A program made the translations under genes and the position numbers. The notes below the pieces were generated by a model. It had not been told where the DNA came from, did not search any database, and saw nothing but the letters and a program-made list of their open reading frames with translations. Below are positions 1 through 64,000 of a stretch of 64,000 nucleotides of DNA, one piece after another (position 1 is the first letter of the stretch; the number at the start of each line of letters is the position of its first letter). Source of the stretch: Terriglobia bacterium (GTDB lineage Bacteria > Acidobacteriota > Terriglobia > JAJPHL01 > JAPKYU01); NCBI GenBank assembly GCA_965206645.1, contig CBDBKE010000001.1, positions 256,001 to 320,000 on the forward strand, given 5' to 3'.

Positions 1-328
1 GTTTGGGGCCGGCAACGTGGCGGCGGCAGTCGGGCTGCTGGACCACTTCGACCACATCTTTGCCGTCCTGGAACCCCAAGTCCCTCTCGACTCGCTCGTT
101 CCGTTAAGCCAGCCGGTTCCTAACGGGACCGCGACGGGACAGCAGCAGCAAGAAGGCAAGAAGCTGGTCCGCCTGCGTCCAGAAGAAGTGAAAGAGAAGT
201 TACGGCAGCGGGCGGAGGCCCGCCAGGCCCGCGATTTTGCCCTGGCTGACCGCATTCGCCAGGAATTGCTCGCGCAGGGAGTCGTCGTCGAAGACACCAA
301 GCAAGGCCCCCGGTTGAAGCGGAAATGA
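1..328 (+). CDS. cysS: Cysteinyl-tRNA synthetase, C-terminal end (gene starts before window)
   Basis: C-terminus RQRAEARQARDFALADRIRQELLAQGVVVEDTKQG matches the typical CysS anticodon-binding tail (R..AR..KDFA.AD.IR..L...G..LED). Confidence 0.85.
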   Translation, partial: FGAGNVAAAVGLLDHFDHIFAVLEPQVPLDSLVPLSQPVPNGTATGQQQQEGKKLVRLRPEEVKEKLRQRAEARQARDFALADRIRQELLAQGVVVEDTKQGPRLKRK

Positions 329-432
329 CACGGCCTGCAACTCCTGCCTTGGCCCGCCCCAACCTGTTTGGCTGCGACTAGGCCCTGCCCTTCCCGAGTC
401 CAGGCGGACCTCGCGGTGAAGGTCCCAAGCGA

Positions 433-1429
433 GTGCCTGGAAGAAGCTCAACGCGAGGCCTAAGATTGGCCGGAGGCTGGAGGCTTGAGACGCTGACGGA
501 GGGCCGGTTTTGCGGGGCGATGCTGGGTGTCGCGGTCGGCGATGCGCTGGGGGCGCGGTTCGAAGGCGTTGGATCGGTGGACCCGGATGAACTGGCACAG
601 TTCGCCAGTGATCCGGGTCCGCTTCGCTACACCGACGACACGCACATGACCCTGGGGCTTGCGCGGTCACTGATTGAAAAGCAGGGCTTCGACGCCGCGC
701 ATACCGCCGAGGTATTCGCCCGAAACTTTGAGCAAGAGCCGTGGCGCGGCTACGGGTCTGGGCCTGCCGCACGTGTTCGGCTTGATGCGCCAGGGTATGC
801 CGTGGGACCAAGCGGCGGGAAGCCTGTTTGGCGGCACCGGTTCCTACGGGAATGGGGCAGCCATGCGAGTGGCGCCAGTGGCCCTATTTGCCTTTCGAGA
901 TTTGGACCGGGTGGCGCGACTGGCGCAGCAGTCCGGTGTGCTCACGCACACTCACGAGCGCGGTGTGGACGGTGCGGTATTGCAGGCTTGCGCGGTCGCT
1001 CTTCTGCTCGAGGCCGAGCCGGGGCGACCGCTGCACGCTCCTGCCCTGCTTCAGCAACTGGCTCGGCGAGTTCAGACGAAGCTTTTCCGCGAAATCCTGG
1101 AATTGCTGGAATCTCTCCCCGCCGACCTGCCTCCGCCCGAGGCGGCGTTGAGACTCGGTAACGGGATCGAGGCCTTCCGCTCCGTGCCCACAGCCCTGTA
1201 CGCCTTCCTTAGGCATCCCGACTCGTTTGCCGGTGCGGTCCTTTATGCGATCCGCCTCGGCGGAGACACCGACACCATCGCCTCGATGACGGGCGCCTTG
1301 TCTGGTGCGTATCTGGGCGAGGAGGCGATCCCCACTGGGTGGCGCGAACGCGTCGAGGACGCAGCGGAACTTCGGCGCCTGGCGCGCGCCCTCTTCTCGC
1401 TCCGCCATCAGCCCTCCAGAAACCCGTGA
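433..1429 (+). pseudogene. ADP-ribosylglycohydrolase (DraG/ARH family), split by a frameshift near 766
   Basis: Frame 1 has GAMLGVAVGDALG and YTDDT; frame 2 has SYGNGAAMRVAP and GGDTDTIASMTGALSGA. Removing one G in GGG CCT g CCG CAC restores YGSGPPHVFG. Could be a sequencing error; start codon uncertain. Confidence 0.85.
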
Positions 1430-2301
1430 GCCAGGCGCCAGTTCAGTCCCTGCGCAGGCCGGACCACTTCGCGTTCCCACATCGTCAGCGCTGTGGCGGG
1501 GTCGGGGTCTCCCAGGGAAAAGATGGTGTTGATGAAGACGTCGCGGAAATCCCATGGGTCCATGTTGAACCGGGACGCCACTTCGGTCTGGAAGGCGGCC
1601 ACTGATTTTCGTCCGTTAGCATACCGGGTCGTTTCCTGCAAGCCGCACAGATAGGCGCGAACCGTTGCGGCATGGGCCACCTTCAGGTTCACCGCGACGT
1701 GCATTTCAAAATAACCCAGCACGCCCTGCCGAACGGGAAACACGTGAAGCGATCTTTCCACCGCCCGGCGAATCCGGCTGACCGAGGGTTCTGAGCCGAT
1801 CATGCCGTGAACCTGCCCAGCCAGCAGAGCTTGGACGCAGTCTTGCCGGGTCTGCATGGCGATCGCCGGAGGAACCTCGATCCCCCAACCGTGGCTCATC
1901 AGACTCAACCGGGTGCCAAAAGCGGAGCCTGACAAGAACCCGAACGTCTGTCCCTTCAGGTCATATACGGATTCAATCCGTTGCGTGGCGATTCCGGCGG
2001 TGAACAAGCACGAAAGGGAGCAGACCCGCCGGCAATCCGGTCCCAACTGATTTAGCAAGTCCCCCGGCACCAGTGCGAGTCCCACTTTGCCCTTGAGCAG
2101 CAGCTCGAAGCCGTCTCCTCCGCTTCGCGTCGACTCAATTTCCGCCAGAACTGCGTACTGCTTTTCCAGCAGCCGGTAGGGCTTCCCCTCTTCCGGCTCC
2201 CAGGTCAGCATCAAGGAGGGAATCACCGACAACGTCTGGGACTGGCCGATGTGCAGCCGCCTGGCGGGACGCCGGGAATTGAGAATCTGTCCCAGAGCCA
2301 T
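1408..2301 (-). CDS. Type 2 periplasmic-binding-fold protein (NitT/TauT/NMT1-like), probably N-terminally truncated
   Basis: IESVYDLKGQTFGFLSGSA and CVQALLAGQVHGMIGSEP resemble SsuA/NMT1 motifs; no signal peptide; the 5' end abuts an unrelated gene fragment. Confidence 0.5.
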   Translation of the reverse strand: MALGQILNSRRPARRLHIGQSQTLSVIPSLMLTWEPEEGKPYRLLEKQYAVLAEIESTRSGGDGFELLLKGKVGLALVPGDLLNQLGPDCRRVCSLSCLFTAGIATQRIESVYDLKGQTFGFLSGSAFGTRLSLMSHGWGIEVPPAIAMQTRQDCVQALLAGQVHGMIGSEPSVSRIRRAVERSLHVFPVRQGVLGYFEMHVAVNLKVAHAATVRAYLCGLQETTRYANGRKSVAAFQTEVASRFNMDPWDFRDVFINTIFSLGDPDPATALTMWEREVVRPAQGLNWRLAHGFLEG

Positions 2302-2650
2302 CGTTGATCCAGCGCAACGACTAGAGGTCGCAAAATTGGACCGGAAAGCCGCGGGAGAAAGGAAGCAGCAGGAAATTCTGCTCGGGCAGGGCGAGGCCGA
2401 ACGAAAGCGGTTGATCGTGCGTGCCGACGGATCTCTGAAACAAAAGCTGGAGGCTTATGTGTAAGCCCAGCAGCTCTGGGCGAACGCGTATGCCAAGCGT
2501 CAGGTCCCGAATCTTGTGATGGGAGGGAATGGTGCTGGAGATACGGATAAAGCCACCAGTGACTTTTCCCGAATGATGCAGCTTCTCGTTGCCGGCCAGA
2601 TGGGACTGGATCTGTCCGTCCCGAAAGGTAAGACCGGAGGTGGACGGTAA
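2299..2650 (+). pseudogene. C-terminal fragment of an SPFH/band-7-type coiled-coil protein with an internal stop
   Basis: Reads QRLEVAKLDRKAA...ILLGQGEAERKRL..ADGSLKQKLEAYV*AQQLWANAYAKRQVPNLVMGG in one frame through TAA at 2462; family assignment from memory. Confidence 0.55.
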
Positions 2651-2752
2651 CCGATCACGTGGCAGGTCCGCAAGTACCGGCCATTGTATGCTACACCGGG
2701 GTGAAGAACGGCCCGGGCAGGCCGCTTGGGTGCTTTCTCCACGATTGGAGCA

Positions 2753-4015
2753 ATGAACGCGGGGCAGCGAACTTCGTGGCGCGGGGTGATTGGGCCGGGC
2801 ATTCTGGTGGCGGCCACCGGCGTGGGCGCGGGTGACCTGCTGACTGCCAGCCTGGCCGGCTCTAAGGTCGGGCTGGCGATCCTATGGGCGGCACTGGTGG
2901 GCGCGATGCTGAAGTGGACCCTGAACGAGGGCATAGCCCGCTGGCAGATGGCCACCGAGACCACACTGCTGGAGGGCTGGGTGACCCGGCTGGGAAGCTG
3001 GATTCAGTGGGTCTTCCTGACTTACTTCTTTGTCTGGACGTTGATGGTCGGCGGCGCTCTGGTGAATGCCTGTGGAGTGGCTGGGAGCGGGCTGCTGCCG
3101 CTGGGCGACGCGAACACCTCCAAGATTGTCTGGGGCATCATTCATTCGCTGGCAGGCCTGGCTCTGGTGTGGGTCGGAGGATTCGCCTTGTTCGAGAAGG
3201 TGATGTCGGTCTGCATCGGCGGAATGTTTGTGTGCGTCCTGGTGACGGCGGCGCTGGTGGGGCCCGACTGGGGCGCGGTAGCAAGCGGCATCCTGACGCC
3301 CAGCATCCCGGAGGGAGGCCTGCCCTGGACGTTGGGCATTCTCGGGGGCGTCGGCGGGACGGTGACCCTGCTTTCCTACGGTTACTGGATTCGCGAGAAA
3401 GGCCGCACCGGGCAGAGCGGCGTGCGGCTCTGCCGCATCGACCTGGCGGTGGCCTACGTGCTGACGGCGCTGTTTGGCATGGCGATGGTCATCATCGGCT
3501 CGCGGATCCAGGTGGAAGGCCAGGGAGTCAGCCTTGCGATTCAGCTTGCCGAGGAGCTGGCGGTGGCGCTGGGCCCGTTGGGCAAATGGGTTTTCTTGCT
3601 GGGATTCTGGGGCGCCGTGTTCTCCAGCCTGCTGGGCGTCTGGCAAAGCGCGCCGTATCTGTTCGCCGACTTTCTCAACCTGCGCCGCGGCCGCTCCCAG
3701 CCAGGTGTGGATCTTTCGCGGAACCTTCCTCAAACCCGGGCCTACCGTGCCTACCAGATAGCGATCGCGGTGGTCCCGCTGGCGCTGCTGTGGGTCAGCG
3801 TTGAGCGTATCCAAGTCGGCTATGCCATCATGGGCGCCCTGTTCATGCCCCTGCTGGCTCTGACCTTATTGCTTATGAACAACCGGGTTCGCTGGGTAGG
3901 GGCGCAGTTTCGGAGCGGCTGGTTCACCAACGGGCTTCTGACCATCACCCTGCTGCTGTTCGCCTATATGGGTGCGCTACGGCTTTGGAGGCTGATGGCG
4001 TCCACCGGTGGCTAG
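2753..4015 (+). CDS. Nramp-family (MntH-like) divalent metal transporter
   Basis: GPGILVAATGVGAGDL N-terminal motif, about 11 hydrophobic segments, GGAG SD before ATG 2753. Confidence 0.8.
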   Translation: MNAGQRTSWRGVIGPGILVAATGVGAGDLLTASLAGSKVGLAILWAALVGAMLKWTLNEGIARWQMATETTLLEGWVTRLGSWIQWVFLTYFFVWTLMVGGALVNACGVAGSGLLPLGDANTSKIVWGIIHSLAGLALVWVGGFALFEKVMSVCIGGMFVCVLVTAALVGPDWGAVASGILTPSIPEGGLPWTLGILGGVGGTVTLLSYGYWIREKGRTGQSGVRLCRIDLAVAYVLTALFGMAMVIIGSRIQVEGQGVSLAIQLAEELAVALGPLGKWVFLLGFWGAVFSSLLGVWQSAPYLFADFLNLRRGRSQPGVDLSRNLPQTRAYRAYQIAIAVVPLALLWVSVERIQVGYAIMGALFMPLLALTLLLMNNRVRWVGAQFRSGWFTNGLLTITLLLFAYMGALRLWRLMASTGG

Positions 4016-4172
4016 GCTGCCGGTGGTTAGGCTGAAGGTTGAGGGAATTGAAGGTTGGGCCTGAGAGTTGCCCCGCTGGTATCCAGTCGAGGGTGGACTT
4101 TGAGTGCAGGGTATAATTGGGAAGGGAGTGCGGTCTTCGCGTTCCTCGCAGTGAAACTGGTCTCATCGGCTG

Positions 4173-4712
4173 ATGCCGGCTCAAGCGCTGATCCTGGACG
4201 TGGGCTGTGGGCGCAACAAGTACGACGGCGCCATCGGCGTTGACTACAATCCAGACACGGCGGCCGACGTCCTCTGCAACCTGGACCGGCCGCCCTACCC
4301 GTTTGCGGACAGCCAGTTTGACGAGGTGCGGGCCATACACGTCATTGAGCACGTCGCCGATGTGCTGGCCACCATGAAGGAGTTTCACCGGCTGGCACGC
4401 CCCGGTGGCAGAATCGTCGTGGTGACCCCGCACTACACCGACTTCAGCTCCTTCTGTGATCCTACGCATCGCTGGCACCTGAACAGCTTCAGCTTCCGCC
4501 ACTTCGGCGAGGACCACGGAGGGTTTGGCTACTACACCCGGCAGAAGCTGCGGGAGAGACGGATGCACGTGCGGCTGCTCGCGTTGTGGCGCTGGCTGGG
4601 CTTCGAGTATCTGGTGAACCACTCCCGCCGGTTCCGGCGCTTCTGGGAGTATTACCTCTGCTACATCGTACGCGGCAAGGTGCTCACCTTTGAATTCGAG
4701 GTGCTGAAATAG
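4173..4712 (+). CDS. Class I SAM-dependent methyltransferase
   Basis: ILDVGCG motif I; PFADSQFD; HVIEH; LARPGG. Confidence 0.85.
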   Translation: MPAQALILDVGCGRNKYDGAIGVDYNPDTAADVLCNLDRPPYPFADSQFDEVRAIHVIEHVADVLATMKEFHRLARPGGRIVVVTPHYTDFSSFCDPTHRWHLNSFSFRHFGEDHGGFGYYTRQKLRERRMHVRLLALWRWLGFEYLVNHSRRFRRFWEYYLCYIVRGKVLTFEFEVLK

Positions 4713-4814
4713 GCGTCGTGGACGGGTTGGACCTAGCGCGAGCACGGTACAATGAAATGAGGTTGACGGCGGAGGCATGTTGCCACCTATAAGGTCCCGT
4801 AACGGAAGAGCCCC

Positions 4815-5273
4815 GTGATTTGGCCGCACCTGCTCCGCCGCACGCTCGGTTCTTTGCGCCAGGCCGGCTGGGTTGGAGCGGAGGCTGCTTTCGGAGCGCA
4901 GGGAGAAGAGCTCGCGTACTGGTACCTGCGCGACCGCGGCTTCACCCTGGTGGCGCGCAACTATCGCCACGCAGGAGTCGGCGGGGAAGTGGATCTGATC
5001 GGCTGGGATGGCGAGACGCTGGTTTTTGTGGAGGTCAAGACGCGCCAGTCGGCGGAAGTGCGCCAGGCCGAGGACGCCGTGGACCGGGAGAAGCGGCGCC
5101 ACCTGGTGCAGGCGGCGCGCGATTATCGGCGTTGCGCCCATCTGGAGGTGCCTTACCGCTTCGACGTCGTCAGCGTCTATCCGCATCCAAACCGAGGGCG
5201 GCGGCCGAGCGGCGAGCCCGTAGTGGAACACTTCCGCGACGCCTTCAGTGAGACCGACGGAGGCGTGCCATAG
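4815..5273 (+). CDS. yraN: YraN (UPF0102) family endonuclease
   Basis: GAQGEELA, RNYR, GEVDLI, LVFVEVKTR, RFDVV motifs. Confidence 0.9.
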   Translation: MIWPHLLRRTLGSLRQAGWVGAEAAFGAQGEELAYWYLRDRGFTLVARNYRHAGVGGEVDLIGWDGETLVFVEVKTRQSAEVRQAEDAVDREKRRHLVQAARDYRRCAHLEVPYRFDVVSVYPHPNRGRRPSGEPVVEHFRDAFSETDGGVP

Positions 5274-5322
5274 CCGGCGATGCGGGAATGGCCGCCGAGC
5301 TGCCTTACCGAGGAGGAAGCGG

Positions 5323-6333
5323 TTGCCTGAGCTGAGGAAAGACCCGATTACCGGGCGCTGGGTGATTATCTCCACGGACCGGGCCAAACGGCCGACCGAC
5401 TTTTCGGTCGAGCCGGCTGAAATCCGAGGCGGCTTCTGCCCGTTTTGCCCTGGCCACGAAGATAAGACGCCGCCGGAAATTCTGGCCTACCGCAGCGATG
5501 GGAGTGGGCCGAACTCGACTGGCTGGTGGGTGCGCGTAGTCCCCAACAAGTTTCCCGCCCTGTGTATCGAGGGAGCCGTGAGCCGACAGGGCGAAGGACT
5601 GTTCGACAAGATGAGCGGCATCGGCGCCCACGAGGTGATCATCGAGACGCCGGTCCACGGGCAGACGCTGGCGACGCTGCCGGAAAAGCGCGTCGAGGAC
5701 GTGCTGTGGGCTTTCCGCGACCGGATGATCGATCTACAGCGGGACAAGCGCTTCCGCTACGTTCTCATTTTCAAGAATCACGGCGCACCGGCCGGCGCCT
5801 CGCTGGAGCATAGCCACTCCCAACTGATTGCGCTGCCCATCGTGCCCAAGCGAGTGCGCGAGGAGGTGGACGGGGCGAAAGGCTACTACGCCTACAAGGA
5901 ACGGTGCGTCTACTGCGATATCATCCGCCAGGAGCGGGATTCCGGCATCCGGGTGATCTCCGAGAACGAAGACTTCCTAACCGTGGCGCCGTACGCGCCG
6001 CGCTTCCCGTTCGAGACCTGGGTCCTGCCTAAGGAGCACGAGTCGGCCTTCGAGAACTCGCAGACGCATTTCTACGAGAACTTGGCGCGGGCGCTGAAGA
6101 ACCTGTTGATGCGGGTGAACACGGTGCTGGAGATGCCCAGCTACAACCTGGTGTTCCACACCTCCCCAGTGAAGGAAGCGCCCAACAACTATTATCACTG
6201 GCACCTGGAGATGATGCCCAAGCTGACCCGGGTGGCCGGCTTCGAATGGGGTACCGGCTTCTACATTAATCCGACACCGCCGGAGGAAGCCGCCAAGTTC
6301 CTGCGCGAGGTGTCCCTGGAGCCAGCCGGCTGA
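5323..6333 (+). CDS. galT: Galactose-1-phosphate uridylyltransferase
   Basis: ELRKDP..WV, CPFCPG, RVVPNKFPAL, G.HEVIIET, GASLEHSHSQ active site; AGGAGG SD at 5311 before TTG 5323. Confidence 0.92.
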   Translation: MPELRKDPITGRWVIISTDRAKRPTDFSVEPAEIRGGFCPFCPGHEDKTPPEILAYRSDGSGPNSTGWWVRVVPNKFPALCIEGAVSRQGEGLFDKMSGIGAHEVIIETPVHGQTLATLPEKRVEDVLWAFRDRMIDLQRDKRFRYVLIFKNHGAPAGASLEHSHSQLIALPIVPKRVREEVDGAKGYYAYKERCVYCDIIRQERDSGIRVISENEDFLTVAPYAPRFPFETWVLPKEHESAFENSQTHFYENLARALKNLLMRVNTVLEMPSYNLVFHTSPVKEAPNNYYHWHLEMMPKLTRVAGFEWGTGFYINPTPPEEAAKFLREVSLEPAG

Positions 6334-6371
6334 GCGGCCGGGCGGAGGGGCTGCACGAGCCGGGATGGCAA

Positions 6372-6401
6372 TTGACCCCTGCGCCGCAAGGGCGGTAGAA
6401 T
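6372..6401 (+). promoter_or_regulatory. Sigma70-type promoter for the tRNA pair
   Basis: TTGACC-18 nt-TAGAAT, ending 11 nt before tRNA-Gly. Confidence 0.7.
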
Positions 6402-6412
6402 CATTTTTGGGC

Positions 6413-6487
<75 letters not shown>

Positions 6488-6550
6488 GGGTTTCCACGGC
6501 CCCCGTGGCGGGGGCTTTTCTGCCAGCGTCGGTCACGCCTTGCGGGAGGT

Positions 6551-6625
<75 letters not shown>

Positions 6626-6963
6626 ATATCTTTCAGCTACTTGCCTGACAACACGCCTGTTAGCCCCAAAACCGTTCTTGCTGCTCGATGACGCTGATTG
6701 CCGGTGAATGTGGCCTTTTGAGGCAGAAAGCCGGACCAAAACCGGACGGGCTTTTTTCACTGGACCAACTCCTTCGCCCGCTGGGCTTCGATGGCGGCAC
6801 TGTAGCGTGCCATGGCCGCCTGTTGGTGGGCCTGGCTGATGTGTACGTACCTTTCAACCATCCTAATCGAGTTGTGCCGGTTTTGTTCCCGCACAATTCC
6901 CGCAAACTGCGTGCGGTTAGGTCCTTTGTTTTGAAGCGGAGTGCATGTAAGCTGTTGGCTGGT

Positions 6964-7014
6964 TCTACCTTGACACGGTAGAGGTCAGCGGTTCGAGCCC
7001 GCTCGGGCCTACCA
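6964..7014 (+). other. 3' half of a tRNA-Val(GAC); probable attachment-site remnant
   Basis: CTACC-TTGACAC-GGTAG anticodon arm, GGTTCGAGCC T-arm and ACCA end, but no D-arm or 5' acceptor strand upstream. Confidence 0.8.
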
Positions 7015-7069
7015 CTCGTTTCAATCACTTCCGATAATGGCACGGTGAATTCACCGGAGGGAGGGAACG

Positions 7070-8047
7070 ATGAGAACTTTTCTGCTTGTATTGCTGGTTG
7101 GAGCGCTGGCAGTGGGCAAGCTGTCTTCCCAGAGCGCGACGCCCCCTCCCGGCCGCACTGTCACAAAGGCGGAATACGAACGCTGGAAGATCGAGCTTAC
7201 GAACTGGGGACGATGGGGCCAGGACGACGAGATCGGAGCCTTGAACTTGATTACGCCGGCCAAGCGAAGGCAGGCGGCGGCTCTTGTAAAGGAGGGCTTC
7301 TCGGTTTCCCTCGCAGGGGACGTTGATACCGTTCAGGCTGTTGACAATTGGTATCCCTATGAGCACACCATGCTGACGATCGGGAAGGACCGAATCGCGG
7401 TCAATTACCACGGGATTGCCCATTCGCACGTCGATTCGCTGGCCCACATGAATGCGAACGGAGTCTTCTATAACGGCTATACGCCGGATCCGGAAACGGT
7501 GCTCAAGGAAGGACACTCGAAAAACTCTATCCACAACGTAAAGAATGGCATCTTCACCCGCGGCATCCTGATCGACATTCCGCGACTGAAAGGTGTGCCG
7601 TATCTCGAACCCGGCACGCCCATTTACGTGGAGGATCTCGAGGCGTGGGAACAGAAGGCAGGGGTGAAAGTGTCGTCCGGGGATGTGCTGTTCGTGCGCA
7701 CGGGCGTGTGGGCCCGCCGGAAGGCCAAAGGGCCGTGGCTCCGAGGCAGGAGAGAAGGCGGCCGCTCGGCCGGGCTCGATCCCTCGGTGATCCCGTGGTT
7801 GAAACAGCGCGACGTCGCGGTCATGGGGAGCGACCATCCGCAGTATGTGTCCCCGTCGCCTCTCACGGCAGCTGTTCACGATTTCGCCTTGATCTACTTG
7901 GGAGTCCACTTGTTCGACAATCTGGATCTCGAAGCCCTTGCCGATGCGGCGGCCGCCCGAAACCGGTGGGAATTTCTGCTGACGGCGGCTCCGCTGCCGA
8001 TTCGTGGCGGCACCGGATCACCTTTGAATCCCATCGCGACATTTTGA
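7070..8047 (+). CDS. Cyclase family (kynurenine-formamidase-like) metal hydrolase with signal peptide
   Basis: NWGRWG.DDEIGALNLIT, HSHVDSLAH, RGILIDIP, GGTGSPLNPIA; hydrophobic N-terminus. Confidence 0.85.
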   Translation: MRTFLLVLLVGALAVGKLSSQSATPPPGRTVTKAEYERWKIELTNWGRWGQDDEIGALNLITPAKRRQAAALVKEGFSVSLAGDVDTVQAVDNWYPYEHTMLTIGKDRIAVNYHGIAHSHVDSLAHMNANGVFYNGYTPDPETVLKEGHSKNSIHNVKNGIFTRGILIDIPRLKGVPYLEPGTPIYVEDLEAWEQKAGVKVSSGDVLFVRTGVWARRKAKGPWLRGRREGGRSAGLDPSVIPWLKQRDVAVMGSDHPQYVSPSPLTAAVHDFALIYLGVHLFDNLDLEALADAAAARNRWEFLLTAAPLPIRGGTGSPLNPIATF

Positions 8048-8659
8048 TGGATAGTCCGTCGAGTATGGTTTCGGCGGGAGAAGATGTATCGCTCGAAAAG
8101 GCGGCGGCGGCGTGGAAGGTGTATAAGTCCTTATGCGCCGATAGAGGTGGCCAGAAATGGATCGGTTAGTTAGTTAGGTGCCTGCCATTCTAGCAACCTT
8201 AATGTTTGCCGGAATCCCTTAAAACCCGATGGCACCATGGCCGCTCGCGAACGTATGTTGAATGGAAATTTGATGCCGATGAAGAAACTCACCCGCTCCC
8301 ATTCAAGAGTCGGGAAGAGATCCTCCAGAGCGTCCATCAAGCAAGTCGGAAGCTGAATTTTGGTGGGCATTTGAATCTCCCCAGTTATCCATAAATGAAA
8401 TGGCGGAGCCCCGGGTGCTCGGCTCCGGAGCCTATGTGGTAAACGCTAACCGACTTGTGAGGACCTATCCGCCGGATCTGAGGCAACCGTCTTGTACTCA
8501 GAGGCTTGCAGCCATATTTAAAACCCACGGCTGGAACAAGGCGAACCTCATCACTTGCGTCATTACCAAGACAACCGAAGCCGTCCGGCCTGGCGAATCG
8601 GCGTATCATTCGCCCGAGGGAAGAATCAGCTGCCCTACCGTTTGCCATAGGAGTCCTAG

Positions 8660-9265
8660 ATGACGAAAGCCAAAACTGGCTGGCTGCTACCGGGAATATT
8701 GTGTCTGGCTTCTCTTGTCGTGGCCCAAGACACGGCTTGGAAGAAGTACATGGATGCCGCTAAGGTGGCCTTCGACCGGGATCGGTACGCCGAAGCGGAG
8801 AAACAACTGCTCACCGCGCTGAAGGAGGCGGAAAAGTTCCGAGAGCAGGACCGGCGTTTGGCAGTCAACCTGGGCGCCCTGGGAACGGTCTACCGCGCCC
8901 AGGGTAGGTACGCCGAGGCCGAGCCGCTCTTGCGGAGGGCGCTGGCGATCGTCGAGAAGCGGGTCGCCGAGAAAGAGCTGGAGCCGGAGGATCCTCGAGT
9001 GGTGGAAGTGGTGGCTCCGATCCTCGACAACCTGGCAGCGCTTTACACCGCCCAGGCCAAGTACGCCGAGGCCGAGCCGCTGTTCCGGCGAGCGCTGGCG
9101 ATTCGCGAGAAGGCCCTGGGGCCGGAGCGCCCGGAGGTAGCCAAGACCCTCGACAACTACGCTGAGCTTCTACGAAAGACGAACAGGGAGGCCGAGGCCG
9201 CCAAACTGGAGGCCCGCGCCAAGGCCATCCGTGCCAAGCACGCTGGAAAGAACCCGCCGAAGTGA
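8660..9265 (+). CDS. Exported tetratricopeptide-repeat protein (kinesin-light-chain-type TPR)
   Basis: Repeated NL..LY.AQG.YAEAEPL.RRALAI.EK; signal peptide. Confidence 0.85.
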   Translation: MTKAKTGWLLPGILCLASLVVAQDTAWKKYMDAAKVAFDRDRYAEAEKQLLTALKEAEKFREQDRRLAVNLGALGTVYRAQGRYAEAEPLLRRALAIVEKRVAEKELEPEDPRVVEVVAPILDNLAALYTAQAKYAEAEPLFRRALAIREKALGPERPEVAKTLDNYAELLRKTNREAEAAKLEARAKAIRAKHAGKNPPK

Positions 9266-9523
9266 CCTACCTCCTTTTCACCAGCAGCGCCGGATAGGTC
9301 TCCCCTAACGGGCTAGTGTTTACCTATGTTCCAAGCCTGGAGGGTGAGTGGTGTTCTTTGACTCGCGCCTACCATCGAGAATTTCAGGCCAGCCACTTCG
9401 TGTCAGGCCTGCTTCATATACCGAGCAAGAATCATTTTCCCAACGTAAGGGACTCTCTTGTTGTGGTATACGTTGTCAAGATAGTTATTCTCGCTGGCTC
9501 GCAGGAGAGTCCGGGTAGGGTTC

Positions 9524-9838
9524 ATGGAAAAGCGGCGCCATCCGAGGTTCCCGGTCGAGATCCCAGTCCGTTGCGAATTCGGGGACCATGCCCGGCAATT
9601 CCGGGTGGTGAATATATCGCGTTTCGGCATGCTGGTGAAGGGCATCGAGCTGCCGCAGGTGGGCACGTTAGTGACGATGCGATTCTCGCTGGCCGGATCG
9701 GAGGAGACGGAAATGACGGCGGTAGTGCGCCACCACGTACATGGCGGCGAGGTGGAATTCATCGGGGTGGAATTCATCGAGGTGCTGCAGGAGCAGCAGA
9801 TACAGCTGATCGATTACTTGGATCGGCTGGCAACTTAG
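9524..9838 (+). CDS. Single-domain PilZ (c-di-GMP-binding) protein
   Basis: EKRRHPR (RxxxR) and NISRFG (D/NxSxxG) motifs; GVEF. Confidence 0.85.
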   Translation: MEKRRHPRFPVEIPVRCEFGDHARQFRVVNISRFGMLVKGIELPQVGTLVTMRFSLAGSEETEMTAVVRHHVHGGEVEFIGVEFIEVLQEQQIQLIDYLDRLAT

Positions 9839-9874
9839 GAAGGCAAACCGCCGTGGCGATCGCGCTCGCGCACC

Positions 9875-10000
9875 CGAGTCCCGGCCGGCCCCGGCGTCGG
9901 CGCTGGTCGCGTAGCGCACGAGGGACACGCGGTTGACGCCGGGCTGCCGAGCGGCAGTCAGCATGGCAATGACCGGCCCGTAGCCGCACATAGCAAACGA
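9875..10000 (-). pseudogene. Short fragment of AmmeMemoRadiSam protein B (MEMO1 family)
   Basis: MCGYGPVIAMLTAAR...VRYATS matches the MEMO1 C-terminal motif; rest of gene absent. Confidence 0.6.
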
Positions 10001-10183
10001 CGGACACCTGATCAATTCCACACATCCCTCAAAGTGTCACTGGCCTGAGGTGCCGTCCCCCACCCGCAAGCCATGCTGAAGGGACGCAGTATAGACGCGG
10101 GGAGGTTTGTTCTCACGGGGACACCTCGGTAGGATAGAATTCCACAGGGGACTGAAGCGGCAACCCCATAAAATCAGGAGCAA

Positions 10184-11128
10184 ATGATGCGTGCAATCAT
10201 TCATCCCCTCACTCTCTTGGTAGTTTGCCTGGCTGTCGTCTCGCCGAGGGGTGCAGCCGAAGATGTTGCTGGCAGTGCGGACTACCCGGACATCGGCCGG
10301 TTTGCAGATTCGGCCATCAAGTCCTACAAGGTCGAGAACTACGGCAAGACTGTGCTGGCCACGGGGCCGGTGCGGTCCGCCAGGGATGCTAAGAAGACGG
10401 CCCGGAGGGTCGAGGGCAAGATCACTCGGATTCTATACCGCGTGCCTCCGGGCGTGTCGGCGCTCGAGGTGTTCCGAAATTTCCAGGCGAGAGTCCGTGA
10501 AGCGGGCTATGAATCGATCTTCTCGGGCGGACCGGGCGACATTCGTCCCTACGATTTCAAGTACAAGCACCCGGTGGAAATTCTCGATAAGATCTCGATC
10601 AGCAATGAGATTCATTATCTATCTGCAAAGAAGAGTTCGGGCGCCGGAGAGATTTATCTGTCGGTGCTGGTCAGTCCGCACAGCGGCGGTGACGGACAGC
10701 GGGTGCGCGTGATCGCAGCCGAGACCAAGACGATGGAAATGCAGATGACCGACGCGGAAAAGATGCAGCTCGACATTGGAGCGACCGGGAAGGTGGTGCT
10801 TTACGGTATCTATTTCGATCATGACCGGGCGAGCATCAAGCCGGAGTCCAAGGCGACGCTGGATGAGATCGCCAAGCTCCGCGGCTCGCAGTCGTCGCTG
10901 AAGCTCATTGTGGTCGGGCACACCGATAATTCCGGTCGTTTCGACTACAACATGGATCTTTCCCAGCGCCGGGCCCGAGCTGTCGCGGACGCACTCATCG
11001 CAAAGTATGGTGTTGCGCGAAATCGCCTGCGGAGCGAAGGCGTGGGTTACCTTGCCCCGGCAGCCAGTAATGACACTGACCAGGGGCGTACCCTCAATCG
11101 TCGCGTGGAGCTGGTCAAAGATCGCTAG
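10184..11128 (+). CDS. OmpA-family peptidoglycan-binding protein with DUF4892-like N-terminal domain
   Basis: Signal peptide; GIYFD, VVGHTD, NMDLSQRRA.AV, NRRVELV. Confidence 0.85.
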   Translation: MMRAIIHPLTLLVVCLAVVSPRGAAEDVAGSADYPDIGRFADSAIKSYKVENYGKTVLATGPVRSARDAKKTARRVEGKITRILYRVPPGVSALEVFRNFQARVREAGYESIFSGGPGDIRPYDFKYKHPVEILDKISISNEIHYLSAKKSSGAGEIYLSVLVSPHSGGDGQRVRVIAAETKTMEMQMTDAEKMQLDIGATGKVVLYGIYFDHDRASIKPESKATLDEIAKLRGSQSSLKLIVVGHTDNSGRFDYNMDLSQRRARAVADALIAKYGVARNRLRSEGVGYLAPAASNDTDQGRTLNRRVELVKDR

Positions 11129-11770
11129 TCTGGCCCGCACCCCTCGCCGACCGGGGCACCTGATCGAACAAGCATGGAGGCGGAAATCGGCCCGTTCCTG
11201 TCGATACGTGCTGGGAGGCTAATATGTTCTTATCTTCCAGCCCGGATCGATGCGCGAGCTGCCGCCCCACGAGCCTGTTCTTCCCATGACGCCAAGCCTC
11301 ATACTTGACCTTCCCGCTCTTTTCCAACAAAAGGTATACGCTGGCTGGTAGTGGAACTCCCTGTCGAACTTTCCGCATACACTCGCTGGTAGCCCTCTGC
11401 CAGAAGACCCTTGAGAAGCTTTTAGGCTCCGAGAAGCCGACCTGACCGGCACTTTTTGTACCAAGTGGAAAGAGAGAGAATCCACTTGAGGAGGAAGTGA
11501 GGTCATGCCGACAAGGAGTTACAAGCCGGAGCAGATTGTAGCGGTGCCACGGCAGATAGAAGTGCAGATGGGGAACGGGAAGACTGCGCCCCAAGCCTGC
11601 AAAGAAGCTGGAATCCACACCCAAACCTACTACCGGTGGCGGAAGGAATACGGCGGGCTGAAGGTGGTGCAGGCAAAACGGCTAAAGGAGTTGGAGAAGG
11701 AAAACACGCGGCTGAAGCGGTTGGTAGCGGAGCTTTCTCTGGAGAAGCAGGTACTGCGGGATGTGGCACA

Positions 11771-11777
11771 GGGAAAC
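11771..11777 (+). promoter_or_regulatory. Probable -1 programmed frameshift site joining IS3 orfA and orfB
   Basis: GGGAAAC slippery heptamer (X XXY YYZ) just before the orfA stop; present in all four copies; OrfAB frameshifting is established for the IS3 family. Confidence 0.7.
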
Positions 11778-12599
11778 TTCTGAGCCCTGAGCGGCGGCGT
11801 TGTGCGGTGGAGCGTGCGTGGGAGCAACACGGGTTGTCGGAACGGCATGCCTGCCGGCTGCTGGGGCAATGGCGAGGGACACAACGATACGAGCCGATTC
11901 ATCGGGTGGACGAGGATGCTCTGACCCGAGCGATCATTGCCCTGGGAGCGAAGTACGGGCGATATGGCTACCGGAGGATCACAGCGTTGCTGCGGAGTGC
12001 GGGCTGGGAAGTGGGCAAGGACCGGGTGCAGCGGATTTGGCGGCGGGAAGGGCTGAAAGTGCCGCAAAAACAAAGGCCGCGAGGACGGCTGTGGCTGAAC
12101 GACGGTTCCTGTGTACGACTGAGGCCGGAGCGACCGAACCACGTGTGGAGCTACGACTTCATGAGTGCCAGAACGCACGAGGGGAGAACGCTGCGGCTGC
12201 TGACCTTGCTGGATGAGTACACGCGGGAATGCCTGGCGATCCGGGTGGAGCGGAGGATGGGCAGCCAACAAATCATTGAGGCGTTGTCGGACGTGATGTT
12301 GTGGCGAGGGATACCGGAACAGATTCGATCCGACAATGGTCCCGAGTTCATCGCCAAACAACTGCGCCAGTGGTTGGCAAATCTAGGGACCGGGGCACTG
12401 TACATCGAACCGGGCAGTCCCTGGGAGAACGGGTACTGCGAGAGTTTCAATGGGAAACTGCGGGACGAATGCCTGAATGGAGAGATCTTCTACTCGTTGA
12501 AGGAGGCGCAGGTAGTGATTGAGCAGTGGAGAGTGCAATACAACACGGTGCGGCCGCACTCGGCACTGGGCTACAGGCCCCCGGCGCCGGGGGCCTATA

Positions 12600-13993
12600 G
12601 AGTCTGTGTGAAAACCGCTCTTGCGAGTCACGTATAATGCGCCTTAAGGGGGCGCGATGAAATTCTTGACCTACAACCCGGAGCAAGCGTATCTGCTACC
12701 GCCCAGCGTGCGGGAGGTGCTGGGAGAAGATCACATCTGTTTTTTTGTGCACCAAGTCGTGGAGCGGCTGGAACTGAGTGCGTTTGAGCAGGGCTACGTG
12801 GAAGAAGGCCGCCCGGCCTATCATCCGGCGCTGTTGCTGAAGGTGTGGCTGTATGCCTACGCGCTGGGCGTGACCTCGGCCCGCCGTCTGGAACAGCGGG
12901 TGCGGGAGGACCTGGCGTTCCGTTATCTGGCGGCCGGAGCGGGGCCGGACTTTTGGACGCTGAACCAGTTTCGGACGCGGCACGCCCGTGCCCTGAACGA
13001 TCTGTTCACACAGGTGGTGGAGTTGGCGCGGTCGCTGGGGATGGGGCGGCTGGGACACGTGGCCATGGACTCGACGCGGGTGGCGGCCAACGCCTCGCAG
13101 GACCGGGTGGAGACGGTGGCCAAGTTGAGGGCAGAGCGAGCCAAAATTCGGCGGCAGATTCGTCGCTGGCAGAAACAATGTGACACGCAGTCCTGCGAGG
13201 AAGCGGCTGGCCAGCAACTGAGCGGCAAGCAGATGGCAGCGCTGGAGAAGCGGCTGGAAGAAATCCCGCGATGCCTGGAGCGGTTGCGCAAAAGCGGGCT
13301 GAAGCGGCGTTCGGAAACCGATCCCGACAGCCGGTTTTTGCGCGACCGCAAGGGATTCACGCTGGGTTACACGGCGGAGGTGGCGGTCAGCGAAGATCAT
13401 CTGATTGTCGAGCAGCACGTGGGGCAAAACGCCACCGACAACGCGACGCTGGTCCCTCTGGTGGAGGCGGTCGAGCGGCGCTGCCGGGAACGCCCGCAGA
13501 AGGTCAGCGCCGACAGCGGCTTCTTTTGCTTGGAGACCATCGTGGAACTGGCCCAGCGTGGCCTGGACGTCTATGTGCCCGACTCGAACTTGGCGCGGGA
13601 ACTGAACCGAGGCCAACGCGCGCCCGGAGCACCTGCTGTACGGCATCCGGAACATCGGCGAATGCGACGCAAGCTGCGCGACCCGGCCGGCCGGGCGGTT
13701 TATCAGCGGCGCAAGGCGATCGTGGAACCAGTGATCGGGGTTTTGAAAGAACAGCGTGGAATGCGGCAGTTCCGGCGGCGGGGCCTGGAGAAGGTCGCGG
13801 TGGAGTTCGCGCTGGCCGCAACGGCCTTCAACCTCACCCGCCTGTGGCGCAACAAACCGAAGCTAAATCAGGAAGGCTAGTTCAGCAGACTCCCGGACCG
13901 GCGACTCGGCGAAGATCGAAACACCAGAATTCTGGAGCGAATCATGATCCCTTTTGATTTCCAGCCAGCTAAACCGAGTTTCCACACAGGCTC
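12600..13993 (+). mobile_element. IS1182-family element, intact (1394 bp), transposase 12657-13880
   Basis: IRs GAGTCTGTGTGAAAAC / GTTTCCACACAGGCTC; TATA duplicated on both sides; GRPAYHP, PDFWTL..FR, DSTRV.ANAS, TDPDSR, ADSG, RK.IVEPV.G motifs. Confidence 0.93.
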
Positions 13994-14372
13994 TATAGCC
14001 CTTTTCTACTACCAAAACCGGTTTCAAGGCCCCAGGCTATGATGTAGACTCTCACTACTGTTGGTACAAAAACTCGGTCTGGTCAGCACCACGCGTCCGT
14101 TACAGCGCTGCACGAGTCGAAAACCCGGCCTGGCGGTCGAGAGAGCGGGCCGTGGGTTCCGAACCGAAGGGGGGGAACTCTCCAGCGAGGAACACAGCGA
14201 ACTGAACTTGTATCGCCACTGCTCTCGCCGTGTTTTGCTTGGTCCTCTCGACGGACGACGCCTCAGCCTTTTAGGTTTTGTACTGGGTTTGGCTGCCGCA
14301 ACACCGCATGGGGGCAGTTCCCTGCCGACTCAGCGGTCCAATCCACCTAGGAGCTAGAATGGCTCTAGTTCG

Positions 14373-17300
14373 ATGACCACCCACTCAGGCCAGGCCACGG
14401 CGGTCCTCGCCGAAAAGCCCTCCGTTGCACGAGACATTGCCCAAGTCCTGGGCGCCCACCGGCGTGGCGAGGGGTTCCAGCACGGCAACGGATACATCGT
14501 GACGTGGGCCATCGGTCACCTTGTCTCGCTCGCCGAACCCCACGAAATCAATCCTGCCTGGCGTCGTTGGCGGCGGGATCTGCTCCCGCTGTTGCCTCGC
14601 GAGTGGCCCCTGGTCGTCTACGAAGAGACTCGTGATCAGTTCGAGGTCGTCCGAAGAATCCTCCGCAGCAACAAAGTCGCCCGGATCGTGGCGGCGACCG
14701 ATGCAGGACGGGAGGGCGAGCTGATCTTCCGCTACATCTACAAGTTGGTCGGATGCACGAAACCGGTGGAGCGCCTCTGGATTTCCTCGCTGACATCCGA
14801 GGCAATTCGGCAAGGCTTCCGCACGCTGAAGCCTGCCCGAGCATACGACTGTCTCGCCGATGCGGCCCGAGCGCGCAGCCGGGCCGACTGGCTCGTCGGC
14901 ATGAACCTCTCCCGCCTCTACAGTCTGGACTGCCAGCAACAGCTGTCAGTCGGACGGGTACAGACACCGACCCTGGCCATGGTGGTCGAGCGGGAGTTGG
15001 CGATTCGCTCGTTCGTGCCCGAGGACTATCTGCAGGTCGTCGCGACCTTCCAACCCTTGGAGGGTGCCGGCGACGAGCCAGGAGAGCAATCGGATGGCTC
15101 CGCGCAAAAGCTGTCTTTCAAGGGAACATACTTCCGGCCGGCTGAGAACCCAGCGTCGGTCGGCAAAGCTGAGCTTCTCGACAAGGGCCCATCCCAGCGT
15201 GGCACGCGGCTGCCGGCCGACGGTGAGGAAGCCCGCCAGATCGTCGAGCGGGCCCAAACGGGAGAGGCTCACATCGCGTCCATCGAATGCGAGACGAAGC
15301 GGCTGGCGCCTCCCTTGCTCTATGACCTGACGGAGCTGCAGCGCCACGCCAATCGACTCTACGGCTTCAGCGCGAAGCGGACCTTGGATCTCGCGCAGAA
15401 CCTCTACGAGAAGCACAAGCTCCTCACGTACCCTCGCACCAACAGTCGTCATCTCTCCCAGGACGTGGCAGCAACACTGGACAAAGTCGTACGGGCGATC
15501 GCCGGGCCCTATCAAGCGTCACTTGCTCCGGGAACCGGCAGGCGCCCCCTGGGTCGGCGGTTCGTCGATGACGCCAAGGTCACCGACCACCACGCGATCA
15601 TCCCCACCGGCGTTGCGGGATCACCGCCGCGCGGCGATGAAGCCAAGATCTATGACCTGGTGTGCCGTCGTCTGCTCGGTGCTTGGCACCAGGACCACGT
15701 CTGGGCTGTCACCACCATCATCACCACCGTCACTTCGCCTGCCGAGCCAGAGCAATCGGACCGCGTGGTCGACCGCTACTGCAGCCCGGGCATGTCGGTC
15801 GAACAAGAAGGCTGGAAAGTGCTGGACCTGGCGCCCCCAAGTAAAGCCGCCAAACGAAAACCGACAGCGGAAGAGATCCGAGACGACTCCTCGTCAAAGA
15901 ACTCCCCCTCCGACGGAGAAGGCGCACAGAGAATCCCACCGGGACTGGCACAGGGCCAGCCACAACGAGTCTCCCACGTCGAAGCGCTTTCCAAGAAGAC
16001 ACGGCCGCCGAAGCGATTCACCGAGGCCACGCTGCTGACGGCGATGGAGTCTGCCGGGAAGACGCTCGAAGAAAAAGAGCTTTCCGACGCCATGAAAGAC
16101 CGCGGGTTGGGCACGGCGGCGACCCGCGCGACGATCATCGAGACAGTGTTGCGAAGGGAATACCTGCGGCGTAAGGGCAACTCCCTCGAGGCGACCGAGA
16201 AAGGGATTCACTTGATTGACGTCGTGCACGCTGCGGTCAAGAGTCCGGCCATGACCGGCGAGTGGGAAGCGCAACTGCGCGAGATCGAACGCGGCCAGGG
16301 CCAATTCCAGAAGTTCATGCAGGGGATCGAGGAGTACCTTCGCCACGTTGTCGGCAAGAAGCCGGTGCAAGGACAGCCCGAGCCCTACGCGGAGCATCAG
16401 TCATCCCTTCGGCCGACGGCGGAGTCGCTCGGATCTCGGCCGACCCGTTCCCTTGAGCAAACAGAACGGCGCTCTCTGGCTGCGAGTGCGGGGGCTGGCC
16501 CACAAGGGGCGCTCTCTCACGCCCCGGCAGAGGTGGATCGCGGTCCGCCCACAGCTCGTGTGTCTACGGGCACGGACGGTGCGGAACAGGGTGGGTCCGG
16601 GCTCGGCGAGCTGCTGCGGTCCGGCTTCGGCTTCGAGTCATTCCGTCCCTATCAGGAGGAGGTCTGCGAGGCAGCCGCCGCCGGGCGTGACGTGCTACTG
16701 GTGATGCCCACCGGCGCCGGCAAATCGCTCTGCTACCAACTCCCTGGCCTGGCGCGCGGGGGCGTGACGCTGGTCATCAGCCCCCTGATCGCGCTCATGG
16801 AAGATCAGGTTGCCAAGCTCCAACAAACGGGCCTTCGTGCGGAGCGGATCCACTCTGGGCGCGACCGGGGGCTCAGCCGCGAGGTCTGTTTCCGTTACCT
16901 CGAGGGGAAACTCGATTTTCTCTTCATCGCCCCGGAACGGTTGAATGTGACAGGCTTCCCGGAGATGCTCGCCAAGCGGACTCCCACGCTCATCGCGATC
17001 GACGAGGCACACTGTATCTCACACTGGGGTCACGATTTCCGTCCCGAGTATCGCATGTTGGGACAGCGGCTCGCCCCGCTGCGTCCCGCTCCCGTCATCG
17101 CACTGACCGCGACCGCGACCCCGCTGGTGCAAGACGACATCATCGAACAGCTCGGGCTCAACAACCCGTTATGCGGGATCCACGGATTCCGGCGCGACAA
17201 CATCGCCATCGAGGTCATCGAGAGGACGCCGAGTCAACGCCCTCCAGCAGTCAAGGAGCTGCTCGCGGAGCCAGTGCAGCGCCCCGCCATCATCTATGCG

Positions 17301-18644
17301 CCCACGCGCAAGTCCGCCGAAGAGCTCGCGCTGGAGTTAGCACCACAGTTCTCGACAGCGGCCTACCACGCGGGAATGATGCCGGAGACCCGCGACAAGG
17401 TCCAAACAGCGTTTCTGTCGGGCACACACGAAGTCATCGTCGCCACGATCGCCTTCGGGATGGGGATCGACAAGCCCAACATCCGCACGGTCGTGCATAC
17501 CGGCCTACCGGGCAGCGTGGAAGCCTACTATCAGGAAATCGGCCGGGCCGGACGCGACGGCAAGCCGTCCCGGGCGGTGCTGATGTATTCCTGGGCCGAC
17601 CGCAAGACGCACGAGTTCTTCCAAGGGCGCGACTATCCCGCTGTGGAAGAACTGGAGCGGATCTTCGAGAAACTGTCCAACGAACCCGAGGCCCGCCAGA
17701 AACTCAAGCAGCAGGTTCGAATGGACATGATCGTCTTCGAGAAAGCGCTCGAAAAACTCTGGATTCACGAGGGAGCGCTGATCGATCCCGAAGAAAACGT
17801 GCGGCGCGGTCATGACCGCTGGAGGGCACCCTATATCGCGCAACGCGAGTACAAGCTCAAGCAGCTTGACCGCATCGTCCGCTTTGCCTCCTCACATGAG
17901 TGTCGCATGCGCGACCTCGTCCGACACTTCGGCGACCAAGCGGACTCGCAACAGCCGTGCGGCACCTGTGACATTTGCGCTCCGGATTCTTGTGTCGTGC
18001 AGCGGTACCGGCAGCCCAGCGAAGAAGAAAACGTCAGTCTCGATCAGATCGTTGAAGCCGTCAAGGCGCAAGAGGGGCTGGCCCTCGGCCGGTTGCACGA
18101 ACAAGTCGCCAAAGCGACCCCGCTGGAACGAAAGACTTTCGAGAAGCTGCTGGGTGGGTTGGCCCGGGCAGGGCTCGTCAAGACAATCGCTGCTGCCTTC
18201 GATAAGAACGGGCGGAGGATCGAATATCGCCGCGTTTTTCTTACCCAGGAGGGCCGGCAGCTCACTGGCTCGGCCGCACCCCTCGTCTCGTTGCCGGTCG
18301 AGGCTCCCCCTGCCCCCAAGAAGAAAAAGAAGAAACGCACGGCGAAGCCCGGAAAGAAAGAGCCACGACCGGAGAAGCACAGGCCCACTGTTCAGCCCAT
18401 CGAAGCCGACGACGGACTCCCGGATCCACAACTGGTCGAGCAGCTGCGAGCCTGGCGTCTTGAGAAAGCCCGTGCGCAGCGCATCCCAGCTTTCCGCGTC
18501 TTCCCGGACCGAACCTTAAACTCCATCGCGCAATTGCGCCCCACCAACCAGGAAGAGCTCTTACAAGTGCCAGGCATCGGGCCCCGTCTCGCTCGTAAAT
18601 ACGGTCGGAAGATTCTCTCGCTCGTAGCCGGAAACGACAAGTGA
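14373..18644 (+). CDS. DNA topoisomerase III - RecQ helicase - HRDC fusion protein
   Basis: Type IA topoisomerase: AEKPSVA, DAGREGELI, GRVQTPTL, TYPRT, DHHAIIPT. RecQ: MPTGAGKSLCYQ, DEAHC, ATIAFGMGIDKP, QEIGRAGRDG, Zn site CR..CGTCDIC. C-terminal HRDC: LRAWRLEKAR..IPAFRVF. Confidence 0.92.
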   Translation: MTTHSGQATAVLAEKPSVARDIAQVLGAHRRGEGFQHGNGYIVTWAIGHLVSLAEPHEINPAWRRWRRDLLPLLPREWPLVVYEETRDQFEVVRRILRSNKVARIVAATDAGREGELIFRYIYKLVGCTKPVERLWISSLTSEAIRQGFRTLKPARAYDCLADAARARSRADWLVGMNLSRLYSLDCQQQLSVGRVQTPTLAMVVERELAIRSFVPEDYLQVVATFQPLEGAGDEPGEQSDGSAQKLSFKGTYFRPAENPASVGKAELLDKGPSQRGTRLPADGEEARQIVERAQTGEAHIASIECETKRLAPPLLYDLTELQRHANRLYGFSAKRTLDLAQNLYEKHKLLTYPRTNSRHLSQDVAATLDKVVRAIAGPYQASLAPGTGRRPLGRRFVDDAKVTDHHAIIPTGVAGSPPRGDEAKIYDLVCRRLLGAWHQDHVWAVTTIITTVTSPAEPEQSDRVVDRYCSPGMSVEQEGWKVLDLAPPSKAAKRKPTAEEIRDDSSSKNSPSDGEGAQRIPPGLAQGQPQRVSHVEALSKKTRPPKRFTEATLLTAMESAGKTLEEKELSDAMKDRGLGTAATRATIIETVLRREYLRRKGNSLEATEKGIHLIDVVHAAVKSPAMTGEWEAQLREIERGQGQFQKFMQGIEEYLRHVVGKKPVQGQPEPYAEHQSSLRPTAESLGSRPTRSLEQTERRSLAASAGAGPQGALSHAPAEVDRGPPTARVSTGTDGAEQGGSGLGELLRSGFGFESFRPYQEEVCEAAAAGRDVLLVMPTGAGKSLCYQLPGLARGGVTLVISPLIALMEDQVAKLQQTGLRAERIHSGRDRGLSREVCFRYLEGKLDFLFIAPERLNVTGFPEMLAKRTPTLIAIDEAHCISHWGHDFRPEYRMLGQRLAPLRPAPVIALTATATPLVQDDIIEQLGLNNPLCGIHGFRRDNIAIEVIERTPSQRPPAVKELLAEPVQRPAIIYAPTRKSAEELALELAPQFSTAAYHAGMMPETRDKVQTAFLSGTHEVIVATIAFGMGIDKPNIRTVVHTGLPGSVEAYYQEIGRAGRDGKPSRAVLMYSWADRKTHEFFQGRDYPAVEELERIFEKLSNEPEARQKLKQQVRMDMIVFEKALEKLWIHEGALIDPEENVRRGHDRWRAPYIAQREYKLKQLDRIVRFASSHECRMRDLVRHFGDQADSQQPCGTCDICAPDSCVVQRYRQPSEEENVSLDQIVEAVKAQEGLALGRLHEQVAKATPLERKTFEKLLGGLARAGLVKTIAAAFDKNGRRIEYRRVFLTQEGRQLTGSAAPLVSLPVEAPPAPKKKKKKRTAKPGKKEPRPEKHRPTVQPIEADDGLPDPQLVEQLRAWRLEKARAQRIPAFRVFPDRTLNSIAQLRPTNQEELLQVPGIGPRLARKYGRKILSLVAGNDK

Positions 18645-18678
18645 CCTTGGGCAGAACGCGTGCTGCCGGGGGGCGTTA

Positions 18679-19267
18679 GAGTCTGTGTGGAAACTCGGTT
18701 TAGCTGGCTGGAAATCAAAAGAGATCATGATCCGCTCCAGAATTCTGGTGTTTCGATCTTCGCCGAGTCGCCGGTCCGGGAGTCTGCCGAACTAGCCTTC
18801 CTGATCTAGCTTCGGTTTGTTGCGCCACAGGCGGGTGAGGTTGAAGGCCGTTGCGGCCAGCGCGAACTCCACCGCGACCTTCCCCAGGCCCCGCCGCCGG
18901 AACTGCCGCATTCCACGCTGTTCTTTCAAAACCCCGATCACTGGTTCCACGATCGCCTTGCGCCGCTGATAAACCGCCCGCCCGGCCGGGTCGCGCAGCT
19001 TGCGTCGCATTCGCCGGTGTTCCGGATGCCGTACAGCAGGTGCTCCGGGCGCGCGTTGGCCTCGGTTCAGTTCCCGCGCCAAGTTCGAGTCGGGCACATA
19101 GACGTCCAGGCCACGCTGGGCCAGTTCCACGATGGTCTCCAAGCAAAAGAAGCCGCTGTCGGCGCTGACCTTCTGCGGGCGTTCCCGGCAGCGTCGCTCG
19201 ACCGCCTCCACCAGAGGGACCAGCGTCGCGTTGTCGGTGGCGTTTTGCCCCACGCGCTGCTCGACAA
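18679..19267 (-). mobile_element. IS1182 copy 2, 3' half (589 bp)
   Basis: Near-identical to the reverse complement of ~13405-13993; stops at CTGCTCGACAA. Confidence 0.93.
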
Positions 19268-19305
19268 GCAGGAGGTCGGAGGTTCGAGCCCTCCACCGCT
19301 CACCA
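19257..19305 (+). other. Left att junction carrying the 3' half of a tRNA-Val-like gene
   Basis: GACAA-GCAGG-AGGTC-GGAGG-TTCGAGC-CCTCC-ACCGCTC-ACCA: anticodon 3' strand, T-arm and CCA end. Confidence 0.85.
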
Positions 19306-19361
19306 TTTAACTTACTTGTTTTCATCACCCGTCTGCCTTGCCTCTCGTTGCCGAAGACGGA

Positions 19362-19387
19362 ACTGTAAAGAAACTGTCAAAAAACTG
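19362..19387 (+). repeat. Putative integrase arm-type binding repeats (left end)
   Basis: ACTGTAAAGAAACTGTCAAAAAACTG; near-identical ACTGTCAAGAAACTGTCAGAAAACTC at 55109-55134. Confidence 0.7.
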
Positions 19388-19390
19388 GCT

Positions 19391-20551
19391 CTAGATGGCC
19401 AGCGCTGTAAAGGAACTCGCGCCGTGCTCGTTCGCCTGTCGGTCGAGCTTGGACAGCGCTTCCCGCATCATGTTGAGCTTCGCGTGGCTGTAGCGCTTGA
19501 ACACCTGCGAATCGCCTTGTCGGAGCATCTGCGTCACGAAATGATCCGCCACGCCCCCGGCGCTGAGCCGGGTCGCAAACGTGTGGCGCAGCTCGTATAG
19601 CGAAAAATGCGGCAGCCCGGCGCGCTGGAGCGTCCGGTTCCACAGCTTTTGCACCGTCGTGATGTGCGGCTTGCTCAAGTCCATCCGCGAGCTCGGGAAC
19701 AGGTAGTCGGAATCGCCGCTCTGCTTCATCTGTGAGGCGAACGCTTGACGGGCTCTGTCGGTCATCGGCATGTCCGCGATACCATTCACCGTCTTGGAAT
19801 CCGGCAGATGCACGATCCCGTTCTCCAGATCGACCTGTCCCTTTCGCATCGGGATCAACTCCCGATAGGGCCGCAGCCCCATCTCCACCATGATCGCGAT
19901 GATGTTGCGCAGGTACAGGGGCGCGCAGGCTTCCAGCCAGGCCTGCTTCGAGGCGGTCAGATAGTGCGGCTTGCGCGTCGTGCCCGCCAACGCCACCGGA
20001 AACTCCACCCCATTACAGGGATTGACCGCCAGCCGCCGCTTCTTCACCGCCACGTTCAGGATACGTCTCAGGACGCGAAACTCCTGATGCACGGTGGCAG
20101 GTTTGAGCCTGCCGCGAAGTTGCAGCCCCAACTTGGTATGCACCCGCTTGCCTGTATTCAATCTGGTCATCAGGTACGATTCGATATCTTCCGGTGTGAT
20201 GTCCGATAGTCTGTTCTTGCCGAACCGGGGCCTCAGGAACTTCAACGCGCCGAGGTTCTGCACGTGAGTCTTCTCGCTCCGGAAGGGTGGTTTGGATCGG
20301 TTCTCAAGGAACCAGTCCGCCCACTCGTTGAACCTGATCTCCCCGCCCGGCGCGGCGCTCGGCAGCAACCCCTCGTCGCGAGCCACCAACCGTTTGCGCA
20401 TCACCTTCTCGGCTTCCCCTTTTTCTCTCTGCCCTGTCGAGGTCTGTCTCCACCTCCCGTTCTGCTCTCGATAGCTCATCCACCAGACGCGTGAATTGCA
20501 CCGCAGGTACAGGCTACCAGCGGTATTTCTGGGTCTACCTGTCTTGTTCAT
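19391..20551 (-). CDS. Tyrosine recombinase / phage-type integrase
   Basis: GLRPYRE (catalytic R), LPDSKT (K), YELRHTFATRL, MLRQ...VFKRYSH (Y); N-terminal arm-binding-like region; GGAGG SD. Confidence 0.93.
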   Translation of the reverse strand: MNKTGRPRNTAGSLYLRCNSRVWWMSYREQNGRWRQTSTGQREKGEAEKVMRKRLVARDEGLLPSAAPGGEIRFNEWADWFLENRSKPPFRSEKTHVQNLGALKFLRPRFGKNRLSDITPEDIESYLMTRLNTGKRVHTKLGLQLRGRLKPATVHQEFRVLRRILNVAVKKRRLAVNPCNGVEFPVALAGTTRKPHYLTASKQAWLEACAPLYLRNIIAIMVEMGLRPYRELIPMRKGQVDLENGIVHLPDSKTVNGIADMPMTDRARQAFASQMKQSGDSDYLFPSSRMDLSKPHITTVQKLWNRTLQRAGLPHFSLYELRHTFATRLSAGGVADHFVTQMLRQGDSQVFKRYSHAKLNMMREALSKLDRQANEHGASSFTALAI

Positions 20552-20753
20552 CGATTCCTCCATTCACATGAAATTGCTGGCGCCACTCGGCTAGCTCCGA
20601 CAATCGGAAGCGGATCGAGCGGCCCATCATGCGGTAATGGGGAATCTGCTTTCGCTCGACGTAAGCATACACCAGCGAGGGGCTGACGCCCAGGAAGCGG
20701 GCGGCGGCCTTCACCGTGATCGGGGCTTCCCTCGCTTCTGTGTCCAGGCTCAT
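20535..20753 (-). CDS. Excisionase-like HTH_17 DNA-binding protein
   Basis: ITVKAAARFLGVSPSLVYAYV....IPHYR....IRFRLSEL; overlaps the integrase start. Confidence 0.88.
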   Translation of the reverse strand: MSLDTEAREAPITVKAAARFLGVSPSLVYAYVERKQIPHYRMMGRSIRFRLSELAEWRQQFHVNGGIDEQDR

Positions 20754-20968
20754 CCTTCCTCCTCTACTCTCCACGCCGGACCGAGCGCTCCGTCAGATCC
20801 ACCTTCCGCCCCGGATCGGCGAGTCCGGCGGCTTGCGTCTTCGGGAAAGACGCCGTACTCCTGGGCGATCCAGGCCGGGACTTCCAGCGTCTCGTCACCG
20901 TCCCGGCCGAGCTCCAGGGCGAAGTCCCTGATGGTATTCACCCGTATGATTTTTTCTTCATCCCTCAT
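20750..20968 (-). CDS. Small hypothetical protein
   Basis: 72-aa ORF overlapping both neighbours in the operon. Confidence 0.45.
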   Translation of the reverse strand: MRDEEKIIRVNTIRDFALELGRDGDETLEVPAWIAQEYGVFPEDASRRTRRSGAEGGSDGALGPAWRVEEEG

Positions 20969-21923
20969 TGTGTTCCCTCCAGATCGGCTTGATGATCCAG
21001 TGGTTCTGTGGCGCGTCGTAGCCCTGGACGAGCAGCGCTTCCTCCACGAAGCGGCGTCCCTCTCGCCGTGTCATGTGAATCACCATGGCGATGCCGTCCA
21101 CCACGCCCCGGCAGGTCACCTCCCAGGGAAGCTCACCGCCGCCCTGCATGGCGCAACTGGCGATGCGCGACAAGGCCGACTCGGCGTTGTTGGCGTGTAC
21201 GGTGGTGAGGGAGCCGCCGTGTCCGGTGTTGAGGGCTTGCAATAGATCAGCGGCCTCGCCGCCCCGGACCTCGCCCACCACGATGTGATCCGGGCGGTGA
21301 CGCAAGGCGTGGCGGACTAAATCACGGATCGTCACCGCTCCGGTTGCCAGTCCGCGAGCCTCGAAGCGGACGCAATTAGAGCGCTCAATGCGAAGCTCAA
21401 GGGTGTCCTCGATGGCGACGATGCGCTCGTCGTTGGGAAGCAATTCAATAAGTGCGTTAAGCAGGGTGGTCTTGCCCGATCCAGTGCCGCCTGAAACCAG
21501 GATGTTTCGCCGGGAGCGCAACACCCGCTCGGCTTCCGCTCGCACGTCTTCGGGGAGTGCGCCTTGCTTCACGAGATCATCCGCCGAGAACGCCCGCTTG
21601 CCAAAGCGCCGCATGGTGATCGCCACTTGAGGACTCGCGGGCGGAACACAGATGGCAACCCGCGAGCCGTCGTCCAGGCGCGCATCGACAATCGGCGAGC
21701 TCGCCGGATCCAAGCCCAAAGGACGGGCAATGTGGATGGCCGCCCGCAATAGGGCCGATTCGTCCAGGTCCGGCGCGTCATGTGCCGTCAACCGCCCGGC
21801 CCGCTCGACCCAGACATTGCCGGGGCCGTTAATCATGATCTCGCTGACTTCGGAATCTTCCAGGGCGCTTTCCAATCCCGGTAGAAATGGTTTCAGGTGT
21901 TCCAGTCCACTCGCGGTGCTCAT
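20958..21923 (-). CDS. CpaF/VirB11-family secretion ATPase
   Basis: VSEIMING, VDARL.DGSRV, Walker A SGGTGSGKTT, IEDTLEL, ALRHRPDHIVVGEVRG, NTGH.GSLTTVHAN. Confidence 0.92.
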   Translation of the reverse strand: MSTASGLEHLKPFLPGLESALEDSEVSEIMINGPGNVWVERAGRLTAHDAPDLDESALLRAAIHIARPLGLDPASSPIVDARLDDGSRVAICVPPASPQVAITMRRFGKRAFSADDLVKQGALPEDVRAEAERVLRSRRNILVSGGTGSGKTTLLNALIELLPNDERIVAIEDTLELRIERSNCVRFEARGLATGAVTIRDLVRHALRHRPDHIVVGEVRGGEAADLLQALNTGHGGSLTTVHANNAESALSRIASCAMQGGGELPWEVTCRGVVDGIAMVIHMTRREGRRFVEEALLVQGYDAPQNHWIIKPIWREHNEG

Positions 21924-24049
21924 AATTGACCCGCCGCTTTCGCTCTCCAATACGAATGTGCGAGGGGCAGATAGTGAGGCTTGAGGTAGACCCGGCGCGG
22001 TTCAATCGACTGCGACCCGTCATAGGGCAGACAGATCGCTTGACAGTTCGAGAGCAGCGTGAAGTCTCGCGGGTGAAACACGGCCTCGCGTTGCTCCCGG
22101 AAAGACTTGGTCGCGCCGATGCTGCCCCCGCCTCCACCGGCGCGGCCCGACAGCGGGGAGACTTCCGCCCGCTTGGAGGTCTCGCTGATGGTGTAGGATC
22201 CCTTGATCTTCGCCACCTGCCCGCACATTTCGCTTGCAATCTTGGCGCTGGCGTCGTCGCTGAGAGACAGGAAAATCCGTGTGCGGAGCGTCTGCAACAG
22301 CGACCGCCATGCTTCCGAGCTTCCCAACACGGAGCGGAGCGAGGAAATGGATTGCGTGGCGACAATCGGGATGCAGCGGCATTGCCGGGTCAGCGCAAAG
22401 GATTTCTCATCGCCCGATGGATCGTCCTCACCCACCGAAGCGAAGGCTTGATATTCGTCACAGATAAAGACGGCAGGCCGGAAATAGACCCCCGGCGACT
22501 CCTTCATCTTGGTCGGGCGCATGAGAAGCGCCTGTAGCCAGGCGTTCTTGAGCATCACGCCCACGGCGCGGGCCAGCGCCGGGTTCGATCCGGCGGGCAT
22601 GTTCAAGGCCAGCACCTTGCCCCTTTCGATCAATTCATAGAGCGGGGGCAGGTGTCGCGGCCCGGCGATTCGTTCCTCTTCGACCGGCGGGATCGACGTG
22701 GGCGCGGGTTTGTCTCCTTCCCCGCCGTCCGGCTTCTTGTTCAGTTCCTGGGCTTCTTCCCCGGCCCGCTTCGCGGCCCTGGCCTGAACTGCAATGGCTT
22801 GCGGATCGTCGGGGACTTCCGGCGGCCCCGGACAAAACACCTTTGCCACATCCGGCATATCGAACATGGCAAGGAACACCGAAACCCCCTCCACAATCGA
22901 GGACTTCACTTTGTTGTCCAGCGTTTGCCAGTCGTTGACAAACCAGCGCTTCACCGCCTCCACTCGTTCTCTCACTTCGTCGCCGGGTCCGGGGTCCCAA
23001 ACCACCCGGTAGGTCAGCTTGAGCTCGTCCAGTTTGTTGAGCATGGGACGGGAGTAGGCGGCCCGCACTTCTTCCGTTCCCGGTATGTCTTTCCATAGCC
23101 ATTCAGCCAAGGTCATGATGTGGGCTTGGTATACGACCTCTGGAATGAAAACCGTGCCTCTGTTCAACTCGTCGCTCCACGCTTCGGCTTGCTCGATCTT
23201 GGCAGCGAAAAGGTCCGGGTCGATGGCGCAGCGGTAGACCTGCTGCAACGTCACCCACCGTTCCGGGAAGATTCGGTGAAGCTCAATGATCCAGCGGACC
23301 AGATTGGTATAGGCTTGCTGCCAGAACGGTTCCTTGCCCTTGCCGAATAGCTGGTTGAGAAGGCTCGAAACGGTGTAGGCCAGCGAGTAGGAATCGAGCC
23401 ACCAGGCCGAGAGCGGGTTCCATTGCCAGCGGTCCTTCATGCCAAGCTCGATGTAGTCTTTTCCCCGGCCTGCCTCGGTCAGGATTTGGCGGATGTCGTG
23501 ACAGAAATCTCCCTTGACTTCGAGCATGAGCGCTGCCGCCCGCATCTGTGGATTCGCCGCTTGCCAGCCGAGAAGTTGCTTAGCGAAGGGGTGCATACAA
23601 GCCGAGGTCTTGCCGGACCCGACGGCCCCGAAGATCGCCACGCCGGTATACAGCCCGCGCTCCGGGATGGTGAGCCAGGAGGGATTGAAAATCTCCCGCG
23701 CCTCGACCGGATGATGGACCTCCCCGATGACGATGGCCGGGGCCGTTTGCCGGGGTGAAAGCGGCCAGGTCGGGAGCGCCCCAAAGGGCGCAAAATCCCG
23801 CCGCCGCGATTCCAGCCAGACCTTCCAGACGGACAAGAGAACGAGGCCCGCGAGCATGACGGCGAAGAAAGGCGAAGCGTAGTACCAGAGCATCACCCAG
23901 CCGTAGAAGTTCGGGGTGTGGTAGTCCATCAGATCGAGCAAGGGACTATCCCCAAGCATGGGGAAGGGACGGTGGACAAAGCTCCACAGGGCGTACCCCA
24001 GCGCGCCGAAAAACAGAAGGATGTGAGGAATGAAGCGCCTCCATTTCAT
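21920..24049 (-). CDS. VirD4/TraD-like type IV coupling protein
   Basis: Two N-terminal TM segments, Walker A GAVGSGKT, KGDF, WNPL, FICDEYQ, ATQS. Confidence 0.85.
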   Translation of the reverse strand: MKWRRFIPHILLFFGALGYALWSFVHRPFPMLGDSPLLDLMDYHTPNFYGWVMLWYYASPFFAVMLAGLVLLSVWKVWLESRRRDFAPFGALPTWPLSPRQTAPAIVIGEVHHPVEAREIFNPSWLTIPERGLYTGVAIFGAVGSGKTSACMHPFAKQLLGWQAANPQMRAAALMLEVKGDFCHDIRQILTEAGRGKDYIELGMKDRWQWNPLSAWWLDSYSLAYTVSSLLNQLFGKGKEPFWQQAYTNLVRWIIELHRIFPERWVTLQQVYRCAIDPDLFAAKIEQAEAWSDELNRGTVFIPEVVYQAHIMTLAEWLWKDIPGTEEVRAAYSRPMLNKLDELKLTYRVVWDPGPGDEVRERVEAVKRWFVNDWQTLDNKVKSSIVEGVSVFLAMFDMPDVAKVFCPGPPEVPDDPQAIAVQARAAKRAGEEAQELNKKPDGGEGDKPAPTSIPPVEEERIAGPRHLPPLYELIERGKVLALNMPAGSNPALARAVGVMLKNAWLQALLMRPTKMKESPGVYFRPAVFICDEYQAFASVGEDDPSGDEKSFALTRQCRCIPIVATQSISSLRSVLGSSEAWRSLLQTLRTRIFLSLSDDASAKIASEMCGQVAKIKGSYTISETSKRAEVSPLSGRAGGGGGSIGATKSFREQREAVFHPRDFTLLSNCQAICLPYDGSQSIEPRRVYLKPHYLPLAHSYWRAKAAGQL

Positions 24050-24090
24050 GGGTCCGTCTGCCTTCCGTCAGCGCCCCCGCTGGGGGCTGC

Positions 24091-24385
24091 TCCGAGCCTT
24101 CCCGCAGGGATCAATGAGGACGATAGCGACCCCATGGGGCAGCGATAGGGGCATGTGACACAGTGCCTCTATCGGGGCCACATGACCCCCCGGTTTTCGG
24201 GGGGGTCGCTATCGTCCTCCCCGATTCTGCTCCTTCGGCGCAGCGGAGGCCGAGTGACAAGGGAGAGCCACAGAAGAATGAGAGAGATACGGAAATATGG
24301 AGTTGGGACACCCTTTGTCGAAATCGTGTGACATCCCCCCCTCTGTGACTGTCACATTTAACACGCGGCCCCCAGTCACACGAAA
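24091..24385. promoter_or_regulatory. Structured non-coding element upstream of the coupling-protein gene (candidate oriT/oriV), copy A
   Basis: 20-bp box 24091-24110; perfect 18-bp inverted repeat 24116-24133 / 24202-24219; internal hairpins; TGTGAC repeats. Confidence 0.55.
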
Positions 24386-24388
24386 AAG

Positions 24389-25504
24389 GGCGTTGGTGCA
24401 TGAATCGTCCTCGGCTCCCCCGCTAGCATTGGCTCGGTGTTCCGATCCATCATGGAGATCAAGGGGGGCAACGTCATGGCCGCAGGGAAGTCGAGCCGAG
24501 TCAACCGCAAGTACAAGACGAAATGCAGAATCTGGAACTGGAGGGAGTACGAGCGGGGCCTCAGGAGCCGCGGCGACGTCACGATCTGGCTGAGCGAGGA
24601 GGCGATCGCCGCGTGGACACCGGCGAAGAACGGTCTCCGCGGAGGCCAGCGGCGGTACTCGAACCTCGCGATCTTGACCGCGTTGACGCTGCGGGTCGTC
24701 TTCCACCTGCCGCTTCGCCAGACCGAGGGTTTCCTAGACTCGCTGCTCAGCTTGATGGGCCTCGACCTCAAGGCCCCGGACCACACCACACTCTCGCGCC
24801 GGAACCAAATCGTTGAGGTGCCGCCTCTAACCCGAGCCCACGACGGCCCGATCCACTTGATCGTCGATTCCACGGGGCTCAAGATCCTGGGTTGCGGCGA
24901 ATGGAATTCGCACAAGTACAAGGCATCCAAGAAACGCCGGGACTGGCGAAAGCTGCACATCGGAGTGGATGACGAGGGGTTCATTGTGGCGGCCGAACTC
25001 ACGACGAGCAGCGGGGACGACGCCTCCGCCCTGCCGGATCTGCTCGACCAGATCGAGGCTCCCATCCGGCGTTTCACGGCGGACGGGGCCTACGACAACA
25101 GGGCGATCTACGATCGGGTCGGCGCGGCCGGTACAGAGGACGTCGTGATCGTGATCCCCCCTCGTCGCTGTGCGGTGTCCGCGGGGCCCACGGACGGCCC
25201 GTGGGCGCAACGAGAAGCGGCTCTTCAGAGAGTTCGTAAGATCGGACGACGAGAGTGGCAGAAGGAGTTGGGCTACCGACAGCAGGCGCGCGTTGAGAAC
25301 TGGTTCTTCCGATACAAGTCAGTGCTCGGAGGAAGCCTGAAGGCGAGGAACAGCAACGCGCAAAGGAAAGAGACCACGATCGGGTGTCACATCCTCAACC
25401 GGATGGCCGAGCTCGGCAGGCCGAAGTCCTACGCCGTGGTGTCATGAACGAGGGGTTGGGAAAACGGCCTGACTCGCGCCAAGGTTGAATCGTGCAACAG
25501 CGCC
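24389..25504 (+). mobile_element. IS5-family (IS903 group) element type A, transposase 24476-25447
   Basis: IRs GGCGTTGGTGCATGA / TCGTGCAACAGCGCC; NWREYE..L..RG, PDHTTLSRR, VDSTGLK, WRKLHIGVD, ADGAYD. Confidence 0.92.
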
Positions 25505-25791
25505 CCGAGGCGGCGCTAAAAACTTGGAGCAGCCGGGCGGGTGAGCAGAGCAGTCAACGGGAATATGGACCGAGCCGAAACGACCCGGAAGTGCAGGAGG
25601 AAATCAAGTACATCGAGACCGCGCTTAACAATGCGGACACAAGGATCATAGCGAAGTACGGAGGGGTCGAGGAAATCTCGGACAGGCTGATGGAACTGAA
25701 AGACCTTCCCAAGTCGAGCGGCCCCGGAGCCACCATCGACGACTACGAGACGTGGGTTTCTGACCGCTTGAGGGCGGAGGAAACAGTCTAG
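25505..25791 (+). pseudogene. 3' fragment of an unknown gene truncated by the IS5 element
   Basis: Open frame running from the IS end to a stop at 25791; no recognisable motif. Confidence 0.4.
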
Positions 25792-25879
25792 TGAACCGTA
25801 CTGATAGAACCTCAGATTTCAGGCGTTCCGGAGTCAAGGCCGGGGTCCAGGCCTTGCCGGACCATCGTGCCACAAATAT

Positions 25880-26151
25880 AAGGGGGGGTATGGGGCATAA
25901 ATCGGCTGGGTGGTGTTCCACCGCCATTTTCCTTACTTTGTTGTACCACAGTAGCTTAGACGCTACTACCAAGCCAGACCGTGCCGATACAGAGGAAAAG
26001 GGAAAGACGGAAGCGACCCCCCCCTTTTTGCCGCTCTAGCGGCAAACATGGCGGGGGTTTGGGGCAGGGTTTGTTACAGGGTTTGGGGCATACCCTGCCC
26101 CCCCTTATGGGGGTCGCTTCCGTCCAAATTGTCCCTGCGGGAAGGCTCGGA
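25880..26151. promoter_or_regulatory. Structured non-coding element, copy B (inverted, diverged homologue of 24091-24345)
   Basis: Identical 20-bp box (reverse complement) at 26132-26151; 16-bp inverted repeat 26006-26021 / 26109-26124; 12-bp tandem units GGGTTTGGGGCA / GGGTTTGTTACA / GGGTTTGGGGCA. Confidence 0.55.
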
Positions 26152-26290
26152 TAAAGGCCCATGCGCAGCAACGGATACGCGCCGGAGAGAGGCCGGATGA
26201 AATGGTGTCATCCGGTTGGTTCTGGTTGCTTTTCCAAGGAAGTTAGACTAGTTTTATGTCTAGTCATTCTTTTGGCGGAGGTAACGCTGC

Positions 26291-26551
26291 ATGAGCAAGA
26301 CATGGCAGGTGCAAGATGCCAAGGCGCGTTTCAGCGAGTTGCTTGAGACGAGTTTGGCCGAAGGCCCCCAGATCGTGACCAAACGGGGCGTGGAGACGGC
26401 CGTGCTGTTACCCATCGACGAGTGGCGACGATTGGAGAAGCGGGCTAGGCCGGATCTCAAGCAACTACTGCTCGCTCCAGAGGCTCGCACGGATGCGCTG
26501 ACGCCGCCACGGCCGCAGCATCGCCACCGCGTGTCTCCGAGCTTCGATTAA
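26291..26551 (+). CDS. Phd/YefM-family antitoxin
   Basis: WQVQDAKARFSELL...GPQIVTKRG...AVLL; upstream palindrome GACTAG...CTAGTC. Confidence 0.9.
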   Translation: MSKTWQVQDAKARFSELLETSLAEGPQIVTKRGVETAVLLPIDEWRRLEKRARPDLKQLLLAPEARTDALTPPRPQHRHRVSPSFD

Positions 26552-26555
26552 ATCC

Positions 26556-26978
26556 GTGTACCTGCTCGACACCAATGTCGTATCGGAACTGCGCCGTCCT
26601 CATCCGCATCCAACCGTCGTCCGGTGGATTGAAGAAGTGGCCGCCGATGAACTGTTCCTGTCCGCGGTGACGGTCGGGGAGATCCAAGCAGGCATCGAAC
26701 TCACCCGCGAGCAGGATGTCGCCAAGGCGGAGGAACTGGAAACATGGCTCAGCGCGGTGCTGGCCTCCTATAACGTCCTCCCCATGAACGCAACCACATT
26801 CCGGGAATGGGCGAGGCTCAAGCATCGCCGTTCAGACACTCTGCTGGAGGACGCCATGATCGCCGCGACGGCCGTGGTGCATCGGCTGACGATCGTGACC
26901 CGGAACGTGCGCGATTTTGACCAGCTCGGGGTAGATCTCCTGAATCCATTCGAACACGAATCCGACGTGCGGCGGTAA
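26556..26978 (+). CDS. vapC: VapC PIN-domain toxin
   Basis: [30 protein letters not shown]. Confidence 0.93.
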
Positions 26979-26997
26979 GCTGGAGGAATCACAACCT

Positions 26998-28617
26998 ATG
27001 GCGAGCCGGACACCCCCTAAGACGCGCACCCGCTCGGAAATGACTCCGCAGAGCACAGGTGCCACGACCGGCTATGAGGCCGAGCTTTGGCAGATGGCCG
27101 ACACCCTGCGCGGCTCGATGGACGCGGCCGAATACAAGCATGTCGTTCTCGGCCTGATTTTCCTGAAGTACATCTCCGATGCCTTCGAGGAGAGGCACGC
27201 CCGTCTCGAAGGCGAGAAGAAACAAGGCGCCGACCCGGAGGACCCGGACGAGTATCGCGCCGAGAACATCTTCTGGGTGCCGCCCGAGGCTCGATGGACG
27301 CATCTCAAAGCACAGGCAAAGCAACCCACCATCGGCCAGCTCATTGACGACGCCATGACCGGGATCGAGCGCGACAACCCGGCGCTCAACAACGTGCTGC
27401 CCAAGGACTACGCCCGCCCGGCGCTGGACAAACAGCGGCTTGGCCAGATCATCGATCTGATCAGCAACATCAGGGTCGGCGACGAGGAGGCCCGCTCCAA
27501 GGACGTGCTCGGCCGCGTCTACGAATATTTCCTGTCACAGTTCGCCAGCGCCGAGGGCAAGAAGGGTGGCGAGTTCTATACCCCGCGCTGTGTGGTCAAG
27601 CTGCTGGTCGAGATGCTGGAGCCCTATCGGGGCCGGGTCTACGATCCCTGCTGCGGATCGTCCGGCATGTTCGTACAATCGGTCGAGTTCATCCGCGCGC
27701 ACGCCACCGGCAACGGCAACGCTGGAAAAGCGCCCAAGGGCACCAAGGCCGACATCTCGATCTACGGGCAGGAGTCCAACTACACGACCTGGCGGCTGGC
27801 GAAGATGAACCTCGCCATCCGTGGCATCGACGGGCAGATCGCCCACGGCGACACGTTCCACAACGACCGCCACCCCGACCTCAAGGCCGATTTCATCCTG
27901 GCCAACCCACCCTTTAACGTCTCCGATTGGGGCGGCGAGCGGCTCACCGACGACAAGCGCTGGCAATACGGCGCCCCTCCCAAGGGCAACGCCAACTTCG
28001 CCTGGGTGCAGCATATGGTGCACCACTTGGCACCGGGCGGCACGGCCGGCTGCGTGCTCGCCAACGGCTCGATGTCGTCGGGCCAGTCGGGTGAGGGCCA
28101 GATCAGAAAAACCCTCATCGAGGCGGACCAGGTGGACTGCATGGTAGCGCTGCCGGGCCAGCTCTTCTATTCCACCCAGATTCCCGCCTGCCTGTGGTTC
28201 CTCGCCCGTGACAGGCGCAATGGCAAGCTCCGCGACCGGCGCGGCGAAGTGCTGTTCATAGACACCCGCAAGCTGGGCCGCATGGTGGACCGCACCCACC
28301 GTGAGCTGACGAATGAAGACATCGCCCGCATCACCGATACCTACCATGCCTGGCGTGGTGAGAAAGGCGCGTGTGAGTACGCCGACGTGCCCGGTTTCTG
28401 CAAGTCGGCGACATTGGAGGAGGTACGCAAGCACGGCCACGTGCTCACGCCCGGCCGCTACGTCGGTGCGGAAGCACAAGAGGACGACGGCGAGCCCTTC
28501 GCGGACAAGATGAAGCGGCTGGTTGCCGAACTGCGCCAGCAGCAGACCGAGGCCGGGAAGCTGGACGCCGCCATCAAGGCAAATCTCAAGAGCCTGGGGT
28601 TTGGGAACAGTCCGTGA
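26998..28617 (+). CDS. hsdM: Type I restriction-modification methyltransferase subunit M
   Basis: [38 protein letters not shown]. Confidence 0.95.
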
Positions 28618-28661
28618 CCTGCCGCGATGACAAGGTCTTCTTTTCTTACGCCGCGTGACGC

Positions 28662-28691
28662 TTGACGTCTATCGTCAACAATCGCTACACT
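28662..28691 (+). promoter_or_regulatory. higBA promoter with palindromic operator
   Basis: TTGACG-18 nt-TACACT; palindrome TTGACG-tctat-CGTCAA over the -35. Confidence 0.65.
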
Positions 28692-28700
28692 GGCGTTAGC

Positions 28701-28982
28701 ATGATTCTCGGATACCGGGACAAGAGAACCGAACTGTTCGCCGGTGGAGCTTTCGTCGCAGCATTCCAGGGATTTGAAAGGCAGGCAACGAAGCGGCTTT
28801 CAATCCTGAACGCGGCGCCATTGCTGGACACTTTGAGGGCCTTGCCAAGCAATCGCCTGGAAGCTCTCAGAGGCGAGAGAGAAGGACAGTACTCCATCCG
28901 GATCAACCGGCAATGGCGTATCAGCTTCACTTGGAGCGACGGTCCGGGGCCGACCGACGTTGAGATTGTGGACTATCACTAA
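28701..28982 (+). CDS. higB: HigB (RelE/ParE family) toxin
   Basis: PSNRLEALRGER.GQYSIRINRQWRI.F.W......VEIVDYH. Confidence 0.92.
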   Translation: MILGYRDKRTELFAGGAFVAAFQGFERQATKRLSILNAAPLLDTLRALPSNRLEALRGEREGQYSIRINRQWRISFTWSDGPGPTDVEIVDYH

Positions 28983-29002
28983 AAGCGAGGAGGACGGGAG
29001 GC

Positions 29003-29293
29003 ATGTTAAAGCGTGTCGTTCATCCCGGGGAGATTCTGAAAGACGAGCTTGCGGAACTGGGCGTGACCCCAACGACGTTCGCGCGCCAGATCAATGTGCC
29101 GCCGAACCGGGTCAGCCAGATTATCGCCGGCAAGCGTTCCGTGACCGGCGACACCGCCCTGCGGTTCGGGCACTGGTTCGGAGTCGATCCTCAATTCTGG
29201 CTGAACCTCCAGACGCAATTCGATCTCGTCGTCGCCGACCAGCGAGTTGGAGCGTCCGTGCGTGAATTGCCGGTCGCGCCGCAAGCGACGTAA
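29003..29293 (+). CDS. higA: HigA antitoxin (XRE HTH)
   Basis: HPGEIL, GKRSVTGDTALR, FWLNLQ. Confidence 0.92.
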   Translation: MLKRVVHPGEILKDELAELGVTPTTFARQINVPPNRVSQIIAGKRSVTGDTALRFGHWFGVDPQFWLNLQTQFDLVVADQRVGASVRELPVAPQAT

Positions 29294-29374
29294 TTACCGC
29301 CTGCTGTCGGTGTTTGTCTCTCCGAGGTATCACTGGGTGCAAGCGGGGAGCCGTTTGACAGGAGGAGTTCGGGT

Positions 29375-30483
29375 ATGGCGGGTGAGTGGTGTAGGTATAA
29401 CGTCAGTGAATTGATCGAGAAAGAGGCCCTTGCTATTGGGGATGGCTACCGAGCAAAAAATGCGGAACTTTCACGCACTGGTCTCCCGTTTGCGAGAGCA
29501 AGCAATATTGGAAATGGATTTCACTTTTCTGACGCTGACTGCTTTCCTGAGGATCATACGTACAAGCTTGGCGAAAAGATTAGCCGACCCGGCGATGTTG
29601 TGTTTACGTCTAAGGGAACGGTTGGTCGATTTGCCTTCGTAAGAGAGGAAACTCCGCGTTTTGTCTATTCGCCACAACTCTGCTATTGGAGACCTCTAGA
29701 CAAAGAGATCCTAGACGCACGCTTCCTCTATTACTGGATGGCAAGCCGCGAATTCCTCTTGCAAGTCAAGAGTGTTGCCAGCCAGACCGATATGGCGGAA
29801 TACGTTAGTCTTCGGGATCAGCGCCAAATGCACATCACTGCTCCGCCCCCCCCCGAACAACGCGCCATCTCCCACATCCTGGGCACGCTGGACGACAAGA
29901 TCGAGTTGAACCGGCGAATGAACGAGACGCTCGAAGCAATGTCGCGGGCGCTGTTCAAGTCCTGGTTTGTCGATTTCGACCCCGTTCGCGCCAAGATGGA
30001 AGGCCACGACCCCGGTCTGCCCCAACACATCGCCGACCTCTTCCCCGACCGGCTTGTGGAGTCCGAGCTCGGCCAAATTCCCGAGGGGTGGGAGGTAAAG
30101 ACACTTGGAAGCGTTGCGGATAATCCGAGGCGAGGAGTTCGGGCACAGGAAATCGATCCTGGAACACCCTACATCGCACTTGAGCACATGCCGAAGCAGT
30201 GCATCGCGCTTTCAGAATGGGGCACTGCTGATGACGTATCTAGCGGTAAATTCGAGTTCACACGAGGCGACATTCTGTTTGGCAAGCTTCGCCCATACTT
30301 CCACAAAGTGGGCATTGCCCCACTACAGGGAGTCTGCTCAACCGATATTGTCGTCATTTCGCCAGTCTCTCATGACTGGTTCGGCTTCATTCTCGGCCAC
30401 GTATCCAGCTCAGAGTTCGTCGATTACACGAGCGCCGGATCCACAGGAACGAAGATGCCGCGCACCAAGTGGAGCGATATGGC
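29375..30483 (+). pseudogene. hsdS: Type I R-M specificity subunit S, truncated in the second TRD by IS30
   Basis: PPPPEQRAISHILGTLDDKIELNRRMNETLE..ALFKSWF, ELGQIPEGW, GSTGTKMPR; sequence switches to the IS30 inverted repeat at 30484. Confidence 0.9.
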
Positions 30484-31129
30484 CGGTGGTCTCAACCCAT
30501 CGACGCAACACTTTGCCTTGAAAGGAGGAGGTGGAGTGTATGCGGATGAAGCAAAGAGCTCGTCGCGGTTACACGCTGGCGGAACTGGAGGAGGTGTGGG
30601 ATCGGTGGAAACGAGGGGAGTCGCTCAAGTCGATTGGACGAGTGTTTTGTAAGCAGCCATCGTCTGTTTACCATCAGCTTGCTCCGTACGGAGGCATCCG
30701 TCCTCGGCCACCACGCCGTTCATGTTGGGCACTGACGTTGTCGGAGCGCGAAGAGATCTCTCGAGGCATTGCGGCACATCAATCGATACGATCCATCGCC
30801 GGGTTGCTGGGTCGCTCACCATCGACGGTGAGCCGGGAGATTCGGCGGAATGGCGGCGATAATGACTATCGAGCAGCGGAGGCCGATGAGCAAGCCGGGG
30901 AGAGGGCCCGCCGGCCGAAGCGGTGTCAGCTGGTCAAGCATCCACAACTACGACGGGTAGTGGCCAGAAAGCTCAGCATAAACTGGTCGCCTGAGCAGAT
31001 CGCCAGCTGGCTGAAACGAGCCTATCCGAAGGATCCGTCCTATCACGTGTCTCACGAGACCATCTACCGCAGCCTGTTTGTTCAAGCCCGCGGTGCGCTG
31101 AAGGCAGAGCTGATGCAGCATCTGCGGTC
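30484..31129 (+). mobile_element. IS30-family element, 5' part only (truncated by IS3)
   Basis: Matches the reverse complement of ~37065-37710; ends at IS3 IR TGACCAG. Confidence 0.9.
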
Positions 31130-32393
31130 TGACCAGACCGATTTTTTGTACCAACCGTAGTGAGAGTTTACATCGCAGCCTGGGGCTGTGAAACTGGTTT
31201 CAGTGGCAGGGGAGGGCTATAGGCCCCCGGCGCCGGGGGCCTATAGCCGAGCGCCGAGTGCGGCCGCACCGTGTTGTATTGCACCCTCCACTGTTCAATC
31301 ACCACCTGTGCCTCCTTCAACGAGTAGAAGATCTCTCCATTCAGGCATTCGTCCCGCAGCTTCCCATTGAAACTCTCGCAGTACCCGTTCTCCCAGGGAC
31401 TGCCCGGTTCGATGTACAGTGTCCCGGTCCCTAGATTTGCCAACCACTGGCGCAGTTGTTTGGCGATGAACTCGGGACCATTGTCGGATCGAATCTGTTC
31501 CGGTATCCCTCGCCACAACATCACGTCCGACAACGCCTCAATGATTTGTTGGCTGCCCATCCTCCGCTCCACCCGGATCGCCAGGCATTCCCGCGTGTAC
31601 TCATCCAGCAAGGTCAGCAGCCGCAGCGTTCTCCCCTCGTGCGTTCTGGCACTCATGAAGTCGTAGCTCCACACGTGGTTCGGTCGCTCCGGCCTCAGTC
31701 GTACACAGGAACCGTCGTTCAGCCACAGCCGTCCTCGCGGCCATGAAGTTAGCTGTTTTTCCGGCGGCACTCGTTCAGCCCTTCCCGCCGCCAAATCCGC
31801 TGCACCCGGTCCTTGCCCACTTCCCAGCCCGCACTCCGCAGCAACGCTGTGATCCTCCGGTAGCCATATCGCCCGTACTTCGCTCCCAGGGCAATGATCG
31901 CTCGGGTCAGAGCATCCTCGTCCACCCGATGAATCGGCTCGTATCGTTGTGTCCCTCGCCATTGCCCCAGCAGCCGGCAGGCATGCCGTTCCGACAACCC
32001 GTGTTGCTCCCACGCACGCTCCACCGCACAACGCCGCCGCTCAGGGCTCAGAAGTTTCCCTGTGCCACATCCCGCAGTACCTGCTTCTCCAGAGAAAGCT
32101 CCGCTACCAACCGCTTCAGCCGCGTGTTTTCCTTCTCCAACTCCTTTAGCCGTTTTGCCTGCACCACCTTCAGCCCGCCGTATTCCTTCCGCCACCGGTA
32201 GTAGGTTTGGGTGTGGATTCCAGCTTCTTTGCAGGCTTGGGGCGCAGTCTTCCCGTTCCCCATCTGCACTTCTATCTGCCGTAGCACCGCTACAATCTGC
32301 TCCGGCTTGTAACTCCTTGTCGGCATGACCTCACTTCCTCCTCAAGTGGATTCTCTCTCTTTCCACTTGGTACAAAAAGTGCCGGTCAGGTCA
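31130..32393 (-). mobile_element. IS3-family element copy 2 (orfB disrupted near 31740-31780)
   Basis: Same IRs and ORFs as the other copies; 14 bp longer than the 1250-bp copies because of a garbled patch. Confidence 0.93.
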
Positions 32394-32784
32394 GTTCAGC
32401 AAGAGCGCGGCGGGCCGAAGAGGCTATTCTGTGATAATGGCAGCGAGTTTTGCAGTCAGGTGGTGGACCTGTGAGCCTATTAGAATGGGGTGAAGATCGA
32501 CTTCTCGCGGCCGGGCAAGCCGACCGACAACGGGCACATCGAGTCATTCAACGGAACGTTCCGGGACGAATGTCTGAACACGCATTGGTTCACAACGCTG
32601 GCCGAAGCCAGGCAGATCATCGAGGCTTGGCGAAGGGAGTACAATGAGGGTCGGCCTCACAGGGCCCTGGGGGAGCGTACACCGCACGAATTCGCCTTTC
32701 AGATCGCAGCTCGCTGCGATCTGAAAGTCCGCAAAAGCCCGCAAGACTCACCCTGAGCTTGGTACAGAAATCCGGGGCCCCTCA
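32394..32784 (+). mobile_element. 3' remnant of a different IS3-family element with in-frame stops
   Basis: DNGSEF, SRPGKPTDNGHIESFNG.FRDECLN; terminal GGTACAGAAATCCGGGGCCCCTCA. Confidence 0.85.
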
Positions 32785-32799
32785 CTGGCTATGTCGGAC

Positions 32800-35116
32800 G
32801 GCGTTGTTGCGTAATTCGCGCTCGCGGCGAACCGGGCCGAGAAGCTCATCCGCCTCAGTACACGCGCTCCGATCGTGGCATTCCAAGCTCCGCCATCCGG
32901 TTCAGCACAGCGCACTTGATCGCGGCTTCGACTTTTTGGTTCTTGACCGTGCGGGCCGAGAGGCTTGCCCCGAGTATCGCCTTGTACCGTGAGACCGCAT
33001 TCTCCGCCACGCTCTGGCGAGTGCAGCCACTCGACTTCCGCCACTCATAACGGCCCTGCGTCCTAATACGCCGGAGATGGGTATCACGCATCGCACGCCA
33101 CGGAGGCGGATGAGAGTCTCGGCTGCATCGTGCATTGCGTCGCGGCAAGATCGTCACGATAGCGTCGTGCTGGAGCACGGCCTCGTAGCAGGAACCCGTG
33201 TCGTAGGCCCGGTCTGCGGAGACTTGCCCGATCGAACCAGGAGTCTTAGACAGCAACGAAGAGAGCCTTCGGGCGTCGTGGACGTTGCTCGCAGTCAGGT
33301 CCATCGCAACGATCTCTTTCGTCGTCTCATCGACGCCTAGGTGGAGCTTTCGCCATGTCCTACGGCGGAGGGTTCGGTGTTTTCTGATGTGCCACTCACC
33401 GGCTCCGTAGATCTTCAGGCCCGTCGAATCGATGACGACATGTCGTGGTCGATCCGTGGGCCCTACACTCAGTCGGACGTCGACGGCGCTTTGCCTTCGG
33501 CTCACCGTGCTGTAGTTGGGCACTGGGAGGTCGAGAGCCATGAGCGCCACGATGGATTGAAGGAACCCTTTGACCTGACCGGCACTTTTTGTACCAAGTG
33601 GAAAGAGAGAGAATCCACTTGAGGAGGAAGTGAGGTCATGCCGACAAGGAGTTACAAGCCGGAGCAGATTGTAGCGGTGCTACGGCAGATAGAAATGCAG
33701 ATGGGGAACGGGAAGACTGCGCCCCAAGCCTGCAAAGAAGCTGGAATCCACACCCAAACCTACTACCGGTGGCGGAAGGAATACGGCGGGCTGAAGGTGG
33801 TGCAGGCAAAACGGCTGAAGGAGTTGGAGAAGGAAAACACGCGGCTGAAGCGGTTGGTAGCGGAGCTTTCTCTGGAGAAGCAGGTGCTGCGGGATGTGGC
33901 ACAGGGAAACTTCTGAGCCCTGAGCGGCGGCGTTGTGCGGTGGAGCGTGCGTGGGAGCAACACGGGTTGTCGGAACGGCATGCCTGCCGGCTGCTGGGGC
34001 AATGGCGAGGGACACAACGATACGAGCCGATTCATCGGGTGGACGAGGATGCTCTGACCCGAGCGATCATTGCCCTGGGAGCGAAGTACGGGCGATATGG
34101 CTACCGGAGGATCACAGCGTTGCTGCGGAGTGCGGGCTGGGAAGTGGGCAAGGACCGGGTGCAGCGGATTTGGCGGCGGGAAGGGCTGAAAGTGCCGCAA
34201 AAACAAAGGCCGCGAGGACGGCTGTGGCTGAACGACGGTTCCTGTGTACGACTGAGGCCGGAGCGACCGAACCACGTGTGGAGCTACGACTTCATGAGTG
34301 CCAGAACGCACGAGGGGAGAACGCTGCGGCTGCTGACCTTGCTGGATGAGTACACGCGGGAATGCCTGGCGATCCGGGTGGAGCGGAGGATGGGCAGCCA
34401 ACAAATCATTGAGGCGTTGTCGGACGTGATGTTGTGGCGAGGGATACCGGAACAGATTCGATCCGACAATGGTCCCGAGTTCATCGCCAAACAACTGCGC
34501 CAGTGGTTGGCAAATCTAGGGACCGGGACACTGTACATCGAACCGGGCAGTCCCTGGGAGAACGGGTACTGCGAGAGTTTCAATGGGAAGCTGCGGGACG
34601 AATGCCTGAATGGAGAGATCTTCTACTCGTTGAAGGAGGCACAGGTGGTGATTGAACACTGGAGGGTGCAATACAACACGGTGCGGCCGCACTCGGCGCT
34701 CGGCTATAGGCCCCCGGCGCCGGGGGCCTATAGCCCTCCCCTGCCACTGAAACCAGTTTCACAGCCCCAGGCTGCGATGTAAACTCTCACTACGGTTGGT
34801 ACAAAAAATCGGTCTGGTCACCCTTGAGTGGTCCGTAGGTTGAGGTGAAACACCGAATTCAGGACCAGCGCACATTGGATCGCCGCATCTGCGTAGACCT
34901 TGGGCCGGCCTCGCCCTTCGAAGGGTCCTGGATGACGCCAGGCAGCGACTGCCTCCGTGTCGAACCACAGTGTCAGCTGCCCACGTTTCACCAGAGCCCG
35001 GTTGTACTCCGGCCAGTTGCGAACCTTATATCGGAAGGTGTAGTCGCTTTTGCCCATCCCCTAGCTTATCAGGAGGGAGAGCGTTGGGGATGGAGTCAGC
35101 TTTCTGCAACAACGCC
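32800..35116 (-). mobile_element. IS5-family (IS903 group) element type B, copy 1, interrupted by IS3 copy 3
   Basis: GGCGTTGTTGC IRs; length 2317 = 1062 + 1250 + 5. Confidence 0.93.
33571..34820 (+). mobile_element. IS3-family element copy 3, intact (1250 bp), 5-bp target duplication CCCTT
   Basis: TGACCTGACC...GGTCTGGTCA; CCCTT on both sides; single CCCTT at the same place in the uninterrupted IS5 copy near 62867. Confidence 0.96.
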
Positions 35117-35602
35117 ACAGCCATCTGCCACTCACTAAGTGCTTTCTGGCGATCTATCTCATTTGCTCGGCCAAGAAAGGTGTCTCCGCAAAGCAACTCC
35201 AGCTGCAACTGGATGTAACTTACAAAACTGCTTGATACATGGCTCATCGTATTCGACTTGCTATGCAGGAAGACTCCGATTTCTGCGACAAGTTCTCCGG
35301 GACTGTCGAAGTTGACGAGACTTATATAGGTGGCAGACGGAAAGGGAAGCGCGGGCGCGGAGCCTCTAATAAAGTTCCTGTAGTCGCGATAAAAGAGAGA
35401 ACATCAGGCAGAATCCGTATGCAAGCATTGGATAGAGTCACTTCGACCAATCTTGCCAAGTTTATCCGTGAACACTCTGAACCAGGATCGGAAGTCCACA
35501 CCGACGAGTTCCGCTCTTATCTGTGGCTTGATACCTCTGAGTTTGTCCACGAATCGGTTAATCATACTGAAACCTACGTGAGAAACGGACGAATCCACAC
35601 TA
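35117..35602 (+). pseudogene. IS1595-family (ISXO2-like) transposase fragment
   Basis: KKGVSAKQLQ...YKTA*YMAHRIR, VEVDETYIGG, GRGA..K, VHTDE, VNH....IHT; both ends missing. Confidence 0.85.
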
Positions 35603-35700
35603 AAGCGGACCTACCTTTTCTGCTGCGTAACGCAGAGCCGCGAAGGGGAAGACTTGGGCCAAGGGTACTCCTCCGTCAGGATGATACAATAGCCCGAGCG

Positions 35701-36408
35701 ATGCAGATTCGCCTGCTGATTTTCGATCTGGACGGCACGCTGATTGACTCCAAGCTCGACCTGGCGGTGGCGGTCAACGCCACCCGCGCTTCCCTCCACC
35801 TGCCGCCCATGGACGAGGGGAAAATCTATTCCTACGTCGGCGAAGGCGCGCCCAAGCTGATTCGGCGCGCGATTGGGCCGAAGTTTAGCGAAGAGGAGCT
35901 GGTGCGAGCGGTCGAGTTTTTCCTGGCCTACTACCGAGACCACAAGCTGGATCACACGCGTTTGTATCCCGGCGTGCCCGAATCCCTGGAGGCGCTCAGC
36001 GACCGCATTCTGGCGGTGCTCACCAACAAGCCGGTGCGCATCAGCCGGGAAATTCTGGAAGAGCTGGGAGTTGCCAGCTGCTTCCGCCACGTGTTCGGCG
36101 GAAACAGTTTTACTACCAAGAAACCTCACCCGGAGGGTGTGTTCACGATCCTTCAAGATACCGGAGTTCCGCCCGAGCAGGCGATGATGGTGGGCGATTC
36201 CGGTGTGGACGTGCTCACCGGGCGCAACGCAGGCATCCAGACCTGTGGGGTCAGCTACGGCTTCGCGCCGGAAACCTTCGAGCAGCACCCACCTGACTTG
36301 ATGGTGGACAGCCTCTCTGAGCTGGCAGCGCTGCTGAACTCAGCCCCATCGCAATCCGGTCCGACCTTGGCTGTTCCACTGATCCAGGACAGCAAGCCCC
36401 TTCCTTAG
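35701..36408 (+). CDS. HAD-family phosphatase (phosphoglycolate-phosphatase-like)
   Basis: IFDLDGTLIDS, LTNKP, KKPHPE, MVGDSGVD. Confidence 0.88.
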   Translation: MQIRLLIFDLDGTLIDSKLDLAVAVNATRASLHLPPMDEGKIYSYVGEGAPKLIRRAIGPKFSEEELVRAVEFFLAYYRDHKLDHTRLYPGVPESLEALSDRILAVLTNKPVRISREILEELGVASCFRHVFGGNSFTTKKPHPEGVFTILQDTGVPPEQAMMVGDSGVDVLTGRNAGIQTCGVSYGFAPETFEQHPPDLMVDSLSELAALLNSAPSQSGPTLAVPLIQDSKPLP

Positions 36409-36479
36409 ACTTAGAAGTTCCCGTTTCCGGCAATTCATCTCCAACACCCGCTCAGCTGTGCGCTACTGGATGTATAACG

Positions 36480-37710
36480 CTGCCAGCTCAACCGGTCGAT
36501 GCAACACAAGCGTTAAATCGTTCTGCCGGAGTTTCAAACTCCAGCGTCTGACGGGGCCGTTCGTTCAGCTGACGTGCCACCTTGTTCAGATGCGCCTGAG
36601 AGTGCACCGACAAGTCCGTTCCCTTGGGGAAGTACTGTCGAAGTAGACCGTTGGTGTTCTCATTCGAACCGCGCTGCCATGGACTCTGAGGATCACAGAA
36701 GTATACGTCAATGTCGGTCGCCAACGTGAACCGTCGATGCTCGGCGAGCTCCAGGCCTCGATCCCAAGTCAGAGATTTGTACAGTTCCGTCGGCAGCTTC
36801 TTCGCGTGCTTGATGAGCGCCGACACGACCGTCTCCGTTTTCTTGCTGGATACTTTCGTAAGCATCACGTAGCGCGTATGACGTTCGACCAGAGTCGCAA
36901 TGTGGCTGTTCTTCGATCCGGACAGCAGATCGCCTTCCCAATGACCGGGCACGGCACGATCTTCGACCGAGGCCGGGCGCTCACGGATCGATACGATGTC
37001 GGTGATCTGTCCTCGTCCATGGCCTCTCAGACTTGCATGTCGGGATCGACGAATCGTCCGCTTTGACCGCAGATGCTGCATCAGCTCTGCCTTCAGCGCA
37101 CCGCGGGCTTGAACAAACAGGCTGCGGTAGATGGTCTCGTGAGACACGTGATAGGACGGATCCTTCGGATAGGCTCGTTTCAGCCAGCTGGCGATCTGCT
37201 CAGGCGACCAGTTTATGCTGAGCTTTCTGGCCACTACCCGTCGTAGTTGTGGATGCTTGACCAGCTGACACCGCTTCGGCCGGCGGGCCCTCTCCCCGGC
37301 TTGCTCATCGGCCTCCGCTGCTCGATAGTCATTATCGCCGCCATTCCGCCGAATCTCCCGGCTCACCGTCGATGGTGAGCGACCCAGCAACCCGGCGATG
37401 GATCGTATCGATTGATGTGCCGCAATGCCTCGAGAGATCTCTTCGCGCTCCGACAACGTCAGTGCCCAACATGAACGGCGTGGTGGCCGAGGACGGATGC
37501 CTCCGTACGGAGCAAGCTGATGGTAAACAGACGATGGCTGCTTACAAAACACTCGTCCAATCGACTTGAGCGACTCCCCTCGTTTCCACCGATCCCACAC
37601 CTCCTCCAGTTCCGCCAGCGTGTAACCGCGACGAGCTCTTTGCTTCATCCGCATACACTCCACCTCCTCCTTTCAAGGCAAAGTGTTGCGTCGATGGGTT
37701 GAGACCACCG
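36480..37710 (-). mobile_element. IS30-family element, complete, transposase 36488-37663
   Basis: IRs containing CTCAACC..TCGA.GCAACA; RSPSTVSREIRRN, WSPEQI, GHWEGDL, LTWDRG.E, PWQRGSNENTNGLLRQYFPK. Confidence 0.93.
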
Positions 37711-37712
37711 CG

Positions 37713-37886
37713 CTTATCGGAAACTGACCCACTAGCCAGCGCCGACCGAGCGGCTTAGCCCACATACCCACAGGCGCAGCAACAACGACAGGAAGATCTA
37801 TCCAAGGAGATTTTGGCGGTATGAGTGACAATCGGAATATACCTTAAACAAACCGCCAAGCCGCCCGACTGACCGGGGCCACCTCA
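37713..37886 (+). mobile_element. Possible right-end remnant of another IS3-type element
   Basis: Ends in CCGGGGCCACCTCA, resembling IS3 IRR and the end at 32784; no transposase left. Confidence 0.4.
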
Positions 37887-38099
37887 AGATCCTCTGGCAC
37901 GCTCTCGCCGATCGTCCTACGGCACGCCGTGCTGCGAGAGTACCCAAGACGCGACTAGCGTCAACAACAGTACGAAAAGGGCAACAGCCACCGCCGGTCC
38001 CCTTTGTGTTCGTTTCATCGTTCTTCCCCCCTCACAGCGTCCTCCCCGCCCACCGCACCTGCCCGAGGACCACGGCCGTCTTTTGGCCACGGCAGGGGC

Positions 38100-38239
38100 T
38101 TGTAGTTTTTATAATTTGTCTGAAAACGCAGACCGCTCTTCCGAAGCTCCTGCTGAATCAATAGCTCCAAGGGGCCATCTCTAAGCTTCACGCATTTCAT
38201 TGCGTGTGAGCGCTGAGCAGGTGTCATAAGATCAGGCAT
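38100..38239 (-). pseudogene. vsr: Vsr (very short patch repair) endonuclease N-terminal fragment
   Basis: MPDLMTPAQRSHAM..VK.RD..LE......L...GLRF; remainder missing. Confidence 0.7.
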
Positions 38240-38268
38240 GATGGACGACTCCTGAAATGCCACTCTGT

Positions 38269-39330
38269 GGCGTTGTTGCAGAAATCTGACTCCATCCCCA
38301 ACGCTCTCCCTCCTGATAGGCTAGGGGATGGGCAAAAGCGACTACACCTTCCGATATAAGGTTCGCAACTGGCCGGAGTACAACCGGGCTCTGGTGAAAC
38401 GTGGGCAGCTGACACTGTGGTTCGACACGGAGGCAGTCGCTGCCTGGCGTCATCCAGGACCCATCGAAGGGCGAGGCCGGCCCAAGGTCTACGCAGATGC
38501 GGCGATCCAATGTGCGCTGGTCCTGAATTCGGTGTTTCACCTCAACCTACGGACCACTGAAGGGTTCCTTCAATCCATCGTGGCGCTCATGGCTCTCGAC
38601 CTCCCAGTGCCCAACTACAGCACGGTGAGCCGAAGGCAAAGCGCCGTCGACGTCCGACTGAGTGTAGGGCCCACGGATCGACCACGACATGTCGTCATCG
38701 ATTCGACGGGCCTGAAGATCTACGGAGCCGGTGAGTGGCACATCAGAAAACACCGAACCCTCCGCCGTAGGACATGGCGAAAGCTCCACCTAGGCGTCGA
38801 TGAGACGACGAAAGAGATCGTTGCGATGGACCTGACTGCGAGCAACGTCCACGACGCCCGAAGGCTCTCTTCGTTGCTGTCTAAGACTCCTGGTTCGATC
38901 GGGCAAGTCTCCGCAGACCGGGCCTACGACACGGGTTCCTGCTACGAGGCCGTGCTCCAGCACGACGCTATCGTGACGATCTTGCCGCGACGCAATGCAC
39001 GATGCAGCCGAGACTCTCATCCGCCTCCGTGGCGTGCGATGCGTGATACCCATCTCCGGCGTATTAGGACGCAGGGCCGTTATGAGTGGCGGAAGTCGAG
39101 TGGCTGCACTCGCCAGAGCGTGGCGGAGAATGCGGTCTCACGGTACAAGGCGATACTCGGGGTAAGCCTCTCGGCCCGCACGGTCAAGAACCAAAAAGTC
39201 GAAGCCGCCATCAAGTGCGCTGTGCTGAACCGGATGGCGGAGCTTGGAATGCCACGATCGGAGCGCGTGTACTGAGGCGGATGAGCTTCTCGGCCCGGTT
39301 CGCCGCGAGCGCGAATTACGCAACAACGCC
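38269..39330 (+). mobile_element. IS5-family (IS903 group) type B copy 2, intact (1062 bp), transposase 38328-39275
   Basis: GGCGTTGTTGC...GCAACAACGCC; NWPEYNRALVKRG, IDSTGLK, WRKLHLGVD, ADRAYD. Confidence 0.95.
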
Positions 39331-39374
39331 CTCCGCCAGTGTGCACTCGCCTCTCTGGAGCAGCGGTCACGGGT

Positions 39375-39701
39375 AGAATCGCTCAATCGCGGATCGGCGA
39401 TGCAGTGCGATTAATTGAACAGGTCGGTAGTCCCCGCGTCAAGATCCTCTTCGACATCTACCACCAGCAGGTAGAGGAGGGAAACACGATTCAACTGGTC
39501 CGGCACTACCACCCATATGTCGGCTATATCCACGTCGCGGATGTCCCGGGTCGGCATGAGCCGGGCACCGGTGAAATCAATTACCCTAAGGTGGCAGAGG
39601 CTCTTCGTGAGGTTGGATACCAAGGAGTAGTCGGGCTGGAAGCGATTCCCTTGGCTGATGATGAACAGGCTCTAGGCCGTTTCCGTGAGGTGTTTGGCTA
39701 A
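39375..39701 (+). pseudogene. C-terminal fragment of a hydroxypyruvate-isomerase-like TIM barrel
   Basis: KILFDIYHQQVEEGN, HVADVPGRHEPGTGEINY, VGLE. Confidence 0.8.
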
Positions 39702-39861
39702 GCCGATCCGAAAGGTGGTCTGCGAGATCCTCTCTCGGTCGAGATAGAGGAACGCTTCCCCCTGAGCAACTCGAAGCCCCATACCGCGATCCAATCACCC
39801 TAGCACCGCCCGAAGTGACTACTGATAAATTCGCCTCAGCGGATTCTCTTCTGGCGCGCTT

Positions 39862-40659
39862 TTATTTGTCTTTTATATTTTCTAATTGCTGTTCCTCTAA
39901 AATAGGGACATCCGGTTCCAGGGTTTTCCACCCCTCGGGATGGTCCGGATGAAGAACGCCGTAAAGAGTCTTGCCAGCTTCAGGTACCAAGGCCCTCACC
40001 GCGATACGGGCACCTCTACCGTCCCGCCTGCAGATCGCATCTGAAACCGCTTTGTGAAGCGGCAAACCAACGGAGGGTAAAAGGTGTCTTGTGATACGTT
40101 GCGTGCTACGTAGCGCCATTCTGATGGTCGCACCCATCTTTTTTAAAAGCTCGTTGTGGGAAGCGATAAAAATCGCATTGTGGAACTTTACGTCTGCCGC
40201 ATCGTACGCGTCACCGTCGTCGGCAAAAAGTTCGGCTTGGCGGTAGGCGTCTCTTATTTTGCCTAAGTCCGCCACGGAGCCCCGAAGCGCTGCGAGCTCA
40301 CAGGCCGCCGTCTCAGCGATCAACCGAACTTCACAAAGATTTCGCACGAACAGATCGTCGACCCCCGCCTCACCTAGCCAGGCAAGTAGCTCTGGATCGA
40401 GGAGGTTCCATTCGTCGCGTGGTCGTATGCGGATGCCGACCTTGGGACGGACCTCCAGCAGACCTTTCGCGGCGAGCACTTTTGTCGACTCTCGGAGAAC
40501 GGTTCGGCTAACCTTCAGGTGCTTTGCGAGATCGGTCTCGTTGGAGAGTCCGGGCTCTCGATCCGGAAACTTACCCTGCAGGATCTGTAATGCAAGATAT
40601 TGGGTGATTTGATCGTGCAGTCTTTGTCTCTTGATTGGCGGGCGCCGTAACAAAGGCAT
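39862..40659 (-). CDS. GntR/FadR-family transcriptional regulator
   Basis: E.DLA..L.VSRTVLRE...L.AKGL...RP..G winged HTH; FCD domain D..FH..I..ASHN. Confidence 0.9.
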   Translation of the reverse strand: MPLLRRPPIKRQRLHDQITQYLALQILQGKFPDREPGLSNETDLAKHLKVSRTVLRESTKVLAAKGLLEVRPKVGIRIRPRDEWNLLDPELLAWLGEAGVDDLFVRNLCEVRLIAETAACELAALRGSVADLGKIRDAYRQAELFADDGDAYDAADVKFHNAIFIASHNELLKKMGATIRMALRSTQRITRHLLPSVGLPLHKAVSDAICRRDGRGARIAVRALVPEAGKTLYGVLHPDHPEGWKTLEPDVPILEEQQLENIKDK

Positions 40660-40708
40660 AGTATTGAGCCTGAAATGTGCTATCGCGTATCTAGCTGGAA
40701 TTGACCGG

Positions 40709-43336
40709 TCAACTCCGAGTGATAAATTCGTCTAGGTTCAAGAGCAACCGGGCGATTGCAACCCAGAGTGCTGCTTCGGGGGGGGAGATGTCTTGCAATT
40801 CCTGCGCAGGGAAAAGCTGGTAAGCCAGGTCCGGGTATTTTTCCAAGATTCTCTTTTGCTCTTGGTAATAGCTGGCGAGACGCTCGCTCTCTGAAGCCCC
40901 GGGCTCCCTGGCGAGGCACAGTTGGAAGGCGTAGCGCAGACGGTCATCCCAACTGCCACGCTCATGGCGCAGAATCCGAACGGCCAGCACCTGGGCTGCC
41001 TCTACAAACACTGGATCGTTCAGCAGGTTCAAGGCCTGCAGGGGCGTGGTGCTTCGTTCGCGTCGAGTGCAGGGAAGAAGAGAATCCGGGGCGTCAAAGT
41101 TTGTTAGCAGTGGATAGGGAGTCGTTCGCAAAAACTTGATGTATAGTCCGCGCCGATAGCGGTCCGTCCCTTTGCTTCCCTCCCATCTGGGCGGTCCGAA
41201 TACGAAGCCAAACTCGATCACACCCTCAGGCTGATGGGGCTCGATACTCCTGCCACCGATGACCGGACTCAAGAGGCCGCTTACGGAGAGCGCAGCGTCG
41301 CGAATCAGTTCCGCGGAGAGACGCAGGCGGACCTGACGAGCCAGCATCTTGTTACCGGGATCATTGGTTTCCATCTCTGGCCTTACGTGCGAGGACTGCC
41401 GGTAGGTAGCCGATTGCACGATGAGCCTGTGCATTTTCTTCATGTCCCAGCCACTTGACATAAAGTCAGTGGCTAGCCAGTCGAGCAATTCGGGGTGCGA
41501 GGCTGGCTCGGATCGTGTGCCGAAGTCACCTGGCGTCCCTACCAGGCCACGACCGAAAAACTCTTGCCAAGCGCGGTTGACCCATATGCGCGAGGTCAGT
41601 GGATTTTCCTCAGACACCACCCACTTGGCCAGGTCCAGGCGTGAAGGGTTGGGAGCCGGGGGAGGGGAATTGAGAATGGACAGCACGCCCGGCTGGACCT
41701 CGATTCCCGGTTGTAGGTAATCCCCGCGGATCAGGATGTGGGTCTTGGGAGGCTGAGGATTCTGCATCAGGATCTGGGCCTCGGTAGGTCCAGGATATTC
41801 CTTTTTCAGATTATGCAGCTTCTCCTTTAGTTCTTCCAACTTCAGTTCTTCGTATTTTTTCTTCCCAACAGAAACCTGATAAAAGTCGGCAAAAAAGTCG
41901 GTCAGCTTATCCTGCTGTTTTTGGGTCCGCTCGTGGGGAGGAAGCATCAGCAATTTGCCTCCCTCGTCCACTGTGACCAGCAGGTTGGACCAACCGGCGT
42001 CGTAAGGAGGATTGGCGCCCGGGTTCCGCCCGGCCGCCAGCGTTTTCTTTTCCCAATCGGGATAGAGTTCCGGCACCTTGTACTCAGCCAATAATGCTTT
42101 TCGTTTATGTTCGTACTCTACCTGCCGCTGTAGATAAGTCCCCAATTCTCCCAGGTAAGGGACTTCGATATTTGCTTCCTTAGCGCTATTGAAAAACGCG
42201 AAGAGCTGATAAAACTCGCGCTGGCTGATCGGATCGTACTTGTGGTCATGGCAACGGGCACAGCCGACCGTGAGCCCCAGCCAAACGGCTCCCAGGGTCG
42301 AGGTGCGATCCACAATCTGTTCGATCCGGTACTCTTCGGGTTTAACGCCACCTTCGCGATTCGTCAGGGTGTTGCGAAAAAATCCGGTCGCGATCTTTTG
42401 CTCGGCAGTAGCATTCGGCAGCAGGTCGCCCGCGAGCTGCTCGAGTGTGAACTGGTCGAAGGGAATGTTGCGATTCAGCGCTTGAATCACCCAATCGCGC
42501 CAACGCCAGGCGTAAGGACGGACAAAGTCCTTTTCATAGCCGTCACTGTCGGCGTAGTGAGCCAGATCAAGCCATTGCCGCGCCCACTTCTCTCCGTAAT
42601 GGGTCGAAGCAAGCAGGCGGTCCACCAGGCGCTCATACGCATCCGGGCGCTGGTCAGCTAAGAACTGGGCCACTTCCTCAGGTGTCGGGGGCAGCCCGAT
42701 CAGATCGAAGTAGAGGCGCCGAATCAAAGTAGACCGGTCGGCCTCCGGAGAGGGCACGATTTTCTCTGCTTCCAACCGAGCAAGGACAAAGGCATCAATC
42801 GGGTTGCGAATCCAGGTCTGGTTGCGCACGTTCGGAAGGGCCGGGCGCTGAGGGGCATTGAAGGCCCAGTGCTTACTTCGTGGGCTTGGGACCTGCAGGG
42901 TGGTAGCTTGCTTCGCCGCCGCCGGCTCCTGCGCCCACTTGGCACCCTGGTCAATCCACCCTCGCAGAAGGCTCACCTGCTCCACGGTCAGCCTTTCTCC
43001 CACCATCGGCATGACCGAACCCTTCACTAAGCCCGCGACCATGTGGATGAGCCTGCTTCCGGCGCTGTTCCCCGGCTTAATCACCGGCCCGGAGTTGCCT
43101 CCGGCCAACGTTGCAGCCTTACTGTCCAGGCGTAATCCACCCATCTGCTGCTTCGGGCCATGGCAGATGGAGCACCTCTCTCGAAACAGCGGCTCGACGT
43201 CCCGTGAAAAATCAACCTGGATTTTTGCCGCAGGAGGCAACGCCTGGATGTCTATTTCCTGGGCCAAATGGGGGACGTAAGCAATTCCCAGAAGAAAAAG
43301 CACCGCAACGCTTGATGTAAAGACCCGTTTGAACAT
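40709..43336 (-). CDS. Planctomycete-type cytochrome c + DUF1549 + DUF1553 protein
   Basis: Signal peptide; CSICH and CARCHDH heme motifs; HWAF, NPIDAFV, RRLYFDLIGLPP, HPELLDWLA, TTPLQAL, LLNLDEFITR. Confidence 0.9.
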   Translation of the reverse strand: MFKRVFTSSVAVLFLLGIAYVPHLAQEIDIQALPPAAKIQVDFSRDVEPLFRERCSICHGPKQQMGGLRLDSKAATLAGGNSGPVIKPGNSAGSRLIHMVAGLVKGSVMPMVGERLTVEQVSLLRGWIDQGAKWAQEPAAAKQATTLQVPSPRSKHWAFNAPQRPALPNVRNQTWIRNPIDAFVLARLEAEKIVPSPEADRSTLIRRLYFDLIGLPPTPEEVAQFLADQRPDAYERLVDRLLASTHYGEKWARQWLDLAHYADSDGYEKDFVRPYAWRWRDWVIQALNRNIPFDQFTLEQLAGDLLPNATAEQKIATGFFRNTLTNREGGVKPEEYRIEQIVDRTSTLGAVWLGLTVGCARCHDHKYDPISQREFYQLFAFFNSAKEANIEVPYLGELGTYLQRQVEYEHKRKALLAEYKVPELYPDWEKKTLAAGRNPGANPPYDAGWSNLLVTVDEGGKLLMLPPHERTQKQQDKLTDFFADFYQVSVGKKKYEELKLEELKEKLHNLKKEYPGPTEAQILMQNPQPPKTHILIRGDYLQPGIEVQPGVLSILNSPPPAPNPSRLDLAKWVVSEENPLTSRIWVNRAWQEFFGRGLVGTPGDFGTRSEPASHPELLDWLATDFMSSGWDMKKMHRLIVQSATYRQSSHVRPEMETNDPGNKMLARQVRLRLSAELIRDAALSVSGLLSPVIGGRSIEPHQPEGVIEFGFVFGPPRWEGSKGTDRYRRGLYIKFLRTTPYPLLTNFDAPDSLLPCTRRERSTTPLQALNLLNDPVFVEAAQVLAVRILRHERGSWDDRLRYAFQLCLAREPGASESERLASYYQEQKRILEKYPDLAYQLFPAQELQDISPPEAALWVAIARLLLNLDEFITRS

Positions 43337-43369
43337 GGAAATCAACTCCAAGAGAAAAACTGCGGTCTC

Positions 43370-44818
43370 CTATGCCAGCAACTTCTGCACTACTTCGCCT
43401 GCGACATCGGTGAGCCGGAAGTCGCGCGCCATGTGGCGATAAGTGAGCCGCTTGTGGTCGAGTCCCAGTAAGTGCAGGAGGGTGGCATGCAGGTCGTGGA
43501 TGTGAATCTTGTCTTCTACGATCCGCAGGCCCAAGTCGTCCGTTTGCCCGACGACCTGCCCGCTCCTAATGCCTCCCCCCGCCATCCAGATGCAGAAGGC
43601 AAACGGGTGGTGGTCTCGTCCCTCGCCGCCCTTGTCCGGGTCGTTGATCTGCACCATAGGAGTGCGCCCAAACTCCCCTCCCCAAATGACCAGCGTGGAG
43701 TCGAGCAGACCGCGCTGCTTCAGATCCTTCAGCAGTGCTGCGGTAGGCTGGTCGACGATCTCGCAGTTCTCCTTCAGGTTTTCCAGAAGTCTGCTATGGT
43801 CGTCCCAGCTCCCGTGCATCAACTGCACAAAGCGCACGCCGCGCTCGATCATCCTTCGGGCCAGTAGACAGTTGGTGCCGAAGGTCTTGGTCGGTTTTTT
43901 ATCCACGCCGTACATCTCCAGCGTGCTCGCCGACTCCTTGGAGAGATCCATTAATTCTGGAGCGGCCATCTGCATTCGGAACGCCAGCTCGTAGGAGGCG
44001 ATGCGCGAGGCGATCTCAACGTCTCCAGTCTTAGCACGGTTGATCTCATTGAGATCCCGGAGAGCGTCCAGAGTGGAACGCTGCATTTCCCGGTTGACTC
44101 CGGGCGGATCCGACAGATAGAGGACAGGGTCACCCGTGTTCCGGAAAGTGACCCCTTGGTAAGTGGACGAGAGAAATCCGCTGGACCAGTTCCCAGTGCC
44201 TGCCCCTGGAGAGGTGCCTCCAGAGCGGAGCACGACAAAACCCGGTAAGCTCTCCGACTCGCTTCCCAGACCGTAGAGAGCCCACGCGCCCATCGAGGGG
44301 CGCCCCACCAGCGGCGTCCCGCACTGCAGCATTAACTGGGCCGGGTGGTGGTTGAACTGCTCCGTGTACATCGACCGGATCATGCAGATGTCGTCGGCCC
44401 GGCTCGCAATGTGCGGCAGCCAATCGGAAAACTCGATGCCGCTTTGCCCGTAGCGCCGGAACGAGCGCGGGCTCGCCCAAACCTTGGCCGTCGGCTTGAT
44501 AAAGGCCAATCTCAAGTCCTTGGTCATAGAAGGCGGCAGAGACTGGCCCTCCCATTTCTTCATCTCTGCCTTGGGATCAAACAGATCAACTTGACTCGGC
44601 CCACCGTCCATGTACAGGAAGATAACGTTTTTTACCTTTGCAGGGAAATGGGGGGACTTGGGAGCAAGCGGGTTAATCTTTTTCGACGTTTGGGTAGCGT
44701 CACCCGCAAGGCCTTCGGCCTGCAACAGGTGCCAGAAAGCAACTGTCCCTAATCCCGCAGCCGTATCGCGCAAGAAGCTTCGGCGACTTTGGAGGGACTT
44801 GAGCTCTTGCCAGTCCAT
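43370..44818 (-). CDS. DUF1501 family protein (Tat-exported, sulfatase-like)
   Basis: SRRSFL Tat motif; GGPSQVDLFDPK, LLARRMIERGVRFVQ, WDDH, GGEFGRTP, GRDH. Confidence 0.92.
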   Translation of the reverse strand: MDWQELKSLQSRRSFLRDTAAGLGTVAFWHLLQAEGLAGDATQTSKKINPLAPKSPHFPAKVKNVIFLYMDGGPSQVDLFDPKAEMKKWEGQSLPPSMTKDLRLAFIKPTAKVWASPRSFRRYGQSGIEFSDWLPHIASRADDICMIRSMYTEQFNHHPAQLMLQCGTPLVGRPSMGAWALYGLGSESESLPGFVVLRSGGTSPGAGTGNWSSGFLSSTYQGVTFRNTGDPVLYLSDPPGVNREMQRSTLDALRDLNEINRAKTGDVEIASRIASYELAFRMQMAAPELMDLSKESASTLEMYGVDKKPTKTFGTNCLLARRMIERGVRFVQLMHGSWDDHSRLLENLKENCEIVDQPTAALLKDLKQRGLLDSTLVIWGGEFGRTPMVQINDPDKGGEGRDHHPFAFCIWMAGGGIRSGQVVGQTDDLGLRIVEDKIHIHDLHATLLHLLGLDHKRLTYRHMARDFRLTDVAGEVVQKLLA

Positions 44819-44863
44819 CGGGGTGTTCTCCTCCAGAGTTTACATCATGTTAGGGGCTGTCAA

Positions 44864-46522
44864 CCGGAATTTCCATTTTGAGCTTCACCTTCACCCGAAA
44901 ACCTATGCCTCTTACCCTGTCGTGTCAATCGCAAATCGCCCGGGCCTCTTTGAGGTGGTAGTGCGGCACATTTTGGCTGTTCTTCGGAGTCGCTGTGCGG
45001 GTTTCGCCTGCCCAGCCTGCCTCGCCGCTGACACTTGTCCGGCCCGACCACTTCTGAGCACCTAAAATTACCCTCTCTCCTGGGTCGCTAGCCGTCTGGC
45101 AGCGGCAGTGCCGAGATCGTTCGCAGCATGCTGCTGAACAGCCTCCGGCTCAAGTGCCCTTCGGCCAGCAAAAGCCAGTAATATCGCGCATGTTTCACCA
45201 GCCGTCCGCCCGTTTTCACCAGCCGCTGCTGCAAACTCGTCAGCGACCAGTTGTTGATCCTCTTCGGTAGCACCAGCCGCCGCCACAGGTTTCCCAAGTT
45301 GTAGGCGATCAGGCTCAGCCATAGGCGCACCTCGTTCGACCGAAACCGATGGCAACTCAGCCGGGTCATCTTTACCGCCTGCTTGCCTTCCTTGATCCAT
45401 TGCTCTGCGGTGCCCCGCTTGTTGTAGAACCGGACCACCGCCCGGCTGTCGGTCTCCAGATTGGTGACGATGAACCCCACGCGAGGGAACAGTTCGCCAA
45501 AGTGGAACTCCACCTTCGCCACCACCCGCCGCGCCTTTTTCCAACTGGCTGCCTGGTAGAGAAAGCTCTTGTACCAGACCACCGGCTTGTGGCTCGGTCG
45601 CCCCACTGGCCGCGTCAACAACTCCGCGATGTCCCTCTCCAGACTGTCGTTGGCCGGGATGCGAATCGCATACTTCACGTCCCGCTCCTCCAGTGCGTCG
45701 TAGATCTCCGGCTTGGCGAAGGCGGCGTCGGCGCGAAACACCACTTCCTTGCCCAGCTTCTGCTGCCGTTCGATCTCTGGCAGGAGAAGTTCTTCCCAAT
45801 CCTCGGCGCTGTGCACGTTGCCGGGTCGCAGCTTGGCCGCCAGACAGTCACCCTCGCGACTGAACAGCAACAACGGGTGATAGCAACTCGACTCGAAATG
45901 CCCGTTGTAGGCGCTCTGCTCCTGTTCGCCGTAGACCGGGATCTCGGTGCTGTCCATGTCCAGCACCACCCGGCGCGGCGCATCCATAGCTTCCGCCCTG
46001 GCGATCAAATCCCGGTTGATCGCTGCCAAACCAGCAAGGTTCTCGTCTTGCGTCAGCAGTTCTGTCTCGAACGACTGTAACCGGGAAGTCAGGGCTGCGC
46101 CACGTTCCCAGATCTTCTCCGAACCGATCAGCCGGAACGTCGGATCTTGGGAAAGCCGCTCGGCGTCGTTGACGTCTTCGTATCCTGCCAAGCGGCTGTA
46201 GATGGACTGCCGCAGCAAGTCAGCGAGGGGCAACCGGGTGTTCTTCCCCCGAGAGTCGATCAAGTGCTGTTCGATAAGTTCGCCGAACCCCAAACGTTCG
46301 TCCAACTCGCGCACCACAATCAGACCGCCGTCGGAAGTGATTCGCGATCCCTGAAATGTGACCCGCAGAAACCGGTTGAATGACAGTTGAAACGCCTGTT
46401 TTTGGCTCTCACCCATTCGGTGTACACCTCCGGAAGGCAATGTTGATGCTGGAACCCGCATCAATACTGACGTTGGAGTCATTCAGAAGGTTGCCGCCGA
46501 TAGTTCATAAAGGAAATCCGGG
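44864..46522 (-). mobile_element. IS1380-family element, transposase 45088-46416, 4-bp target duplication TCAA
   Basis: Ends CCGGAATTTCC / GGAAATCCGGG flanked by TCAA; ITSDGGL, GYEDVND, LDMDST, RPGN, RADAAF, FYNKRGTAEQWIKEGK. Confidence 0.92.
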
Positions 46523-46526
46523 TCAA

Positions 46527-47080
46527 TATATCAATTCGCAATGAACACGCTGGGACGCAGATGCGTGTATATTTGCAGTCGCCGGAAGGCCAAAAAGGAA
46601 ATTCCGGTTAAGGAACTGATTGTCTCCCGGATCGAAACGGCGCTCGGCCTCCCCTCGCGTCCTAAGCAACCGATGATCGAGCGTATCCGCGTCCTGCTCA
46701 ACACGGTAGAGCGGATTGTCTTCAGCCAATCGGAAGGGTCCGAGTATGAACAGCAGCTGCACCAACAGCGCCAGCAGCAGGCGCGCGGACTCTATGACGA
46801 TCTCTGGCGAGTGCTGCGCTTTAGTGCAGTTCATGACGGCTAGGTTAAGGAGATGCCCACATCCGAGCGGTTTTTAGACCTGCTCGGACTGCTGGAGCTA
46901 GAAGTGTTCAAGCGGAGAAGAATCTGGGGCCCAAGGAGGGCACTGGTGAAAATAGGGGAGCCGATAAACCTGGCAAACTACTTCCCGCGTTATCAAACTG
47001 ACAAGCGAGGTGTGCTTCAGGAGGTCACGATCTCGCTAGAGTCCTCAGTTCGGCAGATGTTGGCCGAACTGAGGCCCTAG
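46527..47080 (+). pseudogene. C-terminal fragment of a probable glycerol-phosphate acyltransferase, internal TAG at 46841
   Basis: Two in-frame ORFs separated by one stop; PTSERFLD..LE.EVF and RRALVKIGEPINL tail; lies upstream of an Aas-like gene. Confidence 0.5.
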
Positions 47081-47141
47081 CCCCAGGGGTCTGGCCAGGA
47101 GTGGGACCGAGGATTTTCGCCTGCTTGCAGTGGAGGTTCTA

Positions 47142-49346
47142 ATGGGCTTGTCTTATCGGCTGTTGCGATCCGTCATTTGGTTGCTCACTCGCACCGTCTT
47201 ACGCGTCCGGATCGTCGGACGGGAGAACATCCCCCTGACCGGTCCGGCTCTTCTCATCTGCAACCACATTTCCTACGCGGATGAATTTTTGGTGGGGATC
47301 TGCGTCCCGAGATTCACCCGGTTTCTAGTGAGCAGGCCTCATTACAAGAGCAGGACTCTGCATTGGCTGTTTCGCACGGTCCAGGTCCTCCCAGCCGGAG
47401 GCGGCGGTCCGAGGGAAGCGGTCGAATCCGTTGCGCGAGCCCGAGAAGAGCTTCGTCAAGGCCACCTGGTTTGCGTCTTTCCGGAAGGGGAGATGAGCCG
47501 AACGGGAAATCTGCTTCCCTTCCGTAAAGGCTTTGAGAAGATTGCTGAGGGGTTGGACATCCCCGTGATCCCCCTACACCTGGACCGACTCTGGGAAACC
47601 ATCTTCAGTTTCCGAGGCGGCCGGTTCTTCTGGAAATGGCCCGGACGAATTCCGTATCCGGTCACGGTCTCCTTTGGACAGCCTTTACCTTCGACAGCGG
47701 AAGCGCCGCAGGTGCGGCAGGCGGTCCTGGAGTTGGGGAGGGAGGCGGTCGAATACCGCCGAACTCCGGGAGACCTGTTGCACCTGCGCTTCCTCAATGT
47801 AGCCAAGCGCCACTGGTTCTCCTTTTCCATGGCGGACTCCACCGGTAAGCAGCTCACCTACGGGCGGGCGCTGGTGGCCTCGCTATTGTTGTCCCGCTGG
47901 ATCCGAAAACATCGCCCGAGAGAATCCATGGTGGGACTCCTCCTCCCGTCCTCGGTCGGGGGGGCGCTGGCGAACATCGCGGTACTCCTGGCGGGAAAGG
48001 TACCGGTCAACCTCAACTTCACCGCAGGGCCGACGGCTATGGCCACGGCTATCGAGCAGTGCGGGATCCGGACCCTCTTGACCTCCCGCCGGTTCCTCGC
48101 CAGAGCGAAACTAGAGGAGATCGAAGGGATGGTATTCCTCGAAGAGGTGTTGCCGCAGATCACCTTTTGGCAGAAGGCACTGGTTTCCCTGTCTGCCTTT
48201 GTGCTCCCGTCACGGGTTCTCCGGTTTTGGTACGCTCGTGAACCAGTCCGCCCGCACTCGCTGGCTGCCGTCATCTTTTCCAGTGGGAGCACAGGCATCC
48301 CTAAGGGTGTGATGCTGTCTCACCACAACGTCCTGTCAAATGTTGAGGGAATCGAGCAAGTCTTCTGGGTCACCGCAACAGATCGCATTATGGGCGTTCT
48401 TCCGTTTTTCCACTCCTTTGGATTTACGGGGACCCTCTGGTTTCCGCTTCTGGCTGGCATTGGTGTCGCGTATCACACCAATCCCTTAGATGCCAAGACC
48501 ATCGGAGAGATGGTTTCTAGATACCGGGCCACGATCTTGGTCTCGGCGCCAACATTCACCGCCGGGTACCTTCGCAGATGCACAGCCGAAGAATTCGCCA
48601 CGTTGCGTTATGCCATCGTCGGCTCCGAAAAGCTTCAGCAGTCACTGGCCGAGAGCTTCAAGGAAAAATATCATCTCGATCTCTTGGAAGGCTACGGTTG
48701 CACGGAGATGGCTCCAATTATCTCTGTGAACGTTCCGAACGTCGCTGACGGAGGCGTGCGCCAGACGGGTCTGAAGATGGGCACGGTGGGGCATCCCATT
48801 CCCGGCGTTGTCGCCAAAGTAGTGGATCTCGAAACCGGTGAACCCCTACCCGCCAACAAGGAAGGAATGCTGCTCGTCAAGGGTCCCAACCGAATGATGG
48901 GCTACCTGGGTCAACTCGAAAAGACGGCGGAGGTTCTGAGAAACGGCTGGTATGTTACGGGAGATATCTCCTGCATCGACGAGGATGGTTTCATCCGGAT
49001 CACGGACCGGGCGGTGAGATTCAGCAAGATTGCCGGTGAAATGGTTCCTCATCTGAAGGTTGAGGAGAGGATTAGCGAGATGATCGACGGCCTTCCCTGT
49101 GCCGTTACCTCGATTACCGCTGAGCAGAAGGGCGAACGTCTGATGGCCTTTTATAGCAACAAGGACGTCGCCCCGAGCGAGCTCTGGGATCGGCTCTGCC
49201 GGTCTGACTTGCCGAAGCTATGGATTCCCAAGCGACATGACCTTTTTTGCATCGAGACGATCCCAACCCTCGCAACAGGAAAGACGGACCTGCTGGAGAT
49301 CCGAAACATGGCCCGGCAGATGGCAAAGGCAGAAAGATATCAGTAA
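47142..49346 (+). CDS. Aas-like bifunctional acyltransferase / acyl-ACP synthetase (no MFS domain)
   Basis: PlsC motifs NHISYAD and FPEG; AMP-binding FSSGSTGIPKG, EGYGCTE, WYVTGD, RFSKIAGEMV. Confidence 0.88.
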   Translation: MGLSYRLLRSVIWLLTRTVLRVRIVGRENIPLTGPALLICNHISYADEFLVGICVPRFTRFLVSRPHYKSRTLHWLFRTVQVLPAGGGGPREAVESVARAREELRQGHLVCVFPEGEMSRTGNLLPFRKGFEKIAEGLDIPVIPLHLDRLWETIFSFRGGRFFWKWPGRIPYPVTVSFGQPLPSTAEAPQVRQAVLELGREAVEYRRTPGDLLHLRFLNVAKRHWFSFSMADSTGKQLTYGRALVASLLLSRWIRKHRPRESMVGLLLPSSVGGALANIAVLLAGKVPVNLNFTAGPTAMATAIEQCGIRTLLTSRRFLARAKLEEIEGMVFLEEVLPQITFWQKALVSLSAFVLPSRVLRFWYAREPVRPHSLAAVIFSSGSTGIPKGVMLSHHNVLSNVEGIEQVFWVTATDRIMGVLPFFHSFGFTGTLWFPLLAGIGVAYHTNPLDAKTIGEMVSRYRATILVSAPTFTAGYLRRCTAEEFATLRYAIVGSEKLQQSLAESFKEKYHLDLLEGYGCTEMAPIISVNVPNVADGGVRQTGLKMGTVGHPIPGVVAKVVDLETGEPLPANKEGMLLVKGPNRMMGYLGQLEKTAEVLRNGWYVTGDISCIDEDGFIRITDRAVRFSKIAGEMVPHLKVEERISEMIDGLPCAVTSITAEQKGERLMAFYSNKDVAPSELWDRLCRSDLPKLWIPKRHDLFCIETIPTLATGKTDLLEIRNMARQMAKAERYQ

Positions 49347-49407
49347 CCGTTGCCAGGTGCTTGCTGGACCCCCCGGAATGTTAGGCCGGCTCGATCACTA
49401 GGAGGAA

Positions 49408-50300
49408 TTAACTCCTGGTGATGAATTCATCCAAATTCAGCAGGAATTGGCACACCCCGAACCAGGCCACCGCCTCCACAGGCTCGATCCCTTCCAGATC
49501 AATGGCGGGGAATAACTTTTCAGCCTCAGGGCCTTCGGGCGTCCGCAGATCAACGATATACAACCAGCCCTCCTGCTGCTGTGAAGCTGCCTCTTGCAGT
49601 GCTGGATCATCGGGACCAAATGTTTTGATGACGTGATGCATTAAGCGGATAAACGCCGGATTGGGGCGAAAGTGTTCAAGCGGGTTAAGCCGGCCCTGTG
49701 TGTGAGCGAGAAGATGACGCTGTTGGAAAAAGCGCGTAAGGGAAGCGATGTCGGCGGTGGCGAGATAATTGCCATAGTGCTTGCCCGAGGCCGCAAACCA
49801 GAGGTCGCTGCCATCTCTGAGGTTCTGAAAAGCGTTGCGACGCAGTGGCGGCAATGACGAGTAACGGGTATACAAGGCCTCCGCATAACGCTGGAATGCG
49901 GTGCCGGCACTTTGAAGGCCGTTCTCTGCGATAAGACGAACGGTGATCTCCGCCGTGTCCCGGTCGGGGATAGCAGCGCGGACTTCCGGAAGGGAGTCAA
50001 GAGCGCTGCGGATGCTGCTGACGGCCTGGCTGCACATCAAGTCGACAGCGTTGTGGCCGCAGGCCGGGCAGAAAAATGCTGCTCCAATAACCGCGTAGCG
50101 GCAGCCACAGGCGGTACAGATAATTTTGAGTCGCATCGGCCCTGCTGCCCCCGGCGGCAGCAAGACGGGCTGAAGTCGGCTGTTCACCTTCATTGTGATG
50201 TGGATGAAACTGTTTCGTGGCTGGCGCCGGTTCCAAGAGGCCGCGTCTCACTTCATCGCAGGGCCAATTCGCTGCCGTACATGGGCAACAGCGGCCTTAG
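49408..50300 (-). pseudogene. Chimeric frame of three gene fragments: Zn-finger/HEPN-like piece, unknown piece, DUF1553 C-terminus
   Basis: CTACGC...FCPACG and RHLLAH (49702-49719); last 38 aa end LLNLDEFITRS like the gene at 40709; in-frame stop upstream near 50248. Confidence 0.55.
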
Positions 50301-50384
50301 AGGGATGGAAAATAGGACGCCGAGGATGCCACCGAATCCGGCGATCATCGTGGTTTCTCAGTAGTCGAACTCGTTCCACACGCC

Positions 50385-50679
50385 CAGGATCACCAGCGCC
50401 GGAATTGTGAAAATCATGCCAGCTGCCACGCTTTCGCCGGCCGAAGCCGCGGTTTGGACGATGTTGTGCTCAAAGAATGTTCGAATTGCGAAATGGCCGC
50501 AGTATGGCCATCGCGATGACGGCGGCCGATACCGTCAACCCGGCGAACAGGCCCAGATACATATTGGCCGCACCCAGGATCACTGCCAGAAAGGCGCCCA
50601 GAAAAAACGACTTCAGGGTGATTTCGGCAAGGTTCGTCGTCGGGGAAACATAGGGCTTGTGAGGTGCTGTTTGAGACAT
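50385..50679 (-). pseudogene. OPT-family oligopeptide transporter N-terminal fragment, frameshifted
   Basis: EITLKS..LG......GAANMYLGL.AGLTVSA, then [23 protein letters not shown] in another frame. Confidence 0.8.
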
Positions 50680-50843
50680 GCGGGATGGCATATTCCAAAC
50701 CGGGGAACGAGCCCAGCGATCTTGTTGGTATGACAAGAATTAGGGCTAATCCGCATAGTTCACCAGTAGGACCAGAAGCGGGTGAAATGGTAACGCGGTC
50801 CGCCCCCGGATTCCCAAGAGTAACCCCAGGACGCCAGGGAGGC

Positions 50844-51959
50844 TTACTCAGGGATCGGCGCCGGAGCCTGAACCTGCGTCATCAAATCATCGTCCCATTC
50901 GCCATCGACCACTACATGGGCCAGGGCGCCCAACTCTACCGCCTCGATCAGGTTGTGGGTGAGGTACGCATAGACGCCCGGCTGCCTGAAGGTGTAGATT
51001 GCCGCACCAGCGGAGCCGCCACGGATGAACCAGGTCTGAAGCCCGTGGGCAGGGGGATCGGCGAATGAGCCCTGCTCCCACACGTAGTCACCATGTCCGC
51101 CGATAAGGTGCGGTCTAGAGTCCCGGTTGGCTTGGGAGTGGATGAACAGGACGGTCTCGCCAACCTTGGCCTTCATCGCCCCATCGCCGGTGAGCGCGCC
51201 GACCCGGCCATTAAACACCACATGGGACGGTGTGAGCGTGCGCATTACCTTAAGGACATCGGCGATGCCGTCGGCGGGACTTTTGTACTTCATGAAGTTG
51301 CCGTCGGAGTCTCGGGGAATGTAGTAGTCCTGCTCGCCGACATAGTAGGCCTTGTCGTAGCGGATGGGGCCGCCATCGCGGTCCTTGAGGCCGTCTCTTG
51401 GCAGCACCATGAGGGCCCCATTCATGCCGGAAACAACATGATATGGAATCATTGATCCACCCGGTGCGCAGTGATAGATGAAGGTGCCCGGCTTGATCGC
51501 CTTCCAGCGGAGCAGGACCTGTTCGCCTGGTTGTACGTGCGTCAGGGCGCCCCCGCCGAGCGCCCCAGTTGAGGCATGAAAGTCGATGTTGTGCTTGAAG
51601 ACATTGCCATTCGGATTCTTCAGCGTGAGCTCGACATAGTCCCTCTCGTGGCAGATGATCAGCGGCCCCGGAATGGAGTTATTGAACATGAGAGCGTCGA
51701 TTTCGGTCCCATCGTCGTCGATCACTCGCTTGCCTTCGTGGACGATAAGCTCAACCTCGACAATCTTCGGCCCGGCGGCGGCGACCTGCTCATGCTCAGG
51801 AACGAAAGGCGGGTCGACAAGCTCCTGCTTGACGCGTGGTAGTCCACTAATGTCCGCCTGGGCAGAGGGGGCGGCTGCCGCCCCCGGTTGAGTCATGGCT
51901 GACATGGCGGCCAGCGAGCCACCAGCCTCCAGAAACCGGCGTCTGCTGATGTTGAACAT
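50844..51959 (-). CDS. nirK: Copper-containing nitrite reductase
   Basis: Tat signal SRRRFL; HNIDFHA, YHCAP...YHVVSGM Cu ligands; PHLIGGHGD; [11 protein letters not shown]. Confidence 0.95.
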
Positions 51960-52257
51960 GGACAATCCCTGCCTATTCTTAGGATGTCGGTGTCTGTCCG
52001 CTGAAACTTCCCTGGAAACCAACCCGTTCTCGTTTACACTGCACGGCTGATTCTCTCATGCGCCGACAGAGCCCCACAAGGAGGGGGGGACGCTGACACG
52101 CTCGGAAAGTTCATCACCAGGTAACGCCACGCCTCGTCCCGTCTTACCCGTCTTGTCGGTTCAGAGTGGCTAGATCGTGTGGTTGAAAGACCGGAGGGTG
52201 GGGATCGATCAAAATCGGAGGAACAACCCCATTCAAAGCAGATTGCCCATGCACCGG

Positions 52258-52388
52258 GGTACTGTCAAGTTAAGCAGTTTGGCGGCATTCTCGCCGCCCG
52301 TCGCCACCGCTAAGTCATTGATTCTCAGTCTCTGATCCAGCATAATCCTTCCGCAAAACGGGTAGATTCTGCTCAACTTGACAGTACC
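52258..52388. mobile_element. 131-bp MITE with IS6-type inverted repeats
   Basis: GGTACTGTCAAGTT...AACTTGACAGTACC, identical to the IRs of the IS6 at 58910-59713; no transposase. Confidence 0.8.
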
Positions 52389-52417
52389 CCGACGGTCGAG
52401 TTCCATTGAGGAGAAAC

Positions 52418-53215
52418 ATGTCTTCGTGCACACGGACCACGGCTGGCGTAGTCGGCATCGGCGTCGCCCTCCTGCTCCTCGGCTGCTCCGGCCCACCGGA
52501 ACCCGCCAGCCAACAGAGTTCATCCACGTCGTCGCCGTCGGTGCCCCCGCGTGAAGTCGTGGTGGCTACAACGATGACGACAGCGGATCTTGTGAGCGAA
52601 CGCGTCTGTCTCGATCAAGAAGGACCCCACGTGCTTGAGGCGGAAGCGGCGTCTGAGAACGCAGCAACGGGATTTCTGACCCTCGATGACGGGAGCGCAG
52701 AGGCTGAGTACGTCGCCTCAGCGGTGCGGTTCGCCGGCCAGCCTCGACGGATTCGCAGCGAGCAGGTCGTGCTGCACGCCGGCGAACCCTGCTACTTGGT
52801 CAGTGCACAGACCGGGATCACGGGAGATCGTGCGACGACACGCTTGATCAGGCTCGATGCTCCACCGGAGCCCGCTCAGGAATCAGAGTCAAGCGTGGAT
52901 TCGGACGAACCCACCGAGTTTTCAGGGCACACGAAGCAGCTCCTGGCGTTGTACAAGGAACTCCACTCCTTCAAGGACGACCCAACGTTCCACGAGGTGG
53001 GATTCGGAAGTTGCTGTCGCTTTCACAGCTGGCAGACACGAGTTGAGGAGCTTCGGTCGAAAGCGGAGCTTGAAACGCTCGCGGACGTTGGCGTCCTGCC
53101 CGGAGACCTACTGATGCTTGGCATGGAGTATATGCGGAGCAAGGGCCGCCCGACCGAGTACACCAAAACAATGGAACCTCATTACGAATCGGGCCTGGCC
53201 GCGCTCGGCCACTAG
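52418..53215 (+). CDS. Hypothetical lipoprotein
   Basis: Lipobox LLLLGC after a hydrophobic stretch; GAGGAG SD. Confidence 0.6.
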   Translation: MSSCTRTTAGVVGIGVALLLLGCSGPPEPASQQSSSTSSPSVPPREVVVATTMTTADLVSERVCLDQEGPHVLEAEAASENAATGFLTLDDGSAEAEYVASAVRFAGQPRRIRSEQVVLHAGEPCYLVSAQTGITGDRATTRLIRLDAPPEPAQESESSVDSDEPTEFSGHTKQLLALYKELHSFKDDPTFHEVGFGSCCRFHSWQTRVEELRSKAELETLADVGVLPGDLLMLGMEYMRSKGRPTEYTKTMEPHYESGLAALGH

Positions 53216-53249
53216 CGCGTGCGGCGCGAAGTCCAACAGTCGAGTCACC

Positions 53250-53357
53250 GCCCACGATTCGAACGCCGCCGTGGCCGCCGCGTACGGTTGGTCGGCGGAC
53301 ATCTCCGACGACGAGGTTCTCCGCGAGTTGCTGGCGCTGAACGGCGGCGAGAGGTGA
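53250..53357 (+). pseudogene. Extreme C-terminal fragment of an MmeI/YeeA-like type IIG/IIL R-M enzyme
   Basis: AAVAAAYGWSADISDDEVLRELLALN matches the conserved D.AV.AAYGW.....D.EIL..LL.LN tail. Confidence 0.65.
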
Positions 53358-53425
53358 GCAAGCACGGTGCGGCGCGATCCGCCGGACGGGCCGACGACGC
53401 GCCCGCTTTGACCGGAGATAGCCCC

Positions 53426-54373
53426 ATGCGCAGCCAAGTTCAGTTCATTATCGTCGGCGCGATCCTCGTCTTCCTGGGCATCGGCACGGACGGACAGCCT
53501 CGCGGGGGCGTTGTGGCGCACGCACAGGATTCCTGGCGTGGCCTGACCGTCGTGCCGGAACGGCGTTGCTCGCCCTACGACTCGGACGATTACCGATACC
53601 CGCAGTCGGTCGAGGATGGGATCATCAGGGAACTCGGCGGCGTCTACGGTCCGTACACCGGACGCTGGTTCGCGAGCAAATCCGAGACCGACATCGAGCA
53701 CATGGTGGCTCGGTCCGAGGCGCACGACAGCGGCCTGTGCGCCGCCGATGCGGCGACCCGCCGGCGGTTCGCGACCGATCCGCTGAACCTGACGCTGGCC
53801 GGACCACGAGTCAATCGTTACCAGAAGAGCGACCGTGACGCGGCGGACTGGCTGCCGGCGCAGAACCGGTGCTGGTTTGCGGCGCGGGTGATCGCAGTCC
53901 GGCAACGCTACGGGCTGACCATCGATCGGCGTGAGGCGAACGCTCTGGACGCGGCGCTGTCCGGCTGTGCGGGGACTGACGTGATTGTGTTCGGCCGTGG
54001 CGACACGCCTCCGGCAGCGACGCCGCTTGCTGCTGGTGGATCCGAAGTGGTCGCGGAGTGGGACGACAATCGCAACGGACGCATCAGTTGCGCGGAGGCC
54101 CGCGCGCACGGCATCGCCCCGGTGACGCGCAAGCACCCGGCGTATCCGTTCATGCGGGATGGCGACGGTGATGGCGTGGTCTGCGAGTCCGGGGGCAGAA
54201 GCTCGGTGGCGGCAAGCCCGTCGCAGGGACGTGGTGGCGCGGGGAGCGGTTGCGGGCCGTACCGTAACTGCACGGCGCTCAGGCGTGATCATCCCAAGGG
54301 GGTTCCGCGAGGGCACTGCGCGTACCAACGCCGCATGGACCGCGACAACGATGGGCGAGCCTGTGAACGCTAG
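53426..54373 (+). CDS. Secreted HNH (DUF1524-type) endonuclease with two Excalibur Ca-binding domains
   Basis: Signal peptide; DIEHMV..SEA.DSG, RRRFATDPLNL, N..KSDRD.ADWLP; CAEAR...DGDGDGVVCE and YRNC...DRDNDGRACE. Confidence 0.78.
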   Translation: MRSQVQFIIVGAILVFLGIGTDGQPRGGVVAHAQDSWRGLTVVPERRCSPYDSDDYRYPQSVEDGIIRELGGVYGPYTGRWFASKSETDIEHMVARSEAHDSGLCAADAATRRRFATDPLNLTLAGPRVNRYQKSDRDAADWLPAQNRCWFAARVIAVRQRYGLTIDRREANALDAALSGCAGTDVIVFGRGDTPPAATPLAAGGSEVVAEWDDNRNGRISCAEARAHGIAPVTRKHPAYPFMRDGDGDGVVCESGGRSSVAASPSQGRGGAGSGCGPYRNCTALRRDHPKGVPRGHCAYQRRMDRDNDGRACER

Positions 54374-54654
54374 CGGCCCAGGGAATCGAGTACCGAACTC
54401 CTGCCCGAAGGCGGGCCGGCCGGCCGGGGAATCGCCGCCGGTCTGTGCGTCTGACGACCTCCGACGACAGGTTCTGGTGCGGGTTGCTGGTGCTGAACGG
54501 CGGCGACTACTGAGCGAACCGCGGTGCGGCGGGGTCCGCGGACGGTTCGGATGGTCGTCTGGATTCCCGCGCGGAAAGTGGTAATCGATGGGGGAATCAT
54601 GGCCGGCATGATGACAGTAAGACGTTATTTATGAATGCCTTGCTGGACTCCGGC

Positions 54655-54875
54655 GATTCACGCTGCCAGGACGGAGCTTCGCCGCCAGACAGTCACCGTC
54701 TCGATTAAACAGCAACAGCGGGTGGTAACACATGGACTCGAAGTGCCCGTTGTAGGCGCTCTGCTCCTGCTCGCCATAGACCGGAATCTCGGTTGAGTCC
54801 ATATCCAGCACCGCTCGGTAGTGCCAATGGATTGCTTCTGCCTTGCCGATCAGTTCCCGGTTGAGCCGAGTGATC
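54655..54875 (-). pseudogene. Internal fragment of an IS1380-family transposase
   Basis: LDMDSTEIPVYGEQEQSAYNGHFES.CYHPLLLF..GDCLAAKLRPG, similar to the gene at 45088-46416. Confidence 0.85.
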
Positions 54876-55108
54876 TGCCGACCGATGGCCACGTCCTGGC
54901 TTTGTCGGGCTTAAAGGCAAAGAAGGAAATAGAGAGCGGTCACTACAGCTTCGCTGTGGACTCCGAAGCAGAGAGTGGTGGGTTAGGGAAAGTAGTTCCC
55001 CCGGCTCGACAAAGCGCGGCCTACCGAGGAGCCGGGCTATTGCAGATCAAAAACCATTACTGCAACAACGTGCTGCACAGCCCGTAGAGCATGACCGTGG
55101 CAGCAACG

Positions 55109-55254
55109 ACTGTCAAGAAACTGTCAGAAAACTCGCCCATCAAGAGGGCTAGGCGTAGGCGTTGCGAGCGAAAGCAGACGCCCTGAAGTTGTGTAAGAGC
55201 AACGAGAGGAAGGAGTTGGTGGAAAACCGTGGAAGACGCCAGCCTGCTCGACAA
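55109..55254 (+). other. Right att junction of the integrative element
   Basis: Arm repeats at 55109-55134; GCAACGAGAGGAAGG inverted relative to CCTTGCCTCTCGTTGC at ~19336-19351; core CCTGCTCGACAA. Confidence 0.8.
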
Positions 55255-56059
55255 TCAGATGATCTTCGCTGACCGCCACCTCCGCCGTGTAACCCAGCGT
55301 GAATCCCTTGCGGTCGCGCAAGAACCGGCTGTCGGGATCGGTTTCCGAACGCCGCTTCAGCCCGCTTTTGCGCAACCGCTCCAGGCATCGCGGGATTTCT
55401 TCCAGCCGCTTCTCCAGCGCTGCCATCTGCTTGCCGCTCAGTTGCTGGCCAGCCGCTTCCTCGCAGGACTGCGCGTCACATTGTTTCTGCCAGCGACGAA
55501 TCTGCCGCCGAATTTTGGCTCGCTCTGCCCGCAACTTGGCCACCGTCTCCACCCGGTCCCGCGAGGCGTTGGCCGCCACCCGCGTCGAGTCCATGGCCAC
55601 GTGTCCCAGCCGCCCCATTCCCAGCGACCGCGCCAACTCCACCACCTGTGTGAACAGATCGTTCAGGGCACGGGCGTGCCGCGTCCGAAACTGGTTCAGC
55701 GTCCAAAAGTCCGGCCCCGCTCCGGCCGCCAGATAACGGAACGCCAGGTCCTCCCGCACCCGCTGTTCCAGACGGCGGGCCGAGGTCACGCCCAGCGCGT
55801 AGGCATACAGCCACACCTTCAGCAACAGCGCCGGATGATAGGCCGGGCGGCCTTCTTCCACCTAGCCCTGCTCAAACGCACTCAGTTCCAGCCGCTCCAC
55901 AACTTGGTGCACAAAAAAACAGATGTGATCTTCTCCCTGCACCTCCCGCACGCTGGGCGGCAGCAGATACGCTTGCTCCGGGTTGTAGGTCAAGAATTTC
56001 ATCGCGCCTACTTAAGGCGCATTATACGTGACTCGCAAAAGCGGTTTTCACACAGACTC
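55244..56059 (-). mobile_element. IS1182 copy 2, 5' half (also carries a TAC>TAG nonsense change near 55862)
   Basis: Matches the reverse complement of 12600-~13415; 589 + 805 bp = 1394 bp. Confidence 0.93.
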
Positions 56060-56177
56060 TAGGGGCCCCCGGCGCCGAGGGCCTATAACCCTTTCCTACT
56101 ACCAAAACCGGTTTCACGGCCCCAGGTTGTGATGTAAACTCTCTCACAACGACTGGTACAAAAAATCGGTCCGGTCA
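56060..56177 (+). mobile_element. Right-end remnant of an IS3-family isoform
   Basis: GGCCCCCGGCGCCGAGGGCCTATA hairpin and IRR GGTACAAAAAATCGGTCCGGTCA. Confidence 0.8.
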
Positions 56178-56192
56178 GACTGGAGGATTTCC

Positions 56193-56795
56193 GTGTCCGC
56201 GGTTGTGATCACGCTGCTCGTGCTTGTTCTCGGGGCCGTCGTCCTCGTTGCGATGGTGACGGGCATCTACAACAAGCTCGTGACGTACCGGAACAGGTAC
56301 AAGAACGCGTTCGCCCAGATCGAGGTCCAGCTCAAGCGGCGTCACGACCTCATCCCCAACATGGTCGAAATCGCCAAGGGCTATATGAAACACGAGCGCG
56401 AGACGCTCGAAGCCGTGATCCAGGCGAGGAACCAGGCCTCCGGCGGCCTCGAGAAGGCGGCGCAGGATCCCGGGAACGCCGACGCGATCGCCGGACTGGC
56501 GGCGGCCGAGGGTGTGCTCAGCGGTACCGTGGGACGCCTGTTCGCGCTTGCGGAGAGCTACCCGGATCTCAAGGCCAACCAGAACATGATGCAGCTCAGC
56601 GAGGAGCTACGGTCGACCGAAAACAAGGTCGCGTTCGCGAGGCAGGCGTTCAACGACAGTGTGACGCAGTACAACACCTACAAGCAGACATTCCCGACCG
56701 TCGGGTTGGCCGGGATGTTCGGTCACGGGAACGACGCGGCGATGCTCGAATTCGACAGCGAGCAGATCGCAGAGCCGCCGACAGTGTCGTTCTAG
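56193..56795 (+). CDS. lemA: LemA family protein
   Basis: N-terminal TM; YNKLV, IEVQLKRRHDLIPN, ESYPDLKANQN, ENKVAFARQAFNDSV..YN. Confidence 0.93.
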   Translation: MSAVVITLLVLVLGAVVLVAMVTGIYNKLVTYRNRYKNAFAQIEVQLKRRHDLIPNMVEIAKGYMKHERETLEAVIQARNQASGGLEKAAQDPGNADAIAGLAAAEGVLSGTVGRLFALAESYPDLKANQNMMQLSEELRSTENKVAFARQAFNDSVTQYNTYKQTFPTVGLAGMFGHGNDAAMLEFDSEQIAEPPTVSF

Positions 56796-56800
56796 GGCGC

Positions 56801-58714
56801 ATGGCCACCGACTTCTTCGAGCGCCAGGACGTCGCCCGGCGCAATACGACCCGGCTGGTGATCCTGTTCGCGTTCGCCGTGCTGGCGCTGATCGTGTCGA
56901 TCGATCTCCTCCTCGCGGCCACGATGGGCTACCTCGGCCGGAATCCCGAGACCGGGGCTGTCGACTGGGCGCTGGCCGCCGATCCGCGGGTGCTCAGCCT
57001 GGCGGTCTTCGGCACGCTCATCGTGGCGGGAGGGGGCAGTCTCTTCAAGATCGCGCAGCTGAGGGGCGGTGGCCAGGTGGTCGCGGAGCAGCTCGGCGGC
57101 CGCCTCATCAATCCGGACAGCGCGGTCCCGTCCGAACAACAGCTCCTGAACGTCGTCCAGGAGATGGCGATCGCGTCGGGTGCGCCGACCCCGCCGGTCT
57201 ATCTGCTGGACAACGAAGCGGGGATCAACGCCTTCGCCGCCGGGTTCACGCCCAGCGACGCGGTGATTGGCGTCACGCGCGGGGCGGCCGACGCGTTCAC
57301 GCGCGACGAACTCCAAGGGGTGATCGCCCACGAGTTCAGCCACATTCTGAATGGCGACATGCGGCTCAATATCCGTTTGATCGGCCTTCTCCACGGCATC
57401 CTGATCATCGGCATCCTTGGCTACTTTGTCCTGCGCATGGCCGCGTTCTCCGGCGTTGGGCGGAGCCGTTCCCGTCAGGAGAGTTCTCCGCTTCCCATGC
57501 TGGCGCTCGGTGCCGGCCTCATGACCGTCGGCCTCTTCGGCACGCTGTTCGGTAATCTGATCAAGGCGGCGGTCAGTCGCCAGCGCGAGTTCCTCGCCGA
57601 CGCGTCGGCGGTACAGTTCACGCGACACCCAGCGGGAATCGCGAATGCGCTGAAGCGGATCGGCGGTGCGACGACCGGCTCGGGCATCCAGAGCCCGAAC
57701 GCGCCGGAGGCGAGCCACCTGTTCTTCGGCCGCGCTACGAGCGGCTTCAGCGGACTTTTTTCGACGCATCCGCCACTGGACGAGCGGATTCGCCGGATCG
57801 AGCCATCCTGGGACGGCGCGTTGCCTGAGGGGAAGGCAGTCGCGAGCACACAGCCGGCTGCAGCTGGCGCCTCCGCGTTTGCCGGCAGTGCCGCATCCTC
57901 AGGGCCCCCAACCGTCGACCAAGTGGGGCAGCCGGCAGGCGAGGCGCATCTCCAGTACGCCGCGCGGCTCGTCAAGAGCCTGCCGGCGCAGCTCGTCAGC
58001 GCCGCTCACGAACCGTACGGTGCGCGCGCCCTCGTCTACGCGCTGTTGCTCGACCATGAGGCCGCGCCTCGACAGCGCCAGCTCGCTCACCTGAAGGAGG
58101 CGGCCGACCCAGGGGTGTACGAGGAAACACGCCGGCTGATGCCGCTCGTCGAGCAACTCGACATGCGGGCGCGCCTGCCGCTGCTCGATATCTCGCTGCC
58201 GGCGCTGCGCAGCCTGGTGCCGGCGCAGTACGACCTCTTCAAGCAGAACGTTGCCGCGCTCGTGCAGGCCGACAACGAAATCGACCTCTTCGAGTGGTCG
58301 CTGCACCGGATTCTGCTGCACGAACTCGAGGCGCACTTCGTGAAGCGGAGTCCGCCGCGCGTCCGCTACCGCACGCGGGCCTCGGTTCGGGCGCACAGCG
58401 AGCTATTGCTCTCGATGCTCGCCTACGCCGGGCACCGCGACCTGGAGTCGGCCCGACACGGGTTCGAGCATGCGAAGCGCATTCTGGAACGGCCGGACGC
58501 GCGCCTTCGTCCAGTGGACGACCTGAAGTTCACAGCGCTCGACGCCGCGCTCGGTGCGCTTGAGGAGGCGGCGCCCAAGGTGAAACGCCAGCTGCTGCGG
58601 GCGGCCGTCGCCTGCATCGCCGCCGACCGCACGGTAACCGCCACGGAGGCGGAGTTGCTCAGAGCGATGTCGGCGTCGCTCGGCTGCCCGATGCCGCCAC
58701 TGCTCATGGACTGA
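56801..58714 (+). CDS. M48-family (HtpX-like) membrane zinc metallopeptidase
   Basis: INAFAAG, ELQGVIAHEFSH (HExxH), SRQREFLADA, STHPPLDERI; follows lemA. Confidence 0.92.
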   Translation: MATDFFERQDVARRNTTRLVILFAFAVLALIVSIDLLLAATMGYLGRNPETGAVDWALAADPRVLSLAVFGTLIVAGGGSLFKIAQLRGGGQVVAEQLGGRLINPDSAVPSEQQLLNVVQEMAIASGAPTPPVYLLDNEAGINAFAAGFTPSDAVIGVTRGAADAFTRDELQGVIAHEFSHILNGDMRLNIRLIGLLHGILIIGILGYFVLRMAAFSGVGRSRSRQESSPLPMLALGAGLMTVGLFGTLFGNLIKAAVSRQREFLADASAVQFTRHPAGIANALKRIGGATTGSGIQSPNAPEASHLFFGRATSGFSGLFSTHPPLDERIRRIEPSWDGALPEGKAVASTQPAAAGASAFAGSAASSGPPTVDQVGQPAGEAHLQYAARLVKSLPAQLVSAAHEPYGARALVYALLLDHEAAPRQRQLAHLKEAADPGVYEETRRLMPLVEQLDMRARLPLLDISLPALRSLVPAQYDLFKQNVAALVQADNEIDLFEWSLHRILLHELEAHFVKRSPPRVRYRTRASVRAHSELLLSMLAYAGHRDLESARHGFEHAKRILERPDARLRPVDDLKFTALDAALGALEEAAPKVKRQLLRAAVACIAADRTVTATEAELLRAMSASLGCPMPPLLMD

Positions 58715-58909
58715 GCACCGTCACTCCGTCCTCGTCGTTGGGACGAGGCCAACTACTCGATCGACGGGCTGCTGACGCCGCGAATCAGTCAGGAGCGCCG
58801 GCTATTTTCGTGGCGCGCGACGTTCGGCGTGCTCGCTCCGCATATCGCCCCGATCTGGAGCCTGCGCGTCGCGCACTACCAGATCTCCCTGCCGACCGGC
58901 CCGCCGGTG

Positions 58910-59713
58910 GGTACTGTCAAGTTCAGTGGGAGCGTGGCAGACTTGGCCGATGAAACGCGACACGCTGAGCTACCATGGATATCGATTCCCACCCGACATT
59001 ATCAGCCACGCCGTCTGGCTGTATCACCGCTTCGGTGTGAGCTTTCGCGATGTCGAAGATCTCCTGGCCCAACGCGGCATTACGGTGTCCTACGAAGCGA
59101 TCCGGCTGTGGTGCCTCACGATCGGTTCAGTATACGCTCGCCGGCTCAAGCGTCGACAGGGCCGGCTGGGCGACATCTGGCACCTGGACGAGGTCTTCGT
59201 CACCATCCAGGGACAGCGGCGCTATCTCTGGCGTGCCGTCGATCAAGATGGTGACGTCATCGATATCCTCGTCCAGTCGCGTCGCGACTGTCGGGCGGCT
59301 ACACGCTTTTTCCGCAAGCTATTGAAGGGCCAGGAGCGTACGCCTGGGCGGTTGGTCACCGACAAGCTGAGCAGCTACAGGGCTGCGCACCGAGCGGTCA
59401 TGCCGTCCGTCGCCCATCGCACGGACCGATACGAGAACAATCGCGCCGAAGTCTCCCACCAGCCCACACGGCAACGCGAGCGACAAATGCGCCGGTTCAA
59501 ATCTCCCGGGCAGGCACAACGATTCTTGTCCGTGCATGGACTCGTCCGCAACCTCTTCCGCGTTGGCCGTCACCTGGTGCGAGCGGTGCATCATCGGGAG
59601 CTACGAGGACGCTCTTTTCTCATTTGGGATGCAGTCACGATCGCCGCCTGACTCGAACTGAGATCACGATCCCGAGTACCGGCTCGCTCGACGAACGCTA
59701 ACTTGACAGTACC
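58910..59713 (+). mobile_element. IS6-family element (804 bp), transposase 58950-59651
   Basis: 14-bp perfect IRs GGTACTGTCAAGTT; YRFP..II, WHLDEVF, YLWRAVDQDG, VTDKL.SY, NNRAE.SH. Confidence 0.95.
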
Positions 59714-59893
59714 CACCAGGTCGCGCACAAATCGACTGGCCCGGTTCCTTCGGGCTCCCTCGAAATAGAAGCAGAATTGAGCCCTCGTGAACACGCCGCT
59801 ATGCAGACAGACCAGGGCGATCCACTCCGCTTCGCACCCCGTCCAGCCGAAAGGCTCTAACGACTTTTCTCGATCATGAAGATGCGCGATCAT
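59714..59893 (-). pseudogene. N-terminal fragment of a hypothetical protein truncated by IS6
   Basis: GGGGAG SD then MIAHLHDREKSLEPFGWTGCEAEWIALVCLHSGVFTRAQF, running into the IS6 IR. Confidence 0.5.
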
Positions 59894-60001
59894 AACTCCC
59901 CGCCGGTCACGGCCAGAGCCAATCCTTAGACGTGTACCGCGAAGCGGACGGAGGTAGCCGAGCACGATGACATCTCGGGCACGGCTGTGATTTATAGAAA
60001 C

Positions 60002-60023
60002 AGTATATTTCTTATACTATAAT
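60002..60023 (+). promoter_or_regulatory. brnTA -10 box and palindromic operator (probably a leaderless transcript)
   Basis: AGTATA-tttct-TATACT palindrome overlapping TATAAT (60018-60023), 5 nt before the ATG; no SD. Confidence 0.6.
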
Positions 60024-60028
60024 AACTC

Positions 60029-60292
60029 ATGCCATTTGAGTATGATCCCGCTAAAAGCGTCACAAACAAGGCCAAGCATGGCATCGACTTCGACGAAGCC
60101 CAGGTGCTTTGGAAAGATGCTCGGATACTGCAAGCACCGGCAAACACCGATGACGAGCCGCGCCTTCTGGTGATCGGAAAGATTGGCGAAAACCACTGGG
60201 CCGCCGTCTGCGCTCGTCGTGGGGATAATGTGCGGATCATCTCGGTGCGGCGCGCCCGGAAACAGGAGATCGACCACTATGAAAGCAAGTGA
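60029..60292 (+). CDS. brnT: BrnT-family toxin
   Basis: FEYDPAKS..N..KHGIDFDEA, E.R...IG, RIISVRRA. Confidence 0.92.
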   Translation: MPFEYDPAKSVTNKAKHGIDFDEAQVLWKDARILQAPANTDDEPRLLVIGKIGENHWAAVCARRGDNVRIISVRRARKQEIDHYESK

Positions 60293-60494
60293 GTTCGACA
60301 AGAAATTTAATGCAGGAGAGGATGTTAGCGGCCATGTCGACTGGTCGAAAGCAAAGCGCCCGAACGAGCAGGTGAAGCGGGTGAATGTGGACTTCCCGGC
60401 ATGGGTTGTGGCCGGGCTGGACAGTCAGGCGCGGCATCTTGGCGTGACCCGCCAGGCGCTCATCAAGTTGTGGATCGCTGAACGGCTACAGTGA
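60279..60494 (+). CDS. brnA: BrnA / CopG-type antitoxin
   Basis: MKASEFDKKF..GED, KRVNVDFPAW....LD..A..LGVTRQALIK.W; overlaps the toxin stop. Confidence 0.9.
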   Translation: MKASEFDKKFNAGEDVSGHVDWSKAKRPNEQVKRVNVDFPAWVVAGLDSQARHLGVTRQALIKLWIAERLQ

Positions 60495-60674
60495 AGCGGC
60501 AACCGAACCTGAAGGCGAACTCGGGCCCGGCGTCCTGATGCCGTTGACGTCGTCGGGGAACAGGGGGACCTGATTCGGCGTGGAGTGCTCCCACATTCCA
60601 CAGAGCCCGACCAAAAGAACGCGGTTGTCGGGATGGTGACAAATCGAGATCGCCCCGATTCAGCCCACGAAATG

Positions 60675-61924
60675 TGACCAGACCGATTTTTTGTACCAAC
60701 CGTAGTGAGAGTTTACATCGCAGCCTGGGGCTGTGAAACTGGTTTCAGTGGCAGGGGAGGGCTATAGGCCCCCGGCGCCGGGGGCCTATAGGCGAGCGCC
60801 GAGTGCGGCCGCACCGTGTTGTATTGCACCCTCCACTGTTCAATCACCACCTGTGCCTCCTTCAACGAGTAGAAGATCTCTCCATTCAGGCATTCGTCCC
60901 GCAGCTTCCCATTGAAACTCTCGCAGTACCCGTTCTCCCAGGGACTGCCCGGTTCGATGTACAGTGTCCCGGTCCCTAGATTTGCCAACCACTGGCGCAG
61001 TTGTTTGGCGATGAACTCGGGACCATTGTCGGATCGAATCTGTTCCGGTATCCCTCGCCACAACATCACGTCCGACAACGCCTCAATGATTTGTTGGCTG
61101 CCCATCCTCCGCTCCACCCGGATCGCCAGGCATTCCCGCGTGTACTCATCCAGCAAGGTCAGCAGCCGCAGCGTTCTCTCCTCGTGCGTTCTGGCACTCA
61201 TGAAGTCGTAGCTCCACACGTGGTTCGGTCGCTCCGGCCTCAGTCGTACACAGGAACCGTCGTTCAGCCACAGCCGTCCTTGCGGCCTTTGTTTTTGCGG
61301 CACTTTTAGCCCTTCCCGCCGCCAAATCCGCTGCACCCGGTCCTTGCCCACTTCCCAGCCCGCACTCCGCAGCAACGCTGTGATCCTCCGGTAGCCATAT
61401 CGCCCGTACTTCGCTCCCAGGGCAATGATCGCTCGGGTCAGAGCATCCTCGTCCACCCGATGAATCGGCTCGTATCGTTGTGTCCCTCGCCATTGCCCCA
61501 GCAGCCGGCAGGCATGCCGTTCCGACAACCCGTGTTGCTCCCACGCACGCTCCACCGCACAACGCCGCCGCTCAGGGCTCAGAAGTTTCCCTGTGCCACA
61601 TCCCGCAGTACCTGCTTCTCCAGAGAAAGCTCCGCTACCAACCGCTTCAGCCGCGTGTTTTCCTTCCCCAACTCCTTTAGCCGTTTTGCCTGCACCACCT
61701 TCAGCCCGCCGTATTCCTTCCGCCACCGGTAGTAGGTTTGGGTGTGGATTCCAGCTTCTTTGCAGGCTTGGGGCGCAGTCTTCCCGTTCCCCATCTGCAC
61801 TTCTATCTGCCGTAGCACCGCTACAATCCGCTCCGGCTTGTAACTCCTTGTCGGCATGACCTCACTTCCTCCTCAAGTGGATTCTCTCTCTTTCCACTTG
61901 GTACAAAAAGTGCCGGTCAGGTCA
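60675..61924 (-). mobile_element. IS3-family element copy 4, intact (1250 bp)
   Basis: Same IRs and orfA/orfB as copy 3; no flanking duplication. Confidence 0.95.
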
Positions 61925-62100
61925 CCAACATATCCGTTGCTGAATCCATCAGGCGACTGCTACGCGGCGGTCTGTCGTCGGCAATGCGGTAAACGAGTTT
62001 GCTCACGGCTCGCAGTCCTGGTAGTCCGAGACCATGCAGGCTCGCGCCAGTTCGGTCGCGCGGTTAATCTCGGCCATCTTGAATCCTGCTGCATCTTCGA

Positions 62101-63162
62101 GGCGTTGTTGCGTAATTTGCGCTCGCGGCGAACCGGGCCGAGAAGCTCATCCGCCTCAGTACACGCGCTCCGATCGTGGCATTCCAAGCTCCGCCATCCG
62201 GTTCAGCACAGCGCACTTGATCGCGGCTTCGACTTTTTGGTTCTTGACCGTGCGGGCCGAGAGGCTTACCCCGAGTATCGCCTTGTACCGTGAGACCGCA
62301 TTCTCCGCCACGCTCTGGCGAGTGCAGCCACTCGACTTCCGCCACTCATAACGGCCCTGCGTCCTAATACGCCGGAGATGGGTATCACGCATCGCACGCC
62401 ACGGAGGCGGATGAGAGTCTCGGCTGCATCGTGCATTGCGTCGCGGCAAGATCGTCACGATAGCGTCGTGCTGGAGCACGGCCTCGTAGCAGGAACCCGT
62501 GTCGTAGGCCCGGTCTGCGGAGACTTGCCCGATCGAACCAGGAGCCTTAGACAGCAACGAAGAGAGCCTTCGGGCGTCGTGGACGTTGCTCGCAGTCAGG
62601 TCCATCGCAACGATCTCTTTCGTCGTCTCATCGATGCCTAGGTGGAGCTTTCGCCATGTCCTACGGCGGAGGGTTCGGTGTTTTCTGATGTGCCACTCAC
62701 CGGCTCCGTAGATCTTCAGGCCCGTCGAATCGATGACGACATGTCGTGGTCGATCCGTGGGCCCTACACTCAGTCGGACGTCGACGGCGCTTTGCCTTCG
62801 GCTCACCGTGCTGTAGTTGGGCACTGGGAGGTCGAGAGCCATGAGCGCCACGATGGATTGAAGGAACCCTTGAGTGGTCCGTAGGTTGAGGTGAAACACC
62901 GAATTCAGGACCAGCGCACATTGGATCGCCGCATCTGCGTAGACCTTGGGCCGGCCTCGCCCTTCGAAGGGTCCTGGATGACGCCAGGCAGCGACTGCCT
63001 CCGTGTCGAACCACAGTGTCAGCTGCCCACGTTTCACCAGAGCCCGGTTGTACTCCGGCCAGTTGCGAACCTTATATCGGAAGGTGTAGTCGCTTTTGCC
63101 CATCCCCTAGCCTATCAGGAGGGAGAGCGTTGGGGATGGAGTCAGATTTCTGCAACAACGCC
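62101..63162 (-). mobile_element. IS5-family (IS903 group) type B copy 3, intact (1062 bp)
   Basis: Same IRs; transposase 62156-63103. Confidence 0.95.
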
Positions 63163-63264
63163 CCTGGGCGCGCTTTTTGAGCGTCGAAGGGCTATTTGGC
63201 AGTTCGGGCCGCCAAAGGTGAGAGGCGGACCCACTGGACAGGGGAACTGACCTTGCCGCTCCGC

Positions 63265-63293
63265 GTGACATTATGTAGTCATTTGGCTACAAT
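63265..63293 (+). promoter_or_regulatory. TA promoter with operator (probably leaderless)
   Basis: GTGACA-17 nt-TACAAT; imperfect palindrome TGTAGTC-att-GGCTACA region; ATG 6 nt downstream. Confidence 0.6.
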
Positions 63294-63299
63294 GACAAC

Positions 63300-63629
63300 A
63301 TGGTCAGGGTAGTTCACTACGTAGCAAAAGACGGCACGGACTACTTTGACGAGTGGCTTCAGAACCAGGACACCGAGATTCGAGCTCGCGTCCAGACGCG
63401 CATCGACCGGGTCGAACTGGGAAACTTCGGCGACCACAAAGGGGTGGGCAAGGGTGTTTCCGAGCTTCGAATCGACTTCGGCCCCGGATACCGTGTGTAC
63501 TATGGTCTCGACAGCGAGAAACTCGTGATCCTCCTGGTCGGAGGAACGAAGAAACGGCAGGCCCGCGACATCGAAATGGCCCAGGCCTGTTGGAAGGCGT
63601 ATCAACAGGAGAAACAAAAATGCCCGTGA
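63300..63629 (+). CDS. RelE/ParE-family addiction module toxin (HI1419-like)
   Basis: F.EWL, RIDRVELGNFGD.K.VG.GVSELRIDFGPGYRVYY, LL.GG.K..Q..DI. Confidence 0.92.
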   Translation: MVRVVHYVAKDGTDYFDEWLQNQDTEIRARVQTRIDRVELGNFGDHKGVGKGVSELRIDFGPGYRVYYGLDSEKLVILLVGGTKKRQARDIEMAQACWKAYQQEKQKCP

Positions 63630-63904
63630 AACAGCACCGAGCTAGCGACTACCTCAAAACACCCCAAGACATCGCTGCGTACCTGAACGCCGCGATCGAG
63701 GAGTTCGACGGTGACCCTCGATTGTTGATGAAAGCTTTTCGTAACGTGGCGGCGGCACAGGGCGGCGTATCTGAAATCGCACGTCGAGCCGCCGTCGACC
63801 GTGTGGGCCTCTCCCGCGGCTTGTCGGGAAACAGAGATCCTCGGCTCGGTACGGTTGCCAAGATCGCCTCTGCCTGCGGCGTGAGGCTTCAGTTTGTGGC
63901 GTAG
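63620..63904 (+). CDS. Addiction module antidote protein (HI1420-like HTH)
   Basis: DYLKT..DIAAYLNAA, VA.AQGG.SEIAR, LS...DPRL.T. Confidence 0.88.
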   Translation: MPVKQHRASDYLKTPQDIAAYLNAAIEEFDGDPRLLMKAFRNVAAAQGGVSEIARRAAVDRVGLSRGLSGNRDPRLGTVAKIASACGVRLQFVA

Positions 63905-64000
63905 ACCGTTCAGGGCAGACAGCTGCCGCCGCACATATGGACCGAATTGATTCGCAGGGCGATTTCGACGCGATCCGTCAAGCGGCGGAGCGGGGCTACG

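Follow-up and report, generated by a model that had tools for sequence, protein, structure and literature searches.

A decayed conjugative element bearing a tRNA-Val 3' half, inserted in an IS1182 transposase gene at a site resembling an anticodon arm

The window, that is, the whole 64,000-nucleotide stretch that was analysed, contains one intact and one interrupted copy of an IS1182-family insertion sequence (IS). The features of the interrupted copy and of the element lying within it are as follows.

12600-13993, plus strand: intact IS1182-family copy 1, with an unoccupied site at 13401-13415
18679-19267, minus strand: IS1182-family copy 2, transposase C-terminal half (target arm B), whose last 11 bases are the core CTGCTCGACAA
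19257-19267, plus strand: attL core, CTGC (left half-site) and TCGACAA (7-nt spacer, the presumed overlap)
19268-19305, plus strand: tRNA-Val 3' half, positions 39-76 (GCAGG, variable loop, T arm, acceptor strand, CCA)
19306-19390, plus strand: P' arm, with direct arm-type repeats ACTGTAA/ACTGTCA (19362-19379) and an inverted motif (19330-19351)
19391-20563, minus strand: tyrosine integrase, 390 aa, open frame (PF00589, E 3e-19)
20535-20774, minus strand: excisionase-like (Xis-like) HTH_17 protein, 79 aa (PF12728, E 1e-13)
20958-21950, minus strand: VirB11/TrbB-like secretion ATPase (PF00437, E 1e-49)
21920-24139, minus strand: VirD4/TraG-like coupling protein (PF12696, PF10412)
24389-54912, no strand assigned: IS-ridden cargo region
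54913-55243, plus strand: P arm (right end), with arm-type repeats at 55109-55126, ending ...GAAGACGCCAGC
55244-55254, plus strand: attR core CTGCTCGACAA
55255-56059, minus strand: IS1182-family copy 2, transposase N-terminal half (target arm B'), with a TAG at codon 47

The transposase of the target IS scores 321 bits against the NCBIfam IS1182 model NF033551 (cut-off 270), and the IS has terminal inverted repeats (ends GAGTCTGTGTG... and ...CACACAGACTC). About 19 IS1182 copies at 98% identity are present in the genome of this stretch (G000), which holds 15 intact copies. An ungapped alignment of 1394 columns places the two halves of copy 2 (18679-19267 and 55244/55255-56059) on the intact copy at 12600-13993, taken as its reverse complement. 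The halves overlap there only in the 11 bases CTGCTCGACAA, which are present at both element/IS junctions. The left junction reads ...cgcgCTGCTCGACAA followed, across the break, by GCAGGAGGTCGGAGGTTCGAGCCCTCCACCGCTCACCA, and the right junction ...gccagcCTGCTCGACAA followed by TCAGATG. The nearest relatives of the left half are intact copies of the same genome, with 3 differences. Counted with one copy of the core, the element is 35,987 bp long (19268-55254).

The arm repeats are direct at both ends (ACTGTAAAGAAACTGTCA at 19362-19379 and ACTGTCAAGAAACTGTCA at 55109-55126), while the motif CCTCTCGTTGC is inverted between 19341-19351 and 55199-55209. The P' arm is conserved in sibling elements at tRNA-Val(TAC), Ala(GGC) and Pro(GGG), and copies of the P arm, 87 to 98% identical, occur at about 15 places in G000 as well as in the related genomes G003 and G001, all of them running up to an att junction. 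From shuffled sequence, 0.03 occurrences of the pattern CTGCNNNACAANCAG would be expected; the window has 3. The integrase matches PF00589 with 69.7 bits (cut-off 27.1); its residues R231, K257, R326 and Y358 align with XerA (5hxy); in that alignment, Tyr323 and Gln stand where the two catalytic histidines would be. The initial annotation had described a 1394-bp IS rebuilt from its halves, a direct repeat at both junctions, arm repeats, an inverted motif, and an integrase and Xis at the left end, and all of these were reproduced. No attP-like junction was found in the sequences examined, and no excision product was seen.

Of the features that define an ICE, the window element has the integrase, the excisionase-like protein and intact att ends, but not a complete conjugation module. 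VirB11 and VirD4 are the only type IV secretion (T4SS) genes kept. The VirB11/TrbB-like ATPase reaches 225 bits against TIGR02788, under the cut-off of 250; the VirD4/TraG-like gene is truncated upstream by an IS5-family element at 24389, and its product is 94.6% identical to residues 86-825 of the sibling protein. A sibling ICE encodes VirD4, VirB8, TrbI, CagX, a VirB4-like protein, TrbC and ArdC, and has the VirB and ArdC proteins missing here; a tblastn search with sibling VirB2, B4, B8, B9, B10 and ArdC found no match within 19268-55254. The cargo region holds an IS5 (24389-25507), hsdM (26998-28617), hsdS running into an IS30 fragment (29375-30652), IS30, IS3 and IS5 copies (30484-39332), and genes for a GntR protein (39862-40659), a DUF1553 protein (40709-43351) and a DUF1501 protein (43370-44818), followed by an IS4 (44859-46525), an acyltransferase/AMP-ligase (47130-49346), NirK (50844-52022) and a GmrSD_C/Excalibur protein (53219-54373). 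Judged by this gene content, the inserted DNA is a decayed ICE, in which IS sequence accounts for about a quarter of the length. The earlier view of a tRNA-targeting element in an IS1182 mimic site can thus be kept as regards the insertion, but not as regards an intact integrative element.

The tRNA 3' half lies 85 bp from the integrase stop codon and is identical at 37 of 38 positions to the tRNA-Val(TAC) gene of G000 (C4 c2048746-2048822); ARAGORN reports no tRNA at 19268-19305. A cognate tRNA-Val was expected from the initial annotation and does exist, with anticodon TAC and not GAC. It is occupied by a sibling whose integrase is 97% identical. Four integrase paralogues at 90 to 100% identity were found in G000; those that lie at tRNA genes are 90 to 97% identical, and the three genes concerned are tRNA-Val(TAC), Pro(GGG) and Ala(GGC). 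For Pro and Ala, attL and attR become identical from loop base 1 onwards; the element at Pro measures 36.8 kb. The canonical attR in G001 and G003 reads GACGCCAGCCTGA-CTTACAA-GCAGG..., and the canonical attP core deduced from relatives is CCTGA-CTTACAA-GCAGG. Among 77 related loci, many have a convergent tRNA about 90 bp beyond the integrase gene (Val, Pro, Arg, Lys, Asp, Ala). These observations support the view that this Acidobacteriota family uses a tyrosine integrase recombining in the 7-nt tRNA anticodon loop, with an attP that carries the tRNA 3' half.

Near-identical integrases of this ICE family are found at ten or more different tRNAs, and family insertions also lie in genes that belong to other mobile elements (int, xis, IS3 orfA). 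In the integrase tree, the IS-borne copies are not united; the window copy groups with the Val(TAC) copy of G000 (support 81/91). A tRNA rebuilt at one end, with the displaced fragment at the other, was observed for the Pro(GGG) sibling and for the canonical attR at Arg(TCT) and Val(TAC) in relatives. The window copy is flanked on both sides by IS halves, and no tRNA is rebuilt, since the insertion is in a protein-coding IS gene. A single insertion event is indicated by the exact fit of the two IS halves and by the order of parts at the ends, tRNA half/int ... P arm, which is that of canonical siblings. The data support the view that the window element entered the IS1182 transposase gene in one reciprocal event, at an anticodon-arm look-alike.

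The IS site, GCTGC-TCGACAA-TCAGA, agrees with the Val(TAC) arm, CCTGC-CTTACAA-GCAGG, at 11 of 17 positions (6 mismatches). It has the properties of a secondary site, namely likeness to the primary attB with inverted repeats around a 7-bp spacer, at another location. Overall likeness of the 17-mer to the Val(TAC) arm was rejected as evidence of mimicry, as 7,767 17-mers of G000 score at least as well as the IS site; 33 reach 14 or more. A half-site signal was found among the 26 non-tRNA attL junctions: GC stands directly 5' of the 7-nt spacer in 14, compared to 0 to 4 at 12 other offsets (GC-N7 half-site test, binomial 1e-8). The pattern CTGC-N3-ACAA-N-CAG, which was set post hoc from the shared positions, occurs 21 times in the genome, 16 times as the IS site and once as tRNA-Val(TAC). 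Secondary sites are common in this integrase family.

Taken as a whole, the locus is best explained, and very probably so, by a decayed Val(TAC)-type ICE that was recombined once by Int into the IS1182 site. A Val(TAC)-type circle would have undergone a single Int-mediated site-specific recombination with GCTGC-TCGACAA-TCAGA in the transposase gene. On its left this site has the half-site that the family favours, (C)TGC; its 7-nt spacer shares the final ACAA with the Val loop, and on the right there is a partial half-site (xCAG). The spacer presumably corresponds to the overlap between the two strand exchanges. The mating-pore genes would since have been lost to IS activity, after which mobility would depend on Int/Xis and a sibling T4SS.

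How the element acquired its overlap is a separate question. The TCGACAA overlap (C at position 31) could have been captured from the IS in the first heterologous event, a proposition for which we see the chances as evenly balanced; the attP would then fit every IS1182 copy, and the 15 intact copies would be ready landing sites. After a first heterologous event without repair the attL and attR spacers are expected to differ, as reported for ICEBs1, but TCGACAA stands at both junctions in the window and in G003, so that a second round or repair is needed if this was the first such event. The rebuilt core, CCTGC-TCGACAA-GCAGG, corresponds base for base to natural C33-type tRNA-Val(GAC) arms from other phyla. 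The initial annotation had taken U33 as invariant in tRNAs. This argument is wrong because of that identity, tRNA-Val(GAC) genes with the exact C33 loop being common in metagenome contigs, and U33 invariance was rejected as proof of an IS-derived overlap; the hedged proposal that the overlap was perhaps IS-derived survives as the leading reading. IS capture must accept a coincidence of 3-4 bases. The overlap may be IS-derived, or it may come from a C33-type tRNA-Val(GAC).

Alternatively, and this goes back to the initial annotation, the source of the element, or of its attP core, would have been a host with the tRNA-Val(GAC) arm CCTGC-TCGACAA-GCAGG-AGGT, as primary site or by capture there; in a host without such a tRNA, IS1182 would be the best match to the overlap, with 11 contiguous identical bases. 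This would explain without further steps why the overlap is identical in attL and attR, and also why the P arm ends in CCTGC when that of canonical Val(TAC) elements ends in CCTGA. Among the matches listed, about 107 of 120 metagenome stretches with the window 20-mer 19257-19276 are tRNA-Val(GAC) genes, and ARAGORN reports Val gac in 7 of 8 loci tested; moreover, the IS site matches the rebuilt core at 14 of 17 positions, and among the 95 sites of the genome that score at least 14, 15 are the intact IS copies. However, the CGGAGG T arm of the element was found in none of the 120 stretches listed, nor was the family integrase (three have integrases, at 24 to 37% identity), and a search of 399 other genomes in the class and 150 others in the phylum gave no copy of the 20-mer outside the G003 IS junction. 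The tRNA half of the element is that of the host Val(TAC), with the single mismatch noted above, whereas the tRNA-Val(GAC) arm of G000 itself is CTACC-TTGACAC-GGTAG. At C2 158329, a coding site present once in the genome and matching at 16 of 17 positions stands empty, and a remnant on contig C3, described below, combines the canonical CCTGA arm with the same overlap. We consider an origin in tRNA-Val(GAC) rather unlikely.

The IS site is occupied more than once. In the sister genome G003, the same attL lies inside the IS with an unrelated outer flank, together with two attR junctions and one reversed junction. The window flanks 16800-18678 and 56180-58200 have no match in G001 or G003. The occupied IS copies of G003 belong to a different sub-lineage from the window IS. 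Every occupied half has its nearest relative among the intact copies of the genome in which it lies, with 3 to 7 differences, compared to 9 to 13 to the occupied halves of the other genome, and this favours repeated events. In G000, contig C3 carries a second right-junction remnant, in which the canonical CCTGA arm is joined to TCGACAA and the IS. This is the structure predicted for a heterologous event of the Val(TAC) type, and it confines the crossover to TCGACAA. Repeated use of the same IS1182 site as a landing site is supported by these comparisons of junctions, and two earlier suggestions, that a multicopy IS could serve in this way and that a related integrase element might recur inside IS1182 elsewhere, were borne out by G003, the former also by the C3 remnant.

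These junctions could also descend from one old insertion in the IS that was inherited vertically or passed on horizontally and was reshaped by gene conversion and IS-mediated rearrangement, in which case the IS would not be a recurrent target. The genomes are indeed saturated with IS and element copies and visibly rearranged: the G003 attL (0.217 Mb) is far from the attR junctions (1.618 and 2.885 Mb), and a search of G000, G001 and G003 for the partner of the reversed junction (IS N-terminal half joined to P') gave 10 matches, each of them an intact IS copy. Element ends at IS junctions are 97 to 98% alike across genomes, and intragenomic gene conversion could mimic independent events, given the few differences between IS copies. 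The TAG at codon 47 was rejected as a mark of common descent of the window and C3 junctions, since it is carried by 7 of 19 IS1182 copies in G000 and by the 3 of 3 examined in G003. Against a single insertion, each occupied half resembles most an intact copy of its own genome, both outer flanks differ, and the C3 junction differs at position 31, exactly the canonical-arm difference. We hold it to be improbable, and repeated integration to be the better reading.

An assembly artefact, or a join between IS copies by homologous recombination or transposase in place of the integrase, is very improbable indeed: with some 19 near-identical copies in G000 it would be conceivable, and no contig of 4 public runs (compared with 18600-20700) bridges 19267/19268, which shows only that those samples carry other arrangements there, with loose contig ends showing the intact IS and tRNA-Val 5' halves, and speaks neither for nor against the join; but the IS is interrupted internally, at a core resembling a tRNA arm, and not at one of its ends, the same junction occurs in an independently assembled genome, and the IS halves are exactly complementary.

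The mechanism is of a known kind; the unusual part is the recurrent IS target. Williams reportedly described in 2002 genomic islands and ICEs with an anticodon-centred attP in tRNA genes (Islander class 'A'). In that class a tyrosine integrase lies beside the tRNA 3' end, the attP corresponds to the tRNA from the anticodon loop to CCA, and a displaced 3' fragment marks the far end, a description that the G000 siblings fit exactly; the window copy differs by lying in a protein-coding IS gene, and the family by its near-identical integrases at many tRNAs. Islander counts 2083 islands with an anticodon-centred attP (PMC4383910). ICEBs1 has a primary attB in a tRNA gene, with 5-bp inverted repeats around a 7-bp crossover spacer, and secondary sites that retain parts of the repeats and spacer with 2 to 12 mismatches of 17 (PMC3715440, Menard and Grossman 2013), a range that includes the 6 of 17 seen here. 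Those sites were obtained through attB deletion, lie in scattered single-copy genes, have unlike attL and attR spacers and excise poorly (PMC3715440), whereas here a multicopy IS is used, repeatedly and naturally, with identical spacers at both ends.

Two further systems offer partial likenesses. Helper-embedded PICIs have an integrase clade that shifted to prophage late genes (PMC10111431), and so resemble the present case in that an integrase lineage repeatedly inserts in a gene of another mobile element; there, landing in a gene of the helper prophage brings a regulatory benefit, whereas here the target is an IS transposase gene with no regulatory link evident. In mycobacteriophage Ms6, an engineered change of the attP core redirects integration among tRNA genes (PMC1762012). 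The address resides in the DNA there, as it would here, but the Ms6 change was engineered and concerns the T loop, while the present one is natural, concerns the anticodon loop and leads to a non-tRNA target. Among the listings and abstracts on Acidobacteria ICEs, and on secondary attachment sites together with insertion sequences, none describes an ICE that uses an IS as its attachment site.

A more general reading is possible, and is put forward tentatively. The integrase might read little beyond GC-N7-GC, so that the 7-nt overlap of the attP would be the address, rewritable by one heterologous event; one lineage would have been re-addressed from tRNA-Val to IS1182, and each IS copy, as well as each genome invaded by the IS, would be a landing pad. 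The same logic would explain the near-identical integrases at many tRNAs and the insertions in int, xis and IS3 orfA. An integrase that targets tRNAs is usually assumed to keep to a single gene. In the natural family described here, canonical sites and many off-target sites occur side by side in the same genomes, including the repeated use of a multicopy IS. For annotation, this means that a tRNA 3' half next to an integrase gene is no proof of a tRNA target, and that an anticodon taken from a rebuilt attP may mislead. If the address does reside in the overlap, islands would have a simple way to switch targets, landing sites for ICEs could be spread by an IS, and an integrase could be redirected through edits of a few bases in its attP.

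The two pieces of the split IS1182 copy align without gaps to the reverse complement of the intact copy, whose 407-aa transposase scores 321 bits against the NCBIfam IS1182 model (cut-off 270). They overlap only in CTGCTCGACAA, so the element entered one IS copy in a single reciprocal event. The window spans C1 256001-320000 of the source genome, G000, and the features concerned are as follows.

12575-12599 and 56060-56090: GC-rich palindrome (GGCCCCCGGCGCCGGGGGCC) and TATA, at the terminus of an IS3-family element
12600-13993: intact IS1182
14373-18644: 1423-aa fusion of a Toprim/type IA topoisomerase and a DEAD/Helicase_C/RecQ_Zn/HRDC helicase; the 3' end of its gene and an IS terminus are duplicated at C4 1127385-1128085
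18679-19267 and 55255-56059: halves of the split IS1182
19268-55254: inserted element, 35,987 bp
24389: IS5 element
29375-31129: hsdS, specificity gene of the type I restriction-modification pair hsdM/hsdS in the cargo; at 30484 it passes into an IS30 fragment
39380-52095: cargo block (GntR regulator, DUF1553 and DUF1501 proteins, IS4, acyltransferase-AMP-ligase fusion, NirK)
55795-55797: TAC-to-TAG nonsense codon (codon 47 of the IS transposase)

The break is internal to the IS, at a core resembling a tRNA arm, the IS halves are complementary, and the left junction (attL) is also present in an independent assembly, that of the same-genus sister genome G003. No contig of four public runs bridges the window junction; these contigs carry the intact IS, along with tRNA junctions of the canonical kind, which has no bearing on the source sample. 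All sequence statements of the initial annotation (junctions, IS halves, arm repeats, inverted motif, gene order) were reproduced. Its interpretation, a tRNA-targeting element in an IS1182 gene at an anticodon-arm mimic, largely held, apart from the cognate gene, the state of the element and an argument from U33. The insertion is a secondary-site integration by an anticodon-loop integrase.

At the left junction the IS half is followed by GCAGGAGGTCGGAGGTTCGAGCCCTCCACCGCTCACCA, arm-type repeats and genes for a 390-aa tyrosine integrase (PF00589), an HTH_17 excisionase-like protein, a VirB11-like ATPase and a VirD4-like coupling protein; the same arm repeats, oriented alike, recur at the right end together with an inverted motif of 11-16 bp. 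A sibling with a paralogous integrase occupies tRNA-Pro(GGG) (C4 1637806-1674606, displaced tRNA half at the far end). After int-xis-VirB11-VirD4 it continues with VirB8, TrbI/VirB10, CagX/VirB9, an 807-aa VirB4-like ATPase, TrbC/VirB2 and ArdC, and the source genome (4.4 Mb, four contigs, 61% G+C) holds four to five such conjugation gene sets. None of the sibling's genes past VirD4 was found in the window element, whose conjugation module is interrupted by the IS5 element. About 9 of its 36 kb are IS sequence, and 11,932 of its 35,987 bases are present at least six times in the genome. It is a decayed ICE, neither an intact integrative element nor a self-transmissible one. Part of the cargo recurs: a 94%-identical hsdM region adjoins the right ends of other elements (C2 6368-9269, C4 9765-12708), and the cargo block has a second copy at C1 231907-239052 (99.9%) and an inverted one at a contig end (C1 366241-376929), either a real segmental duplication or a contig-end assembly effect.

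According to ARAGORN, the source genome has three tRNA-Val genes. The proposed cognate, tRNA-Val(GAC), has the arm CTACC-TTGACAC-GGTAG and a 3' half unrelated to that of the element, and gives way to tRNA-Val(TAC) (C4 c2048746-2048822; arm CCTGC-CTTACAA-GCAGG), whose 3' half shares 37 of 38 bases with that of the element. Downstream of this gene lies a copy of the element's left end (98% identity over 153 bp), whose integrase is 97% identical to the window integrase. Val-type right junctions in G003 and the related genome G001 read GACGCCAGCCTGA-CTTACAA-GCAGGAGG, so that the canonical attP core is CCTGA-CTTACAA-GCAGG.

Integrase paralogues at tRNA-Pro(GGG) and tRNA-Ala(GGC) are 93% and 90% identical to the window integrase, and in both att pairs attL/attR identity starts at base 1 of the 7-nt loop. 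In many of 77 related public-genome loci, a tRNA gene (Val-CAC/TAC, Pro, five Arg species, Lys, Asp or Ala) lies convergent to int and about 90 bp beyond it, and integrase genes less than 1% apart are found at different tRNAs. A subfamily 49-65% identical to the window integrase is found upstream of its tRNA, on the 5' side, with both genes reading the same way (C4 2048945-2050066, C4 498742-501295; L081-L083, L085, L097, L101, L106). At C4 499984-500060, tRNA-Val(CAC) has an integrase on both sides, with inverted arm repeats. The Islander report mentions 159 islands with 5' tDNA fragments (PMC4383910).

The intact IS site, CTGCTCGACAATCAG, is present in 15 copies in the source genome, plus the window right junction (attR). 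A second right junction, at C3 148756-149867, joins 342 bp of the right-end (P) arm to an IS half. In G003, an attL identical to the window's lies in an IS copy with an outer flank unrelated to that in the window; there are also two IS-borne attR junctions and a reversed one, with the P arm joined to the other IS half (CCTGC-TTGTCGA-GCAGCGCG), whose partner was not found in the three genomes G000 (the source), G001 and G003.

Differences of occupied IS halves from the nearest intact copy of their own genome, and from other occupied halves
Window, left: 3; other genome's occupied halves, 10 and 13
Window, right: 7; other genome's occupied halves, 9 and 12
G003 L128: 5 (L125); window half, 12
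G003 L129: 7; other genome's occupied halves, 10
G003 L130: 9; other genome's occupied halves, 13
G000 C3: 4-5; window half, same genome, 6

For every occupied half the closest match is an intact copy in the same genome, by small difference counts, a pattern that speaks for several insertions into IS copies already resident there. Given such small counts, gene conversion could also have produced this likeness. All occupied copies belong to the codon-47 TAG subfamily, which comprises 7 of 19 IS1182 copies in the source genome and all three examined in G003. IS1182 copies adjoin the IS3-end palindrome in the window and in G003 (L125, L128), on both its sides and in both orientations, an arrangement suggestive of nested IS insertion targeted to a hairpin.

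TCGACAA stands at both window junctions. In ICEBs1, a heterologous spacer reportedly yields, once replicated, attL and attR sites that differ (PMC3715440); the like overlaps here thus imply that the incoming attP already had TCGACAA, or that repair equalised both. There is an even chance, in our estimate, that a Val(TAC)-type element took the overlap from the IS in a first heterologous event. Such an element would recombine with the IS, its lineage would retain TCGACAA and C at position 31, and it would thereafter match every IS copy. The C3 junction, where TCGACAA follows the canonical arm end CCTGA, looks like the product of such an event. Derivation of the attP core from a tRNA-Val(GAC) is a rather unlikely alternative. 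A window 20-mer across attL matches at least 120 metagenome stretches, and about 107 of the 120 matches listed are genes for tRNA-Val(GAC) in which the sequence reads exactly CCTGC-TCGACAA-GCAGG-AGGT and position 33 is C (C33). However, the 20-mer occurs in none of 399 other genomes of the class (the G003 IS junction excepted) and none of 150 others of the phylum, neither the element's T arm nor an integrase of this family is in any of the 120 stretches listed, and the element's tRNA half is that of the host's Val(TAC). Since C33 arms are common among these matches, the absence of U33 is no valid argument for an IS-derived overlap. Among these loci (L141-L260), ARAGORN calls Val gac in seven of eight tried, and the tRNAs have at least three kinds of backbone, gut Bacteroidales-like ones included. 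Secondary-site integration stands whether the overlap came from the IS or from a tRNA.

Of the 17 positions of the Val(TAC) arm, 11 are matched by the IS site, and 7,767 17-mers of the source genome do at least as well; overall arm likeness is therefore unremarkable and was rejected as a mark of mimicry. At 26 non-tRNA attL junctions from several genomes (a few re-registered by hand, some sites paralogous), the bases directly before the 7-nt spacer are GC in 14 and TGC in 9, and GC counts at 12 other offsets are 0 to 4. The family's requirement seems narrower than full arm likeness, namely GC before the spacer. CTGC-N3-ACAA-N-CAG, a pattern of the positions common to the IS site and the Val arm drawn up after the fact, occurs 21 times in the source genome, 16 times as the IS site and once as the tRNA-Val(TAC) itself. 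The family often uses secondary sites, among them IS3 orfA (CTGGAGAA abutting GCAGG, in several MAGs) and siblings' int and xis genes. Siblings lie inside each other's int (CTTGC-CTGTATT-CAATC, GTGA-TGCGCAA-GCGG) and xis genes (CCCGC-TTCTTGG-GCGTC), at C4 1068392, C4 2061876, L058, L059, L066, L072, L073, L077, L030 and L109; these insertions may reflect interference between elements.

The mechanism of such integration is already known. What is new is that a multicopy IS gene serves repeatedly as target, together with the identical overlaps at both element ends, and family-wide evidence suggesting that the address resides largely in attP DNA.

Follow-up and report, generated by a model that had tools for sequence, protein, structure and literature searches.

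A conserved, repeat-bearing element between P314 and virD4 is a candidate origin of transfer in integrative elements of Acidobacteriota

Two copies of a non-coding element, here termed A and B, lie on opposite strands of the window, the 64-kb stretch of Terriglobia DNA that was analysed as a whole. Copy A adjoins the virD4 gene of an ICE remnant, and copy B stands next to the genes of a second, T4SS-less element. The locus comprises the following features.

19391-20563, minus strand: tyrosine recombinase (integrase), left end of remnant A (Pfam Phage_integrase, E 3e-19; PHROG integrase, E 2e-57)
20958-21950, minus strand: VirB11-type ATPase (Pfam T2SSE, E 1e-49)
21920-24049, minus strand: VirD4-type coupling protein, 709 aa (Pfam TraG-D_C, TrwB_AAD_bind)
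24091-24110, plus strand: near-invariant 20-mer of copy A, TCCGAGCCTTCCCGCAGGGA, candidate nic region
24100-24103, 24104-24106 and 24107-24110: mini-hairpin in this 20-mer (TCCC, GCA and GGGA)
24116-24219: long-range hairpin of copy A, perfect 18-bp arms 24116-24133 and 24202-24219
24143-24174: inner hairpin of copy A, enclosed by the long-range hairpin, with TGTGACA in its loop (24154-24160)
24304-24380: heptamer array of copy A, surrounding a C-run (24335-24341)
24304-24310 and 24327-24333, plus strand: direct heptamers TGGGACA and TGTGACA
24350-24356 and 24374-24380: inverted heptamers TGTCACA and AGTCACA
24389-25504, plus strand: IS5-family insertion sequence, transposase 24437-25447 (Pfam DDE_Tnp_1_5, DDE_Tnp_1)
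24389-24410 and 25483-25504: its imperfect terminal inverted repeats, 16 of 22 positions matched
25505-25791, plus strand: C-terminal remnant of the P314 homologue of copy B, ~95 aa, whose tail ...ATIDDYETWVSDRLRAEETV can be aligned to the conserved C-terminal end of P314
25869-26151, minus strand: copy B of the element, 16-bp arms 26109-26124 and 26006-26021
25869-25875 and 25882-25888: inverted partner TGCCACA and G-run of copy B
25891-25897, 26060-26066 and 26084-26090: TGCCCCA sites of copy B (TGGGGCA on the plus strand)
26132-26151, minus strand: near-invariant 20-mer of copy B, TCCGAGCCTTCCCGCAGGGA
26197-26205, plus strand: orphan ATGAAATGG, the kept start of a lost virD4
26291-26551, plus strand: Phd/YefM antitoxin, cargo of the B island (Pfam)
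26556-26978, plus strand: PIN/VapC toxin, cargo of the B island (Pfam)
26998-28617, plus strand: type I R-M methylase HsdM, cargo of the B island (Pfam)

The first-pass annotation of this DNA had described an identical 20-mer, a long-range stem with compensated changes, a GGAAA-TGG...ACACC block with a C-run, and short repeats that are swapped between the copies, and each of these parts was found again in both A and B. With up to two mismatches allowed, TCCGAGCCTTCCCGCAGGGA matches the window at these two places only, and none of 100 shuffles gave any match. The stem dinucleotide AT of copy A is GA in copy B, both arms being altered, and TGTGACA in A corresponds to TGCCCCA in B; three of the nine exact TGTGACA matches of the whole window fall in element A. 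The long-range hairpin of A also encloses a C6/G7 hairpin. On the virD4 side, ATGAAATGG is separated from the 20-mer by 41 nt in A, where it is the virD4 start at 24049, and by 45 nt in B, where it is the orphan at 26197, as had been noted.

Both copies in the window are relics. Synteny with other ICE copies is kept to about -4.85 kb from the 20-mer of A, and the genome holds seven copies of VirD4 (64-96% amino acid identity), each adjoining a copy of the element. The homology of A to other copies stops at +298, which is window position 24388, and the IS5-family insertion sequence interrupts both ICE A, directly after its element, and the P314 gene of element B. A has lost P314 and its T4SS genes through IS5-mediated rearrangement. 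Copy B belongs to a T4SS-less, IME-like island composed of an integrase, P314, the element, a toxin-antitoxin pair and type I R-M genes, of which it has lost the integrase and most of P314. A full-length 321-aa P314 gene is present in a near-identical module (L046/L153), and the order of genes in island L153 is int, P314, element, phd, vapC, hsdM. This intact form in another genome bears out the earlier suggestion that B was left by a second, related element. The B module is also 94% identical over 3127 bp to a module in a member of another family (G033:C12), with homology that stops at 25505, and the same ATGAAATGG junction is followed there by phd-vapC; such identity between two families is expected of a mobilisation cassette. 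At a further locus (L156) the order is P314, element, int, and pairs of P314 and element that lack a T4SS adjoin different (P4-type) integrases.

In its intact form the ICE is ~16 kb long and carries ArdC, P299, VirB2, B3, B4, B9, B10, VirB5-like, B6, B8, P314, the element, VirD4, VirB11 and the integrase, in that order, with the element as the sole long intergenic gap in a one-strand T4SS cluster. From genomes of Acidobacteriota we gathered 116 different copies of the element, which is ~300 bp long. It was found in 5 of 41 relatives and 12 of 401 genomes of the phylum, a scan of the collection gave at least 79 loci, and up to 16 ICE/IME copies reside together in one genome. Full P314 and VirD4 are both present at 45 of the 116 unique copies, and at 34 neither VirD4 nor a P314 that could be recognised lies close by. 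Every copy with two intact flanks has the same context, P314, element, virD4, which places the element beside DNA-processing and coupling genes of a conjugative or mobilisable element, as is characteristic of an oriT, and agrees with the first proposal, that a single family of mobile elements carries a conserved cis-element with element-specific sites. The copies hold one gene context, unlike an IS end, a MITE or a REP repeat, and the sole IS at the locus, the IS5-family element at 24389-25504, is a separate unit that interrupts it. Comparison with Rfam, IS ends and coding sequence gave no match for the element (for Rfam 15, none at E<=1 on either strand of window positions 20000-30000), and full-text literature searches found no description of it.

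Homologous loci bear both the 20-mer and the stem, and their parts follow in a constant order: a near-invariant 16-20-mer that holds the TCCC-GCA-GGGA mini-hairpin, the long-range stem, the inner hairpin, and the C-run with heptamers. At loci found through P314 alone the 20-mer varies in its loop and retains the mini-stem (TCCT-GCA-AGGA). The long-range stem is 14-18 bp long and lies 5-9 nt from the 16-20-mer, a combination of inverted repeat and conserved sequence that is also among the marks of an oriT. Its central dinucleotide occurs in six forms (AT, GA, TG, AG, GG and CG), every one of them compensated. In an alignment of 55 copies 88.4% of the stem is paired, 49 copies retain 12 or more of the 17 Watson-Crick pairs, and the two variable pairs are distributed as AU29/GC14/GU4/UA3/CG2 and GC26/UA21/AU2/UG1. 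The covariation score was reached by none of 500 shuffles, and slid controls were all lower, such that the compensation first read from two copies holds for the family. Despite its fixed 20-mer, the element is by far more diverged (75-83% nucleotide identity) than the adjacent VirD4 (92-96% amino acid identity).

The element is flanked by genes of the same direction and precedes the virD4 start by 41-45 nt, and its covarying stem could belong to a structured leader or intercistronic RNA in which a three-way junction steers virD4 translation, mRNA processing or stability. The sense strand of copy A folds well as RNA (-157.8 kcal/mol, z -4.5), and contigs of two metatranscriptome runs span virB11, virD4 and the 20-mer region, which is not proof of transcription. 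However, as DNA the antisense strand gives a fold that stands out just as much (z -4.6), and the 14-bp stem core contains just three G-T and one A-C cells across 49 copies, whereas structured RNAs usually tolerate G-U pairs; this nearly pure Watson-Crick core looks like a constraint at the level of DNA. The RNA reading is also at odds with the heptamers, which are found in either orientation, spaced with the period of the double helix, and vary together with a DNA-binding helix, with the empty Rfam search, and with the survival of the element where virD4 is lost. We consider such an RNA quite improbable.

Four element-specific heptamers flank the C-run at 22-24-bp spacing in the order ++--, an arrangement that recurs across copies, and one to three further sites lie inside the big hairpin. 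There are ~20 heptamer types (the counts leave out 40 of the 116 elements, for which automatic calling failed), and heptamer type varies in step with the recognition helix of the neighbouring P314. When 179 columns of P314 were tested against heptamer type, the three best all lay at the start of this helix, in a comparison that ignores shared ancestry and leaves out 17 of 52 pairs for which no heptamer was called automatically. Two or three pairs of P314 and element are discordant (L112, L127 and perhaps L119). The first-pass annotation had asked whether heptamer type follows a neighbouring Rep or relaxase; the co-variation found is with P314, and it suggests that P314 binds the heptamers. We also considered the stem dinucleotide as a P314 contact and rejected it, since its association spreads over all of P314 (z 10-14) and so tracks clade structure instead.

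P314 (314 aa) consists of a MarR-like winged helix at the N-terminus, the single such domain detected, and a conserved C-terminal domain of ~220 aa. Searches of Pfam, NCBIfam, PHROGs, PDB (by sequence and profile) and the ESM Atlas assigned it to no family, and a search of 5.8 billion proteins returned 3124 homologues, all unnamed. A predicted complex of P314 with VirD4 (residues 100-709) scored 0.00.

A MarR-like N-terminus and symmetric ++-- sites, which are typical of dimeric repressors, would also suit an operator, with P314 acting as a transcription factor at the heptamers over an internal promoter for virD4-virB11-int in ICEs and for phd-vapC-hsdM in the island form, and the hairpin and 20-mer forming part of a leader or a second regulatory site. 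Between the heptamers, on the virD4 strand (24321-24294), there is a sigma-70-like match (TCGACA, 16 nt, CATATT; 9 of 12), and the genes downstream are always co-oriented, the island form included. In B the kept virD4 start drives nothing obvious, barring perhaps the toxin-antitoxin and R-M genes, and together with the promoter match toward virD4 it fits a regulatory role as well. That match is nevertheless at chance level for the region (one found, 0.6 expected), and an operator leaves unexplained the near-invariant 20-mer and covarying 14-18-bp stem that are retained across orders, the further domain of 220 aa that is conserved in P314, and the missing canonical relaxase in an element with a T4SS and VirD4. 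We therefore regard the operator as rather unlikely; it could coexist with a role in transfer, because relaxosome accessory proteins often autoregulate.

The same repeats recall iteron origins, such as those of pPS10 RepA and RK2 TrfA, in which a winged-helix gene stands beside repeats ~22 bp apart. ICEs replicate after excision, and a Rep-like P314 might let the excised element replicate from an iteron origin or a single-strand initiation site, for which the spacing of the short repeats, the neighbouring winged-helix gene and the portability of the cassette of P314 and element could be cited. The sites, however, are 7 bp long and ordered ++--, not a direct array; copies A and B contain no DnaA-box-like site at <=1 mismatch and no AT-rich stretch (GC >=0.50 in every 100-bp window), so that none of the direct repeats, DnaA box and AT-rich unwinding element of an iteron origin is found. 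P314 shows just one winged-helix domain, conjugation genes surround the element, and a PLSDB 'distant' search with virD4 and the element gave no plasmid match. This origin of replication appears very improbable.

Of the three functions first put forward for the element, the evidence thus leans to an oriT, disfavours an iteron origin and mildly disfavours an RNA, and does not separate them decisively. We see about an even chance that the element is a cis-acting DNA-processing site, most likely the oriT, of Acidobacteriota ICEs and their T4SS-less mobilisable derivatives. An oriT with P314 as its specificity factor or as a novel relaxase is the best reading, and one in which we place middling confidence. 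A relaxase of a known MOB family, which would be expected to accompany an oriT, was not found among the ICE genes with Pfam and NCBIfam. In the whole genome (97.9% complete), PF03432, PF08751, PF07514, PF13814, PF01076 and PF02486 gave no match at E<=1e-3, and two sub-cut-off matches to PF03389 (MobA_MobL) lie far from any ICE copy.

At such an oriT, where we infer nicking, the nicked strand and transfer alike, the winged helix of P314 would bind the four ++-- sites ~23 bp apart and the one to three in the hairpin, and P314 on the heptamers would give a relaxosome-like complex. The hairpin and the mini-hairpin TCCC-NNN-GGGA of the 20-mer would be presented for strand cleavage, by the conserved C-terminal domain of P314 or another partner, and then passed to VirD4. 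The order on the sense strand, namely P314 gene, putative binding sites, inverted repeat, 20-mer and virD4, matches the canonical layout, in which binding sites and inverted repeat lie 5' of nic and the processing gene is transferred last. Pairs of heptamer and recognition helix may keep the many co-resident copies from cross-reacting. Within the 20-mer, ATCCCTG|C may resemble the IncP-type nic consensus. In contigs of four sequencing runs the bin of the 20-mer and left arm is the deepest throughout, and contig breaks are frequent at 24082 and 24128-24133; depth and breaks only mirror the pattern of conservation. More tentatively, P314 might be the founder of a new non-HUH relaxase family, with a winged helix and a novel alpha/beta catalytic domain, that nicks in or beside the mini-hairpin; the pairings would then be a specificity code that makes copies orthogonal, and the whole could be the main conjugation system of Acidobacteriota.

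Several known systems share parts of this arrangement. Francia and Clewell reportedly found in 2002 that a conserved inverted repeat and plasmid-specific short repeats set specificity in pAD1 and pAM373 of Enterococcus; the heptamers lie ~100-170 bp beyond the hairpin and 20-mer and likewise differ between elements. The MOBC relaxase TraX, a non-HUH enzyme grouped with MobC of CloDF13, binds five direct repeats located 70-120 bp from nic in the pAD1/pAM373 oriT (PMC12857230). The ICE has no HUH relaxase either, and its sites are similarly short and distant. A link of P314 to PD-(D/E)XK enzymes, in contrast, was detected neither in sequence nor in fold (its profile against two CloDF13 ORFs gave hhalign E 0.33 and 0.58, the mobC frame being uncertain in that record), its sites are ++-- at ~23 bp instead of five direct repeats, and it comes from an Acidobacterium, a diderm, in which the T4SS is of the VirB type.

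In the pCW3 system of Clostridium perfringens the relaxase TcpM is non-canonical, and the wHTH protein TcpK, whose gene immediately precedes oriT, uses its beta-wing to bind 9-nt boxes in tandem and probably supplies specificity (PMC6137059). P314 resembles TcpK in its winged-helix fold and in the position of its gene directly upstream of the element. It is, however, three times larger, with the extra conserved ~220-aa domain and no sequence relation, and its co-variation points to a canonical recognition helix. The sole tyrosine recombinase of the ICE is its terminal integrase, which is unlikely to play a TcpM-like role, because P4-type integrases replace it in the island forms.

F-like oriTs have a conserved scaffold with plasmid-specific TraM, TraY and TraI sites that are matched to protein alleles and limit cross-talk, and here too a conserved scaffold carries element-specific sites matched to protein alleles. 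The proteins there are RHH and tetrameric TraM, as opposed to a wHTH here, and the ~20 specificity types of the present element, which sits within the T4SS operon, are far more numerous.

Acidobacteriota rank with the most abundant bacteria of soils, and there has been essentially no study of the machinery by which they exchange genes. A 2012 survey stated that nothing was known of conjugation in the phylum. Our analysis indicates an ICE/IME family that spans the phylum and that standard tools, which depend on relaxases, would class as "MOB-less", and a concrete candidate oriT with a candidate processing protein, P314, is now at hand. The ~20 matched variants of site and helix form a natural data set on how winged-helix proteins change their DNA specificity, and a functional cassette of oriT and P314, if confirmed, could serve as a genetic tool for bacteria that are hard to manipulate. 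If the more tentative reading is true, P314 would represent a new relaxase family with ~3,100 unnamed homologues and a readable specificity code of ~20 pairings.

The element occupies about 300 bp between virD4 and the gene for P314, an unnamed 314-aa protein with a MarR-like winged helix. Copy A begins at 24091 (+) and copy B ends at 26151 (-). The resemblances that the first-pass annotation had described between them were borne out. The 20-mer TCCGAGCCTTCCCGCAGGGA is identical in both and occurs exactly twice in the window, and 100 shuffles gave no match at up to 2 mismatches. When A is aligned with the reverse complement of B, the GGAAA-TGG...ACACC block and the C-run coincide, TGTGACA repeats in A stand opposite TGCCCCA repeats in B, and the stem dinucleotide AT of A becomes GA in B, a change mirrored on the opposite arm. 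Copy A has ATGAAATGG 41 nt beyond the 20-mer, and copy B has it 45 nt beyond.

Conserved sequences of the two copies in the window
24091-24110 (+): 20-mer, copy A
26132-26151 (-): 20-mer, copy B
24116-24133 and 24202-24219: stem arms of copy A, perfect 18 bp
26006-26021 and 26109-26124: stem arms of copy B, 16 bp

Parts of the element, in the orientation of copy A
1: start codon and ribosome-binding site of virD4, together with a small GC hairpin
2: 16-20-mer, holding the mini-hairpin TCCC-GCA-GGGA
3: A/T-rich spacer, 5-9 nt
4: left arm, GACG-NN-AGCGACCC
5: inner hairpin with one element-specific heptamer in its loop; in some lineages three heptamers at 12-nt spacing
6: second small hairpin
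7: right arm
8: conserved block, AACCACAGCGGAATGAGAGAGATA...GGAAT.TGG
9: four further heptamers at about +213, +236, +259 and +282, 22-24 bp apart
10: C-run of 7-19 C, the centre of symmetry for the four heptamers (first two direct, last two inverted)
11: A-run, followed by the stop codon of the gene upstream

Across copies, roughly 20 types of heptamer occur (TGTGACA, TGTCACA, TGCCACA, TGCCGCA, TGCCCCA, TGGTACA, TGGAACA, TGTAACA, TGTTACA, GGAAACA, TGTGATA, TGTTGCA, TGCAACA, TGGGACA, GGTAGCA, TGTGAAT, GCACATG and others); a single type recurs four or five times in most elements, and some elements are mosaic. The arrangement of the sites speaks against an iteron origin, in which such repeats would serve replication, as does the absence of both DnaA boxes and any AT-rich stretch.

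Pairing of the outer helix was assessed in an alignment of 55 copies, where this helix is 88.4% paired. Its two variable pairs are distributed as AU29/GC14/GU4/UA3/CG2 and GC26/UA21/AU2/UG1. The observed covariation score and paired fraction were each reached by none of 500 column shuffles, and six slid controls all fell far below them. The stem dinucleotide takes six forms (AT, GA, TG, AG, GG, CG), each with a complementary opposite arm, and at least 12 of 17 Watson-Crick pairs are kept in 49 of the 55 rows, the other six being degenerate remnants or chance 20-mer look-alikes. Folding is exceptional for both strands (z -4.6 as DNA; z -4.5 as sense-strand RNA). The only non-Watson-Crick cells in the 14-bp stem core are three G-T and one A-C, so that a constraint at the DNA level fits better than one on RNA. 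Such a constraint could come from symmetric protein contacts, or from a hairpin or cruciform formed when the DNA is single-stranded or supercoiled. A leader RNA is disfavoured by this near absence of G-U pairs, by heptamer sites in two orientations at double-helix spacing, and by the persistence of the element without virD4.

As an unbiased check, loci were also gathered through homologues of P314 rather than through the 20-mer. The element lies 270-330 nt past the P314 stop codon in 6 of 11 closer-family loci, and is clearly present in none of nine distant-subfamily loci. In the six, the 20-mer core varies and the mini-stem is kept, with a compensated TCCT-GCA-AGGA form and loops of GTA, GGA or GCTA. 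The distant subfamily (L165-L172 and L176, in several Acidobacteriota genomes; E 1e-20 to 1e-35) comprises proteins of 340-460 aa ending in ...LPHPY.HL...VGTA; no 20-mer is recognisable downstream of their genes, and they may serve a different cis site.

None of the 3124 homologues of P314 in a collection of 5.8 billion proteins has a name or Pfam domain, and its ESM Atlas entries are acidobacterial hypothetical clusters only. The variable part of the protein is precisely the recognition helix and wing. Among 52 element/P314 pairs with full-length P314, we used the 35 with an automatic heptamer call and computed mutual information between heptamer type and 179 variable columns. It peaks at residues 53, 48 and 50 (z 7.1, 6.7 and 6.1; next column 5.7), all three where the recognition helix begins; the test ignores shared ancestry, and its weight rests on the contrast between columns. 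All four 'RRN' proteins accompany TGGAA(C/T)A, four of five TGCCGTA elements accompany 'SK.AH', and TGGTACA is paired with 'AQRFV'; among the exceptions, L112 and L127 look like recombinants. Association with the stem dinucleotide is spread over the whole protein and thus follows clade structure.

The genome that holds the window (G000; 4 contigs, 4.4 Mb, 61% GC) carries about 12 copies, seven of them directly upstream of VirD4 homologues, and at least seven VirD4 copies; the integrative conjugative element (ICE) family is heavily amplified. An intact ICE (G000:C4; L017/L018) forms one co-directional cluster: ArdC-like, P299, VirB2, VirB3, VirB4, VirB9, VirB10, a VirB5-like secreted protein, VirB6 and VirB8, followed by P314, the element, VirD4, VirB11 and a tyrosine integrase. 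Five ICE copies in this genome share about 16 kb at roughly 92% identity. Variation along this stretch is greatest in the distal half of the element, where pairwise identity averages 0.64, and in the P314 segment that codes for the first ~100 residues (0.78-0.80). Another ICE protein without a name, P299 (L018 9472-10371, -; between VirB2 and ArdC), stays at 0.91-0.98 and is conserved among ICE copies that differ in heptamers; it has a MarR-like stretch with a weak hhalign match to the P314 winged helix (E 0.06). The P314 gene at G000:C3:13999-14931, whose element is the most A-like (96% nt identity), has one in-frame TAG, and that ICE copy may be defective. No known relaxase domain was found among the ICE genes, and seven relaxase Pfam families gave just two sub-cut-off MobA_MobL matches in the whole genome, distant from any ICE.

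The combined 20-mer/left-arm pattern matched 5 of 41 related genomes, with at most 16 copies per genome (G003, a congener), and its reversed control gave no match. Heptamer type tends to differ from copy to copy within both amplified genomes. In a phylum-wide sample of 401 genomes, 12 contain the 20-mer at up to 1 mismatch. Scanning 185,579 species genomes gave at least 79 loci; the matches listed come almost entirely from Acidobacteriota MAGs (Bryobacterales, Vicinamibacterales, Terriglobia, Holophagales, Thermoanaerobaculia, Ca. Multivorans, Ca. Acidiferrales, Ca. Marinacidobacterium), with one Gemmatimonadetes and one Dehalococcoidia MAG outside the phylum. After removal of duplicates we had 116 distinct copies. 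Seven have a full P314 without VirD4; for 34, no VirD4 homologue and no recognisable P314 lies within 1.5 kb, and these may represent debris, types that have diverged, or hitchhikers consisting of an oriT only. Islands without a type IV secretion system (T4SS) include an intact one in G033, a genome of another family (P4-type integrase, full-length P314, element, phd, vapC, hsdM), and the order P314-element-integrase in G382. In another genome, a canonical MobA_MobL relaxase gene (L155, G425:C1, 1415-2344; E 6e-24) lies ~3 kb from a VirD4-less P314 and element copy, and may or may not belong to that island.

These islands account for copy B, which had been proposed to be left over from a second, related element, as is the case.

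Mobile-element remnants and neighbouring features in the window
14373-18644 (+): 1423-aa single ORF fusing Toprim/type IA topoisomerase, DEAD/RecQ-type helicase (RecQ zinc-binding domain) and HRDC, immediately outside the integrase end of the ICE remnant
24389-25504: IS5-family element, 22-bp imperfect terminal inverted repeats (16/22 matched), no flanking target duplication
25505-28628: 3.1-kb module corresponding to L153 (G033:C12) 3289-6412, in the order P314-homologue remnant (last ~95 codons only), copy B, orphan virD4 start, phd, vapC, hsdM

Homology of A to other copies stops at +298 (window 24388), precisely where the IS begins, and the module on its far side is 94% identical to G033:C12, where it is intact. 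A is thus the terminal part of what remains of an ICE (int, virB11, virD4, element), and B is left from a related island of the integrative-mobilisable kind. That the IS joins two different truncated mobile elements implies IS-mediated deletion or inversion. Near-identical IS copies abound throughout the genome. Such identity across two families indicates recent horizontal spread of the T4SS-less island.

The best reading of these sequences is that the element would be an origin of transfer (oriT), with P314 as its specificity factor and possibly also its nicking enzyme. P314 is the sole gene that constantly travels with the element, and its putative DNA-reading residues change together with the repeats. 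An element with a T4SS and VirD4 that lacks a canonical relaxase must have a DNA-processing module of some kind; integrase, P314, element and cargo form a classic mobilisable-island architecture; and the inverted repeat adjoins a near-invariant sequence. In canonical origins the inverted repeat lies 5' of nic and the processing gene is transferred last, logic with which the sense-strand order (P314 gene, putative binding sites, inverted repeat, 20-mer) agrees. P314 and its sites could plausibly have an operator or promoter role, which may coexist with an oriT; alone, it would leave both the conservation of 20-mer and hairpin and the missing relaxase unexplained.

Two described systems follow a comparable scheme. 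In pAD1, the MOBC protein TraX binds direct repeats at 70-120 bp from nic, with no detectable covalent intermediate (PMC12857230). In pCW3, TcpK, a winged-helix protein whose gene lies immediately upstream of oriT, binds tandem 9-nt boxes and gives specificity to a non-canonical relaxase (PMC6137059). P314 has no demonstrable relation to TraX or TcpK, and the element is assigned to neither family. A full-text literature search found no description of the element, P314 or acidobacterial ICE transfer origins. A new relaxase family behind this oriT-like relaxosome site is a substantial possibility, if less likely than not.
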